A stretch of 46,715 nucleotides of DNA from Coriobacteriia bacterium (lineage in GTDB: Bacteria; Actinomycetota; Coriobacteriia; Coriobacteriales; Eggerthellaceae): contig JAUNCA010000001.1 of assembly GCA_030526775.1 (NCBI GenBank), positions 13,384 to 60,098 of the forward strand. The letters run 5' to 3'. Made by a program: the position numbers and the translations under genes. The notes below the pieces were generated by a model. The model made no database searches and was not told where the DNA came from. It worked only from the letters and a program-made list of their open reading frames with translations. This document shows, one piece after another, positions 1-46,715 of the stretch (positions are counted from its first letter, which is position 1; every line of letters begins with the position of its first letter).

Positions 1-268
1 GAAACGTTTCCAACCGTATATTGCGCCATCTGTGGAGAAGTTGTGGCGTTAGCGTGTCGAATCGCCGCGAGCGGTGTGAAATTGTCGGTGAACGGTTAAC
101 CAAGCTTGAGCTTTTGACGAATCGTCGTCGGCACCGGCTTTTGGCGGGGCTTGCAATTGGATGGAACGGCCACGAGCCGCAGCACCCACATGACAGAAGG
201 ACTACGAGGTGAAGTGTCCGGTGTATGATGAGAGGCCCTAGGATGGGTAATGGAAAGCGAGGCATGCG

Positions 269-757
269 ATGACGATTCGGGCGTTTGTGTTTGACATGGA
301 TGGGACGGTTTTGCATACCCTTCCCGACCTGACTGCCGTCACCAACTTGGCGCTCGAGCGTATGGGGTTTCCGCTGCACACCGCAGACGAGGTGCTCACG
401 TATGTGGGGAATGGGGCAGAGCGCCTGGTCGGACAGGCCTGCCCGCCCGATGCCTCGCCCGAAGAGCGCCAGCAGACCCTGAAGGTTTGGCAGGCCATCT
501 ATCTGGAATGCGGCGACCGGTACACCGCGCCATTCCCGGGCATTCTCGAAGCGCTGCGCGACCTTCGGGCGTGCGGGATGAAGATGGCGGTGCTTTCGAA
601 CAAGTTCGATGCGGCTGTTCACGAGCTGGCCGACCACTATTCCCCCGGACTGCTCGATGCTGCGCGGGGCGAGATTCCGCCCACGCCGCGCAAGCCCGAT
701 CCGACGATGCTGCTCGAGATGCTCGACGAGATGGGCGTATCGCCAGAAGAAGCGGTG
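269..757 (+). pseudogene. HAD-superfamily phosphatase (phosphoglycolate-phosphatase-like), 5' part, truncated by IS insertion
   Basis: HAD motif I FDMDGT, motif II LSNK and RKPDP are present. HAD-like sequence stops at ...SPEEAV (nt 757), just before the expected VGDxxxD motif. The tracked ORF then continues to 943 through unrelated sequence. Confidence 0.8.
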
Positions 758-895
758 AGGAACACAGGGGACAGTTCCCTGTGCAAGCACGCCAACGAGA
801 ATCGGTCTGAACGGGATTGCCCGCATGGGGGGTGTTCCTATGGTTTTGTCAACCGGTGGTTTTGGTTGGCGCCCCTTCGAATGACAATGCTGACG

Positions 896-915
896 CAGGC
901 CCCGCAAGGGGCCTG
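896..915 (-). terminator. GC-rich hairpin downstream of the transposase stop
   Basis: CAGGCCCC-GCAA-GGGGCCTG: an 8-bp stem with a tetraloop, 25 nt past the tnp stop at 940. No clear U-tract. Confidence 0.4.
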
Positions 916-939
916 CTCCTCGTATCGGGGATGCGGTCG

Positions 940-2103
940 CTAGGCTGAGTACGGCACCTTGTCCCGCATGATCGCGTAAATCACCTTCATCCTCTTCCTG
1001 GCCACGGCCTTCAGCGCCTCGCCGTGACACATGCCCCCGCCACGGCACTTGCGGTAGTACTCGCCGAAGCGGCCGCGGCTGCGCGTCAGCGAGTTGCACG
1101 AGAATATGAGCAGATTCTTGAGCCTCTTGTTGCCCTGCCTGGACGCGCTGACCGACGATATCGAGGTGCCGGACTGGCGGTTCCTCGGCGCGATGCCGCA
1201 GTAGGAGGCCAGGTGATGGTGGTCGGGGAAGTCGGCGATGTCTATGCCGATGACGAGCTCGGACGCGGTTCTCGGGCCTATGCCCGGCACGGTGAGCAGG
1301 CACCCGTACGTGGCGTCGCCTGCGAGCATGCCGGCTATGCGCTCGTCGAGCTCCCCGGCCTCCGAGGATGCCTCCCTGGTGCGCCTGGCGAGCATCATGA
1401 CCTGCGGGTTCTCCGCTTCCACCATGCATTCGGGCGGCCTGGTCGAGGCCGCGATTGCCTTCCACGCGGCGTCCATCTCCGCTCGGTCGGCGCCCCTGGT
1501 CACGGCGCCCATGGCGGCCTTGCCCGCGTCGGCGATCCCCCACGAGCCGCCAAGCCTCTCGAGCATCCTGACCCAGTGCGGGTCGGACAGGTCGGCGAGC
1601 GCCTCGAAGGGCGGGCAGGACTCCAGCAGGATGGACCTCAGCCTGTTCTTGTCGCGCGTCGCGCAGGTCACCATGTGGTTGCGCTGCGCCGCCATCGACC
1701 TCGCCGCCTCGAGCCGGGCATCCCCGCGCGGGACCGGCAGCAGCGCGTCGGGGATGCCCAGCGCCGTCTTGGCGATTACCATCGCGTCGCGCGCGTCGGT
1801 CTTCGCGTCCCCGGCGAACAGCCTGGCGGCGCCGTGGGCGGCGATGCCCGGCAGGTAGGCGACCTCGAGCCCGGCCATCCTCGCCCTCCTGATCGCCAGC
1901 GCGCCGATGTTGCGCACCTGGTCGACCACCACGAGCGTCCCCGGCTCGACCTGCGAGAACAGCCTGTCGAAGGCGTCTTCGGAGTTGTCGACGGAATCGT
2001 TGAGCGTTATCTCCCCGTCCCTCGTGACGAGGCAGGCCCAGTGCGAGCTCTTCCCGACGTCGAGCCCCAGCACGGCTTTGCGGGCGGTTGCGGTCCTTGG
2101 CAT
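940..2103 (-). CDS. IS110-family (DEDD) transposase
   Basis: N-terminal LGLDVGKSSHWACL and AKTDARDAMVIA motifs; C-terminal YCGIAPRNRQSG...GNKRLKNLL (Transposase_20-like). Start chosen at MPRTATARK because GGAGGATACC precedes the ATG at 2103; the tracked ORF extends to 2154. Confidence 0.9.
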   Translation of the reverse strand: MPRTATARKAVLGLDVGKSSHWACLVTRDGEITLNDSVDNSEDAFDRLFSQVEPGTLVVVDQVRNIGALAIRRARMAGLEVAYLPGIAAHGAARLFAGDAKTDARDAMVIAKTALGIPDALLPVPRGDARLEAARSMAAQRNHMVTCATRDKNRLRSILLESCPPFEALADLSDPHWVRMLERLGGSWGIADAGKAAMGAVTRGADRAEMDAAWKAIAASTRPPECMVEAENPQVMMLARRTREASSEAGELDERIAGMLAGDATYGCLLTVPGIGPRTASELVIGIDIADFPDHHHLASYCGIAPRNRQSGTSISSVSASRQGNKRLKNLLIFSCNSLTRSRGRFGEYYRKCRGGGMCHGEALKAVARKRMKVIYAIMRDKVPYSA

Positions 2104-2384
2104 GGTATCCTCCAATCGTTCGGTCGATCGGATGCTGGTTCGCGCGACACCCACATTACTTGGCCGTGGCGCTTTCGAAGGGGGCCCGGCAGGTTCCTAT
2201 CAGTCGTCTGAGCCAGCGACGCCCGCGTCGGCAACACCCCCGGGCCCTCGAGGGGCAGGGGCAGAAGGCCGTCCGCGGGCGTCCGATCGGCAGTCCATCC
2301 GGACATGGCTCAATCGTAATCCGTCGGCGATGACGGAGATCGAGATGTTCGGATTAGCCACAACTCAGACTGTAATGGGGTGCT

Positions 2385-3065
2385 TCACTCTGAAGCGCCT
2401 CCCATTTCCTGTGTAACAGCGCTTGGCTTGCGTGCGACCAGGTGCAGTCGGAACTTCTTCTGGGATTCCAGCGTAACCGGCACGAGGCCTGATGACAGGC
2501 AGAATGCGCGAACTTCGTCCAGCGTGTAGGCGCGCACATCACCGTGGCCGGCGAGGTTTGCCAGCGGCATCTCCGTGTGGTTCATGAGCCACAAGATGGG
2601 CGCGGGGGCCGTGTAATCACGGAGGACCAGCTTGCCGCCGGGGCGCAGCACGCGCGCGACCTCGTCGAAGAACAGGTGCGGATTCGGGTAGTGGTGGAAG
2701 CTGTTCGCGCAGATGACGGTATCGAAGCTCGCATTGTCGAACGGCAGGTCCTCGGCATCGCCCACGATAAAGCTCGCGTTTTCGATGCCTTTCGCGTTGG
2801 CAACCTCAATCATCCGAGGTGTTAAGTCGAGCCCCGTGTAGCGCTTATCCGGGAACTCGGATGCGAGCAGTTCGATCATCGGGCCCGTCCCGCAGCCCAC
2901 GTCGAGGAGGTCCTCGAATTTGCCTTTCTTCAATTCCTCGAGGATGGGCGGGTAGTCATCCTTGCATATCTCGTAGATTCCCGCGCGGTCGCTGTCGTAA
3001 ATCTCGGCTGCTTTCGTGAACTCTTTAATTGAGAGCGCTTTGTACTTGCTGGCGTCTTTCATCAT
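2385..3065 (-). CDS. class I SAM-dependent methyltransferase
   Basis: Motif I LLDVGCGTGPM, post-I TGLDLTPRM, and FDTVICANSFHH. 226 aa. Confidence 0.85.
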   Translation of the reverse strand: MMKDASKYKALSIKEFTKAAEIYDSDRAGIYEICKDDYPPILEELKKGKFEDLLDVGCGTGPMIELLASEFPDKRYTGLDLTPRMIEVANAKGIENASFIVGDAEDLPFDNASFDTVICANSFHHYPNPHLFFDEVARVLRPGGKLVLRDYTAPAPILWLMNHTEMPLANLAGHGDVRAYTLDEVRAFCLSSGLVPVTLESQKKFRLHLVARKPSAVTQEMGGASE

Positions 3066-3260
3066 GTGTCCCCAATGTGGTTAGGAAAGTCTAACCAAAG
3101 CATTCTCACACAAAGCTATCGAAAATTGAACCCCCCGATGATGAGCTGGCGCCGCCCCTTTGGGGCGCCTATGCCAAGCTAACCTCTCGGCGCACTCTTG
3201 CCATCTGCGGTAACGCTGATACACTCCGCAATAGTGGACAACTTGAACCTGGAGGAGCAC

Positions 3261-4556
3261 ATGCCGGAGGCAGCCGACAAACCCACTGCGCGACACATCG
3301 CTATTGTCGCGTGCTGCTGTCTTACCTGTGGCATACCCATTGCGATGCTCATGAACACCGCGGGTCTTTACTATCCGATAATTGCCGAAGAATTTGATGT
3401 GCCCACCGCGCAGATAAGCGCCTGGATGGCCATTCACATGGTGTCGGCTGCGGTATTTTCGCCAGTGGTGGGAAACATTGCGACTCGATTCCACATGCGC
3501 ACGCTCATGCTTGGGGGCGTGCTGCTTGCAGCCACGGCGTTCCTAGTCTTCTCGATGGCAACTGCCCCGTGGATGTTCTGGGCCATTGCGACCATCACGG
3601 GTTTTGCGATGGGTGCCTGCATGTTCGTGGTGCCCGCGTCGCTAATCAACCGATGGTTCGCTAAACACGTCGGTTTTCTCATCGGGCTCTATACGGCGTT
3701 TACCGGTATCGGCGCTGCGTTGTTCCTGCTGGTGGGGCAGATGATCATGGATTCGGCGGGATGGCGAGCGGCGTACACCACGTACGCGGTCATCACCCTG
3801 GTGATATGCGTTCCCGCAGTGCTGCTTTGCATCCGGGACTACCCCGAAGATTGCGGACTGCACCCGTACGGGTACAGCGAAATAACTCAAGCTGACGATG
3901 CCGCCGTTTCCGACGGTCTGGGCGATGACGCCGACGTGCGTCGTTATGCCTCGATGTGCATGCACACGCCTTCGTTCTGGCTGCTGTTGTTGGCGGGTTT
4001 CTTCGCGAACGTCGTGTGCCAGGTACAGGCGTATTTCCCCAAATACATTATGTGGATCGACGAACAGTCCGTGATGGGGTTGGCGCCAGCTGCGTTCATG
4101 GCCGGTGCGGTGGTAACCTCCATCACGCATGTGGGCAATGGAACGGGAAAGCTCTTCCTCGGCGCGTTTTCCGATTTCTCGGTGAGTAAGGCGACAACCG
4201 CTCTGTGCATAAGCGGTGCCGCCGGGCTCCTGTTCGTATGGCTTCTTCCGGCAACGCCCCTGCTGGGAGTGGGCGGCCTTGTTTACGGGTTCTTCCTGGC
4301 GGCTATTCCCGTTATCATCCCGATGCTCGCGCGCGCGTCGTTTGGGGCGGGGCGCGCTTATCCCATCATCTACGCGTATATTGCAACAGCGCCGTTCCTC
4401 GGAGGCGCGACGGGCAATATCCTCCTGCCCGTGCTTGCCGATAGCCCCGGCGGGTTCGACGTGATGTTCGCCGTATCCGTCATCATGCTGCCGATTGTGT
4501 TGATGGCAGCCCTCTTTGCGCTGCGCTTGAGCCCGGAATATCGCACTAAGCAATAA
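3261..4556 (+). CDS. MFS transporter (OFA/monocarboxylate-like)
   Basis: About 12 predicted hydrophobic helices. GGAGGAGCAC precedes the ATG at 3261; the tracked ORF starts at 3198. Paralogous in style to 44077-45315. Confidence 0.8.
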   Translation: MPEAADKPTARHIAIVACCCLTCGIPIAMLMNTAGLYYPIIAEEFDVPTAQISAWMAIHMVSAAVFSPVVGNIATRFHMRTLMLGGVLLAATAFLVFSMATAPWMFWAIATITGFAMGACMFVVPASLINRWFAKHVGFLIGLYTAFTGIGAALFLLVGQMIMDSAGWRAAYTTYAVITLVICVPAVLLCIRDYPEDCGLHPYGYSEITQADDAAVSDGLGDDADVRRYASMCMHTPSFWLLLLAGFFANVVCQVQAYFPKYIMWIDEQSVMGLAPAAFMAGAVVTSITHVGNGTGKLFLGAFSDFSVSKATTALCISGAAGLLFVWLLPATPLLGVGGLVYGFFLAAIPVIIPMLARASFGAGRAYPIIYAYIATAPFLGGATGNILLPVLADSPGGFDVMFAVSVIMLPIVLMAALFALRLSPEYRTKQ

Positions 4557-4568
4557 GGGGGTAGCCGG

Positions 4569-5546
4569 ATGGGTCTCTTCAGCCCGATATGGATGACCAA
4601 AGAGCACAGCAAGCGCCTGAAGGCAGCCGAGGCGGTGCGCGGGATTACCGACCAGCGCAAGCTGATAGAGGTTGTGCTGAAGGCGCCGCTCATGAGCGTG
4701 GTGGAGGTTGCGCTCGCGAAGCTCGATGACCAGCACGCTTTGTGCGACCTAGCCGTGGAAGCGTCCCAGGCAAAGGAACAGGACAATCGCTCGACTGAAA
4801 TCGGCTGCTTTGCGGTTTCCAGAATCGAAGACCAGGAGCTGCTTCGCGGCATTGCCACGCATCCCAGGGTTTCGGAGCCCATACGAGCTGCTGCCGTGGG
4901 AAGGGTATCGGATCAGGATTTCCTTCGCGCGGTTATTCTTGATGGCGGTGCGTCGGATAAAGTCAAGAGTGCCGCCGTTCGCTCAATAGCCGACCCCGCG
5001 CTGTTGGCGCAGGTGGCATTGGACCATGCCGCGTATGGGGAAAACGTTCGCAGAAGTGCCGTGGCGCGGGTTGAAGACCCGGCGGTTCTGGCCGAGGTCG
5101 TGCGGAACGACCCCTCGGCCTCTCTTCGCATGGCCGCGCTTCCCCGTGTTGAACAGGGGCTGATTGCCGAGGTGGCGTTGGGCGAGCCCGATAGAAACAT
5201 CCGCTACAAAGCGCTTGAGCTGCTTACCGACCCGGCTACGTTAGAGCAGATAGCTCGCGCCGAGGTCGACCACTACTTCCGCTTTATGGCGTTCGAGAAG
5301 ATTGAAGATGGCTTCCTTCGCCTTGACATTAAACGCTCGTGGAACGAAGAGCAGAAGGCAGAAGACCACAAAGCGGACCTGTTGAGAAGCGCCGTTCAGC
5401 AAGATGCGGCGAATCGGGAAGCGTGGAGCCGACGCGTCGCCGAGGGTTGCTGCCCCCATTGTGGCGTGCCTCTGACGACGCCCCGTGGCGGCATTCCGGA
5501 CGGAGCGGCCACCTATTGCAGCAACTGCGGCAACCGCGTGCGTTAA
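4569..5546 (+). CDS. HEAT-like repeat protein with C-terminal zinc ribbon
   Basis: About 8 repeats of a D(Q/P)xxLxxVA-type motif (ITDQRKLIEVV, IEDQELLRGIA, VSDQDFLRAVI, IADPALLAQVA, VEDPAVLAEVV, LTDPATLEQIA). The C-terminus has CPHCG...CSNCG. Confidence 0.7.
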   Translation: MGLFSPIWMTKEHSKRLKAAEAVRGITDQRKLIEVVLKAPLMSVVEVALAKLDDQHALCDLAVEASQAKEQDNRSTEIGCFAVSRIEDQELLRGIATHPRVSEPIRAAAVGRVSDQDFLRAVILDGGASDKVKSAAVRSIADPALLAQVALDHAAYGENVRRSAVARVEDPAVLAEVVRNDPSASLRMAALPRVEQGLIAEVALGEPDRNIRYKALELLTDPATLEQIARAEVDHYFRFMAFEKIEDGFLRLDIKRSWNEEQKAEDHKADLLRSAVQQDAANREAWSRRVAEGCCPHCGVPLTTPRGGIPDGAATYCSNCGNRVR

Positions 5547-5559
5547 GCGAGGCACCCTA

Positions 5560-5877
5560 TTACGCTTGACATTTCTTGCGCAGGTATTCGACTGTCATCA
5601 ACGGGTGGCGCAGCGCCATGCGCGGAGCCGAGTACGCCATCATCTCGCGTATGCGTTTGCGAGCATCGCCGCGCTGGCAGTGGATTTCGCAGTCTTGGCA
5701 GTTCTTCTCGTGCCCGAAAGGGCATGCCTGCGTTCGCGCAAGTGTGGCATCAACTGTCTCGCGGCATTCCGAGCAGAGGCCTGCAGCATCCTTGCCGCCG
5801 ACATGGTGGGCGGTACAGTAAATACGCCCGATTGCCTCGAGCGTCTTGCGGTCTTTATCGACTTTCGCTTCCCCCAT
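5560..5877 (-). CDS. nitrous-oxide-stimulated promoter (YgbA-like) family protein
   Basis: 105-aa Cys/His-rich protein: RIYCTAHH...LCSECRE...CPFGHEKNCQDCEIHCQ...MMAYSAPRM matches the YgbA_NO family pattern as I remember it. Confidence 0.75.
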   Translation of the reverse strand: MGEAKVDKDRKTLEAIGRIYCTAHHVGGKDAAGLCSECRETVDATLARTQACPFGHEKNCQDCEIHCQRGDARKRIREMMAYSAPRMALRHPLMTVEYLRKKCQA

Positions 5878-6128
5878 GTGGATACCTTACTTTTAAATTT
5901 CCGGCATGGGGAGGGAGGGTTTTGGCCGTTTTTTTGGGGTTGGGAACCCCACAAGCCATTTTGAGCCTGCCTTCGAAGCCCCGGTAGCGTTCCCAAACCC
6001 AAAAAAGCGACCAAAGCATTGCGGCGGGGAGGCAAACCGGGCTCCCAAGTCCAAAAAAGTGGCGAAATTGTTCCGCCGTCATGCTCAGTTGACGTTGGAA
6101 GGACGGTTGCCTGTCTCCCCGAAAGACA

Positions 6129-6164
6129 CCGCGGCCGCCCGGCGCTTTCGCCGGACGGCCGCGG
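6129..6164 (-). terminator. long GC hairpin after the lipoprotein gene
   Basis: CCGCGGCCG c CCGGCG-CTTT-CGCCGG a CGGCCGCGG: a 15-bp stem with one mismatch, 24 nt past the stop at 6188. On the minus strand it is followed by TGTCTTTC. Confidence 0.55.
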
Positions 6165-6187
6165 GAGTGGTTGACGTCTGTGCTGGC

Positions 6188-6760
6188 TTACTTCATGGCT
6201 TCCACGAACACGGTAAGGCGATCGACGGTCAGGCCGAAATCGCTGTCACCGCCGAGGCCCTGGGCAACGATGGAGTGGGCGACGTCTTCCTCGCCCCAGT
6301 AGGTCTTAATCGATTCGCCATCTTTGTTGCCGGCGCATGCGATTGGCATGTTACTGATGGTCTCGGTCCATTCCTTGGCGTAGGTGTTGTAATCGCCGGA
6401 AATGTCGTAGGAATCGCCTTCTGCGAGCTTGGCAGTGCGCACCGTTACCATAGACGCGCCGAAGTCATACTGCGCCTCGGCCATGCCGTCCATGTAGCGG
6501 TACGTGACCTCAACCGGCTTGCCCATGTCGGCGATTTCTCCCTCGGGAAGCGCGAAGCTGTCGATTCCCGCTCCCTCGGCGGCTTCCTCGGCAGATGCCG
6601 CTTCGCTCCAGGGGTTGGCCATCCCAGCGGAGCTGGACGGCTCCGGGCTGGCGCTGCTAGAGCTGCCGCTCGGCGACGAGCAGCCCGCAAGTGCAATCAG
6701 CGCGCTTGCGATCACCGCAACCACAACCAGGGCAATCCACCTCTTAGATACGTTTTTCAT
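6188..6760 (-). CDS. lipoprotein of unknown function
   Basis: Signal peptide plus lipobox (MKNVSKRWIALVVVAVIASALIALAGC), then a Ser-rich linker. AAGGAG precedes the ATG at 6760. The tracked ORF (to 6976) is an upstream extension running through a repeat. Confidence 0.8.
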   Translation of the reverse strand: MKNVSKRWIALVVVAVIASALIALAGCSSPSGSSSSASPEPSSSAGMANPWSEAASAEEAAEGAGIDSFALPEGEIADMGKPVEVTYRYMDGMAEAQYDFGASMVTVRTAKLAEGDSYDISGDYNTYAKEWTETISNMPIACAGNKDGESIKTYWGEEDVAHSIVAQGLGGDSDFGLTVDRLTVFVEAMK

Positions 6761-6810
6761 GCGATATCTCCTTTCCTGATGTTCGTAGGATAACGCAAGT
6801 CGTGGCGCCG

Positions 6811-6848
6811 GGCGATGAGTCGAAGATACGCTCTCCGACTCATCGCCC
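6811..6848. repeat. palindromic element, ATGAGTC...GACTCAT family
   Basis: GGCGATGAGTCG-aagatacgctctc-CGACTCATCGCC: 12-bp arms, in the divergent region between the lipoprotein and VOC genes. Confidence 0.8.
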
Positions 6849-6932
6849 GGCCTAGACGCTACGGCAGAGGAATGAGAGGATGGGGCCGATAAGATTGGCG
6901 TGGCTGCTCTAGAAACAAGAGGTGCGGCAAAG

Positions 6933-7388
6933 ATGAGGTACGCCCACACGAACATCATCGCGCGGGACTGTTTCAAGCTTATCGGCTTCTACAAGCAGGT
7001 GTTCGGCTGCAAGTCGATTGGGGAAGTGCGAAATCAGAAAGGCGAATGACTGGATCGGCTGACGGGGTTAACCGACGCGCATATCGCCGGCGAGCCTCTG
7101 CTTCTGCCCGGGTACGGCGAAGACCGTCCGGCTTTGGAGATTTACTCGTACGACCATATGGAAGAAAGTGCGTTGTTCAGCACGAACCGACCCGGGTTTG
7201 CTCACATCGCATTCGAGGTCGATGACGTAAGGGAAAGCCTGAAACGGGTCCTCGAGTACGGCGGTTCCATGGTGGGCGAACTTGTTACGGTCGACAACCC
7301 GAACCACGACAACAAGCGGGCCGTTTTCGTGTGCGCCCGGGACATAGAGGGACACATCATAGAGCTGCAGAGCTGGGAAAACCTGTAA
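6933..7388 (+). pseudogene. VOC/glyoxalase-family protein interrupted by an in-frame TGA (7047-7049)
   Basis: ATG at 6933 gives MRYAHTNIIARDCFKLIGFYKQVFGCKSIGEVRNQKGE, then TGA. The same frame continues LDRLTGLTDAHIAGEPLLLPGYGEDRPALEIYSYDH...FAHIAFEVDD...IIELQSW. Both halves are VOC-like. Confidence 0.75.
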
Positions 7389-7544
7389 TCGACGGCGGAT
7401 GAAACGTCGTGACCACCATTTGAGGATTGTCTCCAAATGGTGGCTGTTCCCATCCACGCCATTCTTCGGCTCCGCGCTGCGCTCAGAAAGACGCGCGGGC
7501 CGGCACCGTGGTTGAGGCGCTCGAGCACGTGGTTCGCGTTCTTC

Positions 7545-7585
7545 CGTCCGCTCTGTGCGATGCCGAATCCCGCACAGAGCGGACG
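7545..7585 (+). terminator. perfect 15-bp hairpin (possible terminator or regulatory stem)
   Basis: CGTCCGCTCTGTGCG - 11-nt loop - CGCACAGAGCGGACG, about 160 nt after the VOC stop. The U-tract is weak. Confidence 0.35.
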
Positions 7586-7807
7586 AAGTATCTGTTACCG
7601 AGGAGGAGATTCCCCGGCCAAAAGCCCCCTGTTCAACGATCCGCGCAAACGCTTATCCCGGAGGGTATCAGCGCCCCTTCGGGCATCAAGTGCTGACGGG
7701 ATGGGACAGAATCGCGAAAACAGCAAGATAGAACAGACGCCATTCGCGAATAATTCCGTGAAGCAGATTCTCCTTATAGTCACTACCGAATCGCATGGGA
7801 GGCCATC

Positions 7808-8110
7808 ATGAAAATCGAGGAAGCTGCTGACAGGGTCGGGAAAGACCGTATTCGTCAGGCTATGGAGTCCGACAACGCCGACGCCCTGAAGGACCTGTTT
7901 GACGAGGAAGGCATGTCGCTTACTGACGAGCAGCTCGACAGCATCACTGGTGGCATCTTTACGCCGCATGAGGCGAAGATTGCGATGCGTAAGCTGAAGC
8001 AGTCTAACGGCTCCGTTCTCGCCGGTGGATCCGCGTATTTCGATCCGTACGACCCGAATAGTCCCAACTGGACCGGGCCCCCCGGTACCGATACGACCGC
8101 GACTGACTGA
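7808..8110 (+). CDS. Nif11-like / double-glycine leader peptide (candidate bacteriocin, RiPP or pheromone precursor)
   Basis: 100 aa. GGGAGGccatc precedes the ATG. The leader ends ...NADALKDLFDEEGMSLTDEQLDSITGG (aa 49), matching the LSxxELxxIxGG cleavage motif. The 51-aa tail is Pro/Asp/Thr-rich and has a second AGG. Confidence 0.65.
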   Translation: MKIEEAADRVGKDRIRQAMESDNADALKDLFDEEGMSLTDEQLDSITGGIFTPHEAKIAMRKLKQSNGSVLAGGSAYFDPYDPNSPNWTGPPGTDTTATD

Positions 8111-8212
8111 GGCGCGTAGCCCGTCTGTCTCCATGCATAAGCCAATCGCCGTATCGCGTGACCCGAGCTGCCACGTGCCCGGTTATGCCGCGCCGGCAGT
8201 TCAGGTGCTGAT

Positions 8213-9082
8213 ATGCCCATGAACATTTGCGCGTCTGCCGACCATCGACTCCTAACGGAAAGCGCCCTTGCGCAATTGCGTCACGACGAGGGCTTGGCTT
8301 CGCTTGTGCGCGCGATGCGCGCAGAAGATCGCTCCGTGGCCGAGCAGGTGCAACGCCTCGGGGTTTCAAGTGTGCACATTGCTTGCCAGCGCAGCATGAA
8401 CGCACTGTTAGAGAGCGCGTGCGCGGAATCCCCGGCAACAACGTTGGACCCCGTGGAGTTTGCGCAGGCCATCTACAAGTTACCCCGCACGCCGCGCACC
8501 GCACCCATCCGTAGAATAGTTCGCGAGATTGCGCGCGTCTATGCGCGGGCGAGCACAAAGGGTCTGCCTATCCCGAAGCGCCCCGACGACTTTCATGCCT
8601 TGTGGGAATGCGCCATGGAGGGTGAGCCGCGATGGAGCGAAAAAGACTTTACGCCCAAGTTCCGCGCTTCCGCGGCACGGATATTAAAAGGGCAGTCGTT
8701 AGAAACCGTGTTGCAGGTGTGCGTGGATCCCGCCGATTACGAAACGGAGCTTGCGCGCCTGCTGGCGTTTCTCCAGGATGAAAGCCTCGAACTGGAAGTA
8801 CGTGCCGCTTGTGGATACGCGCTATTCGAATGGATTCACCCCTTCGTGGATGGGAATGGCCACGTGGGGAGGATGCTCGCGCTCTCGCTTCTGCAGGACT
8901 CCTATTCGCTTCCCACGATGGTGTGCTTCTCTTCGGCACTTGTGTGGGGAAAGCTGGGAACCTCCTGTCTATTCGCCCCGCTGCGCAGCGGCGACGGGAC
9001 GCTTGTCGATTTCTGCCGCGGTACGCTCGAGCAGCTGCATACCGAGCAGGCGTTGGCAATGGAAATCGTTGCGGAGGCCTAA
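8213..9082 (+). CDS. Fic/DOC-family protein with a variant active-site motif
   Basis: HPFVDGNGHVGR at about aa 210, versus the canonical HxFx(D/E)GNGRxxR (first Arg replaced by His). 289 aa. Confidence 0.75.
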   Translation: MPMNICASADHRLLTESALAQLRHDEGLASLVRAMRAEDRSVAEQVQRLGVSSVHIACQRSMNALLESACAESPATTLDPVEFAQAIYKLPRTPRTAPIRRIVREIARVYARASTKGLPIPKRPDDFHALWECAMEGEPRWSEKDFTPKFRASAARILKGQSLETVLQVCVDPADYETELARLLAFLQDESLELEVRAACGYALFEWIHPFVDGNGHVGRMLALSLLQDSYSLPTMVCFSSALVWGKLGTSCLFAPLRSGDGTLVDFCRGTLEQLHTEQALAMEIVAEA

Positions 9083-9135
9083 TGCGGGAGAGCGTTTCCG
9101 CCCTGCGCAGGCAACAGATTTGACCTCTGAAGCGG

Positions 9136-9174
9136 AAAAGCGGCCTGAGAGCGTGTTCACCTCCGGCCGCTTTT
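9136..9174. terminator. bidirectional intrinsic terminator between convergent genes
   Basis: AAAAGCGGCCtGAG - loop - CTCcGGCCGCTTTT. An A-run precedes and a T-run follows. It lies between the Fic stop (9082) and the small minus-strand ORF stop (9205). Confidence 0.65.
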
Positions 9175-9204
9175 GTGTCCCTGTGCTATGAGGGCTCGAA
9201 ACTC

Positions 9205-9327
9205 TTACTTATGGCGTCCCCACTCCGCATTCAGGAAGGCGCGAATGCCTGCGATGCCAGCGCAGACAAGGCCCAGGGCGATGAGCACCGACGAGTCGAT
9301 GACGAGGACGGGTTCTTTCTTTGCCAT
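9205..9327 (-). CDS. 40-aa single-pass membrane peptide (not in the ORF track)
   Basis: MAKKEPVLVIDSSVLIALGLVCAGIAGIRAFLNAEWGRHK. GAAGGAGATCACC precedes the ATG. It starts 27 nt downstream of the SRPBCC stop, on the same strand. Confidence 0.55.
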   Translation of the reverse strand: MAKKEPVLVIDSSVLIALGLVCAGIAGIRAFLNAEWGRHK

Positions 9328-9354
9328 GGTGATCTCCTTCTTGGTGATGTTGGA

Positions 9355-10068
9355 TTAGACGTCGATGAACTTCTTGCCCTCGGCAACGGCCTTGATGACG
9401 TCGGCCATGCGTGTGGACATAACACCGGAGGACCAGCCCCAGATTATGCCGACGACGATTGCCATCTGGATCTGGTTTTCGACTTCCACGTACACGGTGT
9501 TGCGCTGCACCATGCGGGTGCGCTTGCCGTCATCGAGCGGCTCCAGGAAGAAGCCCCAGGTCCAGCCGTATTCCTTGCAGCCATGAGGAAGCCAGGCGAC
9601 GGCGCCCTGCTGGGTGGGCGGGTTGCCCGTGTCGGAGCAGCCGACGATGTACTTGCCGGGCTCATGCAGCTTGACCTCGTGGCCTACGCCCTGGTCGCCG
9701 TAGAACACCCAGTCGCCAACCTTCGTGTCCTGCCAGCGTTCCTGTGCCGGATAAGTGTTGTAGATGCGGAAGGAGGCCAGGTGCTCGAAGTTCCAGAAGC
9801 TGTAGAAGCCGGCCTTGTTCTGGCCAATCTGGTTGATGAGCGGCCACACCTTCTCGGGCGGCGCGTCGATCTCGGTGACCATCTGCGAGACCATCACCTG
9901 GTCATCTGGATAGGGCAGCAAATCGTCGCCCGGATACGCGCCCCTCGGGGGCGTGTCCTCGGGAGCCACCTTGTACTTCTTGCTGAATTGGTTCAGCCCG
10001 AGAAGCACGGCCGCCGGAGCGGCGATGCCTACAGCCGCGAGCTGCAGTCCGGAAAACTTGAATTTCAC
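9355..10068 (-). CDS. SRPBCC (START/polyketide-cyclase-like) family protein with an N-terminal membrane anchor
   Basis: GTG start after GAAGGAG. N-terminal hydrophobic segment LQLAAVGIAAPAAVLLGL. Paralogous to 15469-16506 (shared xYPGD(D/E)L..., W.(F/Y)FL(E/I)PL...(R/T)R motifs). Confidence 0.65.
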   Translation of the reverse strand: MKFKFSGLQLAAVGIAAPAAVLLGLNQFSKKYKVAPEDTPPRGAYPGDDLLPYPDDQVMVSQMVTEIDAPPEKVWPLINQIGQNKAGFYSFWNFEHLASFRIYNTYPAQERWQDTKVGDWVFYGDQGVGHEVKLHEPGKYIVGCSDTGNPPTQQGAVAWLPHGCKEYGWTWGFFLEPLDDGKRTRMVQRNTVYVEVENQIQMAIVVGIIWGWSSGVMSTRMADVIKAVAEGKKFIDV

Positions 10069-10421
10069 GATGCACTCCTTCTCTCTAGCCAAAACGATAT
10101 ATCAACAGTGCATGTATAGTATAGGATGCTGAAACGCATATAATCCGAGGTCAGGCTATGTATGGAGAGCGCCAATAGATAGGACCTGGATTAATAGAGC
10201 GTCTGCCTTCTTTTCTGCGCAGGCGCGTACAGTAGGCGCTGGCGAAAGCCGATGGATAAGGTGGATGCGCTTTATGGGCAACACCTTCATTGTCGGCAGG
10301 TTCCCGAACCGCATCTGGGCAGACCGTCGGTAGCTGCGAGCCGTGCAGGCTGGCGGTTGGTTTCTGCTATCATCACACGGCGATTACGAACGCGTGAAAC
10401 AAGCGATTGGGGTAACGGAAT

Positions 10422-12143
10422 ATGTCGTGGTGGCAACACGAAAAAGCGAGGCAGTACCTACGATCCGCGATGGTCGAACACGGCAAGCAGGCAGCTGAGC
10501 ATCTTGAAAAGGGCGTGCAGGCGGCAGCTGCGCAACGCGAACAGGGCTTGAAACAGGCGGCTTTGTATCGCGAGCGCGGCATAAAGCAAGCGGCCCTGTA
10601 TGGCGAACAGGGCAGGCAAGCTGCGGCTGCTCATCTTGAGCGAGGTGTGAAGCAGGCGGTAGCCGTAAACCGCGCGCTAAGGCTGAAGAAGCTCACGTTG
10701 CTCCACTCCAACGACATGCACGGCGACTTCCTTGCCGACGAGGTTGACGACAAGCTGGTCGGCGGCGTTTCGATGCTGTCCGGGTACATTGAGAAAACCC
10801 GCCGCGAAGAGAAAAACGTCGTGTACGCGGTTGCGGGCGACATGTTCCGCGGTTCGCTTATCGATTCGGAGTCCCACGGCTTGTCCACGATTCAGATTAT
10901 GAACATGCTGACGCCCGATGTGGCCACCATAGGCAACCACGAGGTGGATTACGGCGTAGCCCACATGCTGTTCCTCGAGAAATGCGCGGATTTCCCCATC
11001 GTCAGTGCAAACCTTCGCATCAAGACGAACAATGCGCGCCTGTTCGATCCGTTCCACATCGTCGAGGTTGGCGGCATGAAGATCCTCTTCATCGGCGTTG
11101 TCACCGAGGCCGTGATATCGCGCTGCAAGGACGATGGCATCGCTGGTTCGCTTGTGGTGGCAGAGGATGCCCTAAAGGAAATCGGGCGCATCTGCGACAC
11201 GTATAACGGGCTCGACATCGACCTGACGGTGCTGCTTACGCACATCGGCTTCGAGGAGGACAAGAAGCTTGCGGCGCAACTCGACCCGACGTGGGGCATC
11301 GACCTCATCATCGGCGGGCATTCGCACACGCTGCTCGACGAGCCCTGCGTGGTGAACGGTATTCCCATCGTGCAGGTAGGCGTTGGCACCGATTACGTCG
11401 GCCGCTTCGACATCATGGTGGACACGCTGTTCAACCGCATCGATTCCTTCACCTGGCAGACCGTGCCCATCGATAGCGAGCATTGCCCCGAGGACGAGGC
11501 GCTGAAGGAGTTCATCTTCAAATGCAAGAAGAGCACCGACGCAAAATACAACCAGGTTGTCACGCGTCTTGCTCGGCGACTGATGCATCCCGTACGCTGC
11601 CAAGAGACCGAGCTGGGGGACCTGTTCGCCGATATGCTGCGTGACGCGCTCGGTGTCGACTTGTTCCTGCTGGCGTCGGGCAGCATCCGCGGGCAGGAGC
11701 TGGGGCCGATTGTCACCAAGGGCGACCTTGCCGTATGCTTCCCGTACGACGGGACGGCACATGCCGTGTATATGACCGGCGCGCAGTTGAAGCACGCGCT
11801 GCTGCATGCGATGCGCGACGAGACGTTCGCGGGTGGCCATGCCGAGTTCTTCCAAGTGTCGAGTGGGCTTGAGCTGGAATACGACCAGTCTTCGCACTCG
11901 TTTACGCGCTTTGACTTCGATGGCGAACCTGTCGAGGACGACCAGGAGTTCACGGTGGGTATACAGCAGTACAGCCTCACCAACACCGAGTACATGTTCG
12001 ATATGGCGATTGATGAGCTGCGGGCCAACCGCCATGAACGCACGCTGGCTTCATCATGCGCGGGCATCCTCGAGGAAGTCCTGAACACCGGCGAATATCG
12101 CGATGTCGAAGGAATAGGCCGCCTGACCTTGAACTTGTGCTGA
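10422..12143 (+). CDS. 5'-nucleotidase / bifunctional metallophosphatase (UshA-like) with an N-terminal 11-mer repeat region
   Basis: LHSNDMHGD, GDMFRGS and GNHEVDYG metallophosphoesterase motifs plus a C-terminal 5'-nucleotidase-like domain. No signal peptide is evident. Confidence 0.85.
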   Translation: MSWWQHEKARQYLRSAMVEHGKQAAEHLEKGVQAAAAQREQGLKQAALYRERGIKQAALYGEQGRQAAAAHLERGVKQAVAVNRALRLKKLTLLHSNDMHGDFLADEVDDKLVGGVSMLSGYIEKTRREEKNVVYAVAGDMFRGSLIDSESHGLSTIQIMNMLTPDVATIGNHEVDYGVAHMLFLEKCADFPIVSANLRIKTNNARLFDPFHIVEVGGMKILFIGVVTEAVISRCKDDGIAGSLVVAEDALKEIGRICDTYNGLDIDLTVLLTHIGFEEDKKLAAQLDPTWGIDLIIGGHSHTLLDEPCVVNGIPIVQVGVGTDYVGRFDIMVDTLFNRIDSFTWQTVPIDSEHCPEDEALKEFIFKCKKSTDAKYNQVVTRLARRLMHPVRCQETELGDLFADMLRDALGVDLFLLASGSIRGQELGPIVTKGDLAVCFPYDGTAHAVYMTGAQLKHALLHAMRDETFAGGHAEFFQVSSGLELEYDQSSHSFTRFDFDGEPVEDDQEFTVGIQQYSLTNTEYMFDMAIDELRANRHERTLASSCAGILEEVLNTGEYRDVEGIGRLTLNLC

Positions 12144-12197
12144 GGCTGTTTGGGGCTTCAAGCTAAGTTTTGCCTGGCCAGAGGCTCCATCCTTCGG

Positions 12198-12455
12198 CTA
12201 TTCCCCCTGGCGCGGGTTGCGCAGAATAGCGGCGGCCAGGTCGTCGAGCGTTTGGACCTGCCACCACTCCTCGTCGGGAACGTGCGCTTCGAATTCGGCT
12301 TCGAGCCTGGTGAGCACCTGGATGAACCCGAGCGAATCGACGCCGCCCTCGACGATCATCGTCTCGTCGTCCTTCAGGTTCGGGTCGTAATCTTCAGGCA
12401 GGTCCTGCGCCATAATCTCGCGTGCGCGGGCCTTTACTTCTTCAGCAGTTGCCAT
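12198..12455 (-). CDS. acyl/peptidyl carrier protein
   Basis: 85 aa with the GGVDSLGFIQV phosphopantetheine-attachment motif. GGAGGAG precedes the ATG. TAATG overlap with the upstream ligase gene. Confidence 0.85.
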   Translation of the reverse strand: MATAEEVKARAREIMAQDLPEDYDPNLKDDETMIVEGGVDSLGFIQVLTRLEAEFEAHVPDEEWWQVQTLDDLAAAILRNPRQGE

Positions 12456-13825
12456 TATCCCAGCTCCTCCTGTATTTTCCATCGTTCGACATCGCCGGCG
12501 GCCGTGCGCGGCAGCGCGTGGCCGAGGCGTGAAATTCGCAGAATGCGCGACCCGGGCGGATACCCTGCCATCGCCGGCTCGAGCGCGTCGAGCAACTCGC
12601 GGTCGGTGCGTTCATGGGCAAGCAATCCGCATACGAGCACGAGGGTGCCTTCATGCAGCACCGCGGCAATGTCGCCTTCGCCGAGTGCGCCGGCCAACGC
12701 CGCTTCGTATTCGGGCAAGAACACCTTTGTCCCATTGCGAAGGACGATGACGTCCTTCAGGCGGCCGACCACGTGCAGTCGGCCTTCGTTGTCGAGAAAT
12801 CCCTGGTCGCCCGTGTGAAGCACGCCATCGCGAACCGCAGCAGCAGTCTTATCGGGGTCGCGGTAGTAGCCCTGCATCAGGCACGTAGGGGCATCGACGA
12901 GGATCTCCCCGTCTTCGCCAATCATCACGGTGTCCTCGGGGCAAATCGTCATTGCGTGGAAGTCGTCGCCGGTGCTCAGCGCAACCCCCGAGCTCGTTTC
13001 CGTGAGGCCATACCCAAGGCTTACGCGAATGCCGTGCGTACGCACCGCATCGAGCAACGCGTCGGTGCAGTCGGCGGCACCTACCAGCACGAGCTTCAGG
13101 TTGTTGCCGAACGCCCGGCGTGCGGCCAAAAGTTGCAGCAGCTTCGGCACGACCGAGACCGTCGTGGGGTTGAACAGCGCGAAGTCGTCGGTGATGTGCC
13201 GCAGCCCGCGGCCGAGCGCCACGGTGGCGCCGCACGAGAGCCCCCAGAGCAGCCCGCACACGAATCCGAACACGTGCGAGAGCGGAAGCACGCACAGCAG
13301 CGTGTCGTCGGGGGTCAGCGGCATCAGCGACGAGCCGTTGAAGGCGCTCGACATCAGGCTTTCATCGGTGAGCACGACCGGCTTCGACTGCGAGGTCGTT
13401 CCGCTCGTGAAGAACAGCACGGCATGTGCGCCAAAGGCGGGCGCTGCGTTCGGAGCGAGTTGTTCTTCGAGCGCGCTTGCCCGCGCGGTGTCCGACGCCC
13501 ACACGCAATCGGCATCAACTGCCTGCAAGAGCGGTAACGCCACCTGGTTGGGAAGCATCGGGTCGAGCAGTGCCACCTGAAGGCCCGCCCGCACCGCGGC
13601 GAAGATCTCGACGACGCACGCGGGGGTTCCATCAGCCAAAATGGCCTCGCATAGGCTTCCCCGGGTTGCAAGTTCGGCAGCCCGCGCGTGCACGCGCGCC
13701 GCCAATTCGCCCCAAGTTATGGTCTGTGGCGCACCCGTTGCATCGCAGGCCAGAAGCGCCGACCGCTCCGGCGCATCGGCGGCCATGCGATCCACCAGGT
13801 CCGCAAAGTCCTTGTAGCGATTCAT
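12455..13825 (-). CDS. AMP-dependent synthetase/ligase (fatty-acyl-AMP/CoA ligase-like)
   Basis: FFTSGTTSQSKPV (A3 core), GYGLTETSS (A5), and TGDQG...GRLKD motifs. 456 aa. Confidence 0.85.
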   Translation of the reverse strand: MNRYKDFADLVDRMAADAPERSALLACDATGAPQTITWGELAARVHARAAELATRGSLCEAILADGTPACVVEIFAAVRAGLQVALLDPMLPNQVALPLLQAVDADCVWASDTARASALEEQLAPNAAPAFGAHAVLFFTSGTTSQSKPVVLTDESLMSSAFNGSSLMPLTPDDTLLCVLPLSHVFGFVCGLLWGLSCGATVALGRGLRHITDDFALFNPTTVSVVPKLLQLLAARRAFGNNLKLVLVGAADCTDALLDAVRTHGIRVSLGYGLTETSSGVALSTGDDFHAMTICPEDTVMIGEDGEILVDAPTCLMQGYYRDPDKTAAAVRDGVLHTGDQGFLDNEGRLHVVGRLKDVIVLRNGTKVFLPEYEAALAGALGEGDIAAVLHEGTLVLVCGLLAHERTDRELLDALEPAMAGYPPGSRILRISRLGHALPRTAAGDVERWKIQEELG

Positions 13826-13840
13826 GGGACGTCCCCTTCG

Positions 13841-13985
13841 ATGAGTCAGAGAACGTATCTTCGACTCATTTTCGCGTGAGCGTTTCTTGTTCGGTTGCGT
13901 TTCCCGAAAATGAGTCGAAGATGCGTTCTCCGACTCATCGGTTGCGTTTCCTGAAAATGAGTCGGAGACGCGTTCTCTGACTCAT
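13841..13985. repeat. three tandem ATGAGTC...GACTCAT palindromes (two of them inside 47-bp direct repeats)
   Basis: Units at 13841-13869, 13910-13938 and 13957-13985. The 47-bp unit CGGTTGCGTTTCC(C/T)GAAAATGAGTCG(A/G)AGA(T/C)GCGTTCTC(C/T)GACTCAT occurs twice in tandem (13892-13938, 13939-13985). Confidence 0.85.
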
Positions 13986-14037
13986 TGCTCAGCGGGCTGA
14001 AAACGGGCCGGGGTATTTCCCCGGCCCGCACAATTCC

Positions 14038-15399
14038 TTACTTGAAGAAGCGCAGCACCAGTTCGCGGCTGTACTCGACGGTTTCGTCCATGTCGCCGAA
14101 GCTCATGATCTCGCCGGCATAGAACGTGTCGTACTTGCCCTGCATCGCCTCGACGTCGTCGTACCAACCGGCGGCGTAGTCTTCGGAGAAGACGTGCGGG
14201 AAGTAGTACCAATCGCGCTCCTGGATGACCTCCTTGGCCGGGTTGCCCATGGTCTCGAGGTCTTTCAGTACGGTCTGCTTGACGTCCTCGTACGGAAGCT
14301 CCTTCAGGTCGCGGTGCTTGCGCAGCGCGTAGGTGACGTACATCTGGTCGGGGCCGATGTCGGACCAGCGATGGTAGTACACCATCAGGTGGCCGAGGCG
14401 GCCGGGCACCATGTTCTCCATGATGTAGTAGGAGATGTCGGGCGCCTTGTCGGGCTCGGTGAGGAAACCGAGGACGTCATAGCGCTCGAAGTCGATCTTG
14501 TCGAAGTGGCTCTTCTCGTCTTCGCGGATGTCGGCATACTCGCCGAAGTACTGCAGCGGCGCGGTGACGATGAGCTTGTCGAACTCCTCGACCTCGCCGT
14601 TCACCGTGATGAAGACCTTGCCGTCCTTGCGCTCGATCTTCGTGATGTCGGAGTTCAGGCGTGCCGGGTGCTTGATCTTGTCGTTCAGGTGCTCCCAGAT
14701 GGACTGCGTGCCGTCCTTCCAGGTCCACAGATTCACCTTCACGAAGTTCATCGTGGTCTGGAAGTCCAGGTACTTCAGCACGTAGGCGGCCGGAATCTCA
14801 TCGAAATAGCCATAGCCGAACGAGGTGAAGGGGCCAATCCAGATGTCCTGCACGAGTTCGACGCCGTTCTTCTCGCAGAATTCCTTGAACGGAAGCGCGA
14901 GGTCCTTCAGGTTCTCGTTTTCGCCCGAGATGTACTCGCGCTCGGGGGATACTGCGTAGCCATTGTAGCGGCCCTGCGCCACGCCGCGGTGACCGTTGAT
15001 GTCGTAGCCCTTGTACTTGGTCTGCAGCAGCTCGCCGAACTTCTTCACCTGGCGCTTCATCTGTAGCAGGCGCGGTGCCTTCAGCGGGTGCTTCTTCGGG
15101 TTAAACGGGTCGATGACATTGCCGTTGAGGTCCTTGTAGTTGCGGTTCAGGCGCGGGCCATCGTGCGTGATGCCGCAGAAGTCCTCGACGTCCTTGATGG
15201 CGTAGTACGAGGGCACGCCCATGATGGCGCCCAGCTCGTAGCGGCGGCCGTTGTACTCGGGGGAATGGCACTTGCCGCCCACCCAGCCGTTGCGCTCGAA
15301 GATGGTGTAGTTCTCGTATCCAGCCTGCTCAAGGTACATGCCGGCGGAAAGACCGGCCGGGCCACCGCCGATAATCGCGATGCGTACGTCTTTGTCCAT
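14038..15399 (-). CDS. FAD-dependent oxidoreductase resembling polyenoic (linoleate) fatty-acid isomerase
   Basis: Rossmann IAIIGGGPAGLSAGMYLEQAGY. GGKCHSP, AAYVLKYLDF, WYYFPHV and FYAGEIMSFG match my recollection of the Cutibacterium acnes isomerase. This needs a real alignment. Confidence 0.65.
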   Translation of the reverse strand: MDKDVRIAIIGGGPAGLSAGMYLEQAGYENYTIFERNGWVGGKCHSPEYNGRRYELGAIMGVPSYYAIKDVEDFCGITHDGPRLNRNYKDLNGNVIDPFNPKKHPLKAPRLLQMKRQVKKFGELLQTKYKGYDINGHRGVAQGRYNGYAVSPEREYISGENENLKDLALPFKEFCEKNGVELVQDIWIGPFTSFGYGYFDEIPAAYVLKYLDFQTTMNFVKVNLWTWKDGTQSIWEHLNDKIKHPARLNSDITKIERKDGKVFITVNGEVEEFDKLIVTAPLQYFGEYADIREDEKSHFDKIDFERYDVLGFLTEPDKAPDISYYIMENMVPGRLGHLMVYYHRWSDIGPDQMYVTYALRKHRDLKELPYEDVKQTVLKDLETMGNPAKEVIQERDWYYFPHVFSEDYAAGWYDDVEAMQGKYDTFYAGEIMSFGDMDETVEYSRELVLRFFK

Positions 15400-15468
15400 A
15401 TGAGTTCCTTCCTATTGGCTGGCGAACAAGCGGGGTGACGCCCCCTTGTTCGCCCGGTGATTCTCGTG

Positions 15469-16506
15469 TTACTGCAGCGCGGCCAGTTCGGCCTCGAGTG
15501 CGGCGATCTTGGCTTCGGCAGCAGCCTGCTGCTTGGCGGCCTTCTCGCGGATTTCCTCGATGGCGCGCGGGATGCGCTCGCGATAGTAGTCGGTGTCCAC
15601 ATCCCACGGACCGTCCACGGGCGGCCAGGCGGGGTCGGCCATCTTCGCCGGGCGCACTTCCTCGACCGCGGGAGCGTAACGGCCGTCGCGGACATGCGGC
15701 GCGTCGGTTACGGCCTGCACCTCGGGATCCGCATAGTAGTACGGGCCGAAGATCTTGCGATACAGGTTGGTGTGCTTGTGCACGGGCATCGTGCCCTCGG
15801 AGCACTTCTTCATGTATTCCATCTGCAGGCGCTGCATGCAGGTGCCGCAGTACAGGATGGCGCGCTTCAGGCAGAAGCGGGTAATCGGGTCCTTGGTGCC
15901 GTAGTACTTCCAGTGGCACAGGAAGCGGGTCCGGTTGCCCTTCAGCGGGATGAAGTACCAGCCCCAGACGAAGTTCATGTCGTCGACCAGGCCGCCGGCG
16001 ATGGCGTACGCGCCGCGCGCGCGGGGCGGATGCTGGATGTCGGAGAAGGCGAGGATGTACTTGTCCGCCACGACGTCGGCTGCTTCGCAGCCCATGCCCG
16101 AGCGGTCCCAATCCATGAAGTCGCCCGGCATGAAGGAGTCGGGCATCTGCCACTCTTCGCAAATCTCGTAGCGGTTGAAGATGGACATGCGGCCGAACAC
16201 GCGCTCGAGCCACTCGGAGCTCAGGGAGCCGGACTTCGTGCCGCCCCACTGATACATCCACGGGTACACTTCCTCAACCGGTGCGTTGATGGTGATGCCG
16301 AAGGTCGTGGTTTCAACCAGATTGGGGTCGAAGCGCTCCATTAGCTCGTCGCCTGGATACGTGAGCGCTTGCTCGGCGGGCGTGGCGTGGAGCTCCGTGC
16401 CCCAGTCGTACACGATGCGGCAGCCGGCCAGCACGCCGGCGGCTCCCACTCCGAGGGCTCCCCCTACCTTGAGTGCTCCGGACAGCAGAGATTTTTTAGC
16501 AGACAT
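15469..16506 (-). CDS. SRPBCC-family lipoprotein with a C-terminal coiled coil
   Basis: Signal plus lipobox (GVGAAGVLAGC). Paralogue of 9355-10068. C-terminal REKAAKQQAAAEAKIAALEAELAALQ. GGAAGGAAGAG precedes the ATG. Confidence 0.65.
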   Translation of the reverse strand: MSAKKSLLSGALKVGGALGVGAAGVLAGCRIVYDWGTELHATPAEQALTYPGDELMERFDPNLVETTTFGITINAPVEEVYPWMYQWGGTKSGSLSSEWLERVFGRMSIFNRYEICEEWQMPDSFMPGDFMDWDRSGMGCEAADVVADKYILAFSDIQHPPRARGAYAIAGGLVDDMNFVWGWYFIPLKGNRTRFLCHWKYYGTKDPITRFCLKRAILYCGTCMQRLQMEYMKKCSEGTMPVHKHTNLYRKIFGPYYYADPEVQAVTDAPHVRDGRYAPAVEEVRPAKMADPAWPPVDGPWDVDTDYYRERIPRAIEEIREKAAKQQAAAEAKIAALEAELAALQ

Positions 16507-16650
16507 AGCTTACTCTTCCTTCCCGATTGTTGACTTGCCATATCCACACTTTGTTCACAAACAGGGTACTACCATTTCGCCAGGTTTTCACCCCACTTCC
16601 CCTGCAAGATTGGTGCGGATTCCCGCCCAGAAATGAAGGCGTTTCGAGCC

Positions 16651-16683
16651 ATGAGTCAATTACCCCAGGGGTAATTGACTCAT
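16651..16683. repeat. perfect 33-bp palindrome ATGAGTCAATTACCCC-A-GGGGTAATTGACTCAT
   Basis: 16-bp arms with a single central base, in the divergent intergenic region 16507-16865. Confidence 0.9.
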
Positions 16684-16782
16684 TACGGTTGGGGAAACAT
16701 GGCAAGGTAGAGCGGTAGCGTGACTCTCTTTCCGAAACGGCCGACGTTGCCGTCGATAAGCTTGTAGCTTACGCGTACGTCA

Positions 16783-16837
16783 TCCCATCCTGCATGAGTC
16801 AATTACCCCTGGGGTAAGTGACTCATGCAGGATGGGA
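16783..16837. repeat. 55-bp near-perfect palindrome containing the same ATGAGTCAATTACCCC core
   Basis: TCCCATCCTGCATGAGTCAATTACCCC-T-GGGGTAAgTGACTCATGCAGGATGGGA: 27-bp arms with one mismatch. It ends 16 nt before a TATAAT box. Confidence 0.9.
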
Positions 16838-16852
16838 CTCCTGCCGGGTGCA

Positions 16853-16858
16853 TATAAT
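16853..16858 (+). promoter_or_regulatory. candidate -10 box (TATAAT) giving a leaderless or near-leaderless transcript
   Basis: A perfect TATAAT 7 nt upstream of the ATG at 16866. No good -35 was seen. Confidence 0.3.
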
Positions 16859-16865
16859 GGGTGAC

Positions 16866-18236
16866 ATGAAACTGCACAGGACGACAAATGCGATTATGCA
16901 AGGTGTAACGGGGTTGGTGTACCTCGCTGGGTTACCGTTTGCCCTGGCGAGCGGCGTGCTGCCCCGGACGTGGGGGCGCATGCGGAAAGCCCCGCGAACC
17001 GATGAGGATTGGATCGTGGTGCTGGGGTGCGGCTATGTCATCCCCGACATGTTGAACGCGCGTGTGGACGCGGCGGTGGAAACATGGCGAACCAAGCCCG
17101 ATTGCAAGCTCATCTTAAGCGGTGCCGAAACCGAATTCTCCGACGAGCCCGCCTATATGGCCGCCCGGTGCGTGAGCGCGGGCGTACCCGAGCAGCAACT
17201 GCTGCGCGACGGACATGGCTATACCACCAAGAAGACGGTGGAAAACGTCGCGCGTGCCGGCGTGAAGCGCGCGCTGTTCGTGTCGAGCGACTACCACATA
17301 CGACGTTGCGTCTACCAGGCGCGCCGTGCCGGCATCGACGCGGTGGGGCTGAAAGTTCCGCGGGTAAAGCATCGGCGGCGCTGGTTGTATTGGTTGCGCG
17401 AGGCGGCAGCCATGGCAAAGGCCGTGGTGTCGCGCTACGAACAGAGCCCGAACGCGTCCGCTCCACGGCTTGAGCTGCAGCCGGAAAGCGATGTTGAGTT
17501 CACCCAGCCGCTGTCGTTTCAGCCGTTTGGGCCGATCGACATGCTGGAGCCCTGGGCGTATGTGGGCCCGGAACCCGCTGCCGCCCCGGCGCCTGGCAAG
17601 CAGGTGCGCGTTTTGGTGCTCTACCCGCAGCTCACGGCAAACTACGGCGATCGCGGTAACGTGTTGCTGTTACAGCGGGAGCTTGAGGCCCGCGGATGTG
17701 ACGTACGCGTAGAGGAGCACGAGCTGGGCGCCGCTTTGCCCGACGCGCTCTACGATGCCTACCTTGTCGGAGGCGCCATGCCCCACGAACGGGAGCTTAT
17801 CGCCAACGACTTGCGTGCCGGGATGGCGCACCATCTGGCCCAGGCTATCGATGCCGGGAGCGTGTTGCTTGCGGTGGCGGGAGGGCTTGCGGCCCTTGGC
17901 GATGCCGGCGTGCTTCCCGTTCGAACCGAACCGGGCGATATGGAACCCGCGCATGCGTATGCGAAGCTGCTCGTGCCTGGCGGGGAGGGCGAGCTGCTTG
18001 CGGGGTATCAAATTCACGCCGAGCGCTATTACCTGGACAACCCCCGGAACGCGCTTGCGCGCACATCGGCGGGGTATGGCAACAACGGCGGAGACGGTAC
18101 CGAGGGCGTGTGCATCAACAACGCCTATGGCACCACGCTGCACGGACCCGTGCTCATGAGGAGCCGCTGGCTGCTGGAACGCTTGGCCGACGACATCCTG
18201 AAGCGGCGCGGCGAATCGGGGGTGGACAATGCTTAG
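16866..18236 (+). CDS. DUF218 (SanA/YdcF-like) domain fused to a GatD-like (CobQ-type) glutamine amidotransferase domain that lacks the catalytic Cys
   Basis: N-terminal half: TM helix, then IVVLGCG...LILSGAE...FVSSDYHIRR (DUF218-like). C-terminal half: VLYPQLTANYGDRGNVLLLQRELEARG, GYGNNGGDGTEGV and YGTTLHGPVL align to S. aureus GatD from memory, but the ICGGYQ nucleophile position reads AVAGGL. The start (16857 or 16866) is uncertain; the tracked GTG at 16818 lies inside the palindrome. Confidence 0.7.
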   Translation: MKLHRTTNAIMQGVTGLVYLAGLPFALASGVLPRTWGRMRKAPRTDEDWIVVLGCGYVIPDMLNARVDAAVETWRTKPDCKLILSGAETEFSDEPAYMAARCVSAGVPEQQLLRDGHGYTTKKTVENVARAGVKRALFVSSDYHIRRCVYQARRAGIDAVGLKVPRVKHRRRWLYWLREAAAMAKAVVSRYEQSPNASAPRLELQPESDVEFTQPLSFQPFGPIDMLEPWAYVGPEPAAAPAPGKQVRVLVLYPQLTANYGDRGNVLLLQRELEARGCDVRVEEHELGAALPDALYDAYLVGGAMPHERELIANDLRAGMAHHLAQAIDAGSVLLAVAGGLAALGDAGVLPVRTEPGDMEPAHAYAKLLVPGGEGELLAGYQIHAERYYLDNPRNALARTSAGYGNNGGDGTEGVCINNAYGTTLHGPVLMRSRWLLERLADDILKRRGESGVDNA

Positions 18237-19572
18237 CGTGCGGGATATGGCGGGCGTCGCCGCCGGAAAGCTGGCGTACAAACTCGCCCGAAGGCGGGGG
18301 AGTTCAGGCTCGGTCATGCCGGGTCATGTGGCGCAAAAGATTTCCCCGCACCTGCTGGAAACGCTTGCGCAGGACGTGGAGGTCTACCTCGTGACGGGCA
18401 CGAACGGCAAGGGCTCGACCATCGCCTTCCTAAGCGTTGCGGACAACCTGGGGCAGGAGCGCTGCCTCTGCAACGTTCTGCGTTCGAACATGCTCAACGG
18501 CATGGTCACGTCGTTCGTCATGGAGTCGGGCGCGTTCGAGAAGTCGCCGAAGAAGATCGCGTTTCTGGAATGCGAGAGCAGCCTGCCCATCGTGCTGCGA
18601 AAGGTAAAGCCCGCGGGCATTCTGGTGAACAACCTGTTCCTCGACCAGGCCGATCGGTACCGGGGCGTCGAGCAGCTCATGGGCTTGCTGCGCGATTCCA
18701 TCCAGACGGTTCCCGATGCCGTCCTGTTCCTGAACGCTGACGACCCCCGCGTCGTTTCCCTGGCCGAGGGCCTCCCGAACGAGCGGCACTGGTTTGGCTC
18801 GGATGTCGCGCTTTCCGGATGCTCCGAATACGACGGAATGAGCTGCCCCCGCTGCGGCACGGTGCTCGAGTATGGCCTGCACATGCTTGGCCACCTGGGG
18901 CATTGGCGCTGTCCCACCTGTGGATTCGCCCGTCCCGAGCCCGAAAGCCGCATCGCCGCCTTCCGGTACGTAAGCTATCTGGAATGCGATGTGGCTTCCC
19001 CAGCGGGCTCGCGCACGTATCGGGTGGCATATGGCCAGTCTGCGGTGCTGCACAATGTGCTGGCCGCCCACGTCCTCTGGCGTGCGGTGGGAGGCGACTC
19101 GGACGAGCTTGCGATGGGAATCGTGGCGCACAGCCTGAAGGAAGCCCGGTGACACACCACGGTTGTGCGCGGCTGCACCGTTCATCGCGAGATGGTGAAA
19201 AACGCCATTGGTGCGAACGTCGCCATCGACCGCTTCGTGGATTCGGATATCCAGGCAACGTTGTTGCTTGGGCTCGGAAGGAAAGTAGTGGACTCGAGCG
19301 ATCCGTCCTGGATCTGGAATGTCGAGTTCGAGCGCCTTGCCGCCTGTGAGCAGCGCATCCCGCGTATCTACGTGCTCGGAACTGCTAGCAATGCGCTTAT
19401 AGCGCGTCTCGTATGCGCTGGTATTCCCCGCGGTAAAATCGTTCCCCTCGAGCAGCCCAATGAGGTGCGCGCTGTTTGCGAGCAGGAACGTGAACTGTAT
19501 AGCTTCTGCTCGGGGAGCGTTACATCTGCGGTCGCTCGGGTCGTTGCTCGCATGCGCGAAGAGGAGAGCTAA
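18229..19572 (+). pseudogene. MurT-like Mur-ligase-family protein interrupted by an in-frame TGA (19150-19152)
   Basis: VTGTNGKGST P-loop; Cys4 ribbon CPRCG...CPTCG; after the TGA the same frame continues with the DUF1727-like part (VKNAIGAN...DPSWIWNVEFE). 8-nt overlap with the upstream GatD-like gene. Confidence 0.75.
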
Positions 19573-19591
19573 GTCCACAGCGCACTAAAGC

Positions 19592-19623
19592 ACGGTGCCC
19601 GCCCCGAATGGGGCGGGCACCGT
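19592..19623. terminator. 14-bp perfect GC hairpin shared by convergent genes
   Basis: ACGGTGCCCGCCCC-GAAT-GGGGCGGGCACCGT, between the MurT-like stop (19572) and the minus-strand peptide stop (19652). Flanking U-tracts are weak. Confidence 0.6.
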
Positions 19624-19651
19624 CGATAATGGCTGGCTGGTGACTGGATTG

Positions 19652-19816
19652 CTAGTCCTTGCCTTCCGCGTGCCAGTAGCCCTTTCCGTCTTGGTAGTAG
19701 TAGCCGCCCGCGACTTGCTCGAGAGATTCGTCGTCGAGAGCCTTAACTCCTTCGAGGTTCTCGAGGGGCAGATTGCCGTCCGCTGCGTCTTTCAGGGCGT
19801 CCAGAGCTTCCTTGGT
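19652..19816 (-). CDS. double-glycine leader peptide, core YYYQDGKGYWHAEGKD; no canonical start codon in frame
   Basis: The frame reads TKEALDALKDAADGNLPLENLEGVKALDDESLEQVAGG|YYYQDGKGYWHAEGKD*. AAAGGAAAGGAACCA lies upstream, but the sequence reads ATAGACC where ATGACC is expected, placing a TAG (19817-19819) directly 5' of the frame. Below the track's size cutoff. Confidence 0.5.
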   Translation of the reverse strand, partial: TKEALDALKDAADGNLPLENLEGVKALDDESLEQVAGGYYYQDGKGYWHAEGKD

Positions 19817-19961
19817 CTATTGGTTCCTTTCCTTTGTGTAACCCTACGATAAAGGCCTCTGCCTGCATAGATGCGAAAGGCGTTTGGCTCTTTGTCGATT
19901 GTTCGCCAGCCATCGAAAACCATCCGCAACATTTTTGCCAAAGTGGGTGCAGGTGCCCGAA

Positions 19962-19996
19962 ATGAGATGCCTGCCCTCAGGGCAAGGGCGTCTCAT
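19962..19996. repeat. 35-bp palindromic element ATGAGATGCC...GGCGTCTCAT
   Basis: ATGAGATGCCTGCCC-TCAG-GGCAAGGGCGTCTCAT, with imperfect arms. It has the same ATGAG...CTCAT termini as the other palindromes and lies upstream of the ABC substrate-binding gene. Confidence 0.6.
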
Positions 19997-20089
19997 TCTC
20001 CGCGCATGCGCCGGTTTTGGAGTATGCTTATCCGTGCAGGTTGGAGGCAAACGACCTGCAACGACAACGAATTCAGGAGGTTAGTAGAC

Positions 20090-20974
20090 ATGCGCGACAA
20101 GAAATGGAAGCTTTTGGGCATGGTATGCGCGAGTGTTGCCCTGATTGCGGCGCTGGCGATGGTTGGGTGCTCGGGAAACAATGCATCCAGCGATAGCGCT
20201 GCCGGCGATGCGGCGGCCGAGGCGGTTGCCGACCTCACCGTCACGCCCGGCAAGCTCACGATTGCCACGGGCAACCCGGCGTACCCGCCGTACGTGATGA
20301 ACGATGCTCCGGAGTCGGGCGAGGGCTTCGAGGCCGCAATCGCCTATGCGGTTGCCGAGAAGATGGGCTTTGCTCCCGAGGACGTGGTGTGGGTTCGCAC
20401 TGGTTTTGACGAGGCCATCACCCCGGGCACCAAGGACTGGGATATGAATATCCAGCAGTTTGGCGTCACCGAAGACCGCCAGAAGGCCGTTGACTTCAGC
20501 AGCCCGTACTTCAAGCCCACGCAGGCCGTCATCGTCGATGCTGCCGAAGGCCACGACAAGTACGCGAAGGCCACCAGCTGCGCCGAGCTCGCCGATGCGG
20601 TTCTTGGCGCCGAGTCTGGCTCCACGTCCTATACCTGGGGTATGGAGAAGATCAACAAGAACATCCAGGTGTTCAATTCCAACGCGGACGCGGTGAATGC
20701 GCTGAACGCGCATCAGATTGACGGCATCATCGTCGACACCCCGACGGGCGTGTACATGGCCGACCCCGAGATGGAAGAGCTTGCCTCTGCCGCTCTCATC
20801 GGTCAGATTCCCGACTCCGAGGCCGACCCGCTGGCCTTCCTCCTTCCGAAGGATTCCAAGCTTACCCCTGCCGTCACGGCTGCCGTTGACGAGCTGGAGG
20901 CCGAGGGTGCTTTGAAGGAAATCGCCGACAAGTGGATGGCCGAATACACCATCGACGTGCCGGTTCTGAAGTAG
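20090..20974 (+). CDS. amino-acid ABC transporter substrate-binding lipoprotein
   Basis: AGGAGG precedes the ATG at 20090. Signal plus lipobox (LIAALAMVGCSG). Family-3 SBP-like sequence. The tracked ORF starts upstream at 19871. Confidence 0.85.
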   Translation: MRDKKWKLLGMVCASVALIAALAMVGCSGNNASSDSAAGDAAAEAVADLTVTPGKLTIATGNPAYPPYVMNDAPESGEGFEAAIAYAVAEKMGFAPEDVVWVRTGFDEAITPGTKDWDMNIQQFGVTEDRQKAVDFSSPYFKPTQAVIVDAAEGHDKYAKATSCAELADAVLGAESGSTSYTWGMEKINKNIQVFNSNADAVNALNAHQIDGIIVDTPTGVYMADPEMEELASAALIGQIPDSEADPLAFLLPKDSKLTPAVTAAVDELEAEGALKEIADKWMAEYTIDVPVLK

Positions 20975-21110
20975 CCGACAGCTTCTGCACGACCTTGTGC
21001 GCCCGAGGGGGATGTTCCTCCTCGGGCGCAATTAGTTGTTGCCTCCCTTCGTTTATACTGTGTTCGCTGGGGATATCCCCGTTCAGCTGCATTCGATTAG
21101 AGGTGGGAAG

Positions 21111-21971
21111 TTGAAGGAAAGCGAGCCCGTCTTCGAGGTGAGCTCCGTCGAGCAGGAGCGTCAGGCGTTTCGCGCCCGCCAAGGCAGGCGCTCGGTTCTC
21201 ATCAGCATAGCCAGCACATTTGTGTTGGCCGCGGCCATCGTGCTCACACTTCACTTCGCGCCCGGCTGGCCACGTGTCCAGCAGACCTTCTTTAGCCCGG
21301 AGTACTTCGTGCAGTCGTTCCCGTACGTGTTGGATGGCCTCTGGCTGAACGTGCGCGTGCTTATCTATTCGCTTATCGGGACGGCGATTTTCGGCACGCT
21401 TCTGGCGGTCGTCCGTATCAGCAAGTCGCCCGTGCTATTCCCCTTGCGGATTTTGGCGCAGGCATATACGACCATCATGCGCGGTATCCCGATGCTCGTC
21501 GTGCTGTACATCATCGGTTTCGGCATTCCGGGTCTCGAGATTTTCGGGCGCATCCCCATTGCGGTCCTCGGCACCATCGCCGTGACGATGTCGTATTCGG
21601 CCTACATCGCCGAGGTCCTGCGTGCGGGTTTCCAGGACGTAAGCCCCCAGCAGCGCGCGTCGGCCCGTTCGCTTGGCCTTACCAGCGGGCAGACCGTGCG
21701 GCTCATCATCATTCCGCAGGCGCTGCGCAAGATCGCGCCGGCCTTGATGAACGACTTCATCGCCATGCAGAAAGACGTCGGCCTCATCTCGACGCTTGGC
21801 GCCATCGACGCGGTGCGTGCTGCGCAAGTGCAGGTGGCACTTACGTTCAACTTCACGCCCTACATCGTGGCGAGCATCCTGTTCATCCTCATGAGCGTTC
21901 CGTTCATCATCCTGAACGACTGGTATACCGCGAAGCTGCGCGAGCGCGAGCAATCGGGAGGCATGGTGTGA
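21111..21971 (+). CDS. amino-acid ABC transporter permease
   Basis: HisM/GlnP-like membrane protein with an EAA-type loop (SARSLGLTSGQTVRLIIIPQALRKIAP). TTG start after GAGGTGGGAAG is my choice; the start is uncertain (tracked ORF from 21036). Confidence 0.8.
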   Translation: MKESEPVFEVSSVEQERQAFRARQGRRSVLISIASTFVLAAAIVLTLHFAPGWPRVQQTFFSPEYFVQSFPYVLDGLWLNVRVLIYSLIGTAIFGTLLAVVRISKSPVLFPLRILAQAYTTIMRGIPMLVVLYIIGFGIPGLEIFGRIPIAVLGTIAVTMSYSAYIAEVLRAGFQDVSPQQRASARSLGLTSGQTVRLIIIPQALRKIAPALMNDFIAMQKDVGLISTLGAIDAVRAAQVQVALTFNFTPYIVASILFILMSVPFIILNDWYTAKLREREQSGGMV

Positions 21972-22723
21972 TGGAACAGCAGGCAAACATCGAGCCCGTA
22001 TTGCGCATCGATAACGTGGTGAAGCGGTTTGGCACGAACACGGTGCTCGACCATATTTCGTTTGACGTGCATAAACACGAGACCGTCGCGCTCCTGGGCG
22101 CCTCGGGGTCGGGTAAATCCACGCTTATGAAGTGCGTAAACCTGCTCGAGCGAGTAAGCGACGGGCAGATTTGGCTTGGCGACCTCGACATAACCGACCC
22201 GCGCGTGAACTCCAACGAGGTTCGTGCGCGCATTGGCGTGGTGTTCCAGCATTTCAACCTGTTTTCGCATCTTTCGGTGCTGAACAACGTGACGCTTGCA
22301 GCGCGCAAGGTGTTCAAGTGGGACAAGCATCGCGCCGAAGATAGGGCCATGGATTTGCTGAAGCGCATCGGCATGGACGGGAAGGCCAAGGAATACCCCG
22401 ACCGGCTGTCTGGTGGCCAGCAACAACGCGTGGCCATCGTGCGTGCGCTGATGATGAATCCCGAGTTGCTCCTGCTTGACGAGATTACATCTGCGCTTGA
22501 CCCGCTGCTCGTCGGCGAGGTGCTCGAGATGGTTGAGGAGCTGAAAGGCCAGGGGGCGACAATCCTGATGGCGACCCACGAGATGCATTTTGCGCGCAGC
22601 GCTGCCGACCGCATCGTGCTTTTGCGTGACGGTAAAATCGCCGAGAATGGCACGCCCGAAGAGGTCATGGACAATTCCGCCGACCCCGAGACCCGTGCGT
22701 TTTTCAAAGCCTTCCGCGCATAA
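21968..22723 (+). CDS. amino-acid ABC transporter ATP-binding protein
   Basis: Walker A GASGSGKST, signature [15 protein letters not shown], Walker B LLLLDE. GTGA overlap with the permease gene. Confidence 0.9.
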   Translation: MMEQQANIEPVLRIDNVVKRFGTNTVLDHISFDVHKHETVALLGASGSGKSTLMKCVNLLERVSDGQIWLGDLDITDPRVNSNEVRARIGVVFQHFNLFSHLSVLNNVTLAARKVFKWDKHRAEDRAMDLLKRIGMDGKAKEYPDRLSGGQQQRVAIVRALMMNPELLLLDEITSALDPLLVGEVLEMVEELKGQGATILMATHEMHFARSAADRIVLLRDGKIAENGTPEEVMDNSADPETRAFFKAFRA

Positions 22724-22759
22724 CCCGGGCAGAGTATAGCCGGCTCCTCGGCTGGACCC

Positions 22760-23012
22760 AAAAACCACGGTTGTGTGGAGCGATGCAAACTTTCCGCCAG
22801 TTTCAGCAGAAAAAACCACGGTTGTGTGGAGCGATGTAAGAGGGCGTTCGCGTATCGCGTGGGGTTCGAGTTTGCAGGTAATCAACGACCAGGCTTTATG
22901 TTGCCCGTGAGCTTGCGGAATCGGCTTGCCGCTCTGCATCACTCAACATACCCGTGGTTTTTCGACCTGGGCGCGCAAATTTTTTACATCGCTCCACACA
23001 ACCGTGGTTTTT
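22760..23012. repeat. cluster of four 26-bp repeats (2 direct + 2 inverted) AAAAACCACGGTTGTGTGGAGCGATG
   Basis: Identical direct copies at 22760-22785 and 22811-22836. Inverted copies at 22937-22962 (4 mismatches) and 22987-23012 (perfect). The cluster lies between convergent genes. Confidence 0.9.
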
Positions 23013-23103
23013 GATTCGGGCGCTCCACTCGGTGTCATCTTAGGCAAAGGGCAGAAGGCGCGTATTCGAGGGATTCGCCGCACCACGTGCGCAGCCATCT
23101 TAC

Positions 23104-23135
23104 GATGATGAAAAACACCCGCGGTAAATCATCAT
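23104..23135. repeat. palindromic element GATGATGAAAAACACCCGCGGTAAATCATCAT
   Basis: ATGATGA/TCATCAT arms around a CCGCGG centre. 31 of 32 positions are identical to 41848-41879. Confidence 0.85.
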
Positions 23136-23144
23136 GCGGGGGCG

Positions 23145-24257
23145 TTAGGTTAGCGACTTCAGGAGTGTGGTTACGACCTGGTTGGTTATCTCGTACGTGC
23201 CTGGCGCTTTGCTTTCGCGGGGGCCGGCGATGTTTAGGGTGAGTTCCCGGCCAAGGCCTTCGAGCCAGGTGCGTACAGCCCCGACCTCTTCGATACCGCG
23301 GATGACGAGGCAGGGTCGGCGCATCGCTTCGGCAAAGCGCACGGTCATTTGCGTTCCGCTGCAGGGCTCGAGCCCGGAGGGCGCCACGACCAGGGTGGCA
23401 TGTGCATCCCGGACATTCAGGGCGGTGCGCTCCACGTAGCTATCGCTCGGGCATTCTCGCAGCTCGGGGTACACGGCAAGCAACCCGGGCGCTTCGGGCA
23501 TGTCCTCGGCCAAACCACCCCTCGGCACCCAGCCGCATACCGGAATGCCCAGTTCACGAGCGGCATCGAGCGCTGCGCGGTCGGCTCCGGTCTGTCCGCC
23601 AGAACGAATGCGGGCAATCCTTCGCGTGTTCGCCACAATCGTGTCTGCTTCGTCTTGCTGGGCCGAGACGGAGGCGTCATCGGTGGGGTCGGCCTTTTGC
23701 AAGGTCTCCCACTCCTCGCGGGTAATCCAGTTAACATCTTCGGTAATGTAGTCGCCCACCGCTTGGCGCGGCCGGTTGCGGATGATGCGCTGATGCTTCA
23801 GCCCGAGCTTTTCCTGGACGCGGCGGTTTTGGTCGTGGCCGGCTATATGGCCCGCCCAAATTGCGGCAAGCCCGAGGTCGCTGAATGCGTGGTGCATAAC
23901 CGCGCGCACGGCTTCGGGCATAAGGCCTTGGCCCCATAGGGGCTTGCCCAGCCAGTAGGTCAGCTCGGCCTGATCGTCGCCGATGGCAAGGTCCGAGCGT
24001 ATTCCCACCTTAAGGCTGACAGAGCCGGTAGGGCGATCGGGGTCTTCCGCATCGCGTATGGTTACGGCATATGTTTCGGGCACCATCAGGTCTTTTTCGA
24101 GCGCTTCGCGGCTCTCTTGAACGCTTGCGTGGGGAAGCCAGCCTGCGGCAGGCCCCACGTCGGGGTCGCGGGCGTATTCGAACAGGGCTTCGGCGTCCGA
24201 TATGCGCCAGGGACGCAGGACGAGGCGTTTGGTTTCAAGCGTGACAGGCCAGGACAT
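23145..24257 (-). CDS. GNAT N-acetyltransferase (RimJ/RimL-like) fused to a YpsA/'molybdenum-carrier'-type SLOG domain
   Basis: N-terminal: TKRLVLRPWRISDAEALFEYARDP...GQGLMPEAVRAV (GNAT). C-terminal: IRSGGQTGADRAALDAARELGIPVCGWVPRG...ERTALNVRDAHATLV (PF12694-like). AAAGGAG precedes the ATG at 24257; the tracked ORF extends to 24668. Confidence 0.7.
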   Translation of the reverse strand: MSWPVTLETKRLVLRPWRISDAEALFEYARDPDVGPAAGWLPHASVQESREALEKDLMVPETYAVTIRDAEDPDRPTGSVSLKVGIRSDLAIGDDQAELTYWLGKPLWGQGLMPEAVRAVMHHAFSDLGLAAIWAGHIAGHDQNRRVQEKLGLKHQRIIRNRPRQAVGDYITEDVNWITREEWETLQKADPTDDASVSAQQDEADTIVANTRRIARIRSGGQTGADRAALDAARELGIPVCGWVPRGGLAEDMPEAPGLLAVYPELRECPSDSYVERTALNVRDAHATLVVAPSGLEPCSGTQMTVRFAEAMRRPCLVIRGIEEVGAVRTWLEGLGRELTLNIAGPRESKAPGTYEITNQVVTTLLKSLT

Positions 24258-24446
24258 GGGAGCTCCTTTCCACGCGACAACCCCCGTCCTTGTATTGGGT
24301 ATATTGTACGCGCGAACCCTTCTATGCCGCGTGTCGAAGACACGGGCCGTTTTCCGAAATGTGGGATATTCGTCGGATAGAACAGGAGTATGGTGCGTAT
24401 AAAGGGGTACAAATCTAGATTCCAATGGTATGAGGGGAGGCAGTGC

Positions 24447-24689
24447 GTGGAGGAGCGAGAGCTCGATAAGACGCTGGAACAGCTGTTTCAGCAAGATCTT
24501 TCGGCGGGAACCGAAGAATTCCGTGACGAGCTGCTTGCCCGCTGCCTTGCAGTGCTGGATGCCGAGAATGGCGTCGGCGAAATCGATGACGGCCTTCTTG
24601 GCATGCTCACCGCGGCGGGCGATGTGTATAGCGCCCAAGCCGAGGCAGACAGTTCGGTGAAACTCCAAGGTCGGGGTCCGCGGGCATAA
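24447..24689 (+). CDS. 80-aa precursor-like peptide with a GG-type leader motif ending Ala-Ala
   Basis: GAGGGGAGGcagtgc precedes the GTG. ...GVGEIDDGLLGMLTAA|GDVYSAQAEADSSVKLQGRGPRA aligns position by position with LDDESLEQVAGG and LTDEQLDSITGG of the other two peptides. It has its own terminator. Confidence 0.5.
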   Translation: MEERELDKTLEQLFQQDLSAGTEEFRDELLARCLAVLDAENGVGEIDDGLLGMLTAAGDVYSAQAEADSSVKLQGRGPRA

Positions 24690-24741
24690 GGCCCGAAATC
24701 TAATAAATCCAGCAGGTTTCAGAACCTAACAAACCTTCTAA

Positions 24742-24768
24742 GACGGCCCCGCAAGGACCGTCATTTTG
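24742..24768 (+). terminator. intrinsic terminator or attenuator after the precursor-like ORF
   Basis: GACGGCC-ccgcaa-GGaCCGTC followed by ATTTTGTATAATTTT. A perfect TATAAT (24769-24774) overlaps the U-tract. Confidence 0.5.
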
Positions 24769-24871
24769 TATAATTTTCCTTTAACGAAGACCGCTTCGGT
24801 TAGGAAACGCTACGGGCGAAAAGAAGAAATACCGCGAAATCAGCATCTTCCAGCGTGGCAACGGCGAAGAG

Positions 24872-25360
24872 ATGCGCGAGCGCGAGTTCGAACGGCTCTA
24901 CCTGCAGAGCTATGGAACCGTGTATGGTTTCGTGCGCGCCCGCATGGCCTCCGATGCCGATGCGGAGGACGTTGTATCCGAGGCGTTTATAAAAGCGGCC
25001 CGTTCGTTTGCATCGTTCAATCCAAGCCGGGCAAAATTCGGTACCTGGGTTACCGCCATCGCAAAGAACTGCATGATCAGCCACTTCCGGCGCGACCGCC
25101 CAACCACCCCTATAGACGAGGTCTCCGAGAGGGCGTTTGCAGTATCGGGTGGGCAGGAGGCTGTCGACAATCGTGAGCTCGTGAAGCAGCTGCTTGCATG
25201 CCTAGATGACAACGAGCGCATGTTCGTCGCCATGAAATACCGCGACGGCATGAGAAACGTCGACATCGCGGCCGAACTGGGCATGAACCCTTCGACGGTT
25301 GCGACGGTGCTTGCAGGTGCCCGTACGAAGATGCGTGCCAAGTTGGAAGGCAGTAGGTAA
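24872..25360 (+). CDS. ECF-type sigma-70 family RNA polymerase sigma factor
   Basis: 162 aa. Region 2 (DAEDVVSEAFIKA...FGTWVTAIAKNCMISHFRR) and region 4 (NERMFVAMKYRDGMRNVDIAAELGMNPSTVATVLAGARTKMR). Confidence 0.85.
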   Translation: MREREFERLYLQSYGTVYGFVRARMASDADAEDVVSEAFIKAARSFASFNPSRAKFGTWVTAIAKNCMISHFRRDRPTTPIDEVSERAFAVSGGQEAVDNRELVKQLLACLDDNERMFVAMKYRDGMRNVDIAAELGMNPSTVATVLAGARTKMRAKLEGSR

Positions 25361-25361
25361 C

Positions 25362-25868
25362 ATGGCAGATACCACGAGCTCCATTTTCAACAAGAAGGCG
25401 ACCGAAAAACTGCGGAGCCCCGACGACCTCGATAAATACGTACGCGTGACGAACCCCAGCGTCTGGGTGGTGTTCGGGGCATGCGTGGCGTTGCTGGTGG
25501 GTCTTTTGGCTTGGGGCATTTTCGGGTCTGTTGCCACCAGCGTGTCGACCACGGGAGCCTGCGTCGACGACAAGGCCATATGCTTCCTTACCGCCGAGGA
25601 GTCCACGAAGGTGAAGGAAGGCGACGCTGCGAACGTCGACGGCGAGCGGATGACGGTTGTCCGCATAGAGCCGACGCCCGTCTCGGTTGACGAGGCCCAT
25701 GCCATTTTGGGTAGCGACTACTTAGTGAGCGCGCTCGTCAAGGAGAATTGGGGTTATCAGGTTACCTTCGAGGGTGACACCTCCGGCCTTGCAGCCGGCG
25801 TGCCCCTTGCCGTGAATATCACGACCGAGCGCATCGCGCCGATCAGCCTGATTCTGGGGAGCCGGTAA
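25362..25868 (+). CDS. short HlyD-like bacteriocin-secretion adaptor (NHLM/NHLP-system type)
   Basis: FNKKATEKLRSPDDLDKYVRVTNPSVWVV followed by one TM helix resembles the N-terminus of NHLM-type HlyD proteins. 168 aa. The start is 2 nt after the sigma stop. Confidence 0.55.
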   Translation: MADTTSSIFNKKATEKLRSPDDLDKYVRVTNPSVWVVFGACVALLVGLLAWGIFGSVATSVSTTGACVDDKAICFLTAEESTKVKEGDAANVDGERMTVVRIEPTPVSVDEAHAILGSDYLVSALVKENWGYQVTFEGDTSGLAAGVPLAVNITTERIAPISLILGSR

Positions 25869-25916
25869 TGAGGAACTTGGCCCTTTCCCCCAAACATATG
25901 AACGGGGAGTTGCGCC

Positions 25917-28076
25917 ATGCCTAGCAAAGTGGCGAAAGTCCCGCAGGTCATGCAGATGGAGGCGCTGGAATGCGGTGCCGCCTGCCTGACGATGATCCTG
26001 GCCTATTACGGTCGCTGGGTGCCGCTCGAGCAAGTGCGCGCCGATTGCGGCGTGTCGCGCGACGGCAGCAAGGCGTCGAATGTGCTGAAGGCGGCACGCA
26101 GCTATGGCCTGAAGGCGAAAGGCATGACGTTTTCGACCGAGGCGCTGCGCAAGAAGGGAACCTTCCCCTGCATCATATTCTGGAACTTCAACCATTTCGT
26201 CGTGCTCGACGGCTTCAAGGGCAACAACGCCTATATCAACGACCCCGCGTGCGGCCAGGTGAAAGTTCCCATCGAGGAATTCGACAAGAGCTTCACCGGC
26301 ATCGTGCTGGTGTTCGAGAAGACCGATGCCTTCGAAGAGGGCGGCCAGAAGCCCGATACCATGAGGTTCGCCCGCGCCCGCCTCGAGGGTTTGGGCGCCG
26401 CCATCGCATTCGTCATGCTTACGGCTGCTATCACCTCGGTCGTCGCGATACTGAACACCTCCCTCGGGCAGGTGTTCATGGACCGCATCCTCACCGGTAA
26501 TAATCCCGAATGGCTCGTGCCGCTTACCGTGGTGATGCTCGTGCTCGCGGGGATAACCGGCATTGTTTCCATCTTGAACGCCGTGTACCTCATGCGCATA
26601 CAGGGCAAGATCGCGGTGGTATCTTCCTCGCGGTTCATGCGGCATCTGCTGCATCTGCCCGTGGGGTTCTACGCCCAGCGCATGGTGGGCGACCTGCAGC
26701 AGCGGCAGTCCGCCAACGAGAACATCGCGTTTTCGCTCATCGGCCAACTCGCCCCGGTTCTCGTGAACATCGTGACGCTCGTGCTGTACCTGGCCATCAT
26801 GCTCAACTACAGCGTGCTGCTTACCGCCGTGGGCTTGCTCACCGTGGTGATGAATGCGTTCATCGCGCGCTACATCTCGAAAAAGCGCGTGAATATCGCG
26901 CGCGCGGGCGCCATGAACGCGGGCAAGCTGTACGCGACCACCGTCGGCGGCGTCCAGATGATCGAGACCATCAAGGCCGCCGGCGCCGAGAACGGGTATT
27001 TCGCCCGGTGGGCTGGATACCAGGCGGCGGTGAACGAATCGGTGGCCCGCTCGACGCGGCTGAACACCTATCTGGGTATGCTGCCGACGCTCCTCGTTCA
27101 GCTTGCGAACATCTTGGTGCTGGTGTTGGGCATCTGGCTCATCATCGAGGGCGCGTTCACGCCGGGCATGCTGCTTGCCTTCACCGGATTCCTCGCGTCG
27201 TTCATGGCGCCCATCCAGCAGATAATCAACTTGGGCCAGACGGTGCAAGAGATGCAGACGCAGATGGAGCGCGTGGAAGACGTGCTCCGCTACCCCGTGG
27301 ATGTCCCTGAAGAGCCCGAAGAGCCGGTTTCGGTGGACGAACTCGACCGTGAGAAGCTGCGTGGCGAAGTGGACCTCAAGGGAGTCTCCTTCGGCTACTC
27401 GCCGCTTGAGCCGCCGCTCATCCAAGATTTCGACTTGCATCTGGACCCCGGGCAGTGGGTCGCGCTTGTCGGCGGTTCGGGCTGCGGCAAGTCCACCATT
27501 GCCAAGCTCGTGAGCGGGCTGTGCGAGCCCTGGTCGGGCGAGGTGAGCTTCGACGGCACGCCGATAAAGGAAGTTCCCCGCGCGGTATTGCGCGGTTCGC
27601 TCGCCGTCGTGGACCAGGATATCGTGACCTTCGACGACACCGTGTCCGACAACGTGAAGCTGTGGGACCGCTCCATCGAAGACTACGAGGTTATCCTGGC
27701 CTGCCGCGATGCGGATATCCACGACGTCGTGGCAGCGCGTGAGGGCGGTTATTCCAGCCGCATCCTGCCCGGTGGCCGCAACTTCAGCGGCGGGCAGCTT
27801 CAGCGCCTGGAGATAGCGCGCGTTTTGGCGCAAGATCCTACGATCATCATCCTGGACGAGGCGACCAGCGCGCTCGATGCCCAGACGGAGGCCGAGGTGA
27901 TACGGCGCATCCGCGATCGCGGCATAACCTGCATCGTGGTGGCGCATCGACTCTCGACCATACGCGACTGCGACGAGATCGTGGTGCTCGACGACGGCAA
28001 GGTCGTGGAGCGCGGCACGCACGCGGAATTGCTGGCCAAAGACGGCGCATACGCGGAGTTGGTGCGCAATGACTAA
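25917..28076 (+). CDS. C39-peptidase-domain ABC exporter (bacteriocin/NHLP-type, peptidase/permease/ATPase)
   Basis: N-terminal QMEALECGAACLTMILAYYG (catalytic Cys), NHFVVLDG (His), INDPA. 6-TM domain. Walker A GGSGCGKST, signature FSGGQLQRLEIARVL. Confidence 0.9.
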   Translation: MPSKVAKVPQVMQMEALECGAACLTMILAYYGRWVPLEQVRADCGVSRDGSKASNVLKAARSYGLKAKGMTFSTEALRKKGTFPCIIFWNFNHFVVLDGFKGNNAYINDPACGQVKVPIEEFDKSFTGIVLVFEKTDAFEEGGQKPDTMRFARARLEGLGAAIAFVMLTAAITSVVAILNTSLGQVFMDRILTGNNPEWLVPLTVVMLVLAGITGIVSILNAVYLMRIQGKIAVVSSSRFMRHLLHLPVGFYAQRMVGDLQQRQSANENIAFSLIGQLAPVLVNIVTLVLYLAIMLNYSVLLTAVGLLTVVMNAFIARYISKKRVNIARAGAMNAGKLYATTVGGVQMIETIKAAGAENGYFARWAGYQAAVNESVARSTRLNTYLGMLPTLLVQLANILVLVLGIWLIIEGAFTPGMLLAFTGFLASFMAPIQQIINLGQTVQEMQTQMERVEDVLRYPVDVPEEPEEPVSVDELDREKLRGEVDLKGVSFGYSPLEPPLIQDFDLHLDPGQWVALVGGSGCGKSTIAKLVSGLCEPWSGEVSFDGTPIKEVPRAVLRGSLAVVDQDIVTFDDTVSDNVKLWDRSIEDYEVILACRDADIHDVVAAREGGYSSRILPGGRNFSGGQLQRLEIARVLAQDPTIIILDEATSALDAQTEAEVIRRIRDRGITCIVVAHRLSTIRDCDEIVVLDDGKVVERGTHAELLAKDGAYAELVRND

Positions 28077-28097
28077 GACGACGAGGCGGGTGCGCTC

Positions 28098-30287
28098 ATG
28101 AGGTGGATGGAGTCGCAAATCGAGACCCGCGCGAAGTTCGATGCAGAGGCAACCGAGCGGGCGTATGCCGAGCTTGCGAGCAGCGTAAGCGACCCCCGTC
28201 GTGCCCCGGCGTTCACGGTAGACGACATCGAGCAGGCGGATGGCGCTGCGAAGGCGTGCCTAAAGTACGTCGGCGTGGAGTCGGGGTCGGTCCCCGAAGG
28301 CATTACGGATATCGAAGACCGCCTTGACTGGCTGTGCCGTCCCACTGGCACGATGCGGCGCAACGTGCGCCTGGAGAAAGGCTGGCAGTCGCAGGCCTTC
28401 GGCGCGATGCTCGGGCACCTTACCACCGGCGAAGCGGTGGCCATCCTGCCGCGGAGCGTGCGGGGCTACTACTACCTGGAGCCCGGCAGCGGCCGCAAGG
28501 TGAATATAACGCCCGAGGTGGCAAAACGCATCGACGAGGATGCCGTGCTGTTCTACAAGCCGCTGCCTGCGAAATCCCTGAAAATCCGCGACCTCGTGGC
28601 CTTCATCTTCCGCGTGTTCGACCGGAGCGATTACCTGCTGGTGTTGGCGGCGGCCCTTGCCGTAGTGCTCATCGGCCTTGCGCCCGCATGGGCGAACGAG
28701 GTCGCCTTCGGCGTGGTGGCCCCCTCCGGGCAGGCGGCGCTCATTCTGCCGATCGCCGCATTGTTGCTTGGCGTTACGGTGGCTTCGGCGCTCATAAGCG
28801 CATGCCGCACCTTGGTGATGGCTCGCGTGTCCACGAAGCTCGATGTGGTTACCGAGGCCGCCACCTTTGCGCGCGTGCTGGCGCTGCCGACCTCGTTCTT
28901 CAAGCAGTATTCGGCGGGCGATTTGGGAAGCCGCGTCTCGAATGTGACGGCGCTTGCCCAGAAAATCGCATCGATTCTCTTGGGTTCGGGACTTTCCGCA
29001 CTCTTGTCGCTTGTCTACATCGTGCAGATTGGCGCATACGCGCCTTCGCTTGCGCTTCCGGCATTGGCTATCGTCATCGCGCAGGCGGCACTCACGTTGG
29101 TGGTTACGCTCATCACCATCCGCTACGAGCGGGTGTCCATGCAGGAGTTCTCGAAGCTTTCCGGTACGGTGACGGCGCTTTTGTCCGGCATCCAGAAAAT
29201 CAAGCTTGCCGGCGCCGAGGACCGCGCGTTCGCGAAATGGGCCCATGGGTACGCCGAGTATGCGCGCCCGACGTACAACCGGCCGGCGCTTATCCGCGCG
29301 CTGCCCGCCATCGTGGCGCTCGTCGGGCTCTTGGGCGCCATCGCCATCTACTTCCTCGCGGGCACGACGGGTGTTTCCGTGGCGAACTACATGGCGTTCA
29401 ACGCAGCGTATGGCCAGGTGACCGCCGCCATCATGGCAATCGCGGGCATCGCGGGCGAAATCGCGCAGATCGACCCCATGCTCGACATGGTCGCTCCCAT
29501 CCTGGAGGCGACCCCCGAGACCGCCGAGGAGAAACCGAGCGTGGAGTCGCTCAGCGGTGCTATCGAGGTATCGGGCTTGGCGTTCCGTTACAACGAGAAT
29601 AGCCCGTACGTGCTGCAGGACATCTCCTTCAAGGTGCGTCCCGGTGAATACGTGGCGCTCGTGGGCAAGAGCGGCTGCGGCAAGTCGACCATCATGCGCC
29701 TGCTCCTGGGCTTCGAGACCCCCGAGCGCGGTTCGATTTTCTACGACTCGCATGATGTCCAGAAGACGGACCTGCGCAGCCTGCGCCAGCATATCGGCGT
29801 GGTCATGCAGGATGGCGGCCTGTTCATGGGCGATATCGCGAGCAACATCACCATCTCCACCCCGCTGGCGACGCTCGACGAAGCGTGGGAGGCGGCCGAA
29901 ATCGCGGGCATCGCCGACGACATCCGCAAGATGCCGATGGGCATGCAGACCTTGGTGACCGAAGGCGGTGGCGGCGTTTCAGGCGGCCAGCGTCAGCGCC
30001 TGATGATCGCCCGCGCCGTATGCGGCAAACGCCGTATCCTCATGCTGGACGAGGCCACGAGCGCGCTCGACAACAAGACACAGAAGTACGTGAGCGATTC
30101 GCTCGACTCGCTGAAGTGCACGCGCATCGTCATCGCCCATCGCCTTTCGACCGTGCGCCATTGCGACCGCATCCTAGTGGTGGACCAGGGCGTCATCGCC
30201 GAAGAGGGCACGTACGAGGAGCTTATCGAAAAAGGCGGCATCTTCGCCGAGCTGGTGGAGCGCCAGCGCCTGGACAAGGAGGGGTAG
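28098..30287 (+). CDS. second ABC exporter subunit (permease/ATPase) with a non-peptidase N-terminal domain
   Basis: About 150-aa N-terminal domain without a catalytic Cys motif. TM domain. Walker A GKSGCGKST, signature VSGGQRQRLMIARAV. Resembles the ABC2 partner of NHLM systems. Confidence 0.85.
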   Translation: MRWMESQIETRAKFDAEATERAYAELASSVSDPRRAPAFTVDDIEQADGAAKACLKYVGVESGSVPEGITDIEDRLDWLCRPTGTMRRNVRLEKGWQSQAFGAMLGHLTTGEAVAILPRSVRGYYYLEPGSGRKVNITPEVAKRIDEDAVLFYKPLPAKSLKIRDLVAFIFRVFDRSDYLLVLAAALAVVLIGLAPAWANEVAFGVVAPSGQAALILPIAALLLGVTVASALISACRTLVMARVSTKLDVVTEAATFARVLALPTSFFKQYSAGDLGSRVSNVTALAQKIASILLGSGLSALLSLVYIVQIGAYAPSLALPALAIVIAQAALTLVVTLITIRYERVSMQEFSKLSGTVTALLSGIQKIKLAGAEDRAFAKWAHGYAEYARPTYNRPALIRALPAIVALVGLLGAIAIYFLAGTTGVSVANYMAFNAAYGQVTAAIMAIAGIAGEIAQIDPMLDMVAPILEATPETAEEKPSVESLSGAIEVSGLAFRYNENSPYVLQDISFKVRPGEYVALVGKSGCGKSTIMRLLLGFETPERGSIFYDSHDVQKTDLRSLRQHIGVVMQDGGLFMGDIASNITISTPLATLDEAWEAAEIAGIADDIRKMPMGMQTLVTEGGGGVSGGQRQRLMIARAVCGKRRILMLDEATSALDNKTQKYVSDSLDSLKCTRIVIAHRLSTVRHCDRILVVDQGVIAEEGTYEELIEKGGIFAELVERQRLDKEG

Positions 30288-30291
30288 CGTC

Positions 30292-30594
30292 ATGGAGGCC
30301 CGGACGAGCATCGAAGGGAACAAGGCGACCATCGAATTGGTGGGCAAGATCACGGCTAACGCGCTTCCCGATTTAGAGGCGGCGATAGACGGCATGCCCG
30401 TTGCGATACGCGACCTGGATATCGTTCTGGCCGATGTGGATTATGTCTCGTCGGCAGGGCTTCGCGCGTTCGTGCGCGCTAGCAAGGCCATCGCGGGCCG
30501 TGGGGAAGAGTTTCGCTTGGTGCATCCCAACGATACCGTGTGGGAAGTACTCGAGATAACGGGTTTTGGCGATGTCTTCGCCGTTGTGAGATAA
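30292..30594 (+). CDS. STAS-domain anti-sigma-factor antagonist (SpoIIAA/RsbV-like)
   Basis: 100 aa. DVDYVSSAGLRAFV with the conserved phosphorylatable Ser. AAGGAGGGG precedes the ATG. Confidence 0.85.
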   Translation: MEARTSIEGNKATIELVGKITANALPDLEAAIDGMPVAIRDLDIVLADVDYVSSAGLRAFVRASKAIAGRGEEFRLVHPNDTVWEVLEITGFGDVFAVVR

Positions 30595-30616
30595 AAGCGG
30601 GCAGGAGGAGTTGAAG

Positions 30617-33406
30617 ATGCCAAAGGCCGACGTGGCCAAGAAGGAGAAGCCGAAGATACTGCTGTGGCGCGGCATGCTCGATAGCAGGAACGAGCAGCAT
30701 CGCGTGGTCATCGCCATCACGCTTGCCGTGGCGAGCGCGGTGTTTTCGTTCACGCAGCTTGGCTTTGCAAACTTCGTGCTCCCAGACGGAACGTCCGTGT
30801 ACATTGTCACGTTGTTGCAGATCGTGGCTCTGGGGTCGCTGTTATTGGGAACGGTCGCCGGCACGGCAATCGGGCTATTCGCGGGCGGCGTGCTCTATCT
30901 CCACGCCTGCGTGCTTCCGCTCGACCACTACGAGTTGACGTTCGTCACCCCCGCGTCTTCCATCCTCTTTCTCGGGCTTTCGGGGTTCTTTCTTGGCATT
31001 TTGTTCGCCTTTGCCCTGCGCAAGAATCCATCGCAGGTGAAGCGCGTTGTCTACATCACCATCGTCTGCCTCCTGGTCTCTTCGTTCTACCACTTCAATT
31101 TCATCGCGAACGCGTTCTTCTTGCTTGTGGCGGAGTTTGCCGACGTAGCCGAGTCGTCTGGAGCGCGAGCATTCCTGCTCGAGGAAACGATATCGCGGAT
31201 TTTGCGTCTCGGAGACGTCAACCTGCAGATGTGGGCCACCACGTTTCTCATGGCGGTCCTCTGCGGCATCGGCGACTACATTGCACGCCGGGTGAATGCG
31301 CACGAAGGTGCGGTGGGCATGCGCGTCGTGTTCAATGCCTGGCTTGCGATTGTGGTGACGCTCTCCTTCATGGCCATGGCGGCTGTGACCTTTGCGGTTT
31401 CCACGCAGGATGCAATTCGAGACGCCGAAGACGAAATGCGCAGCGAGGTTTCCTACCTCACCAGGCAGATTGAAGCAGCCGACAACCGGATTAATCTGTA
31501 CTCGGATGTCCTCCAAGGCGGAAACTTCGATTTCGACGCTGCAGATGAGGGGCTCATGTACGACATGAGCGACGTCCTCGAGCCGCGCAACGTGCTGAAC
31601 GGGTATACGTATGAAGGCGATGGCATCGTTCTCGTAACGGTGAAAGGTGGGGTTTACGCGAGCGATTACGATCACATTCCGGTTGGCACCGAACTCGATA
31701 AAGCGTTTGTGAACACAACGCTTCAGGCCATAGAGAAAAGCATCGAGACGGGAACCATTCAGCGTTTTGTCTTAGACGACCCTGCGGTATTGATTGCTTC
31801 CACGGAAAGCGAGGATGTGGCGGGTGTCGAGGGCTCAGAACCGCCGCGCATCGCATACCTGTATGCTGAGGAGGCCCCGAATCTCTTTAAGGGGCAAGAT
31901 GGCGAGAGCATCGACCTCGACCAGAAGGTTATCTTGATTCGAACCTCCGAGCAGGTATTTGCGGAGCGTGGCGCGGTGATGGTGTGGACGACGCTTTCGG
32001 AACTCGTATTGATGCTTGCGGTGTTCGCGCTGGTGTTCCAGCTGCTGAACAGGTTGATCGCCCGGCCCATCGACAAGACGAACGAGGCCTTGGCGCGCAT
32101 AACGGCAGGCGACCTCGAGGCGCGTGTGGACGCGCATGAAACCAGCGAGTTCGAGTCGCTTTCCGCGGGCATCAACTCTACTGTCGACACCCTGCAAGGG
32201 TGGATTGCCGAGGCGGAAAGCCGCATGGATACGGAACTCGAAACCGCCAAAGCCATTCAGGAATCGGCGCTTCCCCAGGTGTTCCCGCCGTATCCGGACA
32301 TCTTCCGGTTCGACGTCTACGCCACTATGAAGGCTGCCAAGCAGGTTGGCGGCGACTTCTACGACTTCTTCCTCATCGGTGATTCCGGACCCGATGCGGG
32401 CAAGCTCGGGTTCGTGATGGCCGATGTGTCGGGCAAGGGCGTTCCCGCGGCGCTGTTCATGATGAAGGCCAAGACGCAGATTCGCGACTATCTGGAGAAC
32501 GGCGTGGCGCTGGGCGAGGCCATCGAGAATGCGAACCGGCTGCTGTGCGACGGCAACGAAGCCGGTATGTTCGTTACCGCGTGGGTGGGCGTGCTCGATT
32601 ACGCCACGGGCCACGTGGATTACGTGAATGCCGGACACAACCCGCCGCTGCTCTGGCAGTACGACGGCGGTTGGCGCTGGCTGAAGCAGCGGTCCGGTTT
32701 ACCGTTGGGCCTGTTCGATGGCCTGCCCTACAAGACCCATTCCGTCGACTGCAAGCCGGGCGACCAGTTCCTGTTGTACACGGACGGCGTGACCGAGGCT
32801 ATGGATACGGACGACGCGCTTTACGGTGAGGACCGCCTGGAGCGACTTGTCAACGAGCATTACCTCTTGCATCCGCGCCGGCTTGTGGAGACGGTTCGTC
32901 GAGATGTTTCCGCGCATGCGCATGGCGCCGAGCAATCGGACGATATCACAATTCTGGCATTGGAGGTTGGCGTGCCGCCCGAGATAACCGCGACCCTTGT
33001 CGTTCCAGCAGATGTGGACGAGCTGCCGCGTGTAAACGAGTTCATCCACAACGAGCTCGACCGGCGCCTGTGCCCGGTGCGCGCCCAGAACCAGCTGGAC
33101 ATTGCCGTCGAAGAGCTTTTCGTCAACGTGGCGCATTACGCGTATCCGGATATGCCGGCCGAGGAGCCGGGCGAGGTGCGCGTGAGCTACACCTACAGCG
33201 CCGACCCGCCGTCGATTTGCGTGGACATTGCCGACGATGGTATCCCGTATAATCCCCTCGAGAAGCCCGATGCGGTAACCCCGGACAACATCGCCGATGT
33301 GCCGATTGGCGGCCTGGGCATACTCATGGCAAAGCGCAGCGTGGACGAAATGAGCTACAAGCGCGTGGGTTCGAGCAATGTGGTAAACATCGTGAAGAAG
33401 TGGTAA
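30617..33406 (+). CDS. membrane sensor - HAMP - PP2C (SpoIIE/RsbU-type) phosphatase - RsbW-like HATPase fusion
   Basis: About 6 N-terminal TM helices, a roughly 190-aa predicted extracytoplasmic segment, one more TM, and HAMP (ITAGDLEARV). PP2C motifs: GGDFYDF, MADVSGKGVPAALFM, YTDGVTEA, DDITILALEV. C-terminal HATPase_c_2-like boxes: EELFVNVAHY, ADDGIPYNP, GGLGILMAKRSVD. ATG at 30617 follows GGAGGAG. Confidence 0.85.
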   Translation: MPKADVAKKEKPKILLWRGMLDSRNEQHRVVIAITLAVASAVFSFTQLGFANFVLPDGTSVYIVTLLQIVALGSLLLGTVAGTAIGLFAGGVLYLHACVLPLDHYELTFVTPASSILFLGLSGFFLGILFAFALRKNPSQVKRVVYITIVCLLVSSFYHFNFIANAFFLLVAEFADVAESSGARAFLLEETISRILRLGDVNLQMWATTFLMAVLCGIGDYIARRVNAHEGAVGMRVVFNAWLAIVVTLSFMAMAAVTFAVSTQDAIRDAEDEMRSEVSYLTRQIEAADNRINLYSDVLQGGNFDFDAADEGLMYDMSDVLEPRNVLNGYTYEGDGIVLVTVKGGVYASDYDHIPVGTELDKAFVNTTLQAIEKSIETGTIQRFVLDDPAVLIASTESEDVAGVEGSEPPRIAYLYAEEAPNLFKGQDGESIDLDQKVILIRTSEQVFAERGAVMVWTTLSELVLMLAVFALVFQLLNRLIARPIDKTNEALARITAGDLEARVDAHETSEFESLSAGINSTVDTLQGWIAEAESRMDTELETAKAIQESALPQVFPPYPDIFRFDVYATMKAAKQVGGDFYDFFLIGDSGPDAGKLGFVMADVSGKGVPAALFMMKAKTQIRDYLENGVALGEAIENANRLLCDGNEAGMFVTAWVGVLDYATGHVDYVNAGHNPPLLWQYDGGWRWLKQRSGLPLGLFDGLPYKTHSVDCKPGDQFLLYTDGVTEAMDTDDALYGEDRLERLVNEHYLLHPRRLVETVRRDVSAHAHGAEQSDDITILALEVGVPPEITATLVVPADVDELPRVNEFIHNELDRRLCPVRAQNQLDIAVEELFVNVAHYAYPDMPAEEPGEVRVSYTYSADPPSICVDIADDGIPYNPLEKPDAVTPDNIADVPIGGLGILMAKRSVDEMSYKRVGSSNVVNIVKKW

Positions 33407-33478
33407 AAATTTCCATACAGCAAAAGGGGAATGGATGGCTGCTGTGTGGGGAACGAAATGGCGAGAAAGGAAGACCCA

Positions 33479-33778
33479 ATGGAGATCAGGGCAATCGACG
33501 AAGGCACGCCGTACGTGTTCGCGCTGGATGGCAGGCTCGATACGAACACCTCCCCGCAGCTGGAGACATACGCTGGCAAGCTGTACGAGAAGGGCATTGC
33601 GGACATCGTCGTTGACATGTCGAAGTGCGAGTTCGTTTCGTCGGCCGGCCTGCGCGTCATCGTCGCCATGCAGAAGCGTGCGGCAACAGGCGGATCGCTT
33701 GTTTTCCGCAGCGTTGTGCCCGAGGTCATGGACGTCTTCGAGATGACGGGCTTCAATAACATCCTTACATTCGAATAA
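33479..33778 (+). CDS. second STAS-domain anti-sigma-factor antagonist
   Basis: 99 aa. SKCEFVSSAGLRVIV. AAAGGAAGaccca precedes the ATG; the tracked ORF begins at 33431. Confidence 0.85.
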   Translation: MEIRAIDEGTPYVFALDGRLDTNTSPQLETYAGKLYEKGIADIVVDMSKCEFVSSAGLRVIVAMQKRAATGGSLVFRSVVPEVMDVFEMTGFNNILTFE

Positions 33779-33821
33779 GGTCCTTGCGTTCAAATAGCGG
33801 CTTTGTTTTTACAGGAGGGAA

Positions 33822-35219
33822 ATGGCGAATACGACCCGCACTCCCGATCTCGATAGCATCGAGCGGGCGTTTAGTGCTGCCGACGCGGCGGCTGGTGCCG
33901 ACCGTGCGGCGATAACGCAGTCTGCACAATTGGATGCCGCCGAAGCGGTAGCCATGGTGGGCATCGCAATGGAGGCCGACGAAGAAGCGGCCGAGGCGAA
34001 GCGCATGGCTATGCTTGCCGAGCGGTCGGGCGACAAAGAGGCGGCTTCGGCCGCCCGTTCCCGCGAGCGTGCGGCGCGAAAGAAGGCGAAGGCAGACCAT
34101 AAGGCAGCTACGAAATCCGCCAAGGCGGCGTACGATGCCGTGCGCTTTTCCGATCCGGATGGCCTGGGTTTCCTCTACGTTATCCTGGTCATGCTCGGGT
34201 GCAACATCATTTTCACCACCTTCTTGCTTACCACCTATATCAAGGGCAGTTACAGCATCGGGTTCAACGAGACGTTGGACCTCATCAACGTCCTCATAGA
34301 CGGTGTAACGTTCTGGCTTATCTGGAAGCACAAGGAATTTGCGCGTACCTGGGTTATCGCCACAAGCCTGTTCAACATTGTAGTGGGCACGGCGTTTAAC
34401 CTGGCAACCGGCGTGTTCAGCCCCATAGCCCAAGTTACCCTTTCGGCGTTCGACATCTTCCTGCTGGTGTACTTCCTTACCAGCAGCCGCGTGAAGGCGA
34501 CGCTTGTCGAGCCGTTCAACGTGCGTACCTTGAACGACGACCTCGACGAGGAGGAGAGTTTCTTCCGCCCGAAGACCTGGGAGTTCTGGCGCAACCTTAT
34601 CGTCTACTTCGTCGTGTTCAGCATCGTGGGCCACTGGATGGAAGCGGCTGTGTGCCTGCTCATCAAGTACGGCATCGTGCCCGGCATCTACGACCCCACG
34701 AGCCAGATCTGGAGCGACTTCCTGTATCCCTTCCCGGTGTACGGCATCGGGTTCTGCGTGTGCGCGCTGATGTTCTACCCGCTGAAGCTCGCGCTGCAGC
34801 GCAAGTTCAAGAAGACCTTGCCGGCCCTGCTCATCACGTATGTGGTAAGCGCGTTCATCTGCACCTGCATCGAGTTCACGCTGGGCATGCTCACGAACCA
34901 AGACCTGCAGCTGTGGGATTACAGCACGATGTTCTGCAACTTCATGGGACAAGTTTGCTTGCAGAATTCGCTGTTCTTCGGCTTCGCGGCAACGCTCATG
35001 ACCTGGCTGGTATATCCCGCCCTCGAGCGCTTGTTCCGCCGCATCCCCAACGAGGCGGGCACGTACGTGCTTATCGTGGCCGTGGTGGGGTTTGCGCTGC
35101 TCGCTGCGCTGTACTTCATCAACCTGCCTGCCGAGCAGGTGCAGCAGGCGGTGCAAGGCACCGCCGACACCCTTGGTGAAGCCGCCGTTGGTACCACTGG
35201 TGCGACGGGAAAATCGTGA
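33822..35219 (+). CDS. membrane protein: Ala/Glu-rich N-terminus, 4 TM helices, then a PF06541-like ('putative ABC-transporter type IV') domain
   Basis: FVVFSIVGHWMEAAVCLLIKYG...LYPFPVYGIGF resembles the YSFLGW.WE...GP..PIYG pattern of PF06541. Paralogous to 39992-40681. Confidence 0.6.
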   Translation: MANTTRTPDLDSIERAFSAADAAAGADRAAITQSAQLDAAEAVAMVGIAMEADEEAAEAKRMAMLAERSGDKEAASAARSRERAARKKAKADHKAATKSAKAAYDAVRFSDPDGLGFLYVILVMLGCNIIFTTFLLTTYIKGSYSIGFNETLDLINVLIDGVTFWLIWKHKEFARTWVIATSLFNIVVGTAFNLATGVFSPIAQVTLSAFDIFLLVYFLTSSRVKATLVEPFNVRTLNDDLDEEESFFRPKTWEFWRNLIVYFVVFSIVGHWMEAAVCLLIKYGIVPGIYDPTSQIWSDFLYPFPVYGIGFCVCALMFYPLKLALQRKFKKTLPALLITYVVSAFICTCIEFTLGMLTNQDLQLWDYSTMFCNFMGQVCLQNSLFFGFAATLMTWLVYPALERLFRRIPNEAGTYVLIVAVVGFALLAALYFINLPAEQVQQAVQGTADTLGEAAVGTTGATGKS

Positions 35220-35274
35220 TGAAGGGAAAGCCCTTCTTGTGACCGATCGTTAGCTTGTGGAAGGAAGAGCCGAC

Positions 35275-36495
35275 GTGGATAACTCGATGGTCAAATACTT
35301 CAAGGCAATCGGCGCCGTTCAAAGCGTTATCTCCAACGCGACAACGCTGGATGAGGCGCTGCAGGGCGGCCTGAAGGCCATCGTCGAGAATGCGGGGGCC
35401 GATAGCGGCGTTATCTGGTACGCCGACAAGGCTGGCGACGGGAAGCTTCACCCGTATTTCTGGATTGGCCCGGTGGACCTTACCCGGAGGTCGCATGCGC
35501 TGGGCGACGGCGCGGTGGGCCGCGTCTTCGAATCGCAGAAAACCGAGCGCCTGTACGAGTTCCGCGCCGACCAAGATGTCGAGACCGCCATCGACTTCAT
35601 GGGCATGCCCGTGAAGTCGATGGTGTGCGTGCCGTTTTCGAACAACGCCGAGGATTTGGGCGTCATCCAGTTCGTGAACGGCATGGAAAGCGAGTGCTTC
35701 AACGACGAGACCGCCGACGTGATGGAGATCATGGCCATGATGGCCGCCATCGCCATCGAGGAAAACGAAGCGCTCACCGCGCCCTGGCAGCCGGGCGAGG
35801 TCGTGATGGAGCTGCGTGACATCACGCGCGAGTTCCAGAACGGCGACATCGTCACCAAGGTGCTGAAGGGCGTGAACCTCGACGTGTACGAGGGCGAGTT
35901 CCTCGTGCTGCTGGGCGAGAGCGGCTGCGGCAAATCCACGTTGCTGAATATCATCGGCGGCATGGACCAGGCCACCTCGGGCACCTTCGAATACCTGGGG
36001 AAAGACCTTTCGAACGCCACGCAGGAAGAGCTCACGGACTTCAGGCGCGACAACATCGGGTTCATCTTCCAGAGCTACAACCTTATGCCCAACCTCACGG
36101 CGGTGCAGAACCTGAAGCTCATCGCCGAGCTCGTAGCCGAGCCCATGGACGTCGATAAGGCGCTCGAAGTCGTCGGCCTTTCCGAGCGCAAGAACAACTA
36201 TCCGAGCCAGATGTCGGGCGGCCAGCAGCAGCGCGTTTCCATTGCGCGTGCCCTGGTGAAGAACCCGAAGATCATCCTGGCCGACGAACCCACCGCCGCG
36301 CTCGATTACACGACGAGCATCGAGGTGCTCCAGGTGATGGAGGAGGTCGTGAAGAGCGGCACCACCATGGTGATGGTGACTCACAACGAGGAGATCACCC
36401 GCATGGCCGACCGCGTGGTGCGCATGCGTAACGGGAAGATGCACGAGGTGACCATCAACCGGCATCCGGCGCACGCAACCGACCTGGTTTGGTAG
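35275..36495 (+). CDS. GAF-domain-fused MacB/LolD-type ABC ATP-binding protein
   Basis: An N-terminal region of about 170 aa is GAF-like ([27 protein letters not shown]...MVCVPF...LGVIQFVN). Then Walker [11 protein letters not shown]-loop, signature [15 protein letters not shown], and ILADEPT. The start (35275 GTG or 35287 ATG) is uncertain. Confidence 0.8.
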
Positions 36496-36504
36496 GGGTC
36501 GCGC

Positions 36505-39500
36505 GTGAAACCGACCCAGATAACGGAACTGCTCGCCAATATCAAGGCGACGTTCGTGTCGTTCTTCTCCATCATGATGTTCGTCGCCCTGGGGGCTGGC
36601 GTGTTCGCAGGCATCTTTTGGGTTGCCCCGGCATTGGAAACCACGGCCGACAAGGTGTTCGACGAGGGTTCCCTTCATCATTTCCAAGTGCAATTCCCCT
36701 ATGGCCTTACCGAGGACGACCTTGCGCAGTTGCGTGAAGTGGAAGGCGTGACGGACGTCGAGGAAGGCTATGCCGCATACGGTACCTATAAGGTGGATAC
36801 CGGGCAGTACACCGTGAAGGTGCAGGAGCTTGGCGAGCGCATCGACGTTCCCCGCATCGTGGAAGGCGCCCTGCCAACCAAGAAAAACGAGGTTGCCCTG
36901 AAGGCCAGTTCCGCCGAGGCGTTGAATCTGGGCGTTGGGGATAAGCTGACGTTTGAACACGATGCCTCCGACGAGTCCGACAAGGACGGGATGGAGCTCC
37001 TGCGGCGGGACACCTACAAGATAACGGGGCTTGTGGAAAGCTCGGAGTACATGGCCCTTTCAAGCCAGACCTATGGATTCTCGACTTCCTGTACGGGCGC
37101 GGTCGACGCGGTTGCCTGGGCTCCCGCCGCCGCATTCGACGCCGAAGCCTTCCAGGAAGGGTATCCGGTGGTGAACATCCGTTGCGCCTCGTTTGAGGGC
37201 GTCGGCGCGTTCACCGACGAATACGACGCGATGTCGGAGGAAGAGAAGGCGCGCATCGCCGAGCTTGGCGCAACGCTGGCGCCTGCCCGCTACGACGCCA
37301 TACACGACAAGGCGCAGCAGCAAGTCGAAGAGGGCGAGAAGAAGCTGAAAGACGCCGAGAAGAAGATTTCCGACGGCGAGAAGCAAATCGAGGACGGCGA
37401 GAAACAGCTTGAGCAGGCGCGAATCGATTTGGATGCGGCCGTGAAAGACGGCGAGGCGAAGCTTGCGGATGCCTACAACAAGCTTCAATCCGCCGAGTCC
37501 CAAAAGGCTTCGGCGCAGAAGAAGCTGAGCGCGGCCCAAGCGAAGCTGAGCAAGGCCAAAGCGGCATTGGCGATAGTCGACGAGGCAAAAGCGACGGCTC
37601 GGGCTGTTGCGAGCGAGATGAGGGCGTACAAGAAGTCTCAGGATAAGCTGCTGAAGCAGAAGAAGATCTCCCAGAATAAGTACAACGCGCGCTTGGACAA
37701 CCACGGCGCGAAGATGCGGTCGAGGATACAGCCGTACGCCAAGAAGGCCGGCGTGAGCGTGCCGAAGATCACGCATGCAAACTACAGCGAATCGATCCAG
37801 GTGATAGCATCCGTCGAGGCCAACGCCGAGAGCATACCGGTGGTGGTCGAGGGCAAGCAGATGACCATTGGGCAGGCGCGCAAGAAAGTGGCCCAGTACG
37901 AGAAGCAGTTGTCTTCTGCCCAAGCGACGTACAACAAGAAGGTGAAACAGCTGGAGAACGGCTGGGCGCAGTATTACGCCGGTCAACAGAAGCTCGAGAC
38001 CAAGAAAGCAGAAGGCGAAAAGCAGATTGCCGATGGCGAGGCCCAGCTCAAGGATGCCAAGAAACAGGTGAAGGAAGCCAAGGCCGAAGTCAAGAAGAAC
38101 AAGCCCCTCCTTGCCGCGGCGAAGGAAAAAGTCGCCGCCCTGAAGAAGTACGATTGGTCGATTGCCGATCGTGCCACAAATGGCGGCTCCATCGAAGTTT
38201 CCACCTTTGCTGGGGTTACTAACCGTCTGAGCTTCTCGATGGCGGCGCTGTTCCTTATCGTCGGTTTGCTGGTGAGCTATTCGGCCATTGGCCGCATCGT
38301 GCGCGAGCAGATTACGCAGATTGGCACGAAGAAGGCGCTCGGCCTGCGCAAACGCGAGATCACGATGAGCTTCCTGCTGTATGCCGGGCTTGCGGTTATC
38401 GTCGGCGTCCTCGTGGGCCTGGTCGTGGCGGTTTTCGCTGTCGAAGCCATCATCGGCAACACCCTTTCGGCCCGCTTCACCTTCGATGCCCTGCCGCCGT
38501 ACTTCGACATCAGGCTTGCGCTTATCGCGCTTGCCGTCGAGCTCGTGCTCGTGATGGGTGCCGCTTGGCTTTCGTGCCGCACCATACTGAAACAGCAGGC
38601 GGTCGAGCTGCTGAAGGGCGAGAAGCCGCCGGAGGGCAAGACCCGCTTCTACGAGAAGTGGGGAATCTGGCAGAAGCTGCCGCTGATGACCCAGACCATG
38701 GTGAACAATTGCATGAACGACAAGAAGCGCGTTTTCAGCACCCTTATCGGCGTCGCGGGCTGCACCGCGCTCGTTGTTACGGCCATTACCCTGAACAACG
38801 ACGTGATGAAGAGCTACGACATGCATTACGACGATGTGTACGGGTTCAACGCCATCGCCTTCGTCGATTCGGAGGTCGAGGGCTCGGCCGACGCGGTTGC
38901 CAAGTCGCTCGAGGACGATGGCTGCACGTCCGCCGTGGTTCTGCGGCGGAGCCAGGCTATCCAGCAGCCGGATGGAAGCCAGGGCGCCGTAAGGATAGTC
39001 GTCCCCGCCGATGAGCAGACGTTCCAGCAGGTGTATCACGTGAATGCGGTGGAGGGCAGCGATGTCGACCTGTCGTCGGACGGCGTGTGGATATCGCAAG
39101 CCTATGCTTCTCACCTGGGGGCGAAGGTTGGCGACGAGCTGACGATCAATGCTTCCGACGGAACGGTGCGCACCCTTACCATCGCCGGCTTCTCCGAGTT
39201 TTACCTCACCTATAACGAGTTGGTGATGGGACGCGACGCCTACGAGAAGGCTTTCGAGGCGAAGTATGTTCCCAATGCCGTGTATTCCCAGCTGGGGGAT
39301 GCATCGCTTGACGAGGTCAACGCGAAGCTCGCGGGCGTTGACGGGTATAGCCAGATTATCGACGACAAGACCAACCAGTATGGCAACTTCGCGGCCTTCT
39401 CGAAGGTGTCGCAGGCCGTGGTGCTCATCTACCTCGCGCTTGCCGTGCTGATGGCCATCGTGGTGTTGCTGAACCTGAACTTCATGTTCATCGACGAGAA

Positions 39501-39804
39501 GAAGCGCGAGCTCATCGTGCTGATGATCAACGGCTTCTCGGTGAAGGACGCGAAGAAGTACATCTACAACGACACCATCGTGCTCACCGTCCTCGGCATT
39601 ATCCTGGGCCTGGTGGTAGGCGCAATCATGGGGTCGATCACCGTCGGGACCATCGAGCCGGTGGCCGCATTCTTCTTCAAGGGAATCGACTGGACGGCTA
39701 TCCTCGTCGGCACTGCCGTGACCGCGGTTCTCTCGTTTGTCATGAGCCTCATAGCGCTACGCCGCATCCCCGCCTTCAAGCTCACGGACATCAACAAGCT
39801 GTAA
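36505..39804 (+). CDS. 1099-aa FtsX/MacB-type ABC permease with a long coiled-coil extracytoplasmic insert
   Basis: Two 4-TM FtsX-like modules (around aa 1-40 / 580-720 and 740-1099). Between them lies a K/E/A/Q-rich coiled-coil stretch of several hundred aa (EKKLKDAEKKISDGEKQIEDGEKQLEQARIDL...). Confidence 0.85.
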   Translation: MKPTQITELLANIKATFVSFFSIMMFVALGAGVFAGIFWVAPALETTADKVFDEGSLHHFQVQFPYGLTEDDLAQLREVEGVTDVEEGYAAYGTYKVDTGQYTVKVQELGERIDVPRIVEGALPTKKNEVALKASSAEALNLGVGDKLTFEHDASDESDKDGMELLRRDTYKITGLVESSEYMALSSQTYGFSTSCTGAVDAVAWAPAAAFDAEAFQEGYPVVNIRCASFEGVGAFTDEYDAMSEEEKARIAELGATLAPARYDAIHDKAQQQVEEGEKKLKDAEKKISDGEKQIEDGEKQLEQARIDLDAAVKDGEAKLADAYNKLQSAESQKASAQKKLSAAQAKLSKAKAALAIVDEAKATARAVASEMRAYKKSQDKLLKQKKISQNKYNARLDNHGAKMRSRIQPYAKKAGVSVPKITHANYSESIQVIASVEANAESIPVVVEGKQMTIGQARKKVAQYEKQLSSAQATYNKKVKQLENGWAQYYAGQQKLETKKAEGEKQIADGEAQLKDAKKQVKEAKAEVKKNKPLLAAAKEKVAALKKYDWSIADRATNGGSIEVSTFAGVTNRLSFSMAALFLIVGLLVSYSAIGRIVREQITQIGTKKALGLRKREITMSFLLYAGLAVIVGVLVGLVVAVFAVEAIIGNTLSARFTFDALPPYFDIRLALIALAVELVLVMGAAWLSCRTILKQQAVELLKGEKPPEGKTRFYEKWGIWQKLPLMTQTMVNNCMNDKKRVFSTLIGVAGCTALVVTAITLNNDVMKSYDMHYDDVYGFNAIAFVDSEVEGSADAVAKSLEDDGCTSAVVLRRSQAIQQPDGSQGAVRIVVPADEQTFQQVYHVNAVEGSDVDLSSDGVWISQAYASHLGAKVGDELTINASDGTVRTLTIAGFSEFYLTYNELVMGRDAYEKAFEAKYVPNAVYSQLGDASLDEVNAKLAGVDGYSQIIDDKTNQYGNFAAFSKVSQAVVLIYLALAVLMAIVVLLNLNFMFIDEKKRELIVLMINGFSVKDAKKYIYNDTIVLTVLGIILGLVVGAIMGSITVGTIEPVAAFFFKGIDWTAILVGTAVTAVLSFVMSLIALRRIPAFKLTDINKL

Positions 39805-39991
39805 CCGCCATGCGACGAGGCATGCGCACCAGTCGCTTGCCTCGTCGTTCAGCTCGTGGCTTTCGTCTTCCACAAGGGCTTTCCCGCCCCTCTGCAATGT
39901 GGAGAAGGCGTGCGGAAGAAAACCCTGGGATGGACCACGCCCGCCTTGCGTACCAATTGAGAAGGGGTACGCGAAGAAAGGCGGCTCAGCC

Positions 39992-40681
39992 ATGGCATAC
40001 GCGACTAATAGCAACGACACAACTTGCAGGAAAGGCCTTCTCGGCCTGCCGATAACGCCGCGGAAGGCGATTCGGTTCGAGCGTAGCCGTGTTCAGGCAG
40101 AAGCCGCCGGCTGGGCGCCGTGGAGTGTTCGCTTCTGGCGGTGCATGGGCATCTCGTTCTGCGTGTTCTCCATAGTCGGGCACTGGATGGAAATCCCGTA
40201 CTGCCTGTTCAACAAGTACTTCTTCGGCATCGTGGAGGCAGATTCGCTCGTTTTCGCCGACCCGATGTACCCGTTCTTGGTGTACGGCATTGCCGCCGTG
40301 CTGGGAGCCCTGCTCTTGGTGCCGCAGCGCGATTGGCTGAAGGACCATTATCCGCGCTGGCAGGCAACCCTGCGGTTCTTCCTGCTGTGCATGGCCGCCG
40401 CATGCGCGGGCGAGATCATCATGGGCTTGCTGCTGAACCAGCCCGACCCCATTACCGGCATCTACCCGCTGTGGGACAACTCGCACCTGCCGTTCAACGT
40501 GCTGGGACAGGCATGGCTGGTGAACGACTTCCTGCTGGGCATCATCCTCACGCTCTATACCTGGGCGCTGTATCCCGCGTTGGTGAAGCTTGTGAGCAAG
40601 GTGCCCGAGCGCTGGGGCTGGCCCGTGGCCGTCACGACGGTCGTTTCCTTCGTCGCCCTGTGCGTCGTGAAGTTTGCCTAG
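39992..40681 (+). CDS. PF06541-like membrane protein (paralogue of the C-terminal half of 33822-35219)
   Basis: FCVFSIVGHWMEIPYCLFNKY...MYPFLVYGIAAV and YTWALYPALVKLVSKVPE parallel the upstream paralogue. The start is uncertain (tracked ORF from 39899). Confidence 0.6.
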   Translation: MAYATNSNDTTCRKGLLGLPITPRKAIRFERSRVQAEAAGWAPWSVRFWRCMGISFCVFSIVGHWMEIPYCLFNKYFFGIVEADSLVFADPMYPFLVYGIAAVLGALLLVPQRDWLKDHYPRWQATLRFFLLCMAAACAGEIIMGLLLNQPDPITGIYPLWDNSHLPFNVLGQAWLVNDFLLGIILTLYTWALYPALVKLVSKVPERWGWPVAVTTVVSFVALCVVKFA

Positions 40682-40690
40682 CCCGCAAAA

Positions 40691-40760
40691 ATGATAGTTT
40701 ACCGCGGGGATGAATTATCATGCTGCTGGATGATGATTCACCGCGGGGATAAATCATCAT
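40691..40760. repeat. two adjacent copies (opposite orientation to 23104 and 41849) of the ATGAT..CCGCGG..ATCAT palindrome
   Basis: ATGATAGTTTACCGCGGGGATGAATTATCAT (40691-40721) and GATGATGATTCACCGCGGGGATAAATCATCAT (40729-40760). The second overlaps the ATG at 40759. Confidence 0.8.
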
Positions 40761-41772
40761 GGCGAAACGATGGGGAACGGGAATGCTCAGCCGCTCGATG
40801 CTCTACGACATACTCTATGCGCTGGCGGCAGTGAATGGGCGCGAGAGGGCGCTGTTCGGCAGCTGCCAGCCGCTTGCGCGAGAAGCGTTCGAGCGCAGCC
40901 TCGCATGCGGCGCCTTCCCCGAACTCTGGTTCGAGCTGCTACTTGCGGGCGAGCCCTGGTTCGACCTGCATGCGCTTACCGCGAGCGCGGATGTGGAACC
41001 CGGCATGCCGTTCGATCCGCAGACTACCGGCGGCAACCCAGAGGCGTTTTCCTAGTTTGCAGCGCAGGGCCAGAGCGTGCGGCAGTTGGCCCTGAGCTGG
41101 GATGTGAGCTCGGGCGATATCGAGCAACCGGCCGTGCAGCTGCTGGTTGCGCACGACGATCCGGATGTCACCTGCAGGTTTCTCGAGGCGGCGGGCAGGC
41201 CTGATGCGGTCGGTGCGTACCGCACTTTCTGGAAGCAGCTGCCCGACGATTGGTATGCGTGCTATGCGGGTGTGTTCCCGCATCGGCCCGGTCACAATTT
41301 GCGGGTTGAATGCATTCCCTCTAGGGCACTGCAGCGCGCGTATGCAGAGGATGCCGAGTTGTTGGAAGAGCACCTGCGGCAGATGGGGGTAGACGCAACC
41401 GAAGACCTCGTTTCCGCATGCCGTGTACTCGCGGACACGCCGTTCCAGCTCGAGTTCCAGTTCGATGTCGAGCCCGATGGCACGGCTGGCCCGACCTTTG
41501 GGGCGAGCGTGCGCTTTTCGAACTCTTCCGAGGCGGAAGAGAGCCAGCCCTTCACCACAGACGGCGCAACGTAGCGCCTGATGACGCAGGTGGAAGCGTG
41601 GGGCTTAGCCGATAGCCGTTGGCGTTTGCTCCCCGAGTGCTCCTTCGCAAAAAGCGTGTCTTTCGGCGGCGAGCGCGCGCTGCTGTATTGCTATCCTGCC
41701 TTCGTGAAGCTGCGCTGGCGAGCGGGCGTTCCCCTCGATGCGAAAGCGTACCTAATCGCGGGCGTTCAATAG
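40759..41772 (+). pseudogene. 335-codon ORF of unknown function interrupted by two in-frame TAG codons (41053, 41572)
   Basis: The three tracked ORFs 40759-41055, 41077-41574 and 41581-41772 are all in one frame, separated only by TAG plus 7 and 2 sense codons. The repetitive strand-like segments (WFELLL, LRVECIP, FQLEFQFDVEPDG, FVKLRW) look like genuine protein. Confidence 0.55.
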
Positions 41773-41848
41773 CGGAAGCCAGCGCCTGCAAATCTGACAA
41801 CGGCTGCCTGGTGGCCCTTCGCCGCAGGTACAATACGGACAAGGCTCA

Positions 41849-41879
41849 ATGATGAAAAACACCCGCGGTAAATCATCAT
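41849..41879. repeat. palindromic element ATGATGAAAAACACCCGCGGTAAATCATCAT
   Basis: Identical to the 23105-23135 copy. It lies between the broken ORF and the aminotransferase gene. Confidence 0.85.
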
Positions 41880-41898
41880 TATGGAGGAAGGGGCGCGT

Positions 41899-43353
41899 AT
41901 GAAGGCGATGGATAGGCGCTCTGCGTTGAAGCTTGGCGCTGTGGCGGCGATGACCCCGGTGCTCGCGCAGCTTGTGGCGTGTGGTCCGGGCGGCGGCTCG
42001 GGCGGCGGAAGCGCGAACCCGACCGGTCCCATTACCCTCGAGAACATCCGCGATTTCGTTGTGGGCATCGACGAGCCCGTCGAGCTCGAAGACGGCAGCA
42101 CGCGCACGGCCATCTGCTTCGACAACGCGGCCACCACGCCCGCTTTGGTGCCGGTTATGAACGCGGTTGCCGACGAGCTGCGCATGTACGGCTCCATCGG
42201 CCGCGGCTTCTCGCAGAAGTCGGACCATTCCACCGAGCTTTACGAGGCCACGCGCGAAAAGGCGCTGTCGTTCCTGGGCGCCGATCCCGAAACCTACACC
42301 TGCTTCTATGCGAACTCGGCGACCGATGGCTTGAACAAGCTGGCGTCTGCGCTGGTGGAAAGCGAGAAGACTGTCGTCCTTACCACGCGGCTCGAGCATC
42401 ATTCCAACCTGCTGCCGTGGCGCGAGCGCTGCAAGGTGATATGCGCCGAGATGGACGACCAGGGCCGCATCATCTACGAGGATTTCGAGAAGCAGCTGAA
42501 GGAGAACAAGGTCGATTACGTTACCGTCACAGCCGCCTCAAACGTCACCGGCTACGTTACCGACGTTCATCGCGTGGCGAAGCTCGCGCATGCGCACGGC
42601 GCAAAGATAGTTGTGGACGGGGCGCAAATCGTCGCGCACCGCGCGTTTTCGATGGTTGGCGAAACCCCCGAGGAAAACATCGACTTCTTCGCATTCTCGG
42701 CGCACAAGATGTATTCGCCCTTCGGCGGCGGTGCCGTTGTGGGCCTTACCGAGGTTCTGAACGAGCACATGCCCGAGTTTTACGGCGGCGGCACGGTGCG
42801 CATCGTGGCGGACGACTGGGTAACGTATAAGGAGCCGCCGGAGAGCTACGAGGCCGGATCCCCCAACTACCCCGGGGTCGTGGGCTTGGGCAAGGCAATC
42901 GAGGTGCTCCAGGAGGTGGGGTTCGACGCCATTCAGGAACACGAGCAGGCGCTGGTGCGCAAGATGGTCGACGGTCTGCTGGCCATCGACAACATCGTTA
43001 TCTACGGCGACACCGAAGACACGACCGACCGCGTGGGCGTCGTAAGCTTCAACACGCCCGATATCAACACGCATGTGCTGGCGAAGCGTCTGGCATCGTC
43101 TTACGCCGTGGCCACGCGACGGGGTGCATTCTGCGCGCATCCGTATGTGTGGCGGCTCATGAACATTCCCGATAACGACGTGCGTGGCTTCTTGGAGTGC
43201 GTCGATGTGAATACGGCTGGTATGCTGCGCGTGAGCTTTGGCATCTACAACACCGAGGAAGAGGTGGAGGAGTTCCTGCAGGCGCTGCCCGAAGCCATCA
43301 AGCTGGCACAGGCGGACGCGGAGTTCTACAGTCGCGCCGAGCCCGCCTATTAA
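41899..43353 (+). CDS. class V aminotransferase / cysteine-desulfurase-like PLP enzyme with a Tat signal and lipobox
   Basis: MKAMDRRSALKLGAVAAMTPVLAQLVACG (twin-Arg motif plus LVAC lipobox). PLP-lysine motif FSAHKMY, TRLEHHSNLLPW, and ASNVTG. GGAGGAAGG precedes the ATG at 41899. Confidence 0.8.
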   Translation: MKAMDRRSALKLGAVAAMTPVLAQLVACGPGGGSGGGSANPTGPITLENIRDFVVGIDEPVELEDGSTRTAICFDNAATTPALVPVMNAVADELRMYGSIGRGFSQKSDHSTELYEATREKALSFLGADPETYTCFYANSATDGLNKLASALVESEKTVVLTTRLEHHSNLLPWRERCKVICAEMDDQGRIIYEDFEKQLKENKVDYVTVTAASNVTGYVTDVHRVAKLAHAHGAKIVVDGAQIVAHRAFSMVGETPEENIDFFAFSAHKMYSPFGGGAVVGLTEVLNEHMPEFYGGGTVRIVADDWVTYKEPPESYEAGSPNYPGVVGLGKAIEVLQEVGFDAIQEHEQALVRKMVDGLLAIDNIVIYGDTEDTTDRVGVVSFNTPDINTHVLAKRLASSYAVATRRGAFCAHPYVWRLMNIPDNDVRGFLECVDVNTAGMLRVSFGIYNTEEEVEEFLQALPEAIKLAQADAEFYSRAEPAY

Positions 43354-43393
43354 CGGGAGCCCTTTCTGCGAGCATTATAGATAGGAGCATGCA

Positions 43394-44044
43394 TTGAAAC
43401 ACCCCAGCCCCGAGATGGACGCGTCGGATTTCGTTTTGCTTGGCGATTTCATTCCGAGCGTCGTGCAGGAGATCCGCTACTACTCCACGTATAACTTCAT
43501 CGGCGACCGCATCGACGGCTACGAGGAGCCGGTTGCCCTGTGCACGCGCGAGTGCGCCCGTGCGTTGAAGGGCGTGGCGGCTGAGCTGGCCGCGCAGGGG
43601 TACCGCCTGAAGATATTCGACGCGTACCGGCCCACCACGGCGGTGAAGCATTTCGTGCTTTGGGGCATCGAGGAAACCGACCAACGCATGAAGGAATACT
43701 TCTATCCCGACATCGACAAGACCGATACCTTCCGGCTGGGCTACATCGCAGCGCGTTCGGCGCACAGCCGGGGCAGCGCCGTCGACCTTACGCTGCTGGA
43801 TATGGCCACCGGCCGCGAGGTGGACATGGGAAGCCCGTTCGACCTGTTCGGAGAGGTGTCTCATCCCTCGTACACGGCCATTACCGACGAGCAGTACCAG
43901 ATGCGCATGCTGCTGCAGAAGGCCATGGTGCGCAGCGGCTTCGAGCCGTACGAATGCGAATGGTGGCATTTCACGCTCGCGGACGAGCCGTTTCCGGACC
44001 GCAGCTTCGCGTTCCCCGTTTCCTCGAGCAGCGTGCGCGCGTGA
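43394..44044 (+). CDS. D-alanyl-D-alanine dipeptidase (VanX/DdpX family, M15D)
   Basis: IRYYSTYNF, FDAYRP, SAHSRGSAVDLTL and ECEWWHF motifs. TTG start after AGGAGcatgca. Confidence 0.85.
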   Translation: MKHPSPEMDASDFVLLGDFIPSVVQEIRYYSTYNFIGDRIDGYEEPVALCTRECARALKGVAAELAAQGYRLKIFDAYRPTTAVKHFVLWGIEETDQRMKEYFYPDIDKTDTFRLGYIAARSAHSRGSAVDLTLLDMATGREVDMGSPFDLFGEVSHPSYTAITDEQYQMRMLLQKAMVRSGFEPYECEWWHFTLADEPFPDRSFAFPVSSSSVRA

Positions 44045-44046
44045 AG

Positions 44047-44075
44047 ATGAGTCGGAGAACGTATCTTCGATTCGC
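44047..44075. repeat. degenerate ATGAGTC...GA(t)TC palindromic element
   Basis: ATGAGTCGGAGAACGTATCTTCGATTCGC, between convergent stops at 44044 and 44077. The loop matches the 13841 copy. Confidence 0.6.
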
Positions 44076-44076
44076 C

Positions 44077-45315
44077 TTATCCCAGGGCGGTGTCGAAGCG
44101 CTTGCACACGAACAGCAGCGCGATGCCCACGATTGAAAGCACGCCGGCGACGGCAAACGCGGGCAGGAAGGTGCCGGCCGACTCGATGGCGAAGGCCGCG
44201 GCGCTGGGGCCGAGGAACGACGCCACGGTGTAGCCCGCGTACACGAACGAGTAGTTTTGCCCGAAATTTGCCGAGCCATAGGCGTCGCCGACGATAGCCG
44301 GAACCAGCGTGACCGTGCCGCCGAAGCAGGCTCCCACAATGCTCACCGCCACCAGGAACGGCACGAACGACGTAGCTTGCGGCAAGACGAACAGCATGAC
44401 CACCGCGTTTATGGCAAGCGCGATGGAGAGCGTGTTGTAGCGCCCGATGTAGTCGGAAATGGATCCGAATCCGAAGCGGCCCGCCGTGCTGCCGAGCGCG
44501 AGCACCGCCACCATGATGGCGCCTTCGCCTGCGGTGAGCCCGGCCAGCTCCTGGCCGATATTCGAGGCGTGCCCGGTGATCATCAGGCCGCTGGTTGCGG
44601 CAACCATGAAGGCCAGGAACAGGCTGTAGAACAGGGGCGTGCGCAGCATCTGCCCGGCGCTGTAGTTGCGCTGCGAGACGGGCGCGCGTTTCACCCGGGA
44701 TTTCTGTGTGCTTGCCTCGGCGTTGCCCTCCGGCGCCCAATCGGGCGAAGGCGTGTGCAGCAGCCAGGAAAACACCAGGTAAACGACGAGCCAGATTACG
44801 CCGACGATGCGAAACGCGCTTTGCACGTCGAACGATTCGATGAGGAAATTGCCGAGCGGCGCGAAGATGATCGAGCTCATGCCGATGGCGCCGATGCACA
44901 CGCCGTTCGCGAAGCCGCGCCTATCGGGAAACCACTTGGTGACGACGGCCACGATGGTGTTGTACAGCGCGCCGTTTCCCAAACCCGCGCAGCCGCTGAA
45001 CAGCAGGTACAAAAGCCCGATGCTGTCGGCGAAGCCGGAACCGAACCACCCCAGGCCGAAAAGCACGCCGGCGCCGAGCACGATGATGCGCGACGGAAGG
45101 CGGTTCTGCAGCCAACCCGCGAGGATGCTTCCGGCAAGCGACGCGAGCATGAATAGGGAATAGACCAGCGACACTTCGGAAGTGGAGTAGCCAAACTGCG
45201 CCATAAGCGGCTTGTTGAAGATGCTCCACATGTAAATGGCGCCGGTGCCCATGGCGGTGAAAGCCCCCGCGATGAGGATGAGGTATCGGGATGGGGCTCC
45301 GCTTGTGTTCGTCAT
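44077..45315 (-). CDS. MFS transporter (oxalate/formate-antiporter-like family)
   Basis: 12 hydrophobic helices. The N-terminus RYLILIAGAFTAMGTGAIYMWSIF is typical of OFA-type MFS proteins. 412 aa. Confidence 0.8.
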   Translation of the reverse strand: MTNTSGAPSRYLILIAGAFTAMGTGAIYMWSIFNKPLMAQFGYSTSEVSLVYSLFMLASLAGSILAGWLQNRLPSRIIVLGAGVLFGLGWFGSGFADSIGLLYLLFSGCAGLGNGALYNTIVAVVTKWFPDRRGFANGVCIGAIGMSSIIFAPLGNFLIESFDVQSAFRIVGVIWLVVYLVFSWLLHTPSPDWAPEGNAEASTQKSRVKRAPVSQRNYSAGQMLRTPLFYSLFLAFMVAATSGLMITGHASNIGQELAGLTAGEGAIMVAVLALGSTAGRFGFGSISDYIGRYNTLSIALAINAVVMLFVLPQATSFVPFLVAVSIVGACFGGTVTLVPAIVGDAYGSANFGQNYSFVYAGYTVASFLGPSAAAFAIESAGTFLPAFAVAGVLSIVGIALLFVCKRFDTALG

Positions 45316-45353
45316 GCCTGGTCCTTGCTGGTTGCGTGGTTACATCGGGCGAT

Positions 45354-45359
45354 ATTATA
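45354..45359 (-). promoter_or_regulatory. candidate -10 box (TATAAT on the minus strand) for the MFS gene
   Basis: A perfect TATAAT 38 nt upstream of the ATG at 45315. The -35 is not convincing. Confidence 0.3.
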
Positions 45360-45727
45360 GGTAACCTTGCAGCATCCCGCCCGTAAACCTTCGGGATGTG
45401 CGTGCTTTTCGCAAAAACCCGAAAACGTGTCAAAGAAATGCGATAGTGCAGCAAAAGATGCGTGATCCAGCCTACTTTCGAGCTGCTAGCCATGCGTTTC
45501 CGGTTGCCTGAAAAACGCGAGCTGGGGTTATGCGCGTCGGGATTACACTAAAGAAGACCGGTGGCGGTGTGGGTGCTGTACTATCGTAATTCTTTGACAA
45601 GAATCGGGCGATTACCGAAAAGCATGCCAGAAAAGGCAGCCGATGTAACGGCTAACCGGGTTGTCTGCTCCGCCCGAGAGGGTGGTCGGGCAACTATAAT
45701 ACGGAGTTGCGGCAGGGAGGAGCTAGC

Positions 45728-46660
45728 ATGAAGGTTGCGCTGGGCGTTGATATCGGGGGGACCGCGGTGAAGGCAGGCGTGTTCTCGGTTGAGGGCGCGC
45801 TGCTTGCGAAGACGAGCTTTTCCTCCCGCGAGCCTGCAGATGAGCCCGCAAACTTGCGAATAGCGCGGGGTGTCGATGCATTTCTTGCGAATACCGGTGT
45901 TTCGGACGAGGATGTTTTGGGTGTCGGCATCGATGTCCCCGGGCCGGTCGATAGCGCGGGACATGCGGGGGTGCTACCCAACCTCGAGTTAGATGTCGAG
46001 GCCTTGCAGCGGGAAGCCAAAATCACGTTTCCGCAGGCTAATCTTGTGGTGGTGAACGATGCGAACGCAGCGGCGCTGGGTGAGCTCTGGCAAGGTGCGG
46101 CTCGTGATGTCGACAGCTTCGCGCTGGTAGCGATCGGGACCGGTGTCGGTGGCGGTTTGGTTGCGGACGGACGGCTGGTTGCCGGTGCGTTTGGCGCGGG
46201 CGGCGAATTCGGGCACCTTGTGGTGAACCGCGAGGAAACTGAGCTGTGCGGATGTGGACGAGCGGGGCACCTCGAGCAGTATGCTTCCGCCACGGGCATC
46301 GTGCGCGCCTACCTGCGGGAATGCGAGAAGCTTGGTGTAGCACCCGTGTCGCTAGACGGGCCGACCGACACGCTGTCGGTGTTCGCGGCATGCCGTGAGG
46401 GCGATAAGGCCGCAGAGCGGGCGATTGCCGCCATGGCCGATTATCTGGGCTATGCCCTCGCGCAGGTGTCCGTTGTGGCGGACCCGTCGCTGTACCTCAT
46501 CGGTGGCGGGGTTAGCGCGGGATGGGATTTGTTCGGCGATGCCCTGCAGCGCGCATTCCAGACGTACTGTTTCAAATCGTGTACGCCCGCCCGCATCGCG
46601 CCCGCAGCCCTGGGCAACGACGCCGCCCTCTACGGCAGCGCCTACCTCGCGCTTGCGTAA
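45728..46660 (+). CDS. ROK-family sugar kinase (glucokinase-like)
   Basis: LGVDIGGTAVKAG ATP motif, ROK Cys motif CGCGRAGHLEQYAS, and GGGVS. GGGAGGAG precedes the ATG at 45728. Confidence 0.85.
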   Translation: MKVALGVDIGGTAVKAGVFSVEGALLAKTSFSSREPADEPANLRIARGVDAFLANTGVSDEDVLGVGIDVPGPVDSAGHAGVLPNLELDVEALQREAKITFPQANLVVVNDANAAALGELWQGAARDVDSFALVAIGTGVGGGLVADGRLVAGAFGAGGEFGHLVVNREETELCGCGRAGHLEQYASATGIVRAYLRECEKLGVAPVSLDGPTDTLSVFAACREGDKAAERAIAAMADYLGYALAQVSVVADPSLYLIGGGVSAGWDLFGDALQRAFQTYCFKSCTPARIAPAALGNDAALYGSAYLALA

Positions 46661-46677
46661 CGCCCCAAGCGAATGTC

Positions 46678-46697
46678 CCCCAGGTGCGCACCTGGGG
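46678..46697 (+). terminator. hairpin after the ROK kinase gene
   Basis: CCCCAGGTG-CG-CACCTGGGG, 18 nt after the stop. The string TGTCCCCCAGG recurs at 46674 and 46705, right at the window edge. Confidence 0.4.
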
Positions 46698-46715
46698 AGC
46701 CGTTTGTCCCCCAGG

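Follow-up and report, generated by a model that had tools for sequence, protein, structure and literature searches.

Unlinked Gly-Gly precursors that share a common NHLM exporter have been described, with Eggerthella lenta among the examples (Haft et al. 2010, PMC2887384), and dispersed precursors of the Nif11 and NHLP types accompany NHLM transport genes (PMC2887384). LahT150 accepts many leaders of these two types as cleavage substrates, in which hydrophobic residues at −4, −7 and −12 are required and positions −3, −5 and −8 are tolerant; the documented P2–P1 sites are Gly-Gly, Gly-Ala and Gly-Ser, and Ala-Ala is not among them (PMC6363468). The 46,715-nt stretch of Coriobacteriia DNA analyzed here (the window) encodes, in a Gram-positive Coriobacteriia of rumen or gut, a peptide processing and export system of the NHLM type, together with three small ORFs (ORF1–ORF3; Table 1). 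As in the NHLM/Nif11–NHLP system (TIGR03794, TIGR03796, TIGR03797; PMC2887384), a C39 ABC transporter (ABC1) is accompanied by a peptidase-less ABC protein (ABC2), a conserved leader ending in an L−12/L−7/V−4 cleavage helix is followed by a hypervariable core, and the precursors are numerous and possibly unlinked to the transporter. The window differs from that system in its HlyD protein of ~168 aa, of which the N-terminus and TM segment alone match the model, and in its operon-linked precursor, ORF3, which ends Ala-Ala-Ala/Gly (slash, predicted cleavage point) and has an N-terminal leader domain of its own. In addition, its operon adds an ECF sigma and a STAS/PP2C-RsbW pair and has no linked tailoring enzymes, and its three leaders fall below the family models: the Nif11 (TIGR03798) and NHLP (TIGR03793) leader HMMs proposed as a check in the first-pass annotation matched none of the three peptides.

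Three further known systems are close to that of the window. The C39 domain of ABC1 is 75% identical to LahT150 from Lachnospiraceae bacterium C6A11 (Bobeica et al. 2019, PMC6363468; PDB 6mpz) and keeps the catalytic residues Gln13, Cys19, His93 and Asp109. In the LahT/LahA1–9 system one protease/exporter likewise faces several precursors with different cores, and the LahT150 recognition rules fit all three window leaders; the LahA peptides, however, have leaders of the Nif11 type and are encoded in a cluster with a lanthipeptide synthetase, whereas the window precursors are dispersed or operon-linked and have no synthetase. PCAT1 of Clostridium thermocellum, known with its substrate CtA (PDB 4ry2), is homologous to ABC1 residues 11–715 (E 1e-90) and has the same dual protease/exporter architecture; both PCAT1 and ComA match ABC1 over its full length. 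PCAT1 is a homodimer, whereas a heterodimer is suggested for the window exporter because a second, peptidase-less ABC gene is present. The PCAT-exported pheromones ComC (ComAB) and BlpC (BlpAB) resemble the locus in that a small unmodified double-glycine-type peptide lies beside a C39 ABC exporter and regulators, its core varies among close relatives and its gene appears autoregulated. Unlike those systems, the window has an ECF sigma, STAS and a membrane HAMP-PP2C-RsbW fusion in place of a histidine kinase and response regulator, the ORF3 leader is conserved and much longer (57 aa), and the signalling role is putative.

Table 1 Features of the peptide export locus and of the three small ORFs
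Feature	Position	Strand	Evidence
ECF-like promoter motif before ORF1, AAGATAGAACAG-N9-GCGAATAAT	7725..7754	+	PWM 14.5, 53 nt before ATG
ORF1, 100-aa precursor; leader aa 1–49 ending LTDEQLDSITGG	7808..8110	+	Gene calls, homologues
GC-rich hairpin past ORF2, probable terminator	19594..19621	−	Read from sequence, kept in relatives
ORF2, 54 codons, Gly-Gly-leader peptide, core YYYQDGKGYWHAEGKD	19652..19816	−	Relatives P0005–P0007, DNA alignment
ECF-like promoter motif before ORF3, GGATAGAACAG-N9-GCGTATAAA	24374..24403	+	PWM 18.6, 43 nt before GTG
ORF3, 80-aa precursor; leader aa 1–57 ending IDDGLLGMLTAA; predicted core GDVYSAQAEADSSVKLQGRGPRA	24447..24689	+	Homologues, gene calls
ECF-type sigma factor, 162 aa	24872..25360	+	Pfam Sigma70_r2, r4_2, Sigma70_ECF
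Short HlyD-like accessory protein, 168 aa, one TM segment	25362..25868	+	TIGR03794 N-terminal match, TM prediction
ABC1, C39 peptidase, permease and ATPase exporter; C39 = aa 8–137	25917..28076	+	TIGR03796, Pfam, structure matches
ABC2, peptidase-less partner permease/ATPase	28098..30287	+	TIGR03797 704.5 bits, just under cutoff 709.4
STAS anti-sigma-factor-antagonist protein	30292..30594	+	TIGR00377 56.5 bits vs cutoff 53.45; Pfam STAS
Membrane sensor protein with HAMP, PP2C (SpoIIE), HATPase_c_2 (RsbW-like)	30611..33406	+	Pfam, hydropathy, synteny
Second STAS-like protein	33431..33778	+	ORF list; 110-aa STAS equivalent called in close relative L091

ABC1 scores 949.5 bits against TIGR03796 (cutoff 853.3), with a Pfam Peptidase_C39 match at E 8e-36, and no other transporter in the window bears a C39 domain, as previously stated. 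Related MAGs often have at least two such systems, on other contigs, and further C39 exporters may lie elsewhere in this genome, beyond the window. The HlyD-like gene starts 1 nt past the sigma stop codon, and its product covers just positions 1–69 of 421 of TIGR03794 (44.8 bits against a cutoff of 156.2). This short form precedes ABC1 in every Gram-positive locus compared for synteny, while diderm (Gram-negative-type) loci have space for a full-length HlyD gene at that place. The first STAS gene is syntenic in many related loci. The membrane sensor comprises 6 TM segments, an extracytoplasmic loop of ~200 aa and 1 further TM segment, followed in order by HAMP, PP2C and HATPase_c_2. Further downstream are a GAF-ABC ATPase, a large FtsX/MacB-type permease and CmpB-like proteins, all recurrent in related loci.

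We favor, as fairly probable, a reading in which ORF3 is the dedicated substrate of the NHLM operon, ORF1 is an unlinked precursor for the same exporter, and ORF2 is a start-less third family. The first-pass annotation, whose three translations were exact, had proposed one shared leader motif for these ORFs. All three leaders fit the pattern that C39 peptidase ABC transporters recognize, with hydrophobic residues at −4, −7 and −12; the acidic residue also claimed at −9 is Gly in ORF3. When the six-frame translation of the window was compared with 100 Markov shuffles, the strict motif [LIVMF]x[DE][DE]x[LIVMF]xx[LIVMF]xGG occurred twice, in ORF1 and ORF2, and never in the shuffles. ORF3, with Ala-Ala and Gly at −9, fits a loose motif only (8 matches against 2.5 expected, not significant alone), and is accepted despite this because its homologues conserve the leader end. 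DALKD is indeed common to ORF1 and ORF2, but offset, at 18 and 26 residues before GG, and profile comparison of these two leaders gives an alignment limited to the last ~15 residues. As far as sequence comparison goes, the three leaders do not form a single family and have only a 12–15 residue export motif in common. Conservation in related genomes held for all three, each of which belongs to a conserved small-protein family.

ORF3 is chance-like at first sight and is the best supported of the three. Gene calls in relatives give it 80 aa, its start codon is GTG, and its family, which comprises at least 224 sequence clusters in a library of 1.84 billion proteins, has no match in Pfam, NCBIfam or PDB. 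The family leader end reads L-xxx-E-L-xx-L-A-A-A/G, and L-x4-L-xx-L-[AS]-A-A/G, or with the acidic position spelled out L-x3-[DE]-L-xx-L-[AS]AA/G, is kept in 140 of the 150 best-scoring cluster representatives; pN/pS for ORF3 is 0.28–0.34, a sign of purifying selection. The family cores span 9–54 aa, are acidic and G/D/P/S-rich with Cys rare, and carry a recurring [FL]GDN motif. Across 23 related loci from different species, 24 homologues adjoin an exporter module consisting of ECF sigma, short HlyD-like protein, C39 ABC, second ABC, STAS and membrane PP2C/anti-sigma-kinase. The association is frequent but not obligatory, because in about half of the related exporter loci neither an ORF3 homologue nor a sigma gene lies within 10 kb. 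Similar 'SAA/G' peptides adjoin a sigma factor and exporter in two Clostridia loci. The apparent overlap of ORF3 with a 507-aa minus-strand ORF was rejected, since that gene truly starts at its Met138 (23145–24257, 370 aa, called so in relatives).

The ECF sigma adjoins ORF3 homologues in ~18 of the 23 loci, even when the pair is displaced from the ABC genes, an arrangement also expected if ORF3 were a small, soluble, intracellular anti-sigma-like regulator of that sigma and not an exported precursor. The leader-like helix would then be coincidental, or would allow removal or inactivation of the regulator through the exporter, following the logic of FlgM secretion, and the N-terminal helical region would matter while the variable tail would not. 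The position of ORF3 first behind a probably autoregulated promoter is consistent with such a role, as are the concentration of conserved positions in residues 1–57 and, within them, the invariant DLSxGTExFRDxLLxRCL block, which no export function needs. By eye this block is like what we take to be the start of zinc-binding anti-sigma domains, 'L..yldgeLs......HL..C'. The AlphaFold model cuts both ways: the 'core' is short and disordered in it, but the model as a whole is of low confidence and has no helical bundle (pLDDT 63, pTM 0.28). ORF3 lacks any match to anti-sigma families in Pfam, NCBIfam or PDB, even at E ≤ 10, and several loci have the sigma with no ORF3-like gene upstream. Moreover, it is the exporter-type motif that is most invariant among the 140 representatives and that persists in Clostridial versions with a different N-terminus, and the recurring [FL]GDN in the cores suggests selection on the tail. 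We consider an intracellular regulator unlikely and retain ORF3 as an exported substrate.

ORF3 and ORF1 are connected by their upstream regions, both of which contain GATAGAACAG-N9-GCG[AT]ATAA. With a PWM trained on related loci, the window left out, the ORF3 promoter has the top score across the window. The motif is bipartite with a fixed spacing: of 21 upstream regions compared, one from the window and the others from 20 related loci, 20 show exactly 21 nt for the GA[CT]-to-GTATAA distance. The same PWM gives 16–24 before four double-glycine peptide genes in related loci and 13.0 at a fifth (background 0.9%). The ORF1 score lies within the range of window-wide shuffle maxima, and is significant only because of its location and its conservation, the motif being kept in three orthologue contigs (L002–L004). 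The consensus, GAC-N-TATAA with an 18-nt spacer when read as −35/−10 hexamers, is near a housekeeping promoter. The adjacent ECF sigma may be the factor recognizing the shared motif.

ORF1 is intact, has a hydrophilic 51-aa core, and is called as a gene in public contigs. Its leader profile aligns with Nif11-like peptides of related loci at an hhalign probability of 96% (E 2e-9), with homology over 32 columns to Nif11-like leaders that neighbor exporters in other genomes; by this profile evidence, the leader is related to Nif11-type leaders but divergent from them. The coding sequence is weakly constrained (pN/pS 0.7–0.8, few substitutions), and the core of one relative holds two Cys. A Fic gene (8213–9082, motif HPFVDGNGHVGR) lies 102 nt after ORF1, with no terminator detected between them, and the same order recurs in all four related contigs, as it would if ORF1 were a partner or inhibitor of the Fic enzyme and its Gly-Gly motif incidental. 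These contigs come from close relatives (four homologues at 74–91% identity), so the shared gene order carries little weight. The leader homology to exporter-linked peptides, the promoter motif common with ORF3, and the absence in register, by eye, of the Fic-inhibitor motif (S/T)xxxE(G/N) make a Fic partner highly improbable. We thus keep ORF1 as an unlinked precursor.

ORF2 stands apart as a third Gly-Gly-leader family outside the promoter set; the best PWM score upstream of it is −10.9, and no ECF-like motif is found there. In relatives P0005–P0007 its counterpart is a conserved 54-aa gene starting MTKEAL, and pN/pS against relatives is 0.12–0.19, likewise a sign of purifying selection. A 1-nt deletion at 19817–19820 (relatives AATATGACC, window AATA-GACC) destroys the start codon, no ATG, GTG or TTG start is present in the window, and TAG lies directly upstream. 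Because the deletion falls within the ATG, ORF2 is untranslatable from a canonical start in the present assembly. The hairpin past ORF2 has a short T-run, which is why a simple terminator scan did not report it.

The window cores have net charges of −0.2 to −1.2 and GRAVY values of −0.7 to −1.9, and all three are hydrophilic and Cys-free, as the first-pass annotation had it; the predicted monoisotopic masses are 5420.61 for the ORF1 core and 2361.17 for that of ORF3. From their composition, acidic, Cys-poor cores are unlike cationic amphipathic bacteriocins. This bears on whether the three peptides are modified RiPP precursors or unmodified competition bacteriocins, with tailoring or immunity genes elsewhere in the genome or among the neighboring ABC/FtsX and CmpB-like membrane proteins. 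The exporter family is defined by its association with RiPP precursors (PMC2887384), LahT is part of a lanthipeptide cluster (PMC6363468), and related loci also encode other double-glycine peptides whose cores are rich in Cys, as is typical of modified peptides. In locus L048 one hit of the promoter motif lies before an ORF of 453 aa with an N-terminal CPTMGCNF that reads as radical-SAM-like, and the downstream GAF-ABC ATPase, FtsX/MacB-type permease and CmpB-like proteins could give immunity or resistance. However, no modifying enzyme is conserved beside the homologues of ORF1, ORF2 or ORF3, the window cores are acidic and lack Cys, and the ORF3-family cores, with 2% Lys and 4% Arg, are unlike membrane-active bacteriocins. 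A RiPP or bacteriocin identity is unlikely, and a signalling rather than antimicrobial role appears the better fit for the peptides.

In the arrangement we propose for the dedicated substrate and its unlinked companion, a single operon would begin with ORF3, with the ECF sigma upstream of the exporter genes and the STAS/PP2C-RsbW partner-switching pair downstream. The conserved three-helix leader of ORF3 would bear the C39 recognition helix (L−12, L−7, L−4) and an Ala-Ala end in place of Gly-Gly, and its short, acidic, Gly/Pro-rich core, probably unmodified, would be released outside the cell. ORF1 has a divergent Nif11-like leader with a canonical Gly-Gly site; given this site and the ECF-like promoter that it shares with ORF3, co-expression with ORF3 and use of the same exporter are most likely. 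Cleavage would follow AA or GG, and export would proceed through ABC1, the C39 transporter of the window, although Ala-Ala at P2–P1 could make ORF3 a poor substrate or no substrate.

A shared exporter for the dispersed precursors is plausible, and systems of this kind have been reported before (Haft et al. 2010, PMC2887384). The 'many precursors, one exporter' arrangement is the known part. ORF3 comes from a large peptide family without a name, whose members accompany the exporter and an ECF sigma. New here are the Ala-Ala leaders as a family and their association with the sigma factor, a context with which the earlier idea of signalling peptides would be in keeping.

The translations of the three small leader-peptide ORFs proposed as substrates of one C39 exporter (ORF1, ORF2 and ORF3) were reproduced as quoted in the first-pass annotation. 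With a G+C content of about 60%, the window carries long spurious ORFs on both strands. A strict leader pattern, [LIVMF]x[DE][DE]x[LIVMF]xx[LIVMF]xGG, matches twice across the six frames, at ORF1 and ORF2, and never in 100 Markov shuffles. The loose pattern needed for ORF3 matches eight times against 2.5 expected, the remaining six matches falling within ordinary genes or antisense of them. By motif statistics alone, the leader motif claimed for all three is therefore convincing for ORF1 and ORF2 but not for ORF3. The hydrophobic residues described at −4, −7 and −12 are present throughout (I, L, L in ORF1; V, L, L in ORF2; L, L, I in ORF3); the DALKD said to be shared by two of the leaders lies out of register in ORF2 relative to ORF1.

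Relatives were collected by searching GTDB genomes with the C39 ABC protein, which gave 80 loci (numbered with the prefix L). The closest, at 70-83% identity, belong to Eggerthellaceae, Atopobiaceae and 'Coriobacteriaceae' MAGs from the rumen and ruminant gut; more distant matches come from Clostridia and a few diderm (Gram-negative-type) lineages. On this basis, the window is assigned to a Coriobacteriia of the rumen or gut. Homologous small ORFs are conserved in related genomes for ORF1, ORF2 and ORF3 alike, and homologues, gene calls and substitution patterns rule out chance ORFs in all three cases. Nor is ORF3 the shadow of a 507-aa minus-strand ORF. The Pfam domains of the latter are found from residue 148 onwards, the real GNAT/cpYpsA gene starts at Met138 with a typical GNAT sequence (MSWPVTLETKRLVLRPW), and close relatives call a 370-aa gene in its place. 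This gene joins a GNAT acetyltransferase to a circularly permuted YpsA (SLOG) domain and is divergent from ORF3; it occupies this position in the closest relatives only and probably has nothing to do with the peptide system.

Features of the window discussed in the text (scores of promoter motifs are weight-matrix scores)
Feature	Position	Strand	Details
Promoter motif, ORF1	7725-7754		score 14.5; 53 nt 5' of ORF1
ORF1	7808-8110	plus	100-aa gene call in public assemblies
Fic-domain gene	8213-9082	plus	motif HPFVDGNGHVGR; 102 nt 3' of ORF1
Matrix match	16829-16858	plus	score 18.1; ends 7 nt 5' of a DUF218 and CobB/CobQ-type GATase fusion
ORF2-convergent gene, split	18229-19152 and 19165-19572	plus	two ORFs
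ORF2	19652-19816	minus	Gly-Gly leader peptide frame; start codon broken
Conserved stretch 5' of ORF2	within 19817-19920	minus	~86 nt
GNAT-YpsA fusion	23145-24257	minus	divergent from ORF3
Promoter motif, ORF3	24374-24403		score 18.6; 43 nt 5' of ORF3
ORF3	24447-24689	plus	80-aa gene called in close relatives
ECF sigma	24872-25360	plus
Short HlyD-like protein	25362-25868	plus	168 aa; TIGR03794 44.8 bits against a cutoff of 156.2
ABC1	25917-28076		TIGR03796 949.5 bits against a cutoff of 853.3, full length
ABC2	28098-30287		TIGR03797 704.5 against 709.4 bits; near-full-length alignment, 28-685 of 686
STAS	30292-30594	plus
931-aa membrane protein	between the STAS genes		six TM, ~200-aa external loop, one TM, HAMP, PP2C, HATPase_c_2
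Second STAS	33431-33778	plus
CmpB-like/GAF-ABC/FtsX set	33822-40681	plus	3' of the operon
Matrix match	39927-39956	plus	score 16.5; 35 nt 5' of a CmpB-like membrane protein

The exporter genes lie in an operon that runs, with minimal gaps, from the sigma factor through the short HlyD, the C39 peptidase/permease/ATPase protein ABC1, its adjoining partner without a peptidase domain (ABC2) and the first STAS gene to the 931-aa membrane protein and the second STAS gene, an order seen in many species. ABC1 aligns over its full length with PCAT1 and ComA. In its C39 domain it shares 75% identity with LahT150, the broad-specificity protease domain of LahT (PDB 6mpz), and Gln13, Cys19, His93 and Asp109 align with the catalytic Gln21, Cys27, His101 and Asp117 of LahT. 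The transporter encoded together with the three leaders is thus predicted to be catalytically competent. The short HlyD, with an N-terminal segment, one TM helix and an external part of ~110 aa, scores below the cutoff for a full HlyD-type secretion protein, its match being confined to model positions 1-69 of 421. Because the same form of ~168 aa precedes ABC1 in every Gram-positive locus (L005-L077 range), it is, judging by this distribution, a lineage-typical reduction and not a pseudogene; the diderm loci leave space for a full-length HlyD gene. On its 3' side the operon is followed by genes for a CmpB-like protein, an ABC ATPase that has a GAF domain at its N-terminus, a permease of the FtsX/MacB type (1099 aa) and another CmpB-like protein. 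Several related loci (L022, L026, L055) have this set close to their exporter, and it may serve immunity or sensing.

The substrates shown to be cleaved by LahT150 include seven LahA peptides as well as ProcA and NHLP-type AzoA peptides. Cleavage depends on hydrophobic side chains at −4, −7 and −12, whereas substitutions at −3, −5 and −8 are tolerated; the positions tested did not extend to −1 and −2 (PMC6363468). The leaders of ORF1, ORF2 and ORF3 all agree with these rules at the tested positions. At the cleavage site, ORF1 (TGG) and ORF2 (AGG) carry Gly-Gly at P2-P1, and ORF3 carries Ala-Ala followed by Gly; the documented P2-P1 variants of GG-type leaders are Gly-Gly, Gly-Ala and Gly-Ser (PMC6363468). 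The curated leader models that the first-pass annotation had proposed as a check match none of the three peptides. TIGR03798 (cutoff 32.3 bits) gives no match to any of them at E<=10, and TIGR03793 (cutoff 50.9 bits, nitrile hydratase alpha subunit similarity) matches neither the three peptides nor 16 ORF3-family members. The best matches to other leader HMMs are weak (cyan_ocin_like, E 0.098, for ORF1; daptide, E 0.49, for ORF2).

The case for ORF3 comes from its family. By tblastn, ORF3 homologues are detected in 23 exporter loci (24 copies, 41-60% identity), and pN/pS is 0.28 in the leader and 0.34 in the core. When 1.84 billion representative proteins were searched with a profile, 224 clusters were retrieved at E<=1e-3, 145 of them at E<=1e-10. 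The 150 best matches listed are all 58-139 aa long, and 140 of these representatives keep L-x4-L-xx-L-[AS]-A-A followed by Gly. Among them, 114 have AAA|G at the site and 18 have SAA|G, so that Ala-Ala then Gly occurs in 132 of the 140, and the −4/−7/−12 hydrophobic pattern is kept throughout the family. The ORF3 register, L(−12)xxxE(−8)L(−7)xxL(−4), fits the ComA/LahT recognition consensus only with cleavage after Ala-Ala, the position assumed in the first-pass annotation. In two Clostridia loci, 66-aa peptides ending in ...ISAA|GD and ...VSAA|GT adjoin a sigma factor and the exporter. The predicted cores span 9-54 aa with a median of 17; Gly, Asp, Pro and Ser are abundant, Lys makes up 2%, Cys is present in 16 of 140, and an [FL]GDN motif recurs. 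The family has no name, the one member with a source name being a hypothetical protein; it has no model in the current NCBIfam and Pfam releases, and sequence comparison with Pfam, NCBIfam and PDB returned only noise (cytochrome b562, TPR designs). An AlphaFold model of low confidence (pLDDT 63) places helices at residues 3-14, 23-36 and 48-57 before a disordered tail, and the last predicted helix would cover the −4/−7/−12 recognition region.

One main rival is that ORF3 acts inside the cell as a regulator of the sigma factor. Where the ORF3-sigma pair has switched sides relative to the ABC genes, its two members stay joined. Searches of Pfam, NCBIfam and PDB sequences find no anti-sigma domain in ORF3, the pLDDT-63 model being too poor to judge its fold.

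ORF1 belongs with a different leader type. Its four homologues (74-91% identity) have a nearly invariant leader and a more variable yet alignable core with the invariant end ...TDTTATD; a ribosome-binding site, GGGAGG, lies 6 nt 5' of the ATG. The pN/pS against the 75%-identical orthologue is 0.7-0.8, a value based on few substitutions. Because its leader profile aligns over 32 columns with Nif11-like peptides beside related-locus exporters (probability 96%, E 2e-9), ORF1 is, at the level of the leader, a remote Nif11-type precursor, and by the curated HMM test it is not a member. The related Coriobacteriia Nif11-like peptides themselves score at best 30.3 against the TIGR03798 cutoff of 32.3 bits, and deltaproteobacterial and Vecturithrix peptides pass it with 37 and 66 bits. 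A kinship of the ORF1 core with the cores of other double-glycine peptides was rejected, as the leaders alone align.

ORF1 could also be the partner of the Fic protein encoded behind it, another of the main rivals. The Fic gene follows ORF1 in the window and in four of four related contigs, a comparison of close relatives only. No terminator was detected between the two genes, and the Fic gene may be co-transcribed from the ORF1 promoter.

The ORF2 frame contains no ATG, GTG or TTG, and a TAG lies immediately 5' of it. Its relatives are proteins of 54-56 aa that start with MTKEALDALKD... and conserve the core (Y/F)xYxDGKG(Y/W). In the DNA alignment these read AATATGACC where the window has AATA-GACC, with one T of the start codon missing. 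The pN/pS of the frame between lineages is 0.12-0.19, indicating purifying selection, and the loss of the start codon is therefore recent or an assembly error. Two database entries of the family (P0008, P0009) also appear truncated or frameshifted. The gene convergent with ORF2 exceeds 336 aa in relatives and is split in the window, which may be another frameshift or assembly error near the start-codon deletion. With Nif11-like leaders, the ORF2 leader has only the last ~13 residues in common. Upstream of ORF2, a stretch of ~86 nt (columns 20-105 of alignment A4) is near-identical in four contigs, which differ there only at one T/C site, in an indel of a single G and in the deletion at the start codon; by contrast, the coding region has many synonymous changes. 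An Rfam scan of the whole window gave no match, so that this stretch is not a known RNA family; it is possibly a regulatory element of a new type. In a related locus (L030:14520-14800, minus strand), a 95-aa double-glycine peptide has a core that starts with YLYHDEGD, resembling the YYYQDGKG of ORF2, followed by an extension of ~55 aa; it may be a longer relative or a chance likeness.

Around the three ORFs, simple scans for terminators and sigma-70 promoters were uninformative. The upstream regions of ORF3 homologues are otherwise unalignable, and all contain (G/A)GAC(G/A)xA ... GCGTATAA, with the spacing from GA[CT] to GTATAA exactly 21 nt in 20 of 21. The GAC-N17-CGT geometry is that of ECF-type promoters, and we infer recognition by the adjoining ECF sigma. 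A weight matrix built without the window finds the motif upstream of ORF3 and of ORF1, the two sites having GATAGAACAG-N9-GCG[AT]ATAA in common, and the ORF1 site is conserved in contigs with ORF1 orthologues. This conserved GGAC...CGTATAA motif displaced a first guess, a 'CAAACGC' element shared by ORF1 and ORF2; upstream of ORF2 there is no ECF-like motif (best matrix score −10.9). In related loci, scores of 16-24 occur upstream of Nif11-like double-glycine genes (L022 twice, L028, L059, and L068 at 18.1). Counting ORF1, 5-6 of about 17 Coriobacteriia double-glycine genes are matrix-positive, against 0.9% of random 400-nt windows. The highest score in a shuffled window is 19.3, so that single weak matches have to be judged together with their position. 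The match at 44384 was treated as a false positive, as it lies inside a minus-strand membrane-transporter-like ORF (44077-45315). The match ending 7 nt before the DUF218-GATase start suggests a leaderless transcript, and this gene and the CmpB-like gene possibly belong to the same regulon as ORF3.

That several unlinked double-glycine precursors share one exporter, the original claim of the first-pass annotation, has been standard knowledge for these transporters since 2010. In that year Haft et al. reported the three-part transporter, showed that its occurrence correlates with dispersed Nif11 and NHLP precursors, and noted it in Eggerthella lenta (PMC2887384). The best-supported reading of the window is a known kind of system in a new variant, an NHLM exporter with several precursors. 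The variant would stand out by an operon-linked Ala-Ala precursor family whose leader is distinctive, by its reduced HlyD and by being genetically coupled to an ECF sigma and a partner-switching module. ORF1 would join the exporter through its promoter and leader type, and ORF2, defective in the window, through the export motif only. The cores are acidic, Gly/Pro-rich and Cys-poor and have no linked tailoring enzymes, which argues for unmodified secreted peptides that would be signalling or regulatory rather than membrane-active bacteriocins. A further main rival is that the peptides are RiPP or bacteriocin precursors whose tailoring genes lie at a distance. In one related locus, a matrix match (L048:1424-1453, plus strand, score 17.0) precedes a 453-aa ORF, ~1.5 kb upstream of the ORF3 homologue, whose N-terminal sequence contains CPTMGCNF, read by eye and presumably radical-SAM-like; in some lineages this ORF may encode a tailoring enzyme.

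A bolder proposal, which we regard as improbable, is that the ORF3 family supplies the pro-peptides of a Gram-positive cell-to-cell signalling circuit of undescribed type, acting through sensor, STAS and ECF sigma. The NHLM exporter would cut the ORF3 leader after Ala-Ala and free a short unmodified peptide, which the ~200-aa loop of the HAMP-PP2C-RsbW membrane protein of the operon would sense outside the cell. Through the STAS partner-switching proteins, the membrane protein would then free the ECF sigma to drive transcription from the GGAC-N17-CGTATAA promoters that precede ORF3, the sigma's own operon and further exported-peptide genes, ORF1 among them. In a variant, the 57-aa ORF3 leader itself would hold the sigma until the exporter engages the leader. 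ComC/BlpC-type pheromone systems use a cognate histidine kinase and response regulator, whereas here an ECF sigma, STAS and PP2C/HATPase_c_2 proteins are found instead, and no HisKA or response-regulator domain occurs among the genes examined between 24.4 and 40.7 kb.

A literature search on the Ala-Ala family and on the coupling of sigma/STAS/PP2C modules to exporters returned nothing relevant. Tests would be concrete and cheap, with peptides that can be synthesised, a protease domain that shares 75% identity with a well-behaved enzyme, and a promoter motif that is defined. If the reading as a new NHLM exporter variant is true, an ECF sigma and a partner-switching module would be linked to a peptide exporter, a connection absent from the literature found, and Ala-Ala would join the cleavage sites accepted for C39 transporters. 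As such, at least 224 sequence clusters of unnamed small proteins would gain a function, and the ORF3 family would represent exported peptides of rumen and gut Coriobacteriia and of some Clostridia.

Follow-up and report, generated by a model that had tools for sequence, protein, structure and literature searches.

A small family of Fic-fold enzymes from cattle-gut bacteria is genetically linked to Nif11-type leader peptides

Nif11-derived (NHLP) leader systems and the accompanying NHLM export set were reportedly described by Haft, Basu and Mitchell in 2010 and are represented by the models TIGR03798 and TIGR03794, TIGR03796 and TIGR03797, respectively. Phosphoryl or nucleotidyl tailoring of RiPPs is known from the paeninodin-type lasso-peptide kinases, which phosphorylate a C-terminal Ser, from MccB, which adenylates microcin C, and from the lanthipeptide class III-V kinases. 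Unlike Fic, these tailoring enzymes have HPr-kinase-like, E1/ThiF-like and protein-kinase/APH-like folds. The roles known for Fic enzymes, in turn, are those of regulator, toxin and host-targeting effector, with folded proteins as targets. In the literature searched, neither a report of a Fic-fold enzyme in a leader-dependent tailoring role nor a paper linking Fic enzymes to RiPPs was found. The locus analyzed here lies in a 46,715-nt stretch of a Coriobacteriia genome (the window) and contains a member of a small, Fic-type enzyme family from cattle-gut bacteria. With the Nif11/NHLP systems it shares a helical acidic leader that ends in Gly-Gly and precedes a hypervariable core, a C39-peptidase ABC exporter with a second ABC subunit and an HlyD-like protein, and the service of several precursors per genome in trans by one exporter. 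However, the conserved partner is a Fic-fold protein rather than a LanM, a cyclodehydratase or a radical-SAM enzyme alone, and leaders of the window type have diverged too far to be recognized by the curated Nif11 models.

The locus consists of a precursor peptide gene (7808..8110; 100 aa) followed by a short Fic-fold enzyme gene (8213..9082; 289 aa), both on the plus strand, as are all other features located below. The original prediction of a peptide gene with a good Shine-Dalgarno sequence, 102 nt ahead of a Fic gene on the same strand, was confirmed in all these respects from the open reading frames and the sequence. The peptide is the one quoted originally, the Shine-Dalgarno element GGGAGG (7797..7802), read from the sequence, is 5 nt ahead of the ATG at 7808, and 102 nt separate the peptide stop (8110) from the Fic ATG (8213), the two genes incidentally sharing a frame. 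A promoter and terminator scan of 7300-9400 yielded no element that satisfied the scan rules; 3' of the Fic stop, a hairpin with a long loop, followed by a T-rich run, falls outside these rules. Two RNA-labeled runs have about the same sizes and come from the same samples as two DNA runs and, because they look like one data set deposited twice, were left unused.

The 100-aa product is a precursor that combines an acidic 49-aa Nif11-type leader ending in Gly-Gly with a hypervariable 51-aa core. The leader (residues 1-49; 7808..7954) ends in LTDEQLDSITGG, with the GG codons at 7949-7954, and the core (residues 50-100; 7955..8107) is basic in its front half but acidic and rich in Thr at its C-terminus (WTGPPGTDTTATD). 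Ser, Thr and Tyr account for 12 of the 51 core residues, in agreement with the previously noted richness of the tail in these amino acids. The description of the peptide as Nif11-like stood at the level of profiles but not for the single sequence against the curated models. The single sequence had no Pfam match at E ≤ 0.1 and no NCBIfam match at E ≤ 1, and was recognized neither by Pfam Nif11 (PF07862) nor by NCBIfam TIGR03798; among 19 Fic-associated peptides, PF07862 matched 11 and TIGR03798 matched 13. Comparison by hhalign of a profile of 8 orthologous leaders with one built from 11 Nif11 leaders of related loci that Pfam recognizes gave a probability of 97.5% (E 6.3e-12) over 33 columns ending in GG, and a leader HMM matched the window leader at E 2.8e-21. 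Judged by these profiles, the leader is a divergent Nif11-type leader. Four close homologues of the peptide were found. Among orthologues, the leader has a constant length of 49 aa (39-88% identity), and the core ranges from 16 to 55 aa (10-63% identity). Such orthologues adjoin Fic genes in L001, L003, L004, L215, L214, L006, L216, L217, L088, L168 and L169.

The second gene encodes a member of the Fic/Doc (Fido) superfamily. The protein matches Pfam Fic PF02661 with 42.9 bits (cutoff, 24; E 9.4e-11), and its AF2 model (pLDDT 89.9; pTM 0.89) shows the expected fold, in which a flap hairpin accompanies an active site of the helix-loop-helix type. Foldseek matched the model with a probability of 1.00 to 7cb8, 4rgl, SoFic (3eqx) and FICD, all class II Fic proteins, with query-normalized TM-scores of ~0.5-0.6. 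Like the class II AMP-transferases (SoFic, 3eqx/3zcn; human FICD/HYPE; Mycobacterium marinum Fic, 7cb8), the window Fic has the Fic core fold, the flap hairpin, the catalytic His, the Asp/Glu, the GNG nest and the final Arg, but it is only 14-19% identical to them in sequence. Unlike them, it has neither the (S/T)xxxE(G/N) inhibitory helix nor the C-terminal winged-helix domain, carries His for the first motif Arg, differs in its N-terminal helical region, which includes an invariant RRxxRE helix, and has a leader peptide as its genetic partner.

The catalytic motif, HPFVDGNGHVGR, spans residues 209-220 (H209 to R220; 8837..8872). As predicted, His (His217) replaces the first Arg of the canonical HxFx(D/E)GNGRxxR, and the window Fic thus departs from the full motif of canonical AMPylating Fic enzymes. 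In an alignment of 28 homologues that reaches down to 37% identity, no variation is seen at H209, P210, F211, G214, N215, G216, G219 or R220, D213 and H217 are shared by at least 90% of the sequences, and His occupies position 217 in 27 of the 28; with few exceptions, the motif residues are also kept in distant and fused Fic members. The proposal that the substitution signals altered chemistry fared less well, since Arg is found at this position in related short Fics that are also peptide associated (L207, L217, L212, P0054, P0059, P0060 and P0068). Arg-to-His is a hallmark of the close relatives, yet it argues only weakly for new chemistry because His and Arg toggle across the wider family, and for the same reason the donor is not predictable. 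A predicted flap β-hairpin (residues ~150-169; 8660..8719) begins at the invariant F150-R151; its strands cover residues 156-158 and 166-169 in the AF2 model, and the stretch aligns with the flap region of 7cb8. Collectively, the 289-aa protein retains the flap and, within the motif, the catalytic His, the Asp that binds Mg, the anion nest formed by GNG, and the final Arg. N-terminal to these elements is an invariant basic helix (A97, R100, R101, R104, E105, A107, R108 and Y110; 8495..8554), modeled as a helix over residues 94-114, and its RRxxRE pattern recurs in distant and fused members. The net charge is +6 over Fic residues 90-115 versus -8 for the leader, and the helix is proposed as a docking surface for the acidic leader.

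The co-occurrence of this Fic subfamily with GG-leader peptides in other genomes, a check proposed with the original prediction, proved strongly positive. After duplicate removal, 27 distinct Fic genes with the GNGH motif were available, and a Nif11-like double-glycine leader ORF was present within 300 bp of 18 and within 2.5 kb of 22 of these. Conversely, such an ORF was found within 2.5 kb of none of the 157 distinct Fic ORFs from other phyla that served as negative controls. Only 4 of 25 GNGR Fic ORFs from the same family or class were accompanied by a leader, and these are short or fused relatives or are located beside one (L206). The same division holds within the window's own genome, where both GNGH Fic genes adjoin Nif11-like peptides and neither of the two GNGR Fic genes does. 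In some loci (L003, L215, L217, L088 and L169), the peptide and Fic genes overlap or are 1-28 nt apart. Furthermore, Fic clades follow the type of the leader, not that of the core. The Fic family is rare: ~3% of same-family genomes carry it, and a search of 1.84 billion representatives gave only 20 clusters at E ≤ 1e-30. When genome and metagenome collections were scanned for patterns from the Fic alignment, nearly all matches were generic Fic domains, which were used as controls, and just two new subfamily loci, L087 and L088, were gained; a class-level search revealed no additional members among 400 Coriobacteriia genomes.

An NHLM exporter set that the earlier reading passed over is encoded within the same window. 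Its operon is headed by an ECF-type sigma factor gene (24872..25360; Pfam Sigma70_r2, Sigma70_r4_2 and Sigma70_ECF), followed by the exporter genes proper at 25362-30287, 17 kb downstream of the peptide/Fic pair and orthologous to exporters that directly adjoin the Fic gene in L214 and L227. The first of these genes (25362..25868) encodes a short membrane protein that resembles the N-terminal part of the NHLM HlyD-type secretion protein and matches its L214 equivalent in BLASTP at E 2e-12, the L214 gene itself being a weak match to TIGR03794. The second (25917..28076) encodes an exporter of the NHLM_micro_ABC1 type, with Pfam Peptidase_C39, ABC_membrane and ABC_tran domains and a TIGR03796 score of 949.5 bits (cutoff, 853). 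The C39 catalytic triad of this protein is intact (the Cys, His and Asp of the ECG, NHF and NDP motifs), it is the stronger of the two C39 matches in the genome, and it is 53% identical to the exporter that adjoins the Fic gene in L214. The third gene (28098..30287) encodes the second exporter subunit, NHLM_micro_ABC2, which is 47% identical to the L214 partner and scores just under the TIGR03797 cutoff (704.5 versus 709.4 bits). An NHLM-type C39 exporter, as expected for Nif11-like precursors, is accordingly present in the window, with TIGR03796 above and TIGR03797 just under the cutoff. The C39 exporter presumably cuts after GG49 and exports the core.

In relatives, the same components are found in compact operons. 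In L214, the genes for PCAT, ABC2, Fic, a radical-SAM/SPASM-NTP_transf_2 protein and the peptide follow one another on a single strand with gaps of ≤33 nt. The radical-SAM protein of L214 also adjoins the Fic gene in L006, L087, L199, L203, L216 and L217; it scores as a radical-SAM/SPASM RiPP maturase and carries an NTP_transf_2 nucleotidyltransferase domain of its own. This partner, too, had been passed over in the earlier reading. Many relatives hold such an enzyme, which could be the real maturase, with Fic as an accessory. Searches of the window's own genome for an orthologue returned only generic radical-SAM matches of 26-33% identity over partial lengths; this genome is 85% complete, and the partner may therefore be missing from the assembly. 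Three types of gene fusion, supported by several independent assemblies, were also detected: a Nif11-like leader domain without GG fused to Fic (3 clusters; leader HMM E 1e-11 to 1e-6), a radical-SAM/SPASM-Fic protein of 708 aa (11 members), and a Fic-APH-type kinase protein of ~600 aa. The loci of the fused forms retain Nif11 precursors and the exporter. The Fic gene, leader peptides, NHLM exporter and radical-SAM/SPASM maturase are, as this evidence demonstrates, genetically linked.

The Fic family probably represents an undescribed kind of peptide-modifying enzyme because its genes nearly always adjoin, or are fused with, genes for exported leader-tagged peptides; the case for Fic-dependent modification is built wholly on comparative genomics. 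Under the reading that we favor, and to which we assign an even chance, the peptide and Fic genes would be a minimal version of a conserved RiPP- or bacteriocin-like module in which Fic modifies the precursor before export. The Fic protein would be a dedicated tailoring enzyme that binds the leader, probably via its invariant Arg-rich N-terminal helices, and uses a nucleotide donor to attach a phosphate-linked group (phosphate, AMP or some other nucleotide monophosphate) to a hydroxyl side chain of the core, with the flap holding the core. The NHLM exporter would next cleave after Gly49 and export the modified core. In making the addition of a phosphate-linked group depend on a leader, the proposed reaction would resemble the known RiPP tailoring systems; the lasso-peptide kinase and MccB transfer at or near the C-terminus, and a conserved C-terminal Ser/Thr suggests the same for this family. 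The candidate acceptor is Thr97 (codon at 8096..8098), the fourth residue from the C-terminus. Each of the four orthologue groups in the clade of the window has a Thr in this position (TATD, TETL, TELP and TELP), a pattern that was noticed post hoc. Of the 22 Fic-adjacent cores, 20 have a Ser or Thr among their 5 C-terminal residues, versus 4 of 10 others (Fisher p = 0.005), in an exploratory comparison of a post hoc pattern in sequences that share kinship. Across the family, no Ser, Thr or Tyr is located at a constant distance from the GG site.

Alternatively, Fic could belong to the peptide system without modifying the precursor, as a producer immunity factor or a regulator that, for example, adds AMP to, or takes it from, the exporter, the radical-SAM enzyme or some target in the cell, or removes a group installed by the NTP_transf_2 domain. 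We consider this unlikely but deserving of serious attention. Linkage alone does not identify a substrate, and the radical-SAM/SPASM maturase present in many loci, with its own nucleotidyltransferase domain, could by itself explain peptide modification. Moreover, AMPylase and deAMPylase activities are combined in some class II Fic enzymes, FICD and EfFic among them. An AF2 model of the peptide, the natural 34-aa linker (four in-frame stops read as Gly) and Fic as a single chain is also compatible with such a role: the leader reached a pLDDT of 74-86, the core and linker remained below 50, and no docked substrate was seen, as judged by pLDDT. However, minimal loci (the window, L001, L003, L215, L088 and L169) contain the peptide and Fic with no adjacent radical-SAM partner, the Fic clades track the leader rather than the core, and the natural leader-Fic fusions suggest a direct relation between leader and enzyme. 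In addition, immunity to bacteriocins is normally conferred by small membrane proteins, and Fic proteins are not known in this role.

A noncatalytic role, in which the Fic domain would be an RRE-like leader-binding chaperone or scaffold that presents the precursor to the radical-SAM enzyme or the exporter, is improbable. The fusions of Fic to radical-SAM/SPASM enzymes and leader-like domains, the replaced first Arg of the motif, and the invariant basic helix, which could bind an acidic leader, all fit this possibility. Nevertheless, the catalytic His, Asp, Asn and final Arg and the GNG nest are invariant or nearly so in the 28 homologues and persist in distant and fused members, which would not be expected of a pure binding module, and the radical-SAM partners keep an N-terminal region of their own before the radical-SAM core.

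Still less probable, to the point of being close to dismissal, is an ordinary toxin-antitoxin pair of the FicT/FicA type, in which the small upstream ORF would neutralize a Fic toxin. Engel et al. are said to have divided Fic proteins in 2012 into classes I-III, with the inhibitory helix in a partner (class I) or in Fic itself (II and III). The small same-strand ORF directly 5' of the Fic gene resembles VbhA/VbhT and FicA/FicT modules, but a regular-expression search found (S/T)xxxE(G/N) in neither the peptide nor the window Fic, and in the 28-sequence Fic alignment, the motif formed no conserved column and occurred only 4 times, as scattered single instances. An AMEGE stretch (residues 134-138), considered as a degenerate inhibitory helix, was rejected: its likeness to the motif is superficial, as several close homologues have Ala in place of the first Glu, which is not conserved among distant members either. 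With the inhibitory motif, including the inhibitory Glu that FicT/FicA-type modules carry in the small partner, missing from both proteins, the toxin-antitoxin reading fails, as originally argued. Furthermore, the small ORF is a Nif11-type double-glycine export precursor with a hypervariable C-terminal half, relatives' operons surround the pair with a leader-cleaving exporter and a RiPP maturase, and the gene orientation is not constant, being divergent in L168 and L205 and convergent in L170. Finally, the possibility, allowed for in the original prediction, that the adjacency is coincidental, or that the small ORF is spurious, derives some support from the lack of a significant Pfam or NCBIfam match to the single peptide sequence but is effectively refuted by the census (22/27 versus 0/157), by recurrence in several genera and low-GC contigs among relatives whose Fic identity spans 32-89%, by the close homologues and strong ribosome-binding site of the peptide gene, and by the fusions that join the leader and Fic families.

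Extending the favored reading of Fic as a tailoring enzyme, the family may define a new RiPP class in which Fic reads a Nif11-type leader and adds an O-linked nucleotide monophosphate or phosphate to a Ser/Thr in the C-terminal region; taken as a whole, this extended scenario is tentative. In that case, a conjugate of peptide and nucleotide would be exported, which could be a signal tagged with a nucleotide or could represent a second way, unrelated to the first, of making microcin-C-like molecules. In Cys-rich relatives with radical-SAM and APH-kinase partners, the added group could act as a leaving group for dehydration and cross-linking, and the natural leader-Fic fusions would be enzymes with an activating leader in cis. 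If a Fic family is indeed dedicated to leader-tagged exported peptides, RiPP biosynthesis would be extended by a further enzyme fold and probably by a modification that is new as well, and Fic biochemistry would gain a substrate that is small, defined and linked genetically to its enzyme. Such a family would also point to unmined peptide gene clusters in the Coriobacteriia of the ruminant gut and, judging by GC content, in low-GC anaerobes as well.

The original prediction of a double-glycine (GG) leader peptide gene followed by a variant-motif Fic gene was borne out on rereading the sequence in its ORFs, their spacing, the Fic motif, and the Ser/Thr/Tyr-rich tail. On the + strand, an ORF scan places a 100-aa precursor peptide at 7808 to 8110, preceded by GGGAGG (read from the sequence at 7797 to 7802), and 102 nt downstream, on the same strand, a 289-aa Fic ORF (8213 to 9082) that exceeds the Pfam gathering threshold for Fic and carries the active-site motif HPFVDGNGHVGR (residues 209 to 220, bases 8837 to 8872). 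The N-terminal half of the peptide ends in LTDEQLDSITGG, and its 51-residue tail contains 12 Ser, Thr, or Tyr residues. The sequence occurs in metagenomes from bovine gut and faeces.

As a single query, the peptide matched neither Pfam Nif11 nor NCBIfam TIGR03798; the label “Nif11-like” holds at the profile level, where 8 orthologous leaders aligned with 11 Pfam-positive Nif11 leaders from related loci at 97.5% probability (E 6e-12). Four close homologues of the peptide were found. The predicted leader is acidic (net charge −8), fixed at 49 residues, and 39 to 88% identical among homologues, and the cores span 16 to 55 residues at 10 to 63% identity; a conserved, fixed-length leader with a variable core is the usual pattern for leader-guided precursors. 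In an exploratory comparison, noticed post hoc and among mutually related sequences, 20 of the 22 unique Fic-adjacent cores carry Ser or Thr within the final 5 residues, against ∼52% expected from composition alone; 4 of 10 other leader-positive peptides from the same loci do so, 3 of them encoded downstream of the radical-SAM gene within the same operon. Within the window's clade, the Thr fourth from the C terminus is invariant (TATD, TETL, TELP, TELP), corresponding to Thr97 in the window's peptide. This pattern is a lead rather than evidence and yields a concrete prediction, Thr97 as the candidate acceptor.

In the homologue alignment, Fic residues H209, P210, F211, G214, N215, G216, G219, and R220 are invariant, and D213 and H217 are retained in at least 90% of homologues. 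AF2 modelled the protein with high confidence (pLDDT 89.9), including the flap hairpin, and the model is structurally closest to class II Fic proteins, at query-normalised TM-scores of about 0.5 to 0.6 and 14 to 19% identity. The helical N-terminal 135 residues resemble no solved Fic in sequence and include an invariant basic helix (A97, R100, R101, R104, E105, R108), the RRxxRE signature of which recurs in distant and fused members and is proposed here as the leader-binding surface. The His of GNGH, which replaces the first Arg of the canonical motif, typifies the close family; it is not read as proof of changed chemistry because some peptide-associated relatives carry Arg at that position.

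A large protein collection contained 28 Fic homologues, one of them assigned by name to an Atopobiaceae MAG, and contigs were fetched for homologues at 32 to 89% identity. On nearly all of these, a GG leader ORF adjoins the Fic gene: directly upstream, often overlapping or 1 to 28 nt apart (loci L003, L215, L217, L088, and L169); divergent (L168 and L205, the latter a second copy in the window's own genome); convergent (L170); or separated by a single radical-SAM gene (L006, L214, and L216). A leader HMM built from 19 leaders was run on all small ORFs of 218 sequences (the loci and the window), and adjacency was counted after removal of duplicate Fic sequences. Among 27 distinct GNGH-type Fic ORFs, 18 had a leader ORF within 300 bp and 22 within 2.5 kb; for 157 distinct non-GNGH Fic ORFs from other phyla, both counts were 0. 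The co-occurrence of this Fic subfamily with GG leaders, originally proposed as a test, is found in other genomes. Five GNGH ORFs are exceptions: two that come first in tandem Fic pairs (2.8 kb away), two on very short contigs, and one at a locus with GG peptides of another leader type. Among 25 distinct GNGR Fic ORFs of the same family or class, 3 had a leader ORF within 300 bp and 4 within 2.5 kb; three of these four are short or fused relatives of the GNGH family (L207, L217, and L212), and the fourth (L206, 392 aa) neighbours a cluster of GNGH Fic. In the window's own genome, both GNGH Fic genes, and neither of the two GNGR genes, adjoin a Nif11-like peptide.

The second GNGH copy in that genome (G000 contig C71; L205, 1720 to 2471) is 43% identical, spans only residues about 135 to 284, and is probably an N-terminally truncated remnant; it overlaps the divergently oriented Nif11 peptide gene, whose core is IGGGDFISDVTICRVDHRCTTKK. 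Four more Nif11-like or GG leader peptides of the genome, on contigs C111 (953 to 4095) and C21 (7808 to 8095), are not beside a Fic gene. Upstream of a window-type pair, L003 (535 to 4628) encodes six Nif11 peptides recognised by Pfam or the HMM, their cores acidic and rich in Cys, and a GG leader peptide with a zinc-ribbon-like core. In the Atopobiaceae MAG (GCA_017533825.1; L004, 4747 to 5639), gene calling splits the Fic orthologue into two pieces that overlap (85 and 212 aa), a frameshift or assembly error.

The operon in L214, whose Fic is 42% identical to that of the window, consists of five same-strand genes no more than 33 nt apart. A C39-peptidase ABC exporter and a second ABC subunit come first, Fic is third, and then follow a radical-SAM/SPASM protein that ends in an NTP_transf_2 domain and a peptide of 104 aa with a window-type leader. 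The window's exporter pair is orthologous to that of L214: NHLM_micro_ABC1 (25917 to 28076; TIGR03796, 949.5 bits, above the cut-off) is 53% identical to its counterpart, and NHLM_micro_ABC2 (28098 to 30287; TIGR03797, 704.5 bits, just under the cut-off of 709.4) is 47% identical. The motifs for the C39 catalytic residues (Cys, His, and Asp) are all in place, and this exporter is the stronger of two C39 matches in the genome. An ECF sigma factor gene (24872 to 25360) opens the operon, a short HlyD-like membrane protein (25362 to 25868) precedes the exporter pair, and a 931-aa HAMP-PP2C(SpoIIE)-RsbW-like kinase protein follows (region 24872 to 33406); the sigma factor and the latter protein suggest regulated export via a partner-switching module. 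A second GG frame on the − strand (19652 to 19816), reading ...KALDDESLEQVAGG then YYYQDGKGYWHAEGKD, might be a further cargo of this exporter; it was missed by ORF scans because no ATG, GTG, or TTG follows the preceding stop.

The radical-SAM/SPASM-NTP_transf_2 protein, which resembles known RiPP maturases, also adjoins Fic in L006, L087, L199 (from the window's genus), L203, L216, and L217. In L006, L216, and L087, a tandem pair of GNGH Fic paralogues precedes its gene. No ortholog was found in the window's genome, which is 85% complete, so the window's clade appears to have the system in minimal form, peptide plus Fic.

Searched in full with HMMER, a set of 1.84 billion representative proteins yielded only 20 clusters at E ≤ 1e-30, and the next shell contained three kinds of fusion. 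In three clusters, one of which counts 7 distinct members from at least 9 contigs, a Nif11-like leader domain whose Gly-Gly has been lost (leader HMM E 1e-11 to 1e-6) is fused to the N terminus of a GNGH Fic. In the second kind (708 aa, 11 members), a radical-SAM/SPASM enzyme is followed in the same chain by a GNGH Fic at the C terminus. In the third, of about 600 aa, Fic is joined to an APH-type phosphotransferase; one such protein (L212) adjoins a Nif11-like peptide in a genome of the same family. Fused-Fic loci L226 and L227 retain directly adjacent Nif11 precursors, together with the NHLM exporter in L227. Because these contigs have 43 to 46% GC versus 52 to 65% in the others, the association probably extends beyond Coriobacteriia, as far as GC composition indicates. 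Beside both fused-Fic clusters is an unannotated protein family without a Pfam match (L226, 5530 to 6237; L227, 4793 to 5821; 43% identical to each other); L227 encodes an additional 426-aa Pfam-negative protein, and these proteins may be further tailoring enzymes.

The Fic family is genetically linked to Nif11-type precursors, the NHLM exporter, and a radical-SAM/SPASM maturase, and is fused to leader, radical-SAM, and kinase domains, with the catalytic core intact and the inhibitory motif absent. We infer that Fic would bind the leader of the precursor and transfer a phosphate-linked group onto a core hydroxyl, after which the exporter would cut following Gly49. An accessory role for Fic, whether in immunity, in regulation, or in taking off a group that the NTP_transf_2 domain installs, is compatible with the linkage data but is the less likely reading. 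That Fic is a non-catalytic scaffold is improbable given the invariance of its catalytic residues. A toxin-antitoxin pair is more doubtful still: as originally predicted, the classical reading does not fit, the inhibitory (S/T)xxxE(G/N) motif, looked for in both peptide and Fic, being in neither, and the exporter and maturase context and the varying gene orientation also speak against it. Chance adjacency is excluded, being effectively refuted by the deduplicated counts (22/27 versus 0/157 within 2.5 kb).

Within the full-text library searched, no paper connected Fic enzymes with RiPPs, Nif11 leaders, or GG peptides. The system combines a familiar arrangement, the leader-guided, PCAT-exported peptide, with a partner enzyme of a new kind.

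Follow-up and report, generated by a model that had tools for sequence, protein, structure and literature searches.

The window (the whole 46,715-nt stretch of DNA that was analyzed, from a gut Eggerthellaceae-like bacterium) carries twelve plus-strand genes at 24447-40681, and Pfam and NCBIfam profile searches of each ORF recovered the domains named in the original prediction (Table 1). The predicted intergenic gaps of 48, 21, 4, 22, 72, 43, 55, 9 and 187 nt were also found, but the sigma and HlyD-like genes are separated by 1 nt instead of 2 nt, and the HlyD-like gene, although present, encodes only a single-TM stub. All domains of the string are intact as judged from sequence and comparison. 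The start of the second STAS gene (STAS2) was corrected using its homologues and ribosome-binding site. A minus-strand ORF of 507 aa (23145-24668) overlaps the small ORF that opens the string; the ATG at 24257, just preceded by AAAGGAG, is where this ORF really begins, and the small ORF therefore lies in a true intergenic region. Terminator-like sites within the string do not exceed background level. We regard the string as a composite regulatory and export locus. Its hub is a peptide exporter of the Gram-positive NHLP/Nif11 type, made up of the HlyD stub, the C39-ABC subunit and ABC2. The parts of the locus are real and recur across gut anaerobes; we infer their wiring from genome comparison only.

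Table 1. Features of the gene string and of the second motif-bearing site in the window
Feature	Position	Strand	Basis
Second copy of promoter-like motif, GATAGAACAG-N9-GCGAATAA, outside the region of the original prediction	7727..7753	+	window motif scan
Gly-Gly precursor-like ORF: leader ...LKDLFDEEGMSLTDEQLDSITGG and 51-aa core	7808..8110	+	motif scan
Promoter-like motif GATAGAACAG-N9-GCGTATAA, 44 nt before small ORF	24376..24402	+	window motif scan
Small protein, 80 aa, candidate sigma partner and exporter substrate	24447..24689	+	GTG start, GAGGGGAGG Shine-Dalgarno
Hairpin and U-rich tract (weak terminator), then TATAAT box upstream of sigma gene	24742..24777	+	fold energy
ECF-like sigma factor, 162 aa, regions 2 and 4 only	24872..25360	+	Sigma70_r2 (PF04542), r4_2 (PF08281), TIGR02937
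HlyD-like stub, 168 aa, one TM helix at 36-54	25362..25868	+	TIGR03794 partial
C39 peptidase-ABC exporter subunit	25917..28076	+	TIGR03796, 949.5 bits (cutoff 853.3)
ABC2, second exporter subunit without peptidase domain	28098..30287	+	TIGR03797, 704.5 bits (cutoff 709.4)
STAS1, fast-evolving	30292..30594	+	PF01740, TIGR00377
Membrane sensor, HAMP, PP2C and RsbW-type Ser kinase fusion	30611/30617..33406	+	Pfam
STAS2, highly conserved, Ser motif as in STAS1 (start corrected to 33479)	33479..33778	+	Pfam, NCBIfam, Ser alignment
PF06541 (CmpB-like) polytopic membrane protein, 465 aa	33822..35219	+	Pfam E = 2.9e-21
N-terminal GAF and MacB/DevA/LolD-type ABC ATPase	35257/35275..36495	+	GAF_2 E = 5e-14, ABC_tran E = 1e-37
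Permease, 1099 aa, two FtsX and one MacB_PCD	36505..39804	+	Pfam and topology
Second PF06541 membrane protein	39899/39992..40681	+	Pfam E = 7.8e-15

Exporter, switch and pump modules

The HlyD stub matches only positions 1-69 of the 421 in TIGR03794 (45 bits against a cutoff of 156). It adjoins the exporter in every locus fetched with the stub as anchor, and measures only 69-75 aa in Firmicutes-like loci. The C39-ABC subunit has the catalytic Cys19, His93 and Asp109 together with Walker A/B motifs.

The phosphatase-kinase fusion has a HAMP domain at residues 478-529, SpoIIE/PP2C at 596-786 and HATPase_c_2 at 798-929, following a membrane part with about eight TM helices and an extracytoplasmic alpha/beta domain. 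The extracytoplasmic segment, originally put at about 190 aa, proved to be about 200 aa (264-464) between TM helices; in the AlphaFold2 model it forms a long helix and then the alpha/beta domain, which by eye we read as Cache/PDC-like. The model of the fusion protein (pLDDT 75) had as its top PDB match 3KE6, the Rv1364c RsbU-RsbW fusion (E = 1e-17). A per-domain comparison identified the extracytoplasmic domain as the most divergent part of the protein. The catalytic motifs of the fusion are all invariant in 19 homologues. Conservation extends to the Asp motifs of the PP2C domain, to the N, G1 and G2 boxes of the kinase and, in the STAS proteins, to the Ser; the phosphorylatable Ser of STAS1 (YVSSAGLR) aligns with SpoIIAA Ser58 and RsbV Ser56. 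At the level of sequence, we showed that the fusion and both STAS proteins hold every residue that a phosphorylation cycle would need. STAS1 is 42-49% identical to its orthologues in L001, L004, L085 and L088, compared to 68-86% for STAS2.

In the pump half, matches of the GAF-ATPase to DevA and MacB fell below the NCBIfam cutoffs, and the first extracytoplasmic domain of the permease, 535 aa in length, holds a long coiled coil. L008 has the permease alongside the GAF-ATPase and a paralogous phosphatase-kinase. In L087 and L088 the first PF06541 gene accompanies STAS2 and the phosphatase-kinase, and in L007 it adjoins the phosphatase-kinase; the second PF06541 protein is conserved in L001.

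In relatives with a phosphatase-kinase 62-79% identical, gene order is kept along the whole string: entirely in L001, as far as the contigs reach in L085 and L087, and partially in L004 and L094. Conservation of the string as a unit was thus seen in these relatives, in full in L001, but the modules separate in other, more distant loci. L004 is without the pump half, the 578 nt of upstream sequence available for L088 hold no exporter, and in L008 the GAF pump is joined to the paralogous phosphatase-kinase. Judged from these arrangements, the string is modular and not one obligate unit.

The gene combination is nonetheless non-random. Among 30 distant metagenome loci (exporter-anchored, with flanks of at least 3 kb and switch genes counted within 6 kb), 19 have STAS, PP2C or RsbW-type kinase genes, which links the exporter to such genes in distant lineages, and four have the sigma. 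As a rough judgment, 19 of 30 is far above a random-neighbor rate. The switch-positive loci are scattered over the exporter tree, spanning phyla and GC contents of 0.34-0.66. The gap between ABC2 and STAS1 is 4 nt in both the window and L087. L150 and L169 contain tight PP2C-STAS-kinase-stub-C39 ABC-ABC2 strings, and the flanks fetched around these hold no sigma; conversely, L172, L173 and L174 have the small gene, sigma and exporter with no switch within 10 kb (absence was scored in 10-kb flanks, and presence elsewhere in the genome is possible). From these two arrangements, the switch and the sigma appear to be linked each to the exporter and not to each other. A full-text literature search found no description of the combination, in agreement with the original impression that it was not a recognized system.

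The small protein, the sigma factor and their motif

The small protein has a conserved two-helix N-terminus followed by IDDGLLGMLTAAG, a Gly-Gly-type site that justifies its earlier description as precursor-like, and a 22-aa hydrophilic tail. It has no match in Pfam, NCBIfam or PDB and no detectable similarity to known anti-sigma domains. Its AlphaFold2 model, of low confidence (pLDDT 63), places helices at 2-19, 23-39 and 48-57 and leaves the tail disordered. The protein belongs to a large, uncharacterized family (583 clusters at 90% identity, 1278 at 50%; all 59-123 aa) with the two-helix N-terminus and an [LI]xDDxLxxLxAAG site conserved and a variable, hydrophilic, low-complexity tail of 7-75 aa; no fusions were found among 150 clusters listed of the 1278. 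In the main Firmicutes clade a 14-aa tail is fairly conserved ([ST]xVxDPKxDxxKR), suggesting that the tail is not simply filler. Separate Nif11-like precursors are encoded beside the small gene in Firmicutes-like loci, so the small protein would be a distinct substrate class, and by eye its pre-cleavage helix is like that of co-resident precursors (ALSDDSLALAAGG versus ALSDDELDHVAGG in L138).

Wherever this was testable in the fetched loci, the sigma gene nearly always follows immediately on the small gene. A 4-nt overlap joins them in 10 of the 13 Firmicutes-like loci (L106, L133, L138, L154, L170, L171 and L173-L176, the L170 sigma being truncated), and a 1-nt overlap in L130; the spacing is 11 nt in L142 and about 130-230 nt in the window, L004, L096, L102 and L172, with the pair inverted as one in L102. 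On this gene-order evidence, the small protein and the ECF-like sigma, which reached no NCBIfam equivalog cutoff, form a conserved two-gene cassette. The original prediction saw no anti-sigma adjacent to the sigma gene; this view is weakened, since the near-constant position and the frequent 4-nt overlap make the small protein the prime candidate for a sigma partner. The leaky-looking terminator ascribed to the small ORF was seen as a modest hairpin (24742-24762, -10.3 kcal/mol, z = -1.9) with a U-tract following. TATAAT-like sequences occur in the small-to-sigma spacers of L004, L096 and L102 and in the small-to-HlyD stub spacer of L105, and inverted repeats are visible by eye in the L004 and L102 spacers.

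The promoter-like motif has exactly two matches in the window with up to two mismatches allowed (0.00 expected), and both precede Gly-Gly ORFs, namely the small ORF and the precursor-like ORF at 7808. A related [AG]GA[CT]...GCGTATAA element is upstream of the small ORF in six of six Eggerthellaceae-type loci compared and in L172, where a motif of like architecture precedes both the small gene and a Nif11 gene; GC[AG]T[AC]T[AT]AA has a single match in the window. Another motif, TTATCCC-N14-G[CT]A[TA]CTTAA, precedes small-sigma cassettes and precursors in Firmicutes. The geometry of the window motif is unusual for an ECF promoter, and a different regulator could be its reader. The ORF at 7808 had no above-threshold Pfam or NCBIfam match, but the C-terminus of its leader is, by eye, like that of the Pfam-Nif11 precursor of L172, and it is probably cargo of the exporter and a member of the sigma regulon.

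Proposed wiring and its alternatives

Gene neighborhoods lead us to a tentative best reading. The sigma would transcribe the motif-bearing promoters, those of its own cassette and of the Gly-Gly peptide genes, and the conserved N-terminus of the small protein would bind the sigma, most likely as an anti-sigma. The small protein may also be an exporter substrate: the C39 domain would recognize the LxDDxLxxLxAAG helix and cleave, and the disordered tail would then be threaded out, so that sigma activity would be tied to exporter activity. The membrane sensor would toggle kinase and phosphatase on an extracytoplasmic cue and set the phosphorylation state of both STAS proteins. The target of STAS1 would be the peptide exporter, and that of STAS2 the GAF-ATPase/FtsX pump together with its PF06541 partners; sequestration of the sigma would not be a task of the kinase domain. 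Counting against this reading are the fairly conserved tail in the main Firmicutes clade, the negative comparison of the small protein with known anti-sigma domains, the low confidence of its model and the atypical geometry of the window motif.

Peptide autoinduction is a rather unlikely alternative, albeit one with several points in its favor. The small ORF would be a pheromone precursor; the exporter would strip its leader and free the tail. Once outside, the tail would be sensed by the phosphatase-kinase through its Cache-like domain or, in relatives, by histidine kinases, and sigma activity would rise. With the sigma transcribing the precursor gene, the result would be positive feedback like that of ComCDE or PlnABCD, using other signaling hardware. 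The Gly-Gly-type site, conserved leader and variable tail suit such a precursor, as do the moderate conservation of the tail inside clades, the divergence of the sensor's outer domain, and the small ORF's own promoter and weak terminator. The 182-nt gap and hairpin that separate it from the sigma gene in the window, without translational coupling, look more like a highly expressed precursor gene and count against our proposal, as does L105, in which the small gene occurs without a sigma. Histidine kinase and response regulator genes adjoin the small gene in L001 (between it and the sigma gene), L170, L173 and L174, including AgrC-like HATPase_c_5 kinases near it in L173 and L174. HPK10-type (AgrC-like) kinases classically sense exported peptides, and these arrangements therefore favor the pheromone reading. 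However, tails of 7 to about 75 aa that are hydrophilic, of low complexity and without Cys are unlike known Gram-positive pheromones, and the strongly conserved 35-aa N-terminal hairpin is longer than C39 recognition requires. The 4-nt overlap with the sigma gene in most Firmicutes-like loci suggests stoichiometric partners. No modifying enzyme is encoded beside the small gene in the window (L049 and L075 do carry one), and a 10-kb range in L172 holds no candidate receptor. Identity to a close relative is 73% for the tail and 96.5% for the sensor's outer domain, by an inferred pairing of both proteins.

In the original prediction, the RsbW-type C-terminal domain was itself the anti-sigma, to be captured by dephosphorylated STAS so that the sigma is freed. 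HATPase_c_2 is indeed the RsbW/SpoIIAB anti-sigma and kinase fold, no classical anti-sigma domain is encoded beside the sigma, and the sigma and the switch are collinear in the window, L001, L004, L085 and L094 and co-occur in L106, L130 and L138. We nevertheless consider this tether improbable, given that most distant loci combine exporter and switch without this sigma (L150 and L169 among them), while L172-L174 combine sigma cassette and exporter without the switch. RsbW-type proteins contact sigma domain 3, as in the SpoIIAB-sigma F complex, and ECF-type sigmas are without domain 3; the sigma here, with regions 2 and 4 only by Pfam, is no exception. The small protein is also the better candidate partner, and characterized fused kinase-phosphatases such as HsbR and SypE signal onward through their STAS protein.

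Hardly likely, too, is a loose neighborhood in which a bacteriocin-type export unit with its own sigma sits beside an unrelated envelope-stress partner switch and a pump of MacB type, serving resistance or immunity, through island-like clustering of membrane functions, with no cross-talk: the modules are separable in L004, L088, L008, L003 and L089, HAMP-PP2C-kinase and STAS pairs abound in Clostridia away from any exporter (of 80 phosphatase-kinase-anchored loci, about 3 have one), and the window scan found no sigma-type motif ahead of the string's second half, but the 19 of 30 exporter-anchored loci, the tight spacing of switch genes and HlyD stub in L150 and L169, the 4-nt ABC2-STAS1 gap in the window and L087, and the spread over phyla and GC contents (0.34-0.66) all argue against it.

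Comparison with known systems

The proposed wiring shares elements with several described systems. With the NHLP/Nif11 export cluster (TIGR03794, TIGR03796, TIGR03797) the locus has in common the C39-ABC, the second ABC, the HlyD-type N-terminus and Gly-Gly substrates. Here, however, the adaptor is shrunk to a 168-aa stub (69-75 aa in Firmicutes-like loci), and the adjacent substrate is a new sigma-coupled small protein instead of an NHLP or Nif11 peptide. Eggerthella lenta was already named as a host of such clusters by Haft et al. 2010 (PMC2887384), which mentions neither sigma nor STAS.

As in the ComCDE, PlnABCD and BlpRH three-component pheromone systems, with their ComAB-type exporters, HPK10 kinase and LytTR response regulator, a Gly-Gly peptide gene stands directly upstream of regulator genes, a C39 exporter is present, and a promoter motif is common to bacteriocin-like precursors and the regulatory operon. 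An ECF-like sigma and a partner switch differ from that hardware; L173 and L174 carry both kinds. Export of FlgM frees sigma-28, a secretion checkpoint. Under our proposal a small, partly disordered anti-sigma would likewise leave, as FlgM, an anti-sigma (PMC5085249), does, by the export machine whose clients the sigma controls, but through a peptidase-containing ABC exporter instead of a flagellar type III one, and with cleavage at a Gly-Gly-type site.

The switch has the STAS, PP2C and GHKL kinase of RsbU/V/W-sigma B and SpoIIE/AA/AB-sigma F with all catalytic motifs, but no group-3 sigma, and its kinase is membrane-tethered to a sensor and associated with an exporter. Partner switches with non-sigma outputs have precedent. 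Fused kinase-phosphatases act via a STAS substrate in HsbR-HsbA-FlgM (PMC5085249), where P. aeruginosa HsbA binds the secreted anti-sigma FlgM, and in V. fischeri SypE-SypA (PMC8256260). The fusion resembles HsbR, SypE and M. tuberculosis Rv1364c (3KE6) in having phosphatase and Ser kinase on one chain in matching order, with a STAS substrate with a conserved Ser encoded next door. Unlike these, it takes its input not through a receiver or PAS domain but through a polytopic membrane part with HAMP and a Cache-like outer domain; it also has two STAS substrates, and ABC exporters and an ECF-like sigma are its partners in the genome.

STAS proteins as ABC-transporter accessories have a precedent in MlaB, which controls the MlaFEDB transporter. 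The pump itself resembles MacB/DevCA/BceAB-type pumps in its FtsX domains, MacB periplasmic core domain and MacB/DevA-like ATPase. It departs from them in having no separate adaptor gene, a GAF domain on the N-terminus of the ATPase, a double-FtsX permease with a 535-aa coiled-coil outer domain, and two PF06541 proteins that flank the pump.

Gene content and conservation of the string

All twelve plus-strand genes of the string (24447-40681) were present in our ORF lists with the domains that the original prediction had given them (Pfam, NCBIfam), including the two STAS proteins, the two PF06541 proteins, the GAF-ABC ATPase and the double-FtsX/MacB_PCD permease. The predicted intergenic gaps were recovered, except that 1 nt and not 2 nt separates the sigma gene from the next gene. 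The product of this next gene, described as HlyD-like, did match the N-terminus of TIGR03794, but it is only a 168-aa single-TM stub. The weak hairpin and U-tract 3' of the small ORF are real. We corrected the start of STAS2 to 33479, and a minus-strand 507-aa ORF overlapping the small ORF was found to begin at 24257, which leaves the small ORF in an intergenic region. Scans for sigma-70-type promoters and terminators across the string yielded nothing exceeding background; CGTATAA at 33246 was rejected as an internal promoter because it lies within the kinase G1-box codons (GIPYNP) and is a coding coincidence. Divergent from the small ORF is a gene whose product joins a GNAT (Acetyltransf_3) to a circularly permuted YpsA/SLOG domain. 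GNAT genes recur in the comparison loci fetched from other genomes and metagenomes (L numbers), with an Acetyltransf_3 gene just upstream of the small ORF in L001 and a GNAT gene between STAS and PP2C in L075.

The fusion protein, the membrane phosphatase-kinase of the string, has 19 full-length homologue clusters (52-98% identity); its relatives in genome contigs were found with an alignment-based scan and not with the single sequence. Among homologues that carry a name, the closest assign the window to Eggerthellaceae. The whole string from the sigma gene to the second PF06541 gene is collinear in L001 (fusion 62% identical), followed by the same class-V aminotransferase gene, and the order is identical up to the contig ends in L085 (65%) and L087 (79%). 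In L004 (52%), the string comprises the small ORF, sigma, stub, C39-ABC, ABC2, STAS1 and fusion genes and ends there. L088 has STAS1, the fusion gene, STAS2 and two PF06541 genes, with no exporter in the 578 nt of upstream sequence available; in L003 and L089 the fusion gene stands by itself; and in L008 the GAF-ATPase/FtsX pump is joined by a paralogous fusion gene, along with a divergent STAS2-like gene. The flanks of the fetched loci were at most 10 kb, and "absent" means absent nearby. From these differing contexts, the string is a unit in the closer relatives (L001, L085 and L087), yet it is assembled from modules that are separable elsewhere. Compared to L001, the fast-evolving members are STAS1 (42% identity), the small protein (40%), sigma (61%) and the sensor (61%), while identities of 82-88% mark the exporter, STAS2 and most of the pump half as conserved (FtsX permease, 68%; second PF06541, 71%). 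The literature searched on PF06541 provided no functional information.

The spacer 3' of the second PF06541 gene looks like an insertion, since the L001 equivalents of both flanking genes are ~60 nt apart. In L005, genes for a paralogous phosphatase-kinase and a STAS2-like protein directly follow that for a 1622-aa ABC-2-type membrane protein, which brings to three the kinds of transporter linked with this sensor family in Coriobacteriia.

Location of features in the window and in comparison loci, and spacing of the small and sigma genes
Feature	Location	Remark
Promoter-like motif, copy 1	24376-24402	before the small ORF
Promoter-like motif, copy 2	7727-7753	54 nt before the 7808 ORF
7808 ORF	7808-8110 (+)	classical Gly-Gly leader (...MSLTDEQLDSITGG) and 51-aa core
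Fic-domain gene	8213-9082	3' of the 7808 ORF
GNAT-YpsA/SLOG gene	23145-24257 (-)	
Small ORF	24447-24689	80 aa
Small-protein tail		DVYSAQAEADSSVKLQGRGPRA
Sigma gene	24872-25360	162 aa
Stub gene	25362-25868	
Fusion gene	30611-33406	
Spacer before class-V aminotransferase gene	40682-41880	~1.2 kb
ORFs in the spacer	40770-41204; 41077-41574	no Pfam or NCBIfam match
Small/sigma overlap, 4 nt	L106, L133, L138, L154, L170, L171, L173-L176	sigma truncated in L170
Small/sigma overlap, 1 nt	L130	
Small-sigma gap, 11 nt	L142	
Small-sigma gap, ~130-230 nt	window, L004, L096, L102, L172	
Palindromic units	L001:3613-3915	
Truncated small-sigma cassette	L170:10001-10280	
ABC-2-type membrane protein	L005:4952-9820	
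SAP-DUF6434 protein	L075:1610-2326	
Methyltransferase-YcaO-LuxR fusion	L075:11520-14465	
DUF7005 proteins	L075:7316-8218; L175:306-1145; L176:196-1035	
Short-core Nif11-like precursors	L171:10763-11605; L154:8234-9905; L142:1142-1378; L174:10380-15090	
Repeat-containing Gly-Gly precursor	L138:9842-10168	

The small protein and the sigma cassette

The ECF-like sigma has regions 2 and 4 only (PF04542, PF08281; TIGR02937, 90.5 vs a cutoff of 42.9), and no recognised anti-sigma domain is co-encoded with it. Homologues of the small protein in L001, L004, L096, L102 and L105 keep the N-terminus E[FL]xxxLxxLxxxD[LF]SxGTExFRDxLLxRC and the site [LI]xDDxLxxLxAAG, followed by a variable tail. A related Firmicutes-like protein of 60-79 aa (LFDYQRFExN...LSDDDxxxLNAAG) is encoded just upstream of the gene for a 160-aa ECF-like sigma, and the two genes overlapped by 4 nt in 3 of the first 4 Firmicutes-like loci examined. 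Local HMM searches and locus contexts placed the small gene directly upstream of the sigma gene in nearly all loci where this could be judged. In L102 both genes are inverted as a pair, in L001 genes for a histidine kinase and a response regulator separate them, and L105 has the small gene with no sigma gene between it and the stub. The family comprises 583 clusters at 90% identity and 1278 clusters at 50% identity (E <= 1e-3); the members listed are 59-123 aa in length, none is fused, and only three have a source name, all "hypothetical protein". No match for the family was found in Pfam, NCBIfam or PDB sequences. The conserved adjacency and overlap alone make the small protein a candidate sigma partner. 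An 84-aa ORF upstream of STAS1 in L088 was rejected as a homologue.

AlphaFold2 predicted two N-terminal helices, a pre-cleavage helix and a disordered tail for the small protein with modest confidence (pLDDT 63). Across the family the tails are 7 to about 75 aa long, hydrophilic and of low complexity, and one Firmicutes clade retains a 14-aa [ST]xVxDPKxDxxKR tail. Neither the small ORF nor the 7808 ORF, a Gly-Gly precursor-like gene outside the string, matched the NHLP (TIGR03793) or Nif11 (TIGR03798/PF07862) leader models. Since the Firmicutes-like loci hold separate Nif11-like Gly-Gly precursors (cores of 3-50 aa) and L172, from Eggerthellaceae, carries Pfam-Nif11 (PF07862) genes, the small protein is, as judged from sequence, a distinct, single-copy, sigma-coupled candidate Gly-Gly substrate and no ordinary precursor; the precursors of L171 match TIGR03798 below the cutoff. 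A pheromone precursor in an autoinduction loop would agree with the window's small ORF having a promoter and a terminator to itself, and with the histidine kinases adjoining in L001, L173 and L174, but the nature of the tails, the 4-nt small/sigma overlaps and the lack of a receptor candidate nearby in L172 make this reading rather unlikely. We found no description of this large family, which has a Gly-Gly site and usually lies immediately upstream of an ECF-type sigma with no recognisable anti-sigma; the literature search on Nif11 with ECF found only Nif11/RiPP papers.

Several features of these loci stand apart. L170 has an intact small gene, a sigma gene cut off after ~26 codons and no exporter within 10 kb, and looks like a decayed cassette. 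Between the response regulator and sigma genes of L001, a 45-nt palindromic unit (CCxCCGTGGACGG...CCGTCCACGGCGGG) with a REP-type look occurs four times at a spacing of 73-84 nt. Some Nif11-like precursors of Firmicutes-like loci have short cores after the Gly-Gly, 3 to ~28 aa (LWW, FLWW, VTRSPFLWL, MTRWFGVGGLFWW), that look more signalling-peptide-like than bacteriocin-like. One Gly-Gly precursor core in L138 holds two YGNGxDRVARLxxAGY repeats, which may resemble CW_7-type cell-wall-binding repeats.

A promoter-like motif, ...[AG]GA[CT]...GCGTATAA, was present ~45-55 nt before the small ORF in 6/6 Eggerthellaceae-type loci. The pattern GATAGAACAG-N9-GCG[AT]ATAA, with two mismatches allowed, had exactly two matches in the window vs 0.00 expected. 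The same motif architecture precedes the small gene and a Nif11 gene in L172, and the Firmicutes-like motif TTATCCC-N14-G[CT]A[TA]CTTAA precedes both small-sigma cassettes and Gly-Gly precursors. The simplest reading of these patterns is that the sigma would recognise these promoters, with its own cassette and the Gly-Gly peptide genes as its regulon. The window scan revealed no further copies upstream of the switch or pump genes; their expression would come from read-through or from a TATAAT-like promoter preceding the sigma gene. ORF 7437-7811 overlaps the start of the 7808 ORF and looks spurious (Arg/Ser/Pro-rich, no Pfam match). The Fic-domain gene 3' of the 7808 ORF has counterparts in L175 and L176, where a Fic gene directly follows a 78-aa Gly-Gly peptide gene with the Firmicutes motif, and in L004, where one lies nearby; this recurring pair may belong to the regulon.

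The phosphatase-kinase switch and the exporter

The fusion protein (931 aa) contains HAMP, SpoIIE/PP2C (E = 1e-55) and HATPase_c_2 (E = 5e-22) domains. The PP2C metal-binding Asp motifs and the kinase N, G1 and G2 boxes (GGDFYD, ADVSGKG, DGVTEA, SDD, Asn839, DxG and GGLG) show no variation among 19 homologues. The STAS genes flank the fusion gene on both sides; both products contain [YF]VSSAGLR, its phosphorylatable Ser aligned with SpoIIAA Ser58 and RsbV Ser56, and score above the TIGR00377 cutoff. The sensor half combines about 8 TM helices with an outer domain of 200 aa. This domain diverges more than any other part of the protein, and we read it from the AlphaFold2 model (a long helix, then an alpha/beta domain) as Cache/PDC-like. 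In characterised fused kinase-phosphatases the STAS protein is the output: HsbA binds either FlgM, a secreted anti-sigma, or the cyclase HsbD (PMC5085249), and SypA and All4160 act on non-sigma targets.

The C39-ABC exporter scored 949.5 bits against TIGR03796 (cutoff 853.3) and has the catalytic residues Cys19 (ECGAAC), His93 and Asp109. ABC2 reached 704.5 bits against TIGR03797 (cutoff 709.4) with a full-length alignment over 69-723. The stub matched positions 1-69 of the 421 in TIGR03794 (45.4 bits vs 156.2), short of a full-length adaptor. We rejected the stub as an anti-sigma, as it matches the TIGR03794 N-terminus and accompanies the exporter even where there is no sigma gene.

A stub-anchored metagenome scan gave 80 loci, annotated by tblastn, among which 30 distant ones (stub < 55% identity, C39-ABC 48-59%) had at least 3 kb of non-exporter flank. 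A STAS, PP2C or RsbW-type kinase gene was found within 6 kb in 19 of the 30; the sigma gene was present in only 4 of them. The switch-positive loci are dispersed over the exporter tree and range in GC from 0.34 to 0.66. Tight co-directional strings occur in L169 (PP2C, STAS, kinase, 69-aa stub, C39-ABC, ABC2) and L150 (STAS, kinase, 74-aa stub, C39-ABC, ABC2). Conversely, GTDB loci anchored on the fusion protein had such an exporter in only ~3/80. As far as gene contexts indicate, the exporter is the hub of the locus and the switch family is general, this exporter family being strongly enriched for switch genes.

The original prediction, that the kinase domain tethers the sigma, is weakened by the independent distributions of switch and sigma and by the absence of sigma region 3; most exporter-linked switches have no sigma nearby, and we consider it improbable. 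Mere neighbourhood of the modules with no cross-talk is equally doubtful, being weakened by the 19/30 association and the tight gene spacing. The recurrence of a partner-switching module beside this exporter family suggests post-translational gating of an ABC exporter by a partner switch. No association of partner switching, anti-sigma or STAS with Gly-Gly/C39 exporters was described in the full-text literature searched, including Haft 2010. At some loci the module and the exporter are only a few nt apart. To our knowledge, control of peptidase-containing ABC exporters is understood nearly solely via two-component quorum systems.

In L075, a 238-aa SAP-DUF6434 protein with the C-terminus ...LDDKDLFLAAGG and an 18-aa tail is encoded directly upstream of the stub and exporter, and is possibly a large substrate of the latter. 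At its end, this locus has a gene for a 981-aa methyltransferase-YcaO-LuxR(GerE) fusion adjoining the kinase gene. Genes for DUF7005 proteins recur, in L075 between those for ABC2 and STAS and in L175 and L176 immediately before the small-sigma cassette, as do Peptidase_S41 and Rce1-like/CPBP genes in L173-L176.

Proposed mechanism and comparison with known systems

The account that we tentatively consider most likely combines the sigma cassette, an exported small partner and STAS gating. The sigma would transcribe the Gly-Gly peptide genes and its own cassette, and the small protein would bind the sigma through its conserved N-terminal hairpin. Processing or export of the small protein by the C39-ABC exporter would couple sigma activity to the capacity for export, in the manner of FlgM. 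The membrane phosphatase-kinase would set the phosphorylation of STAS1 and STAS2 upon an outside cue, with STAS1 modulating the peptide exporter and STAS2 the GAF/FtsX pump. A secretion-coupled sigma switch is possible, albeit on the unlikely side: the family of more than 1000 small proteins would be Gly-Gly-tagged anti-sigmas, cleaved or expelled by the peptidase-ABC exporter, freeing an ECF-type sigma for the exporter's cargo genes as in a FlgM-like checkpoint, and an outside-controlled STAS switch would gate the exporter. Should the small protein regulate the sigma and be exported or cleaved, ECF sigmas would be controlled in a new way, and there would be a simple handle on how gut and rumen anaerobes (Eggerthellaceae, Clostridia) produce bacteriocins or signal peptides.

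The string resembles NHLP/Nif11 export systems in its C39-ABC protein, which passes TIGR03796 with the catalytic triad, but has a stub in place of the full-length TIGR03794 adaptor. The pump is like MacB/DevCA in its permease (FtsX x2, E = 1e-22; MacB_PCD, E = 1e-7; Pfam), the first outer domain of which carries a coiled coil (about 270-550), and in its MacB/DevA/LolD-family ATPase (DevA, 223 bits; MacB, 211 bits; both under the NCBIfam equivalog cutoffs), but the string has no separate membrane-fusion adaptor gene for it. The sigma, with regions 2 and 4 only, fits an ECF sigma/anti-sigma pair, except for the missing recognised anti-sigma domain. As in ComCDE/PlnABCD, a Gly-Gly-leader gene accompanies regulators and a C39-ABC exporter; no HPK10 histidine kinase or LytTR response regulator was matched by Pfam among the ~40 longest ORFs of the 46.7-kb window, and the relatives L173 and L174 have both. 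The STAS Ser, PP2C and GHKL Ser kinase motifs of RsbU/V/W and SpoIIE/AA/AB are all intact in the window, but a group-3 sigma (regions 2, 3 and 4) is absent and the 162-aa sigma is the only one. The closest likeness in solved structures is 3KE6, the Rv1364c RsbU-RsbW fusion (Foldseek, E = 1e-17). Like Rv1364c, HsbR and SypE, the fusion protein has PP2C ahead of HATPase_c_2 in a single chain, and STAS is encoded adjacently; in contrast to their cytoplasmic receiver/PAS input, it has ~8 TM helices, the outer alpha/beta domain and HAMP.
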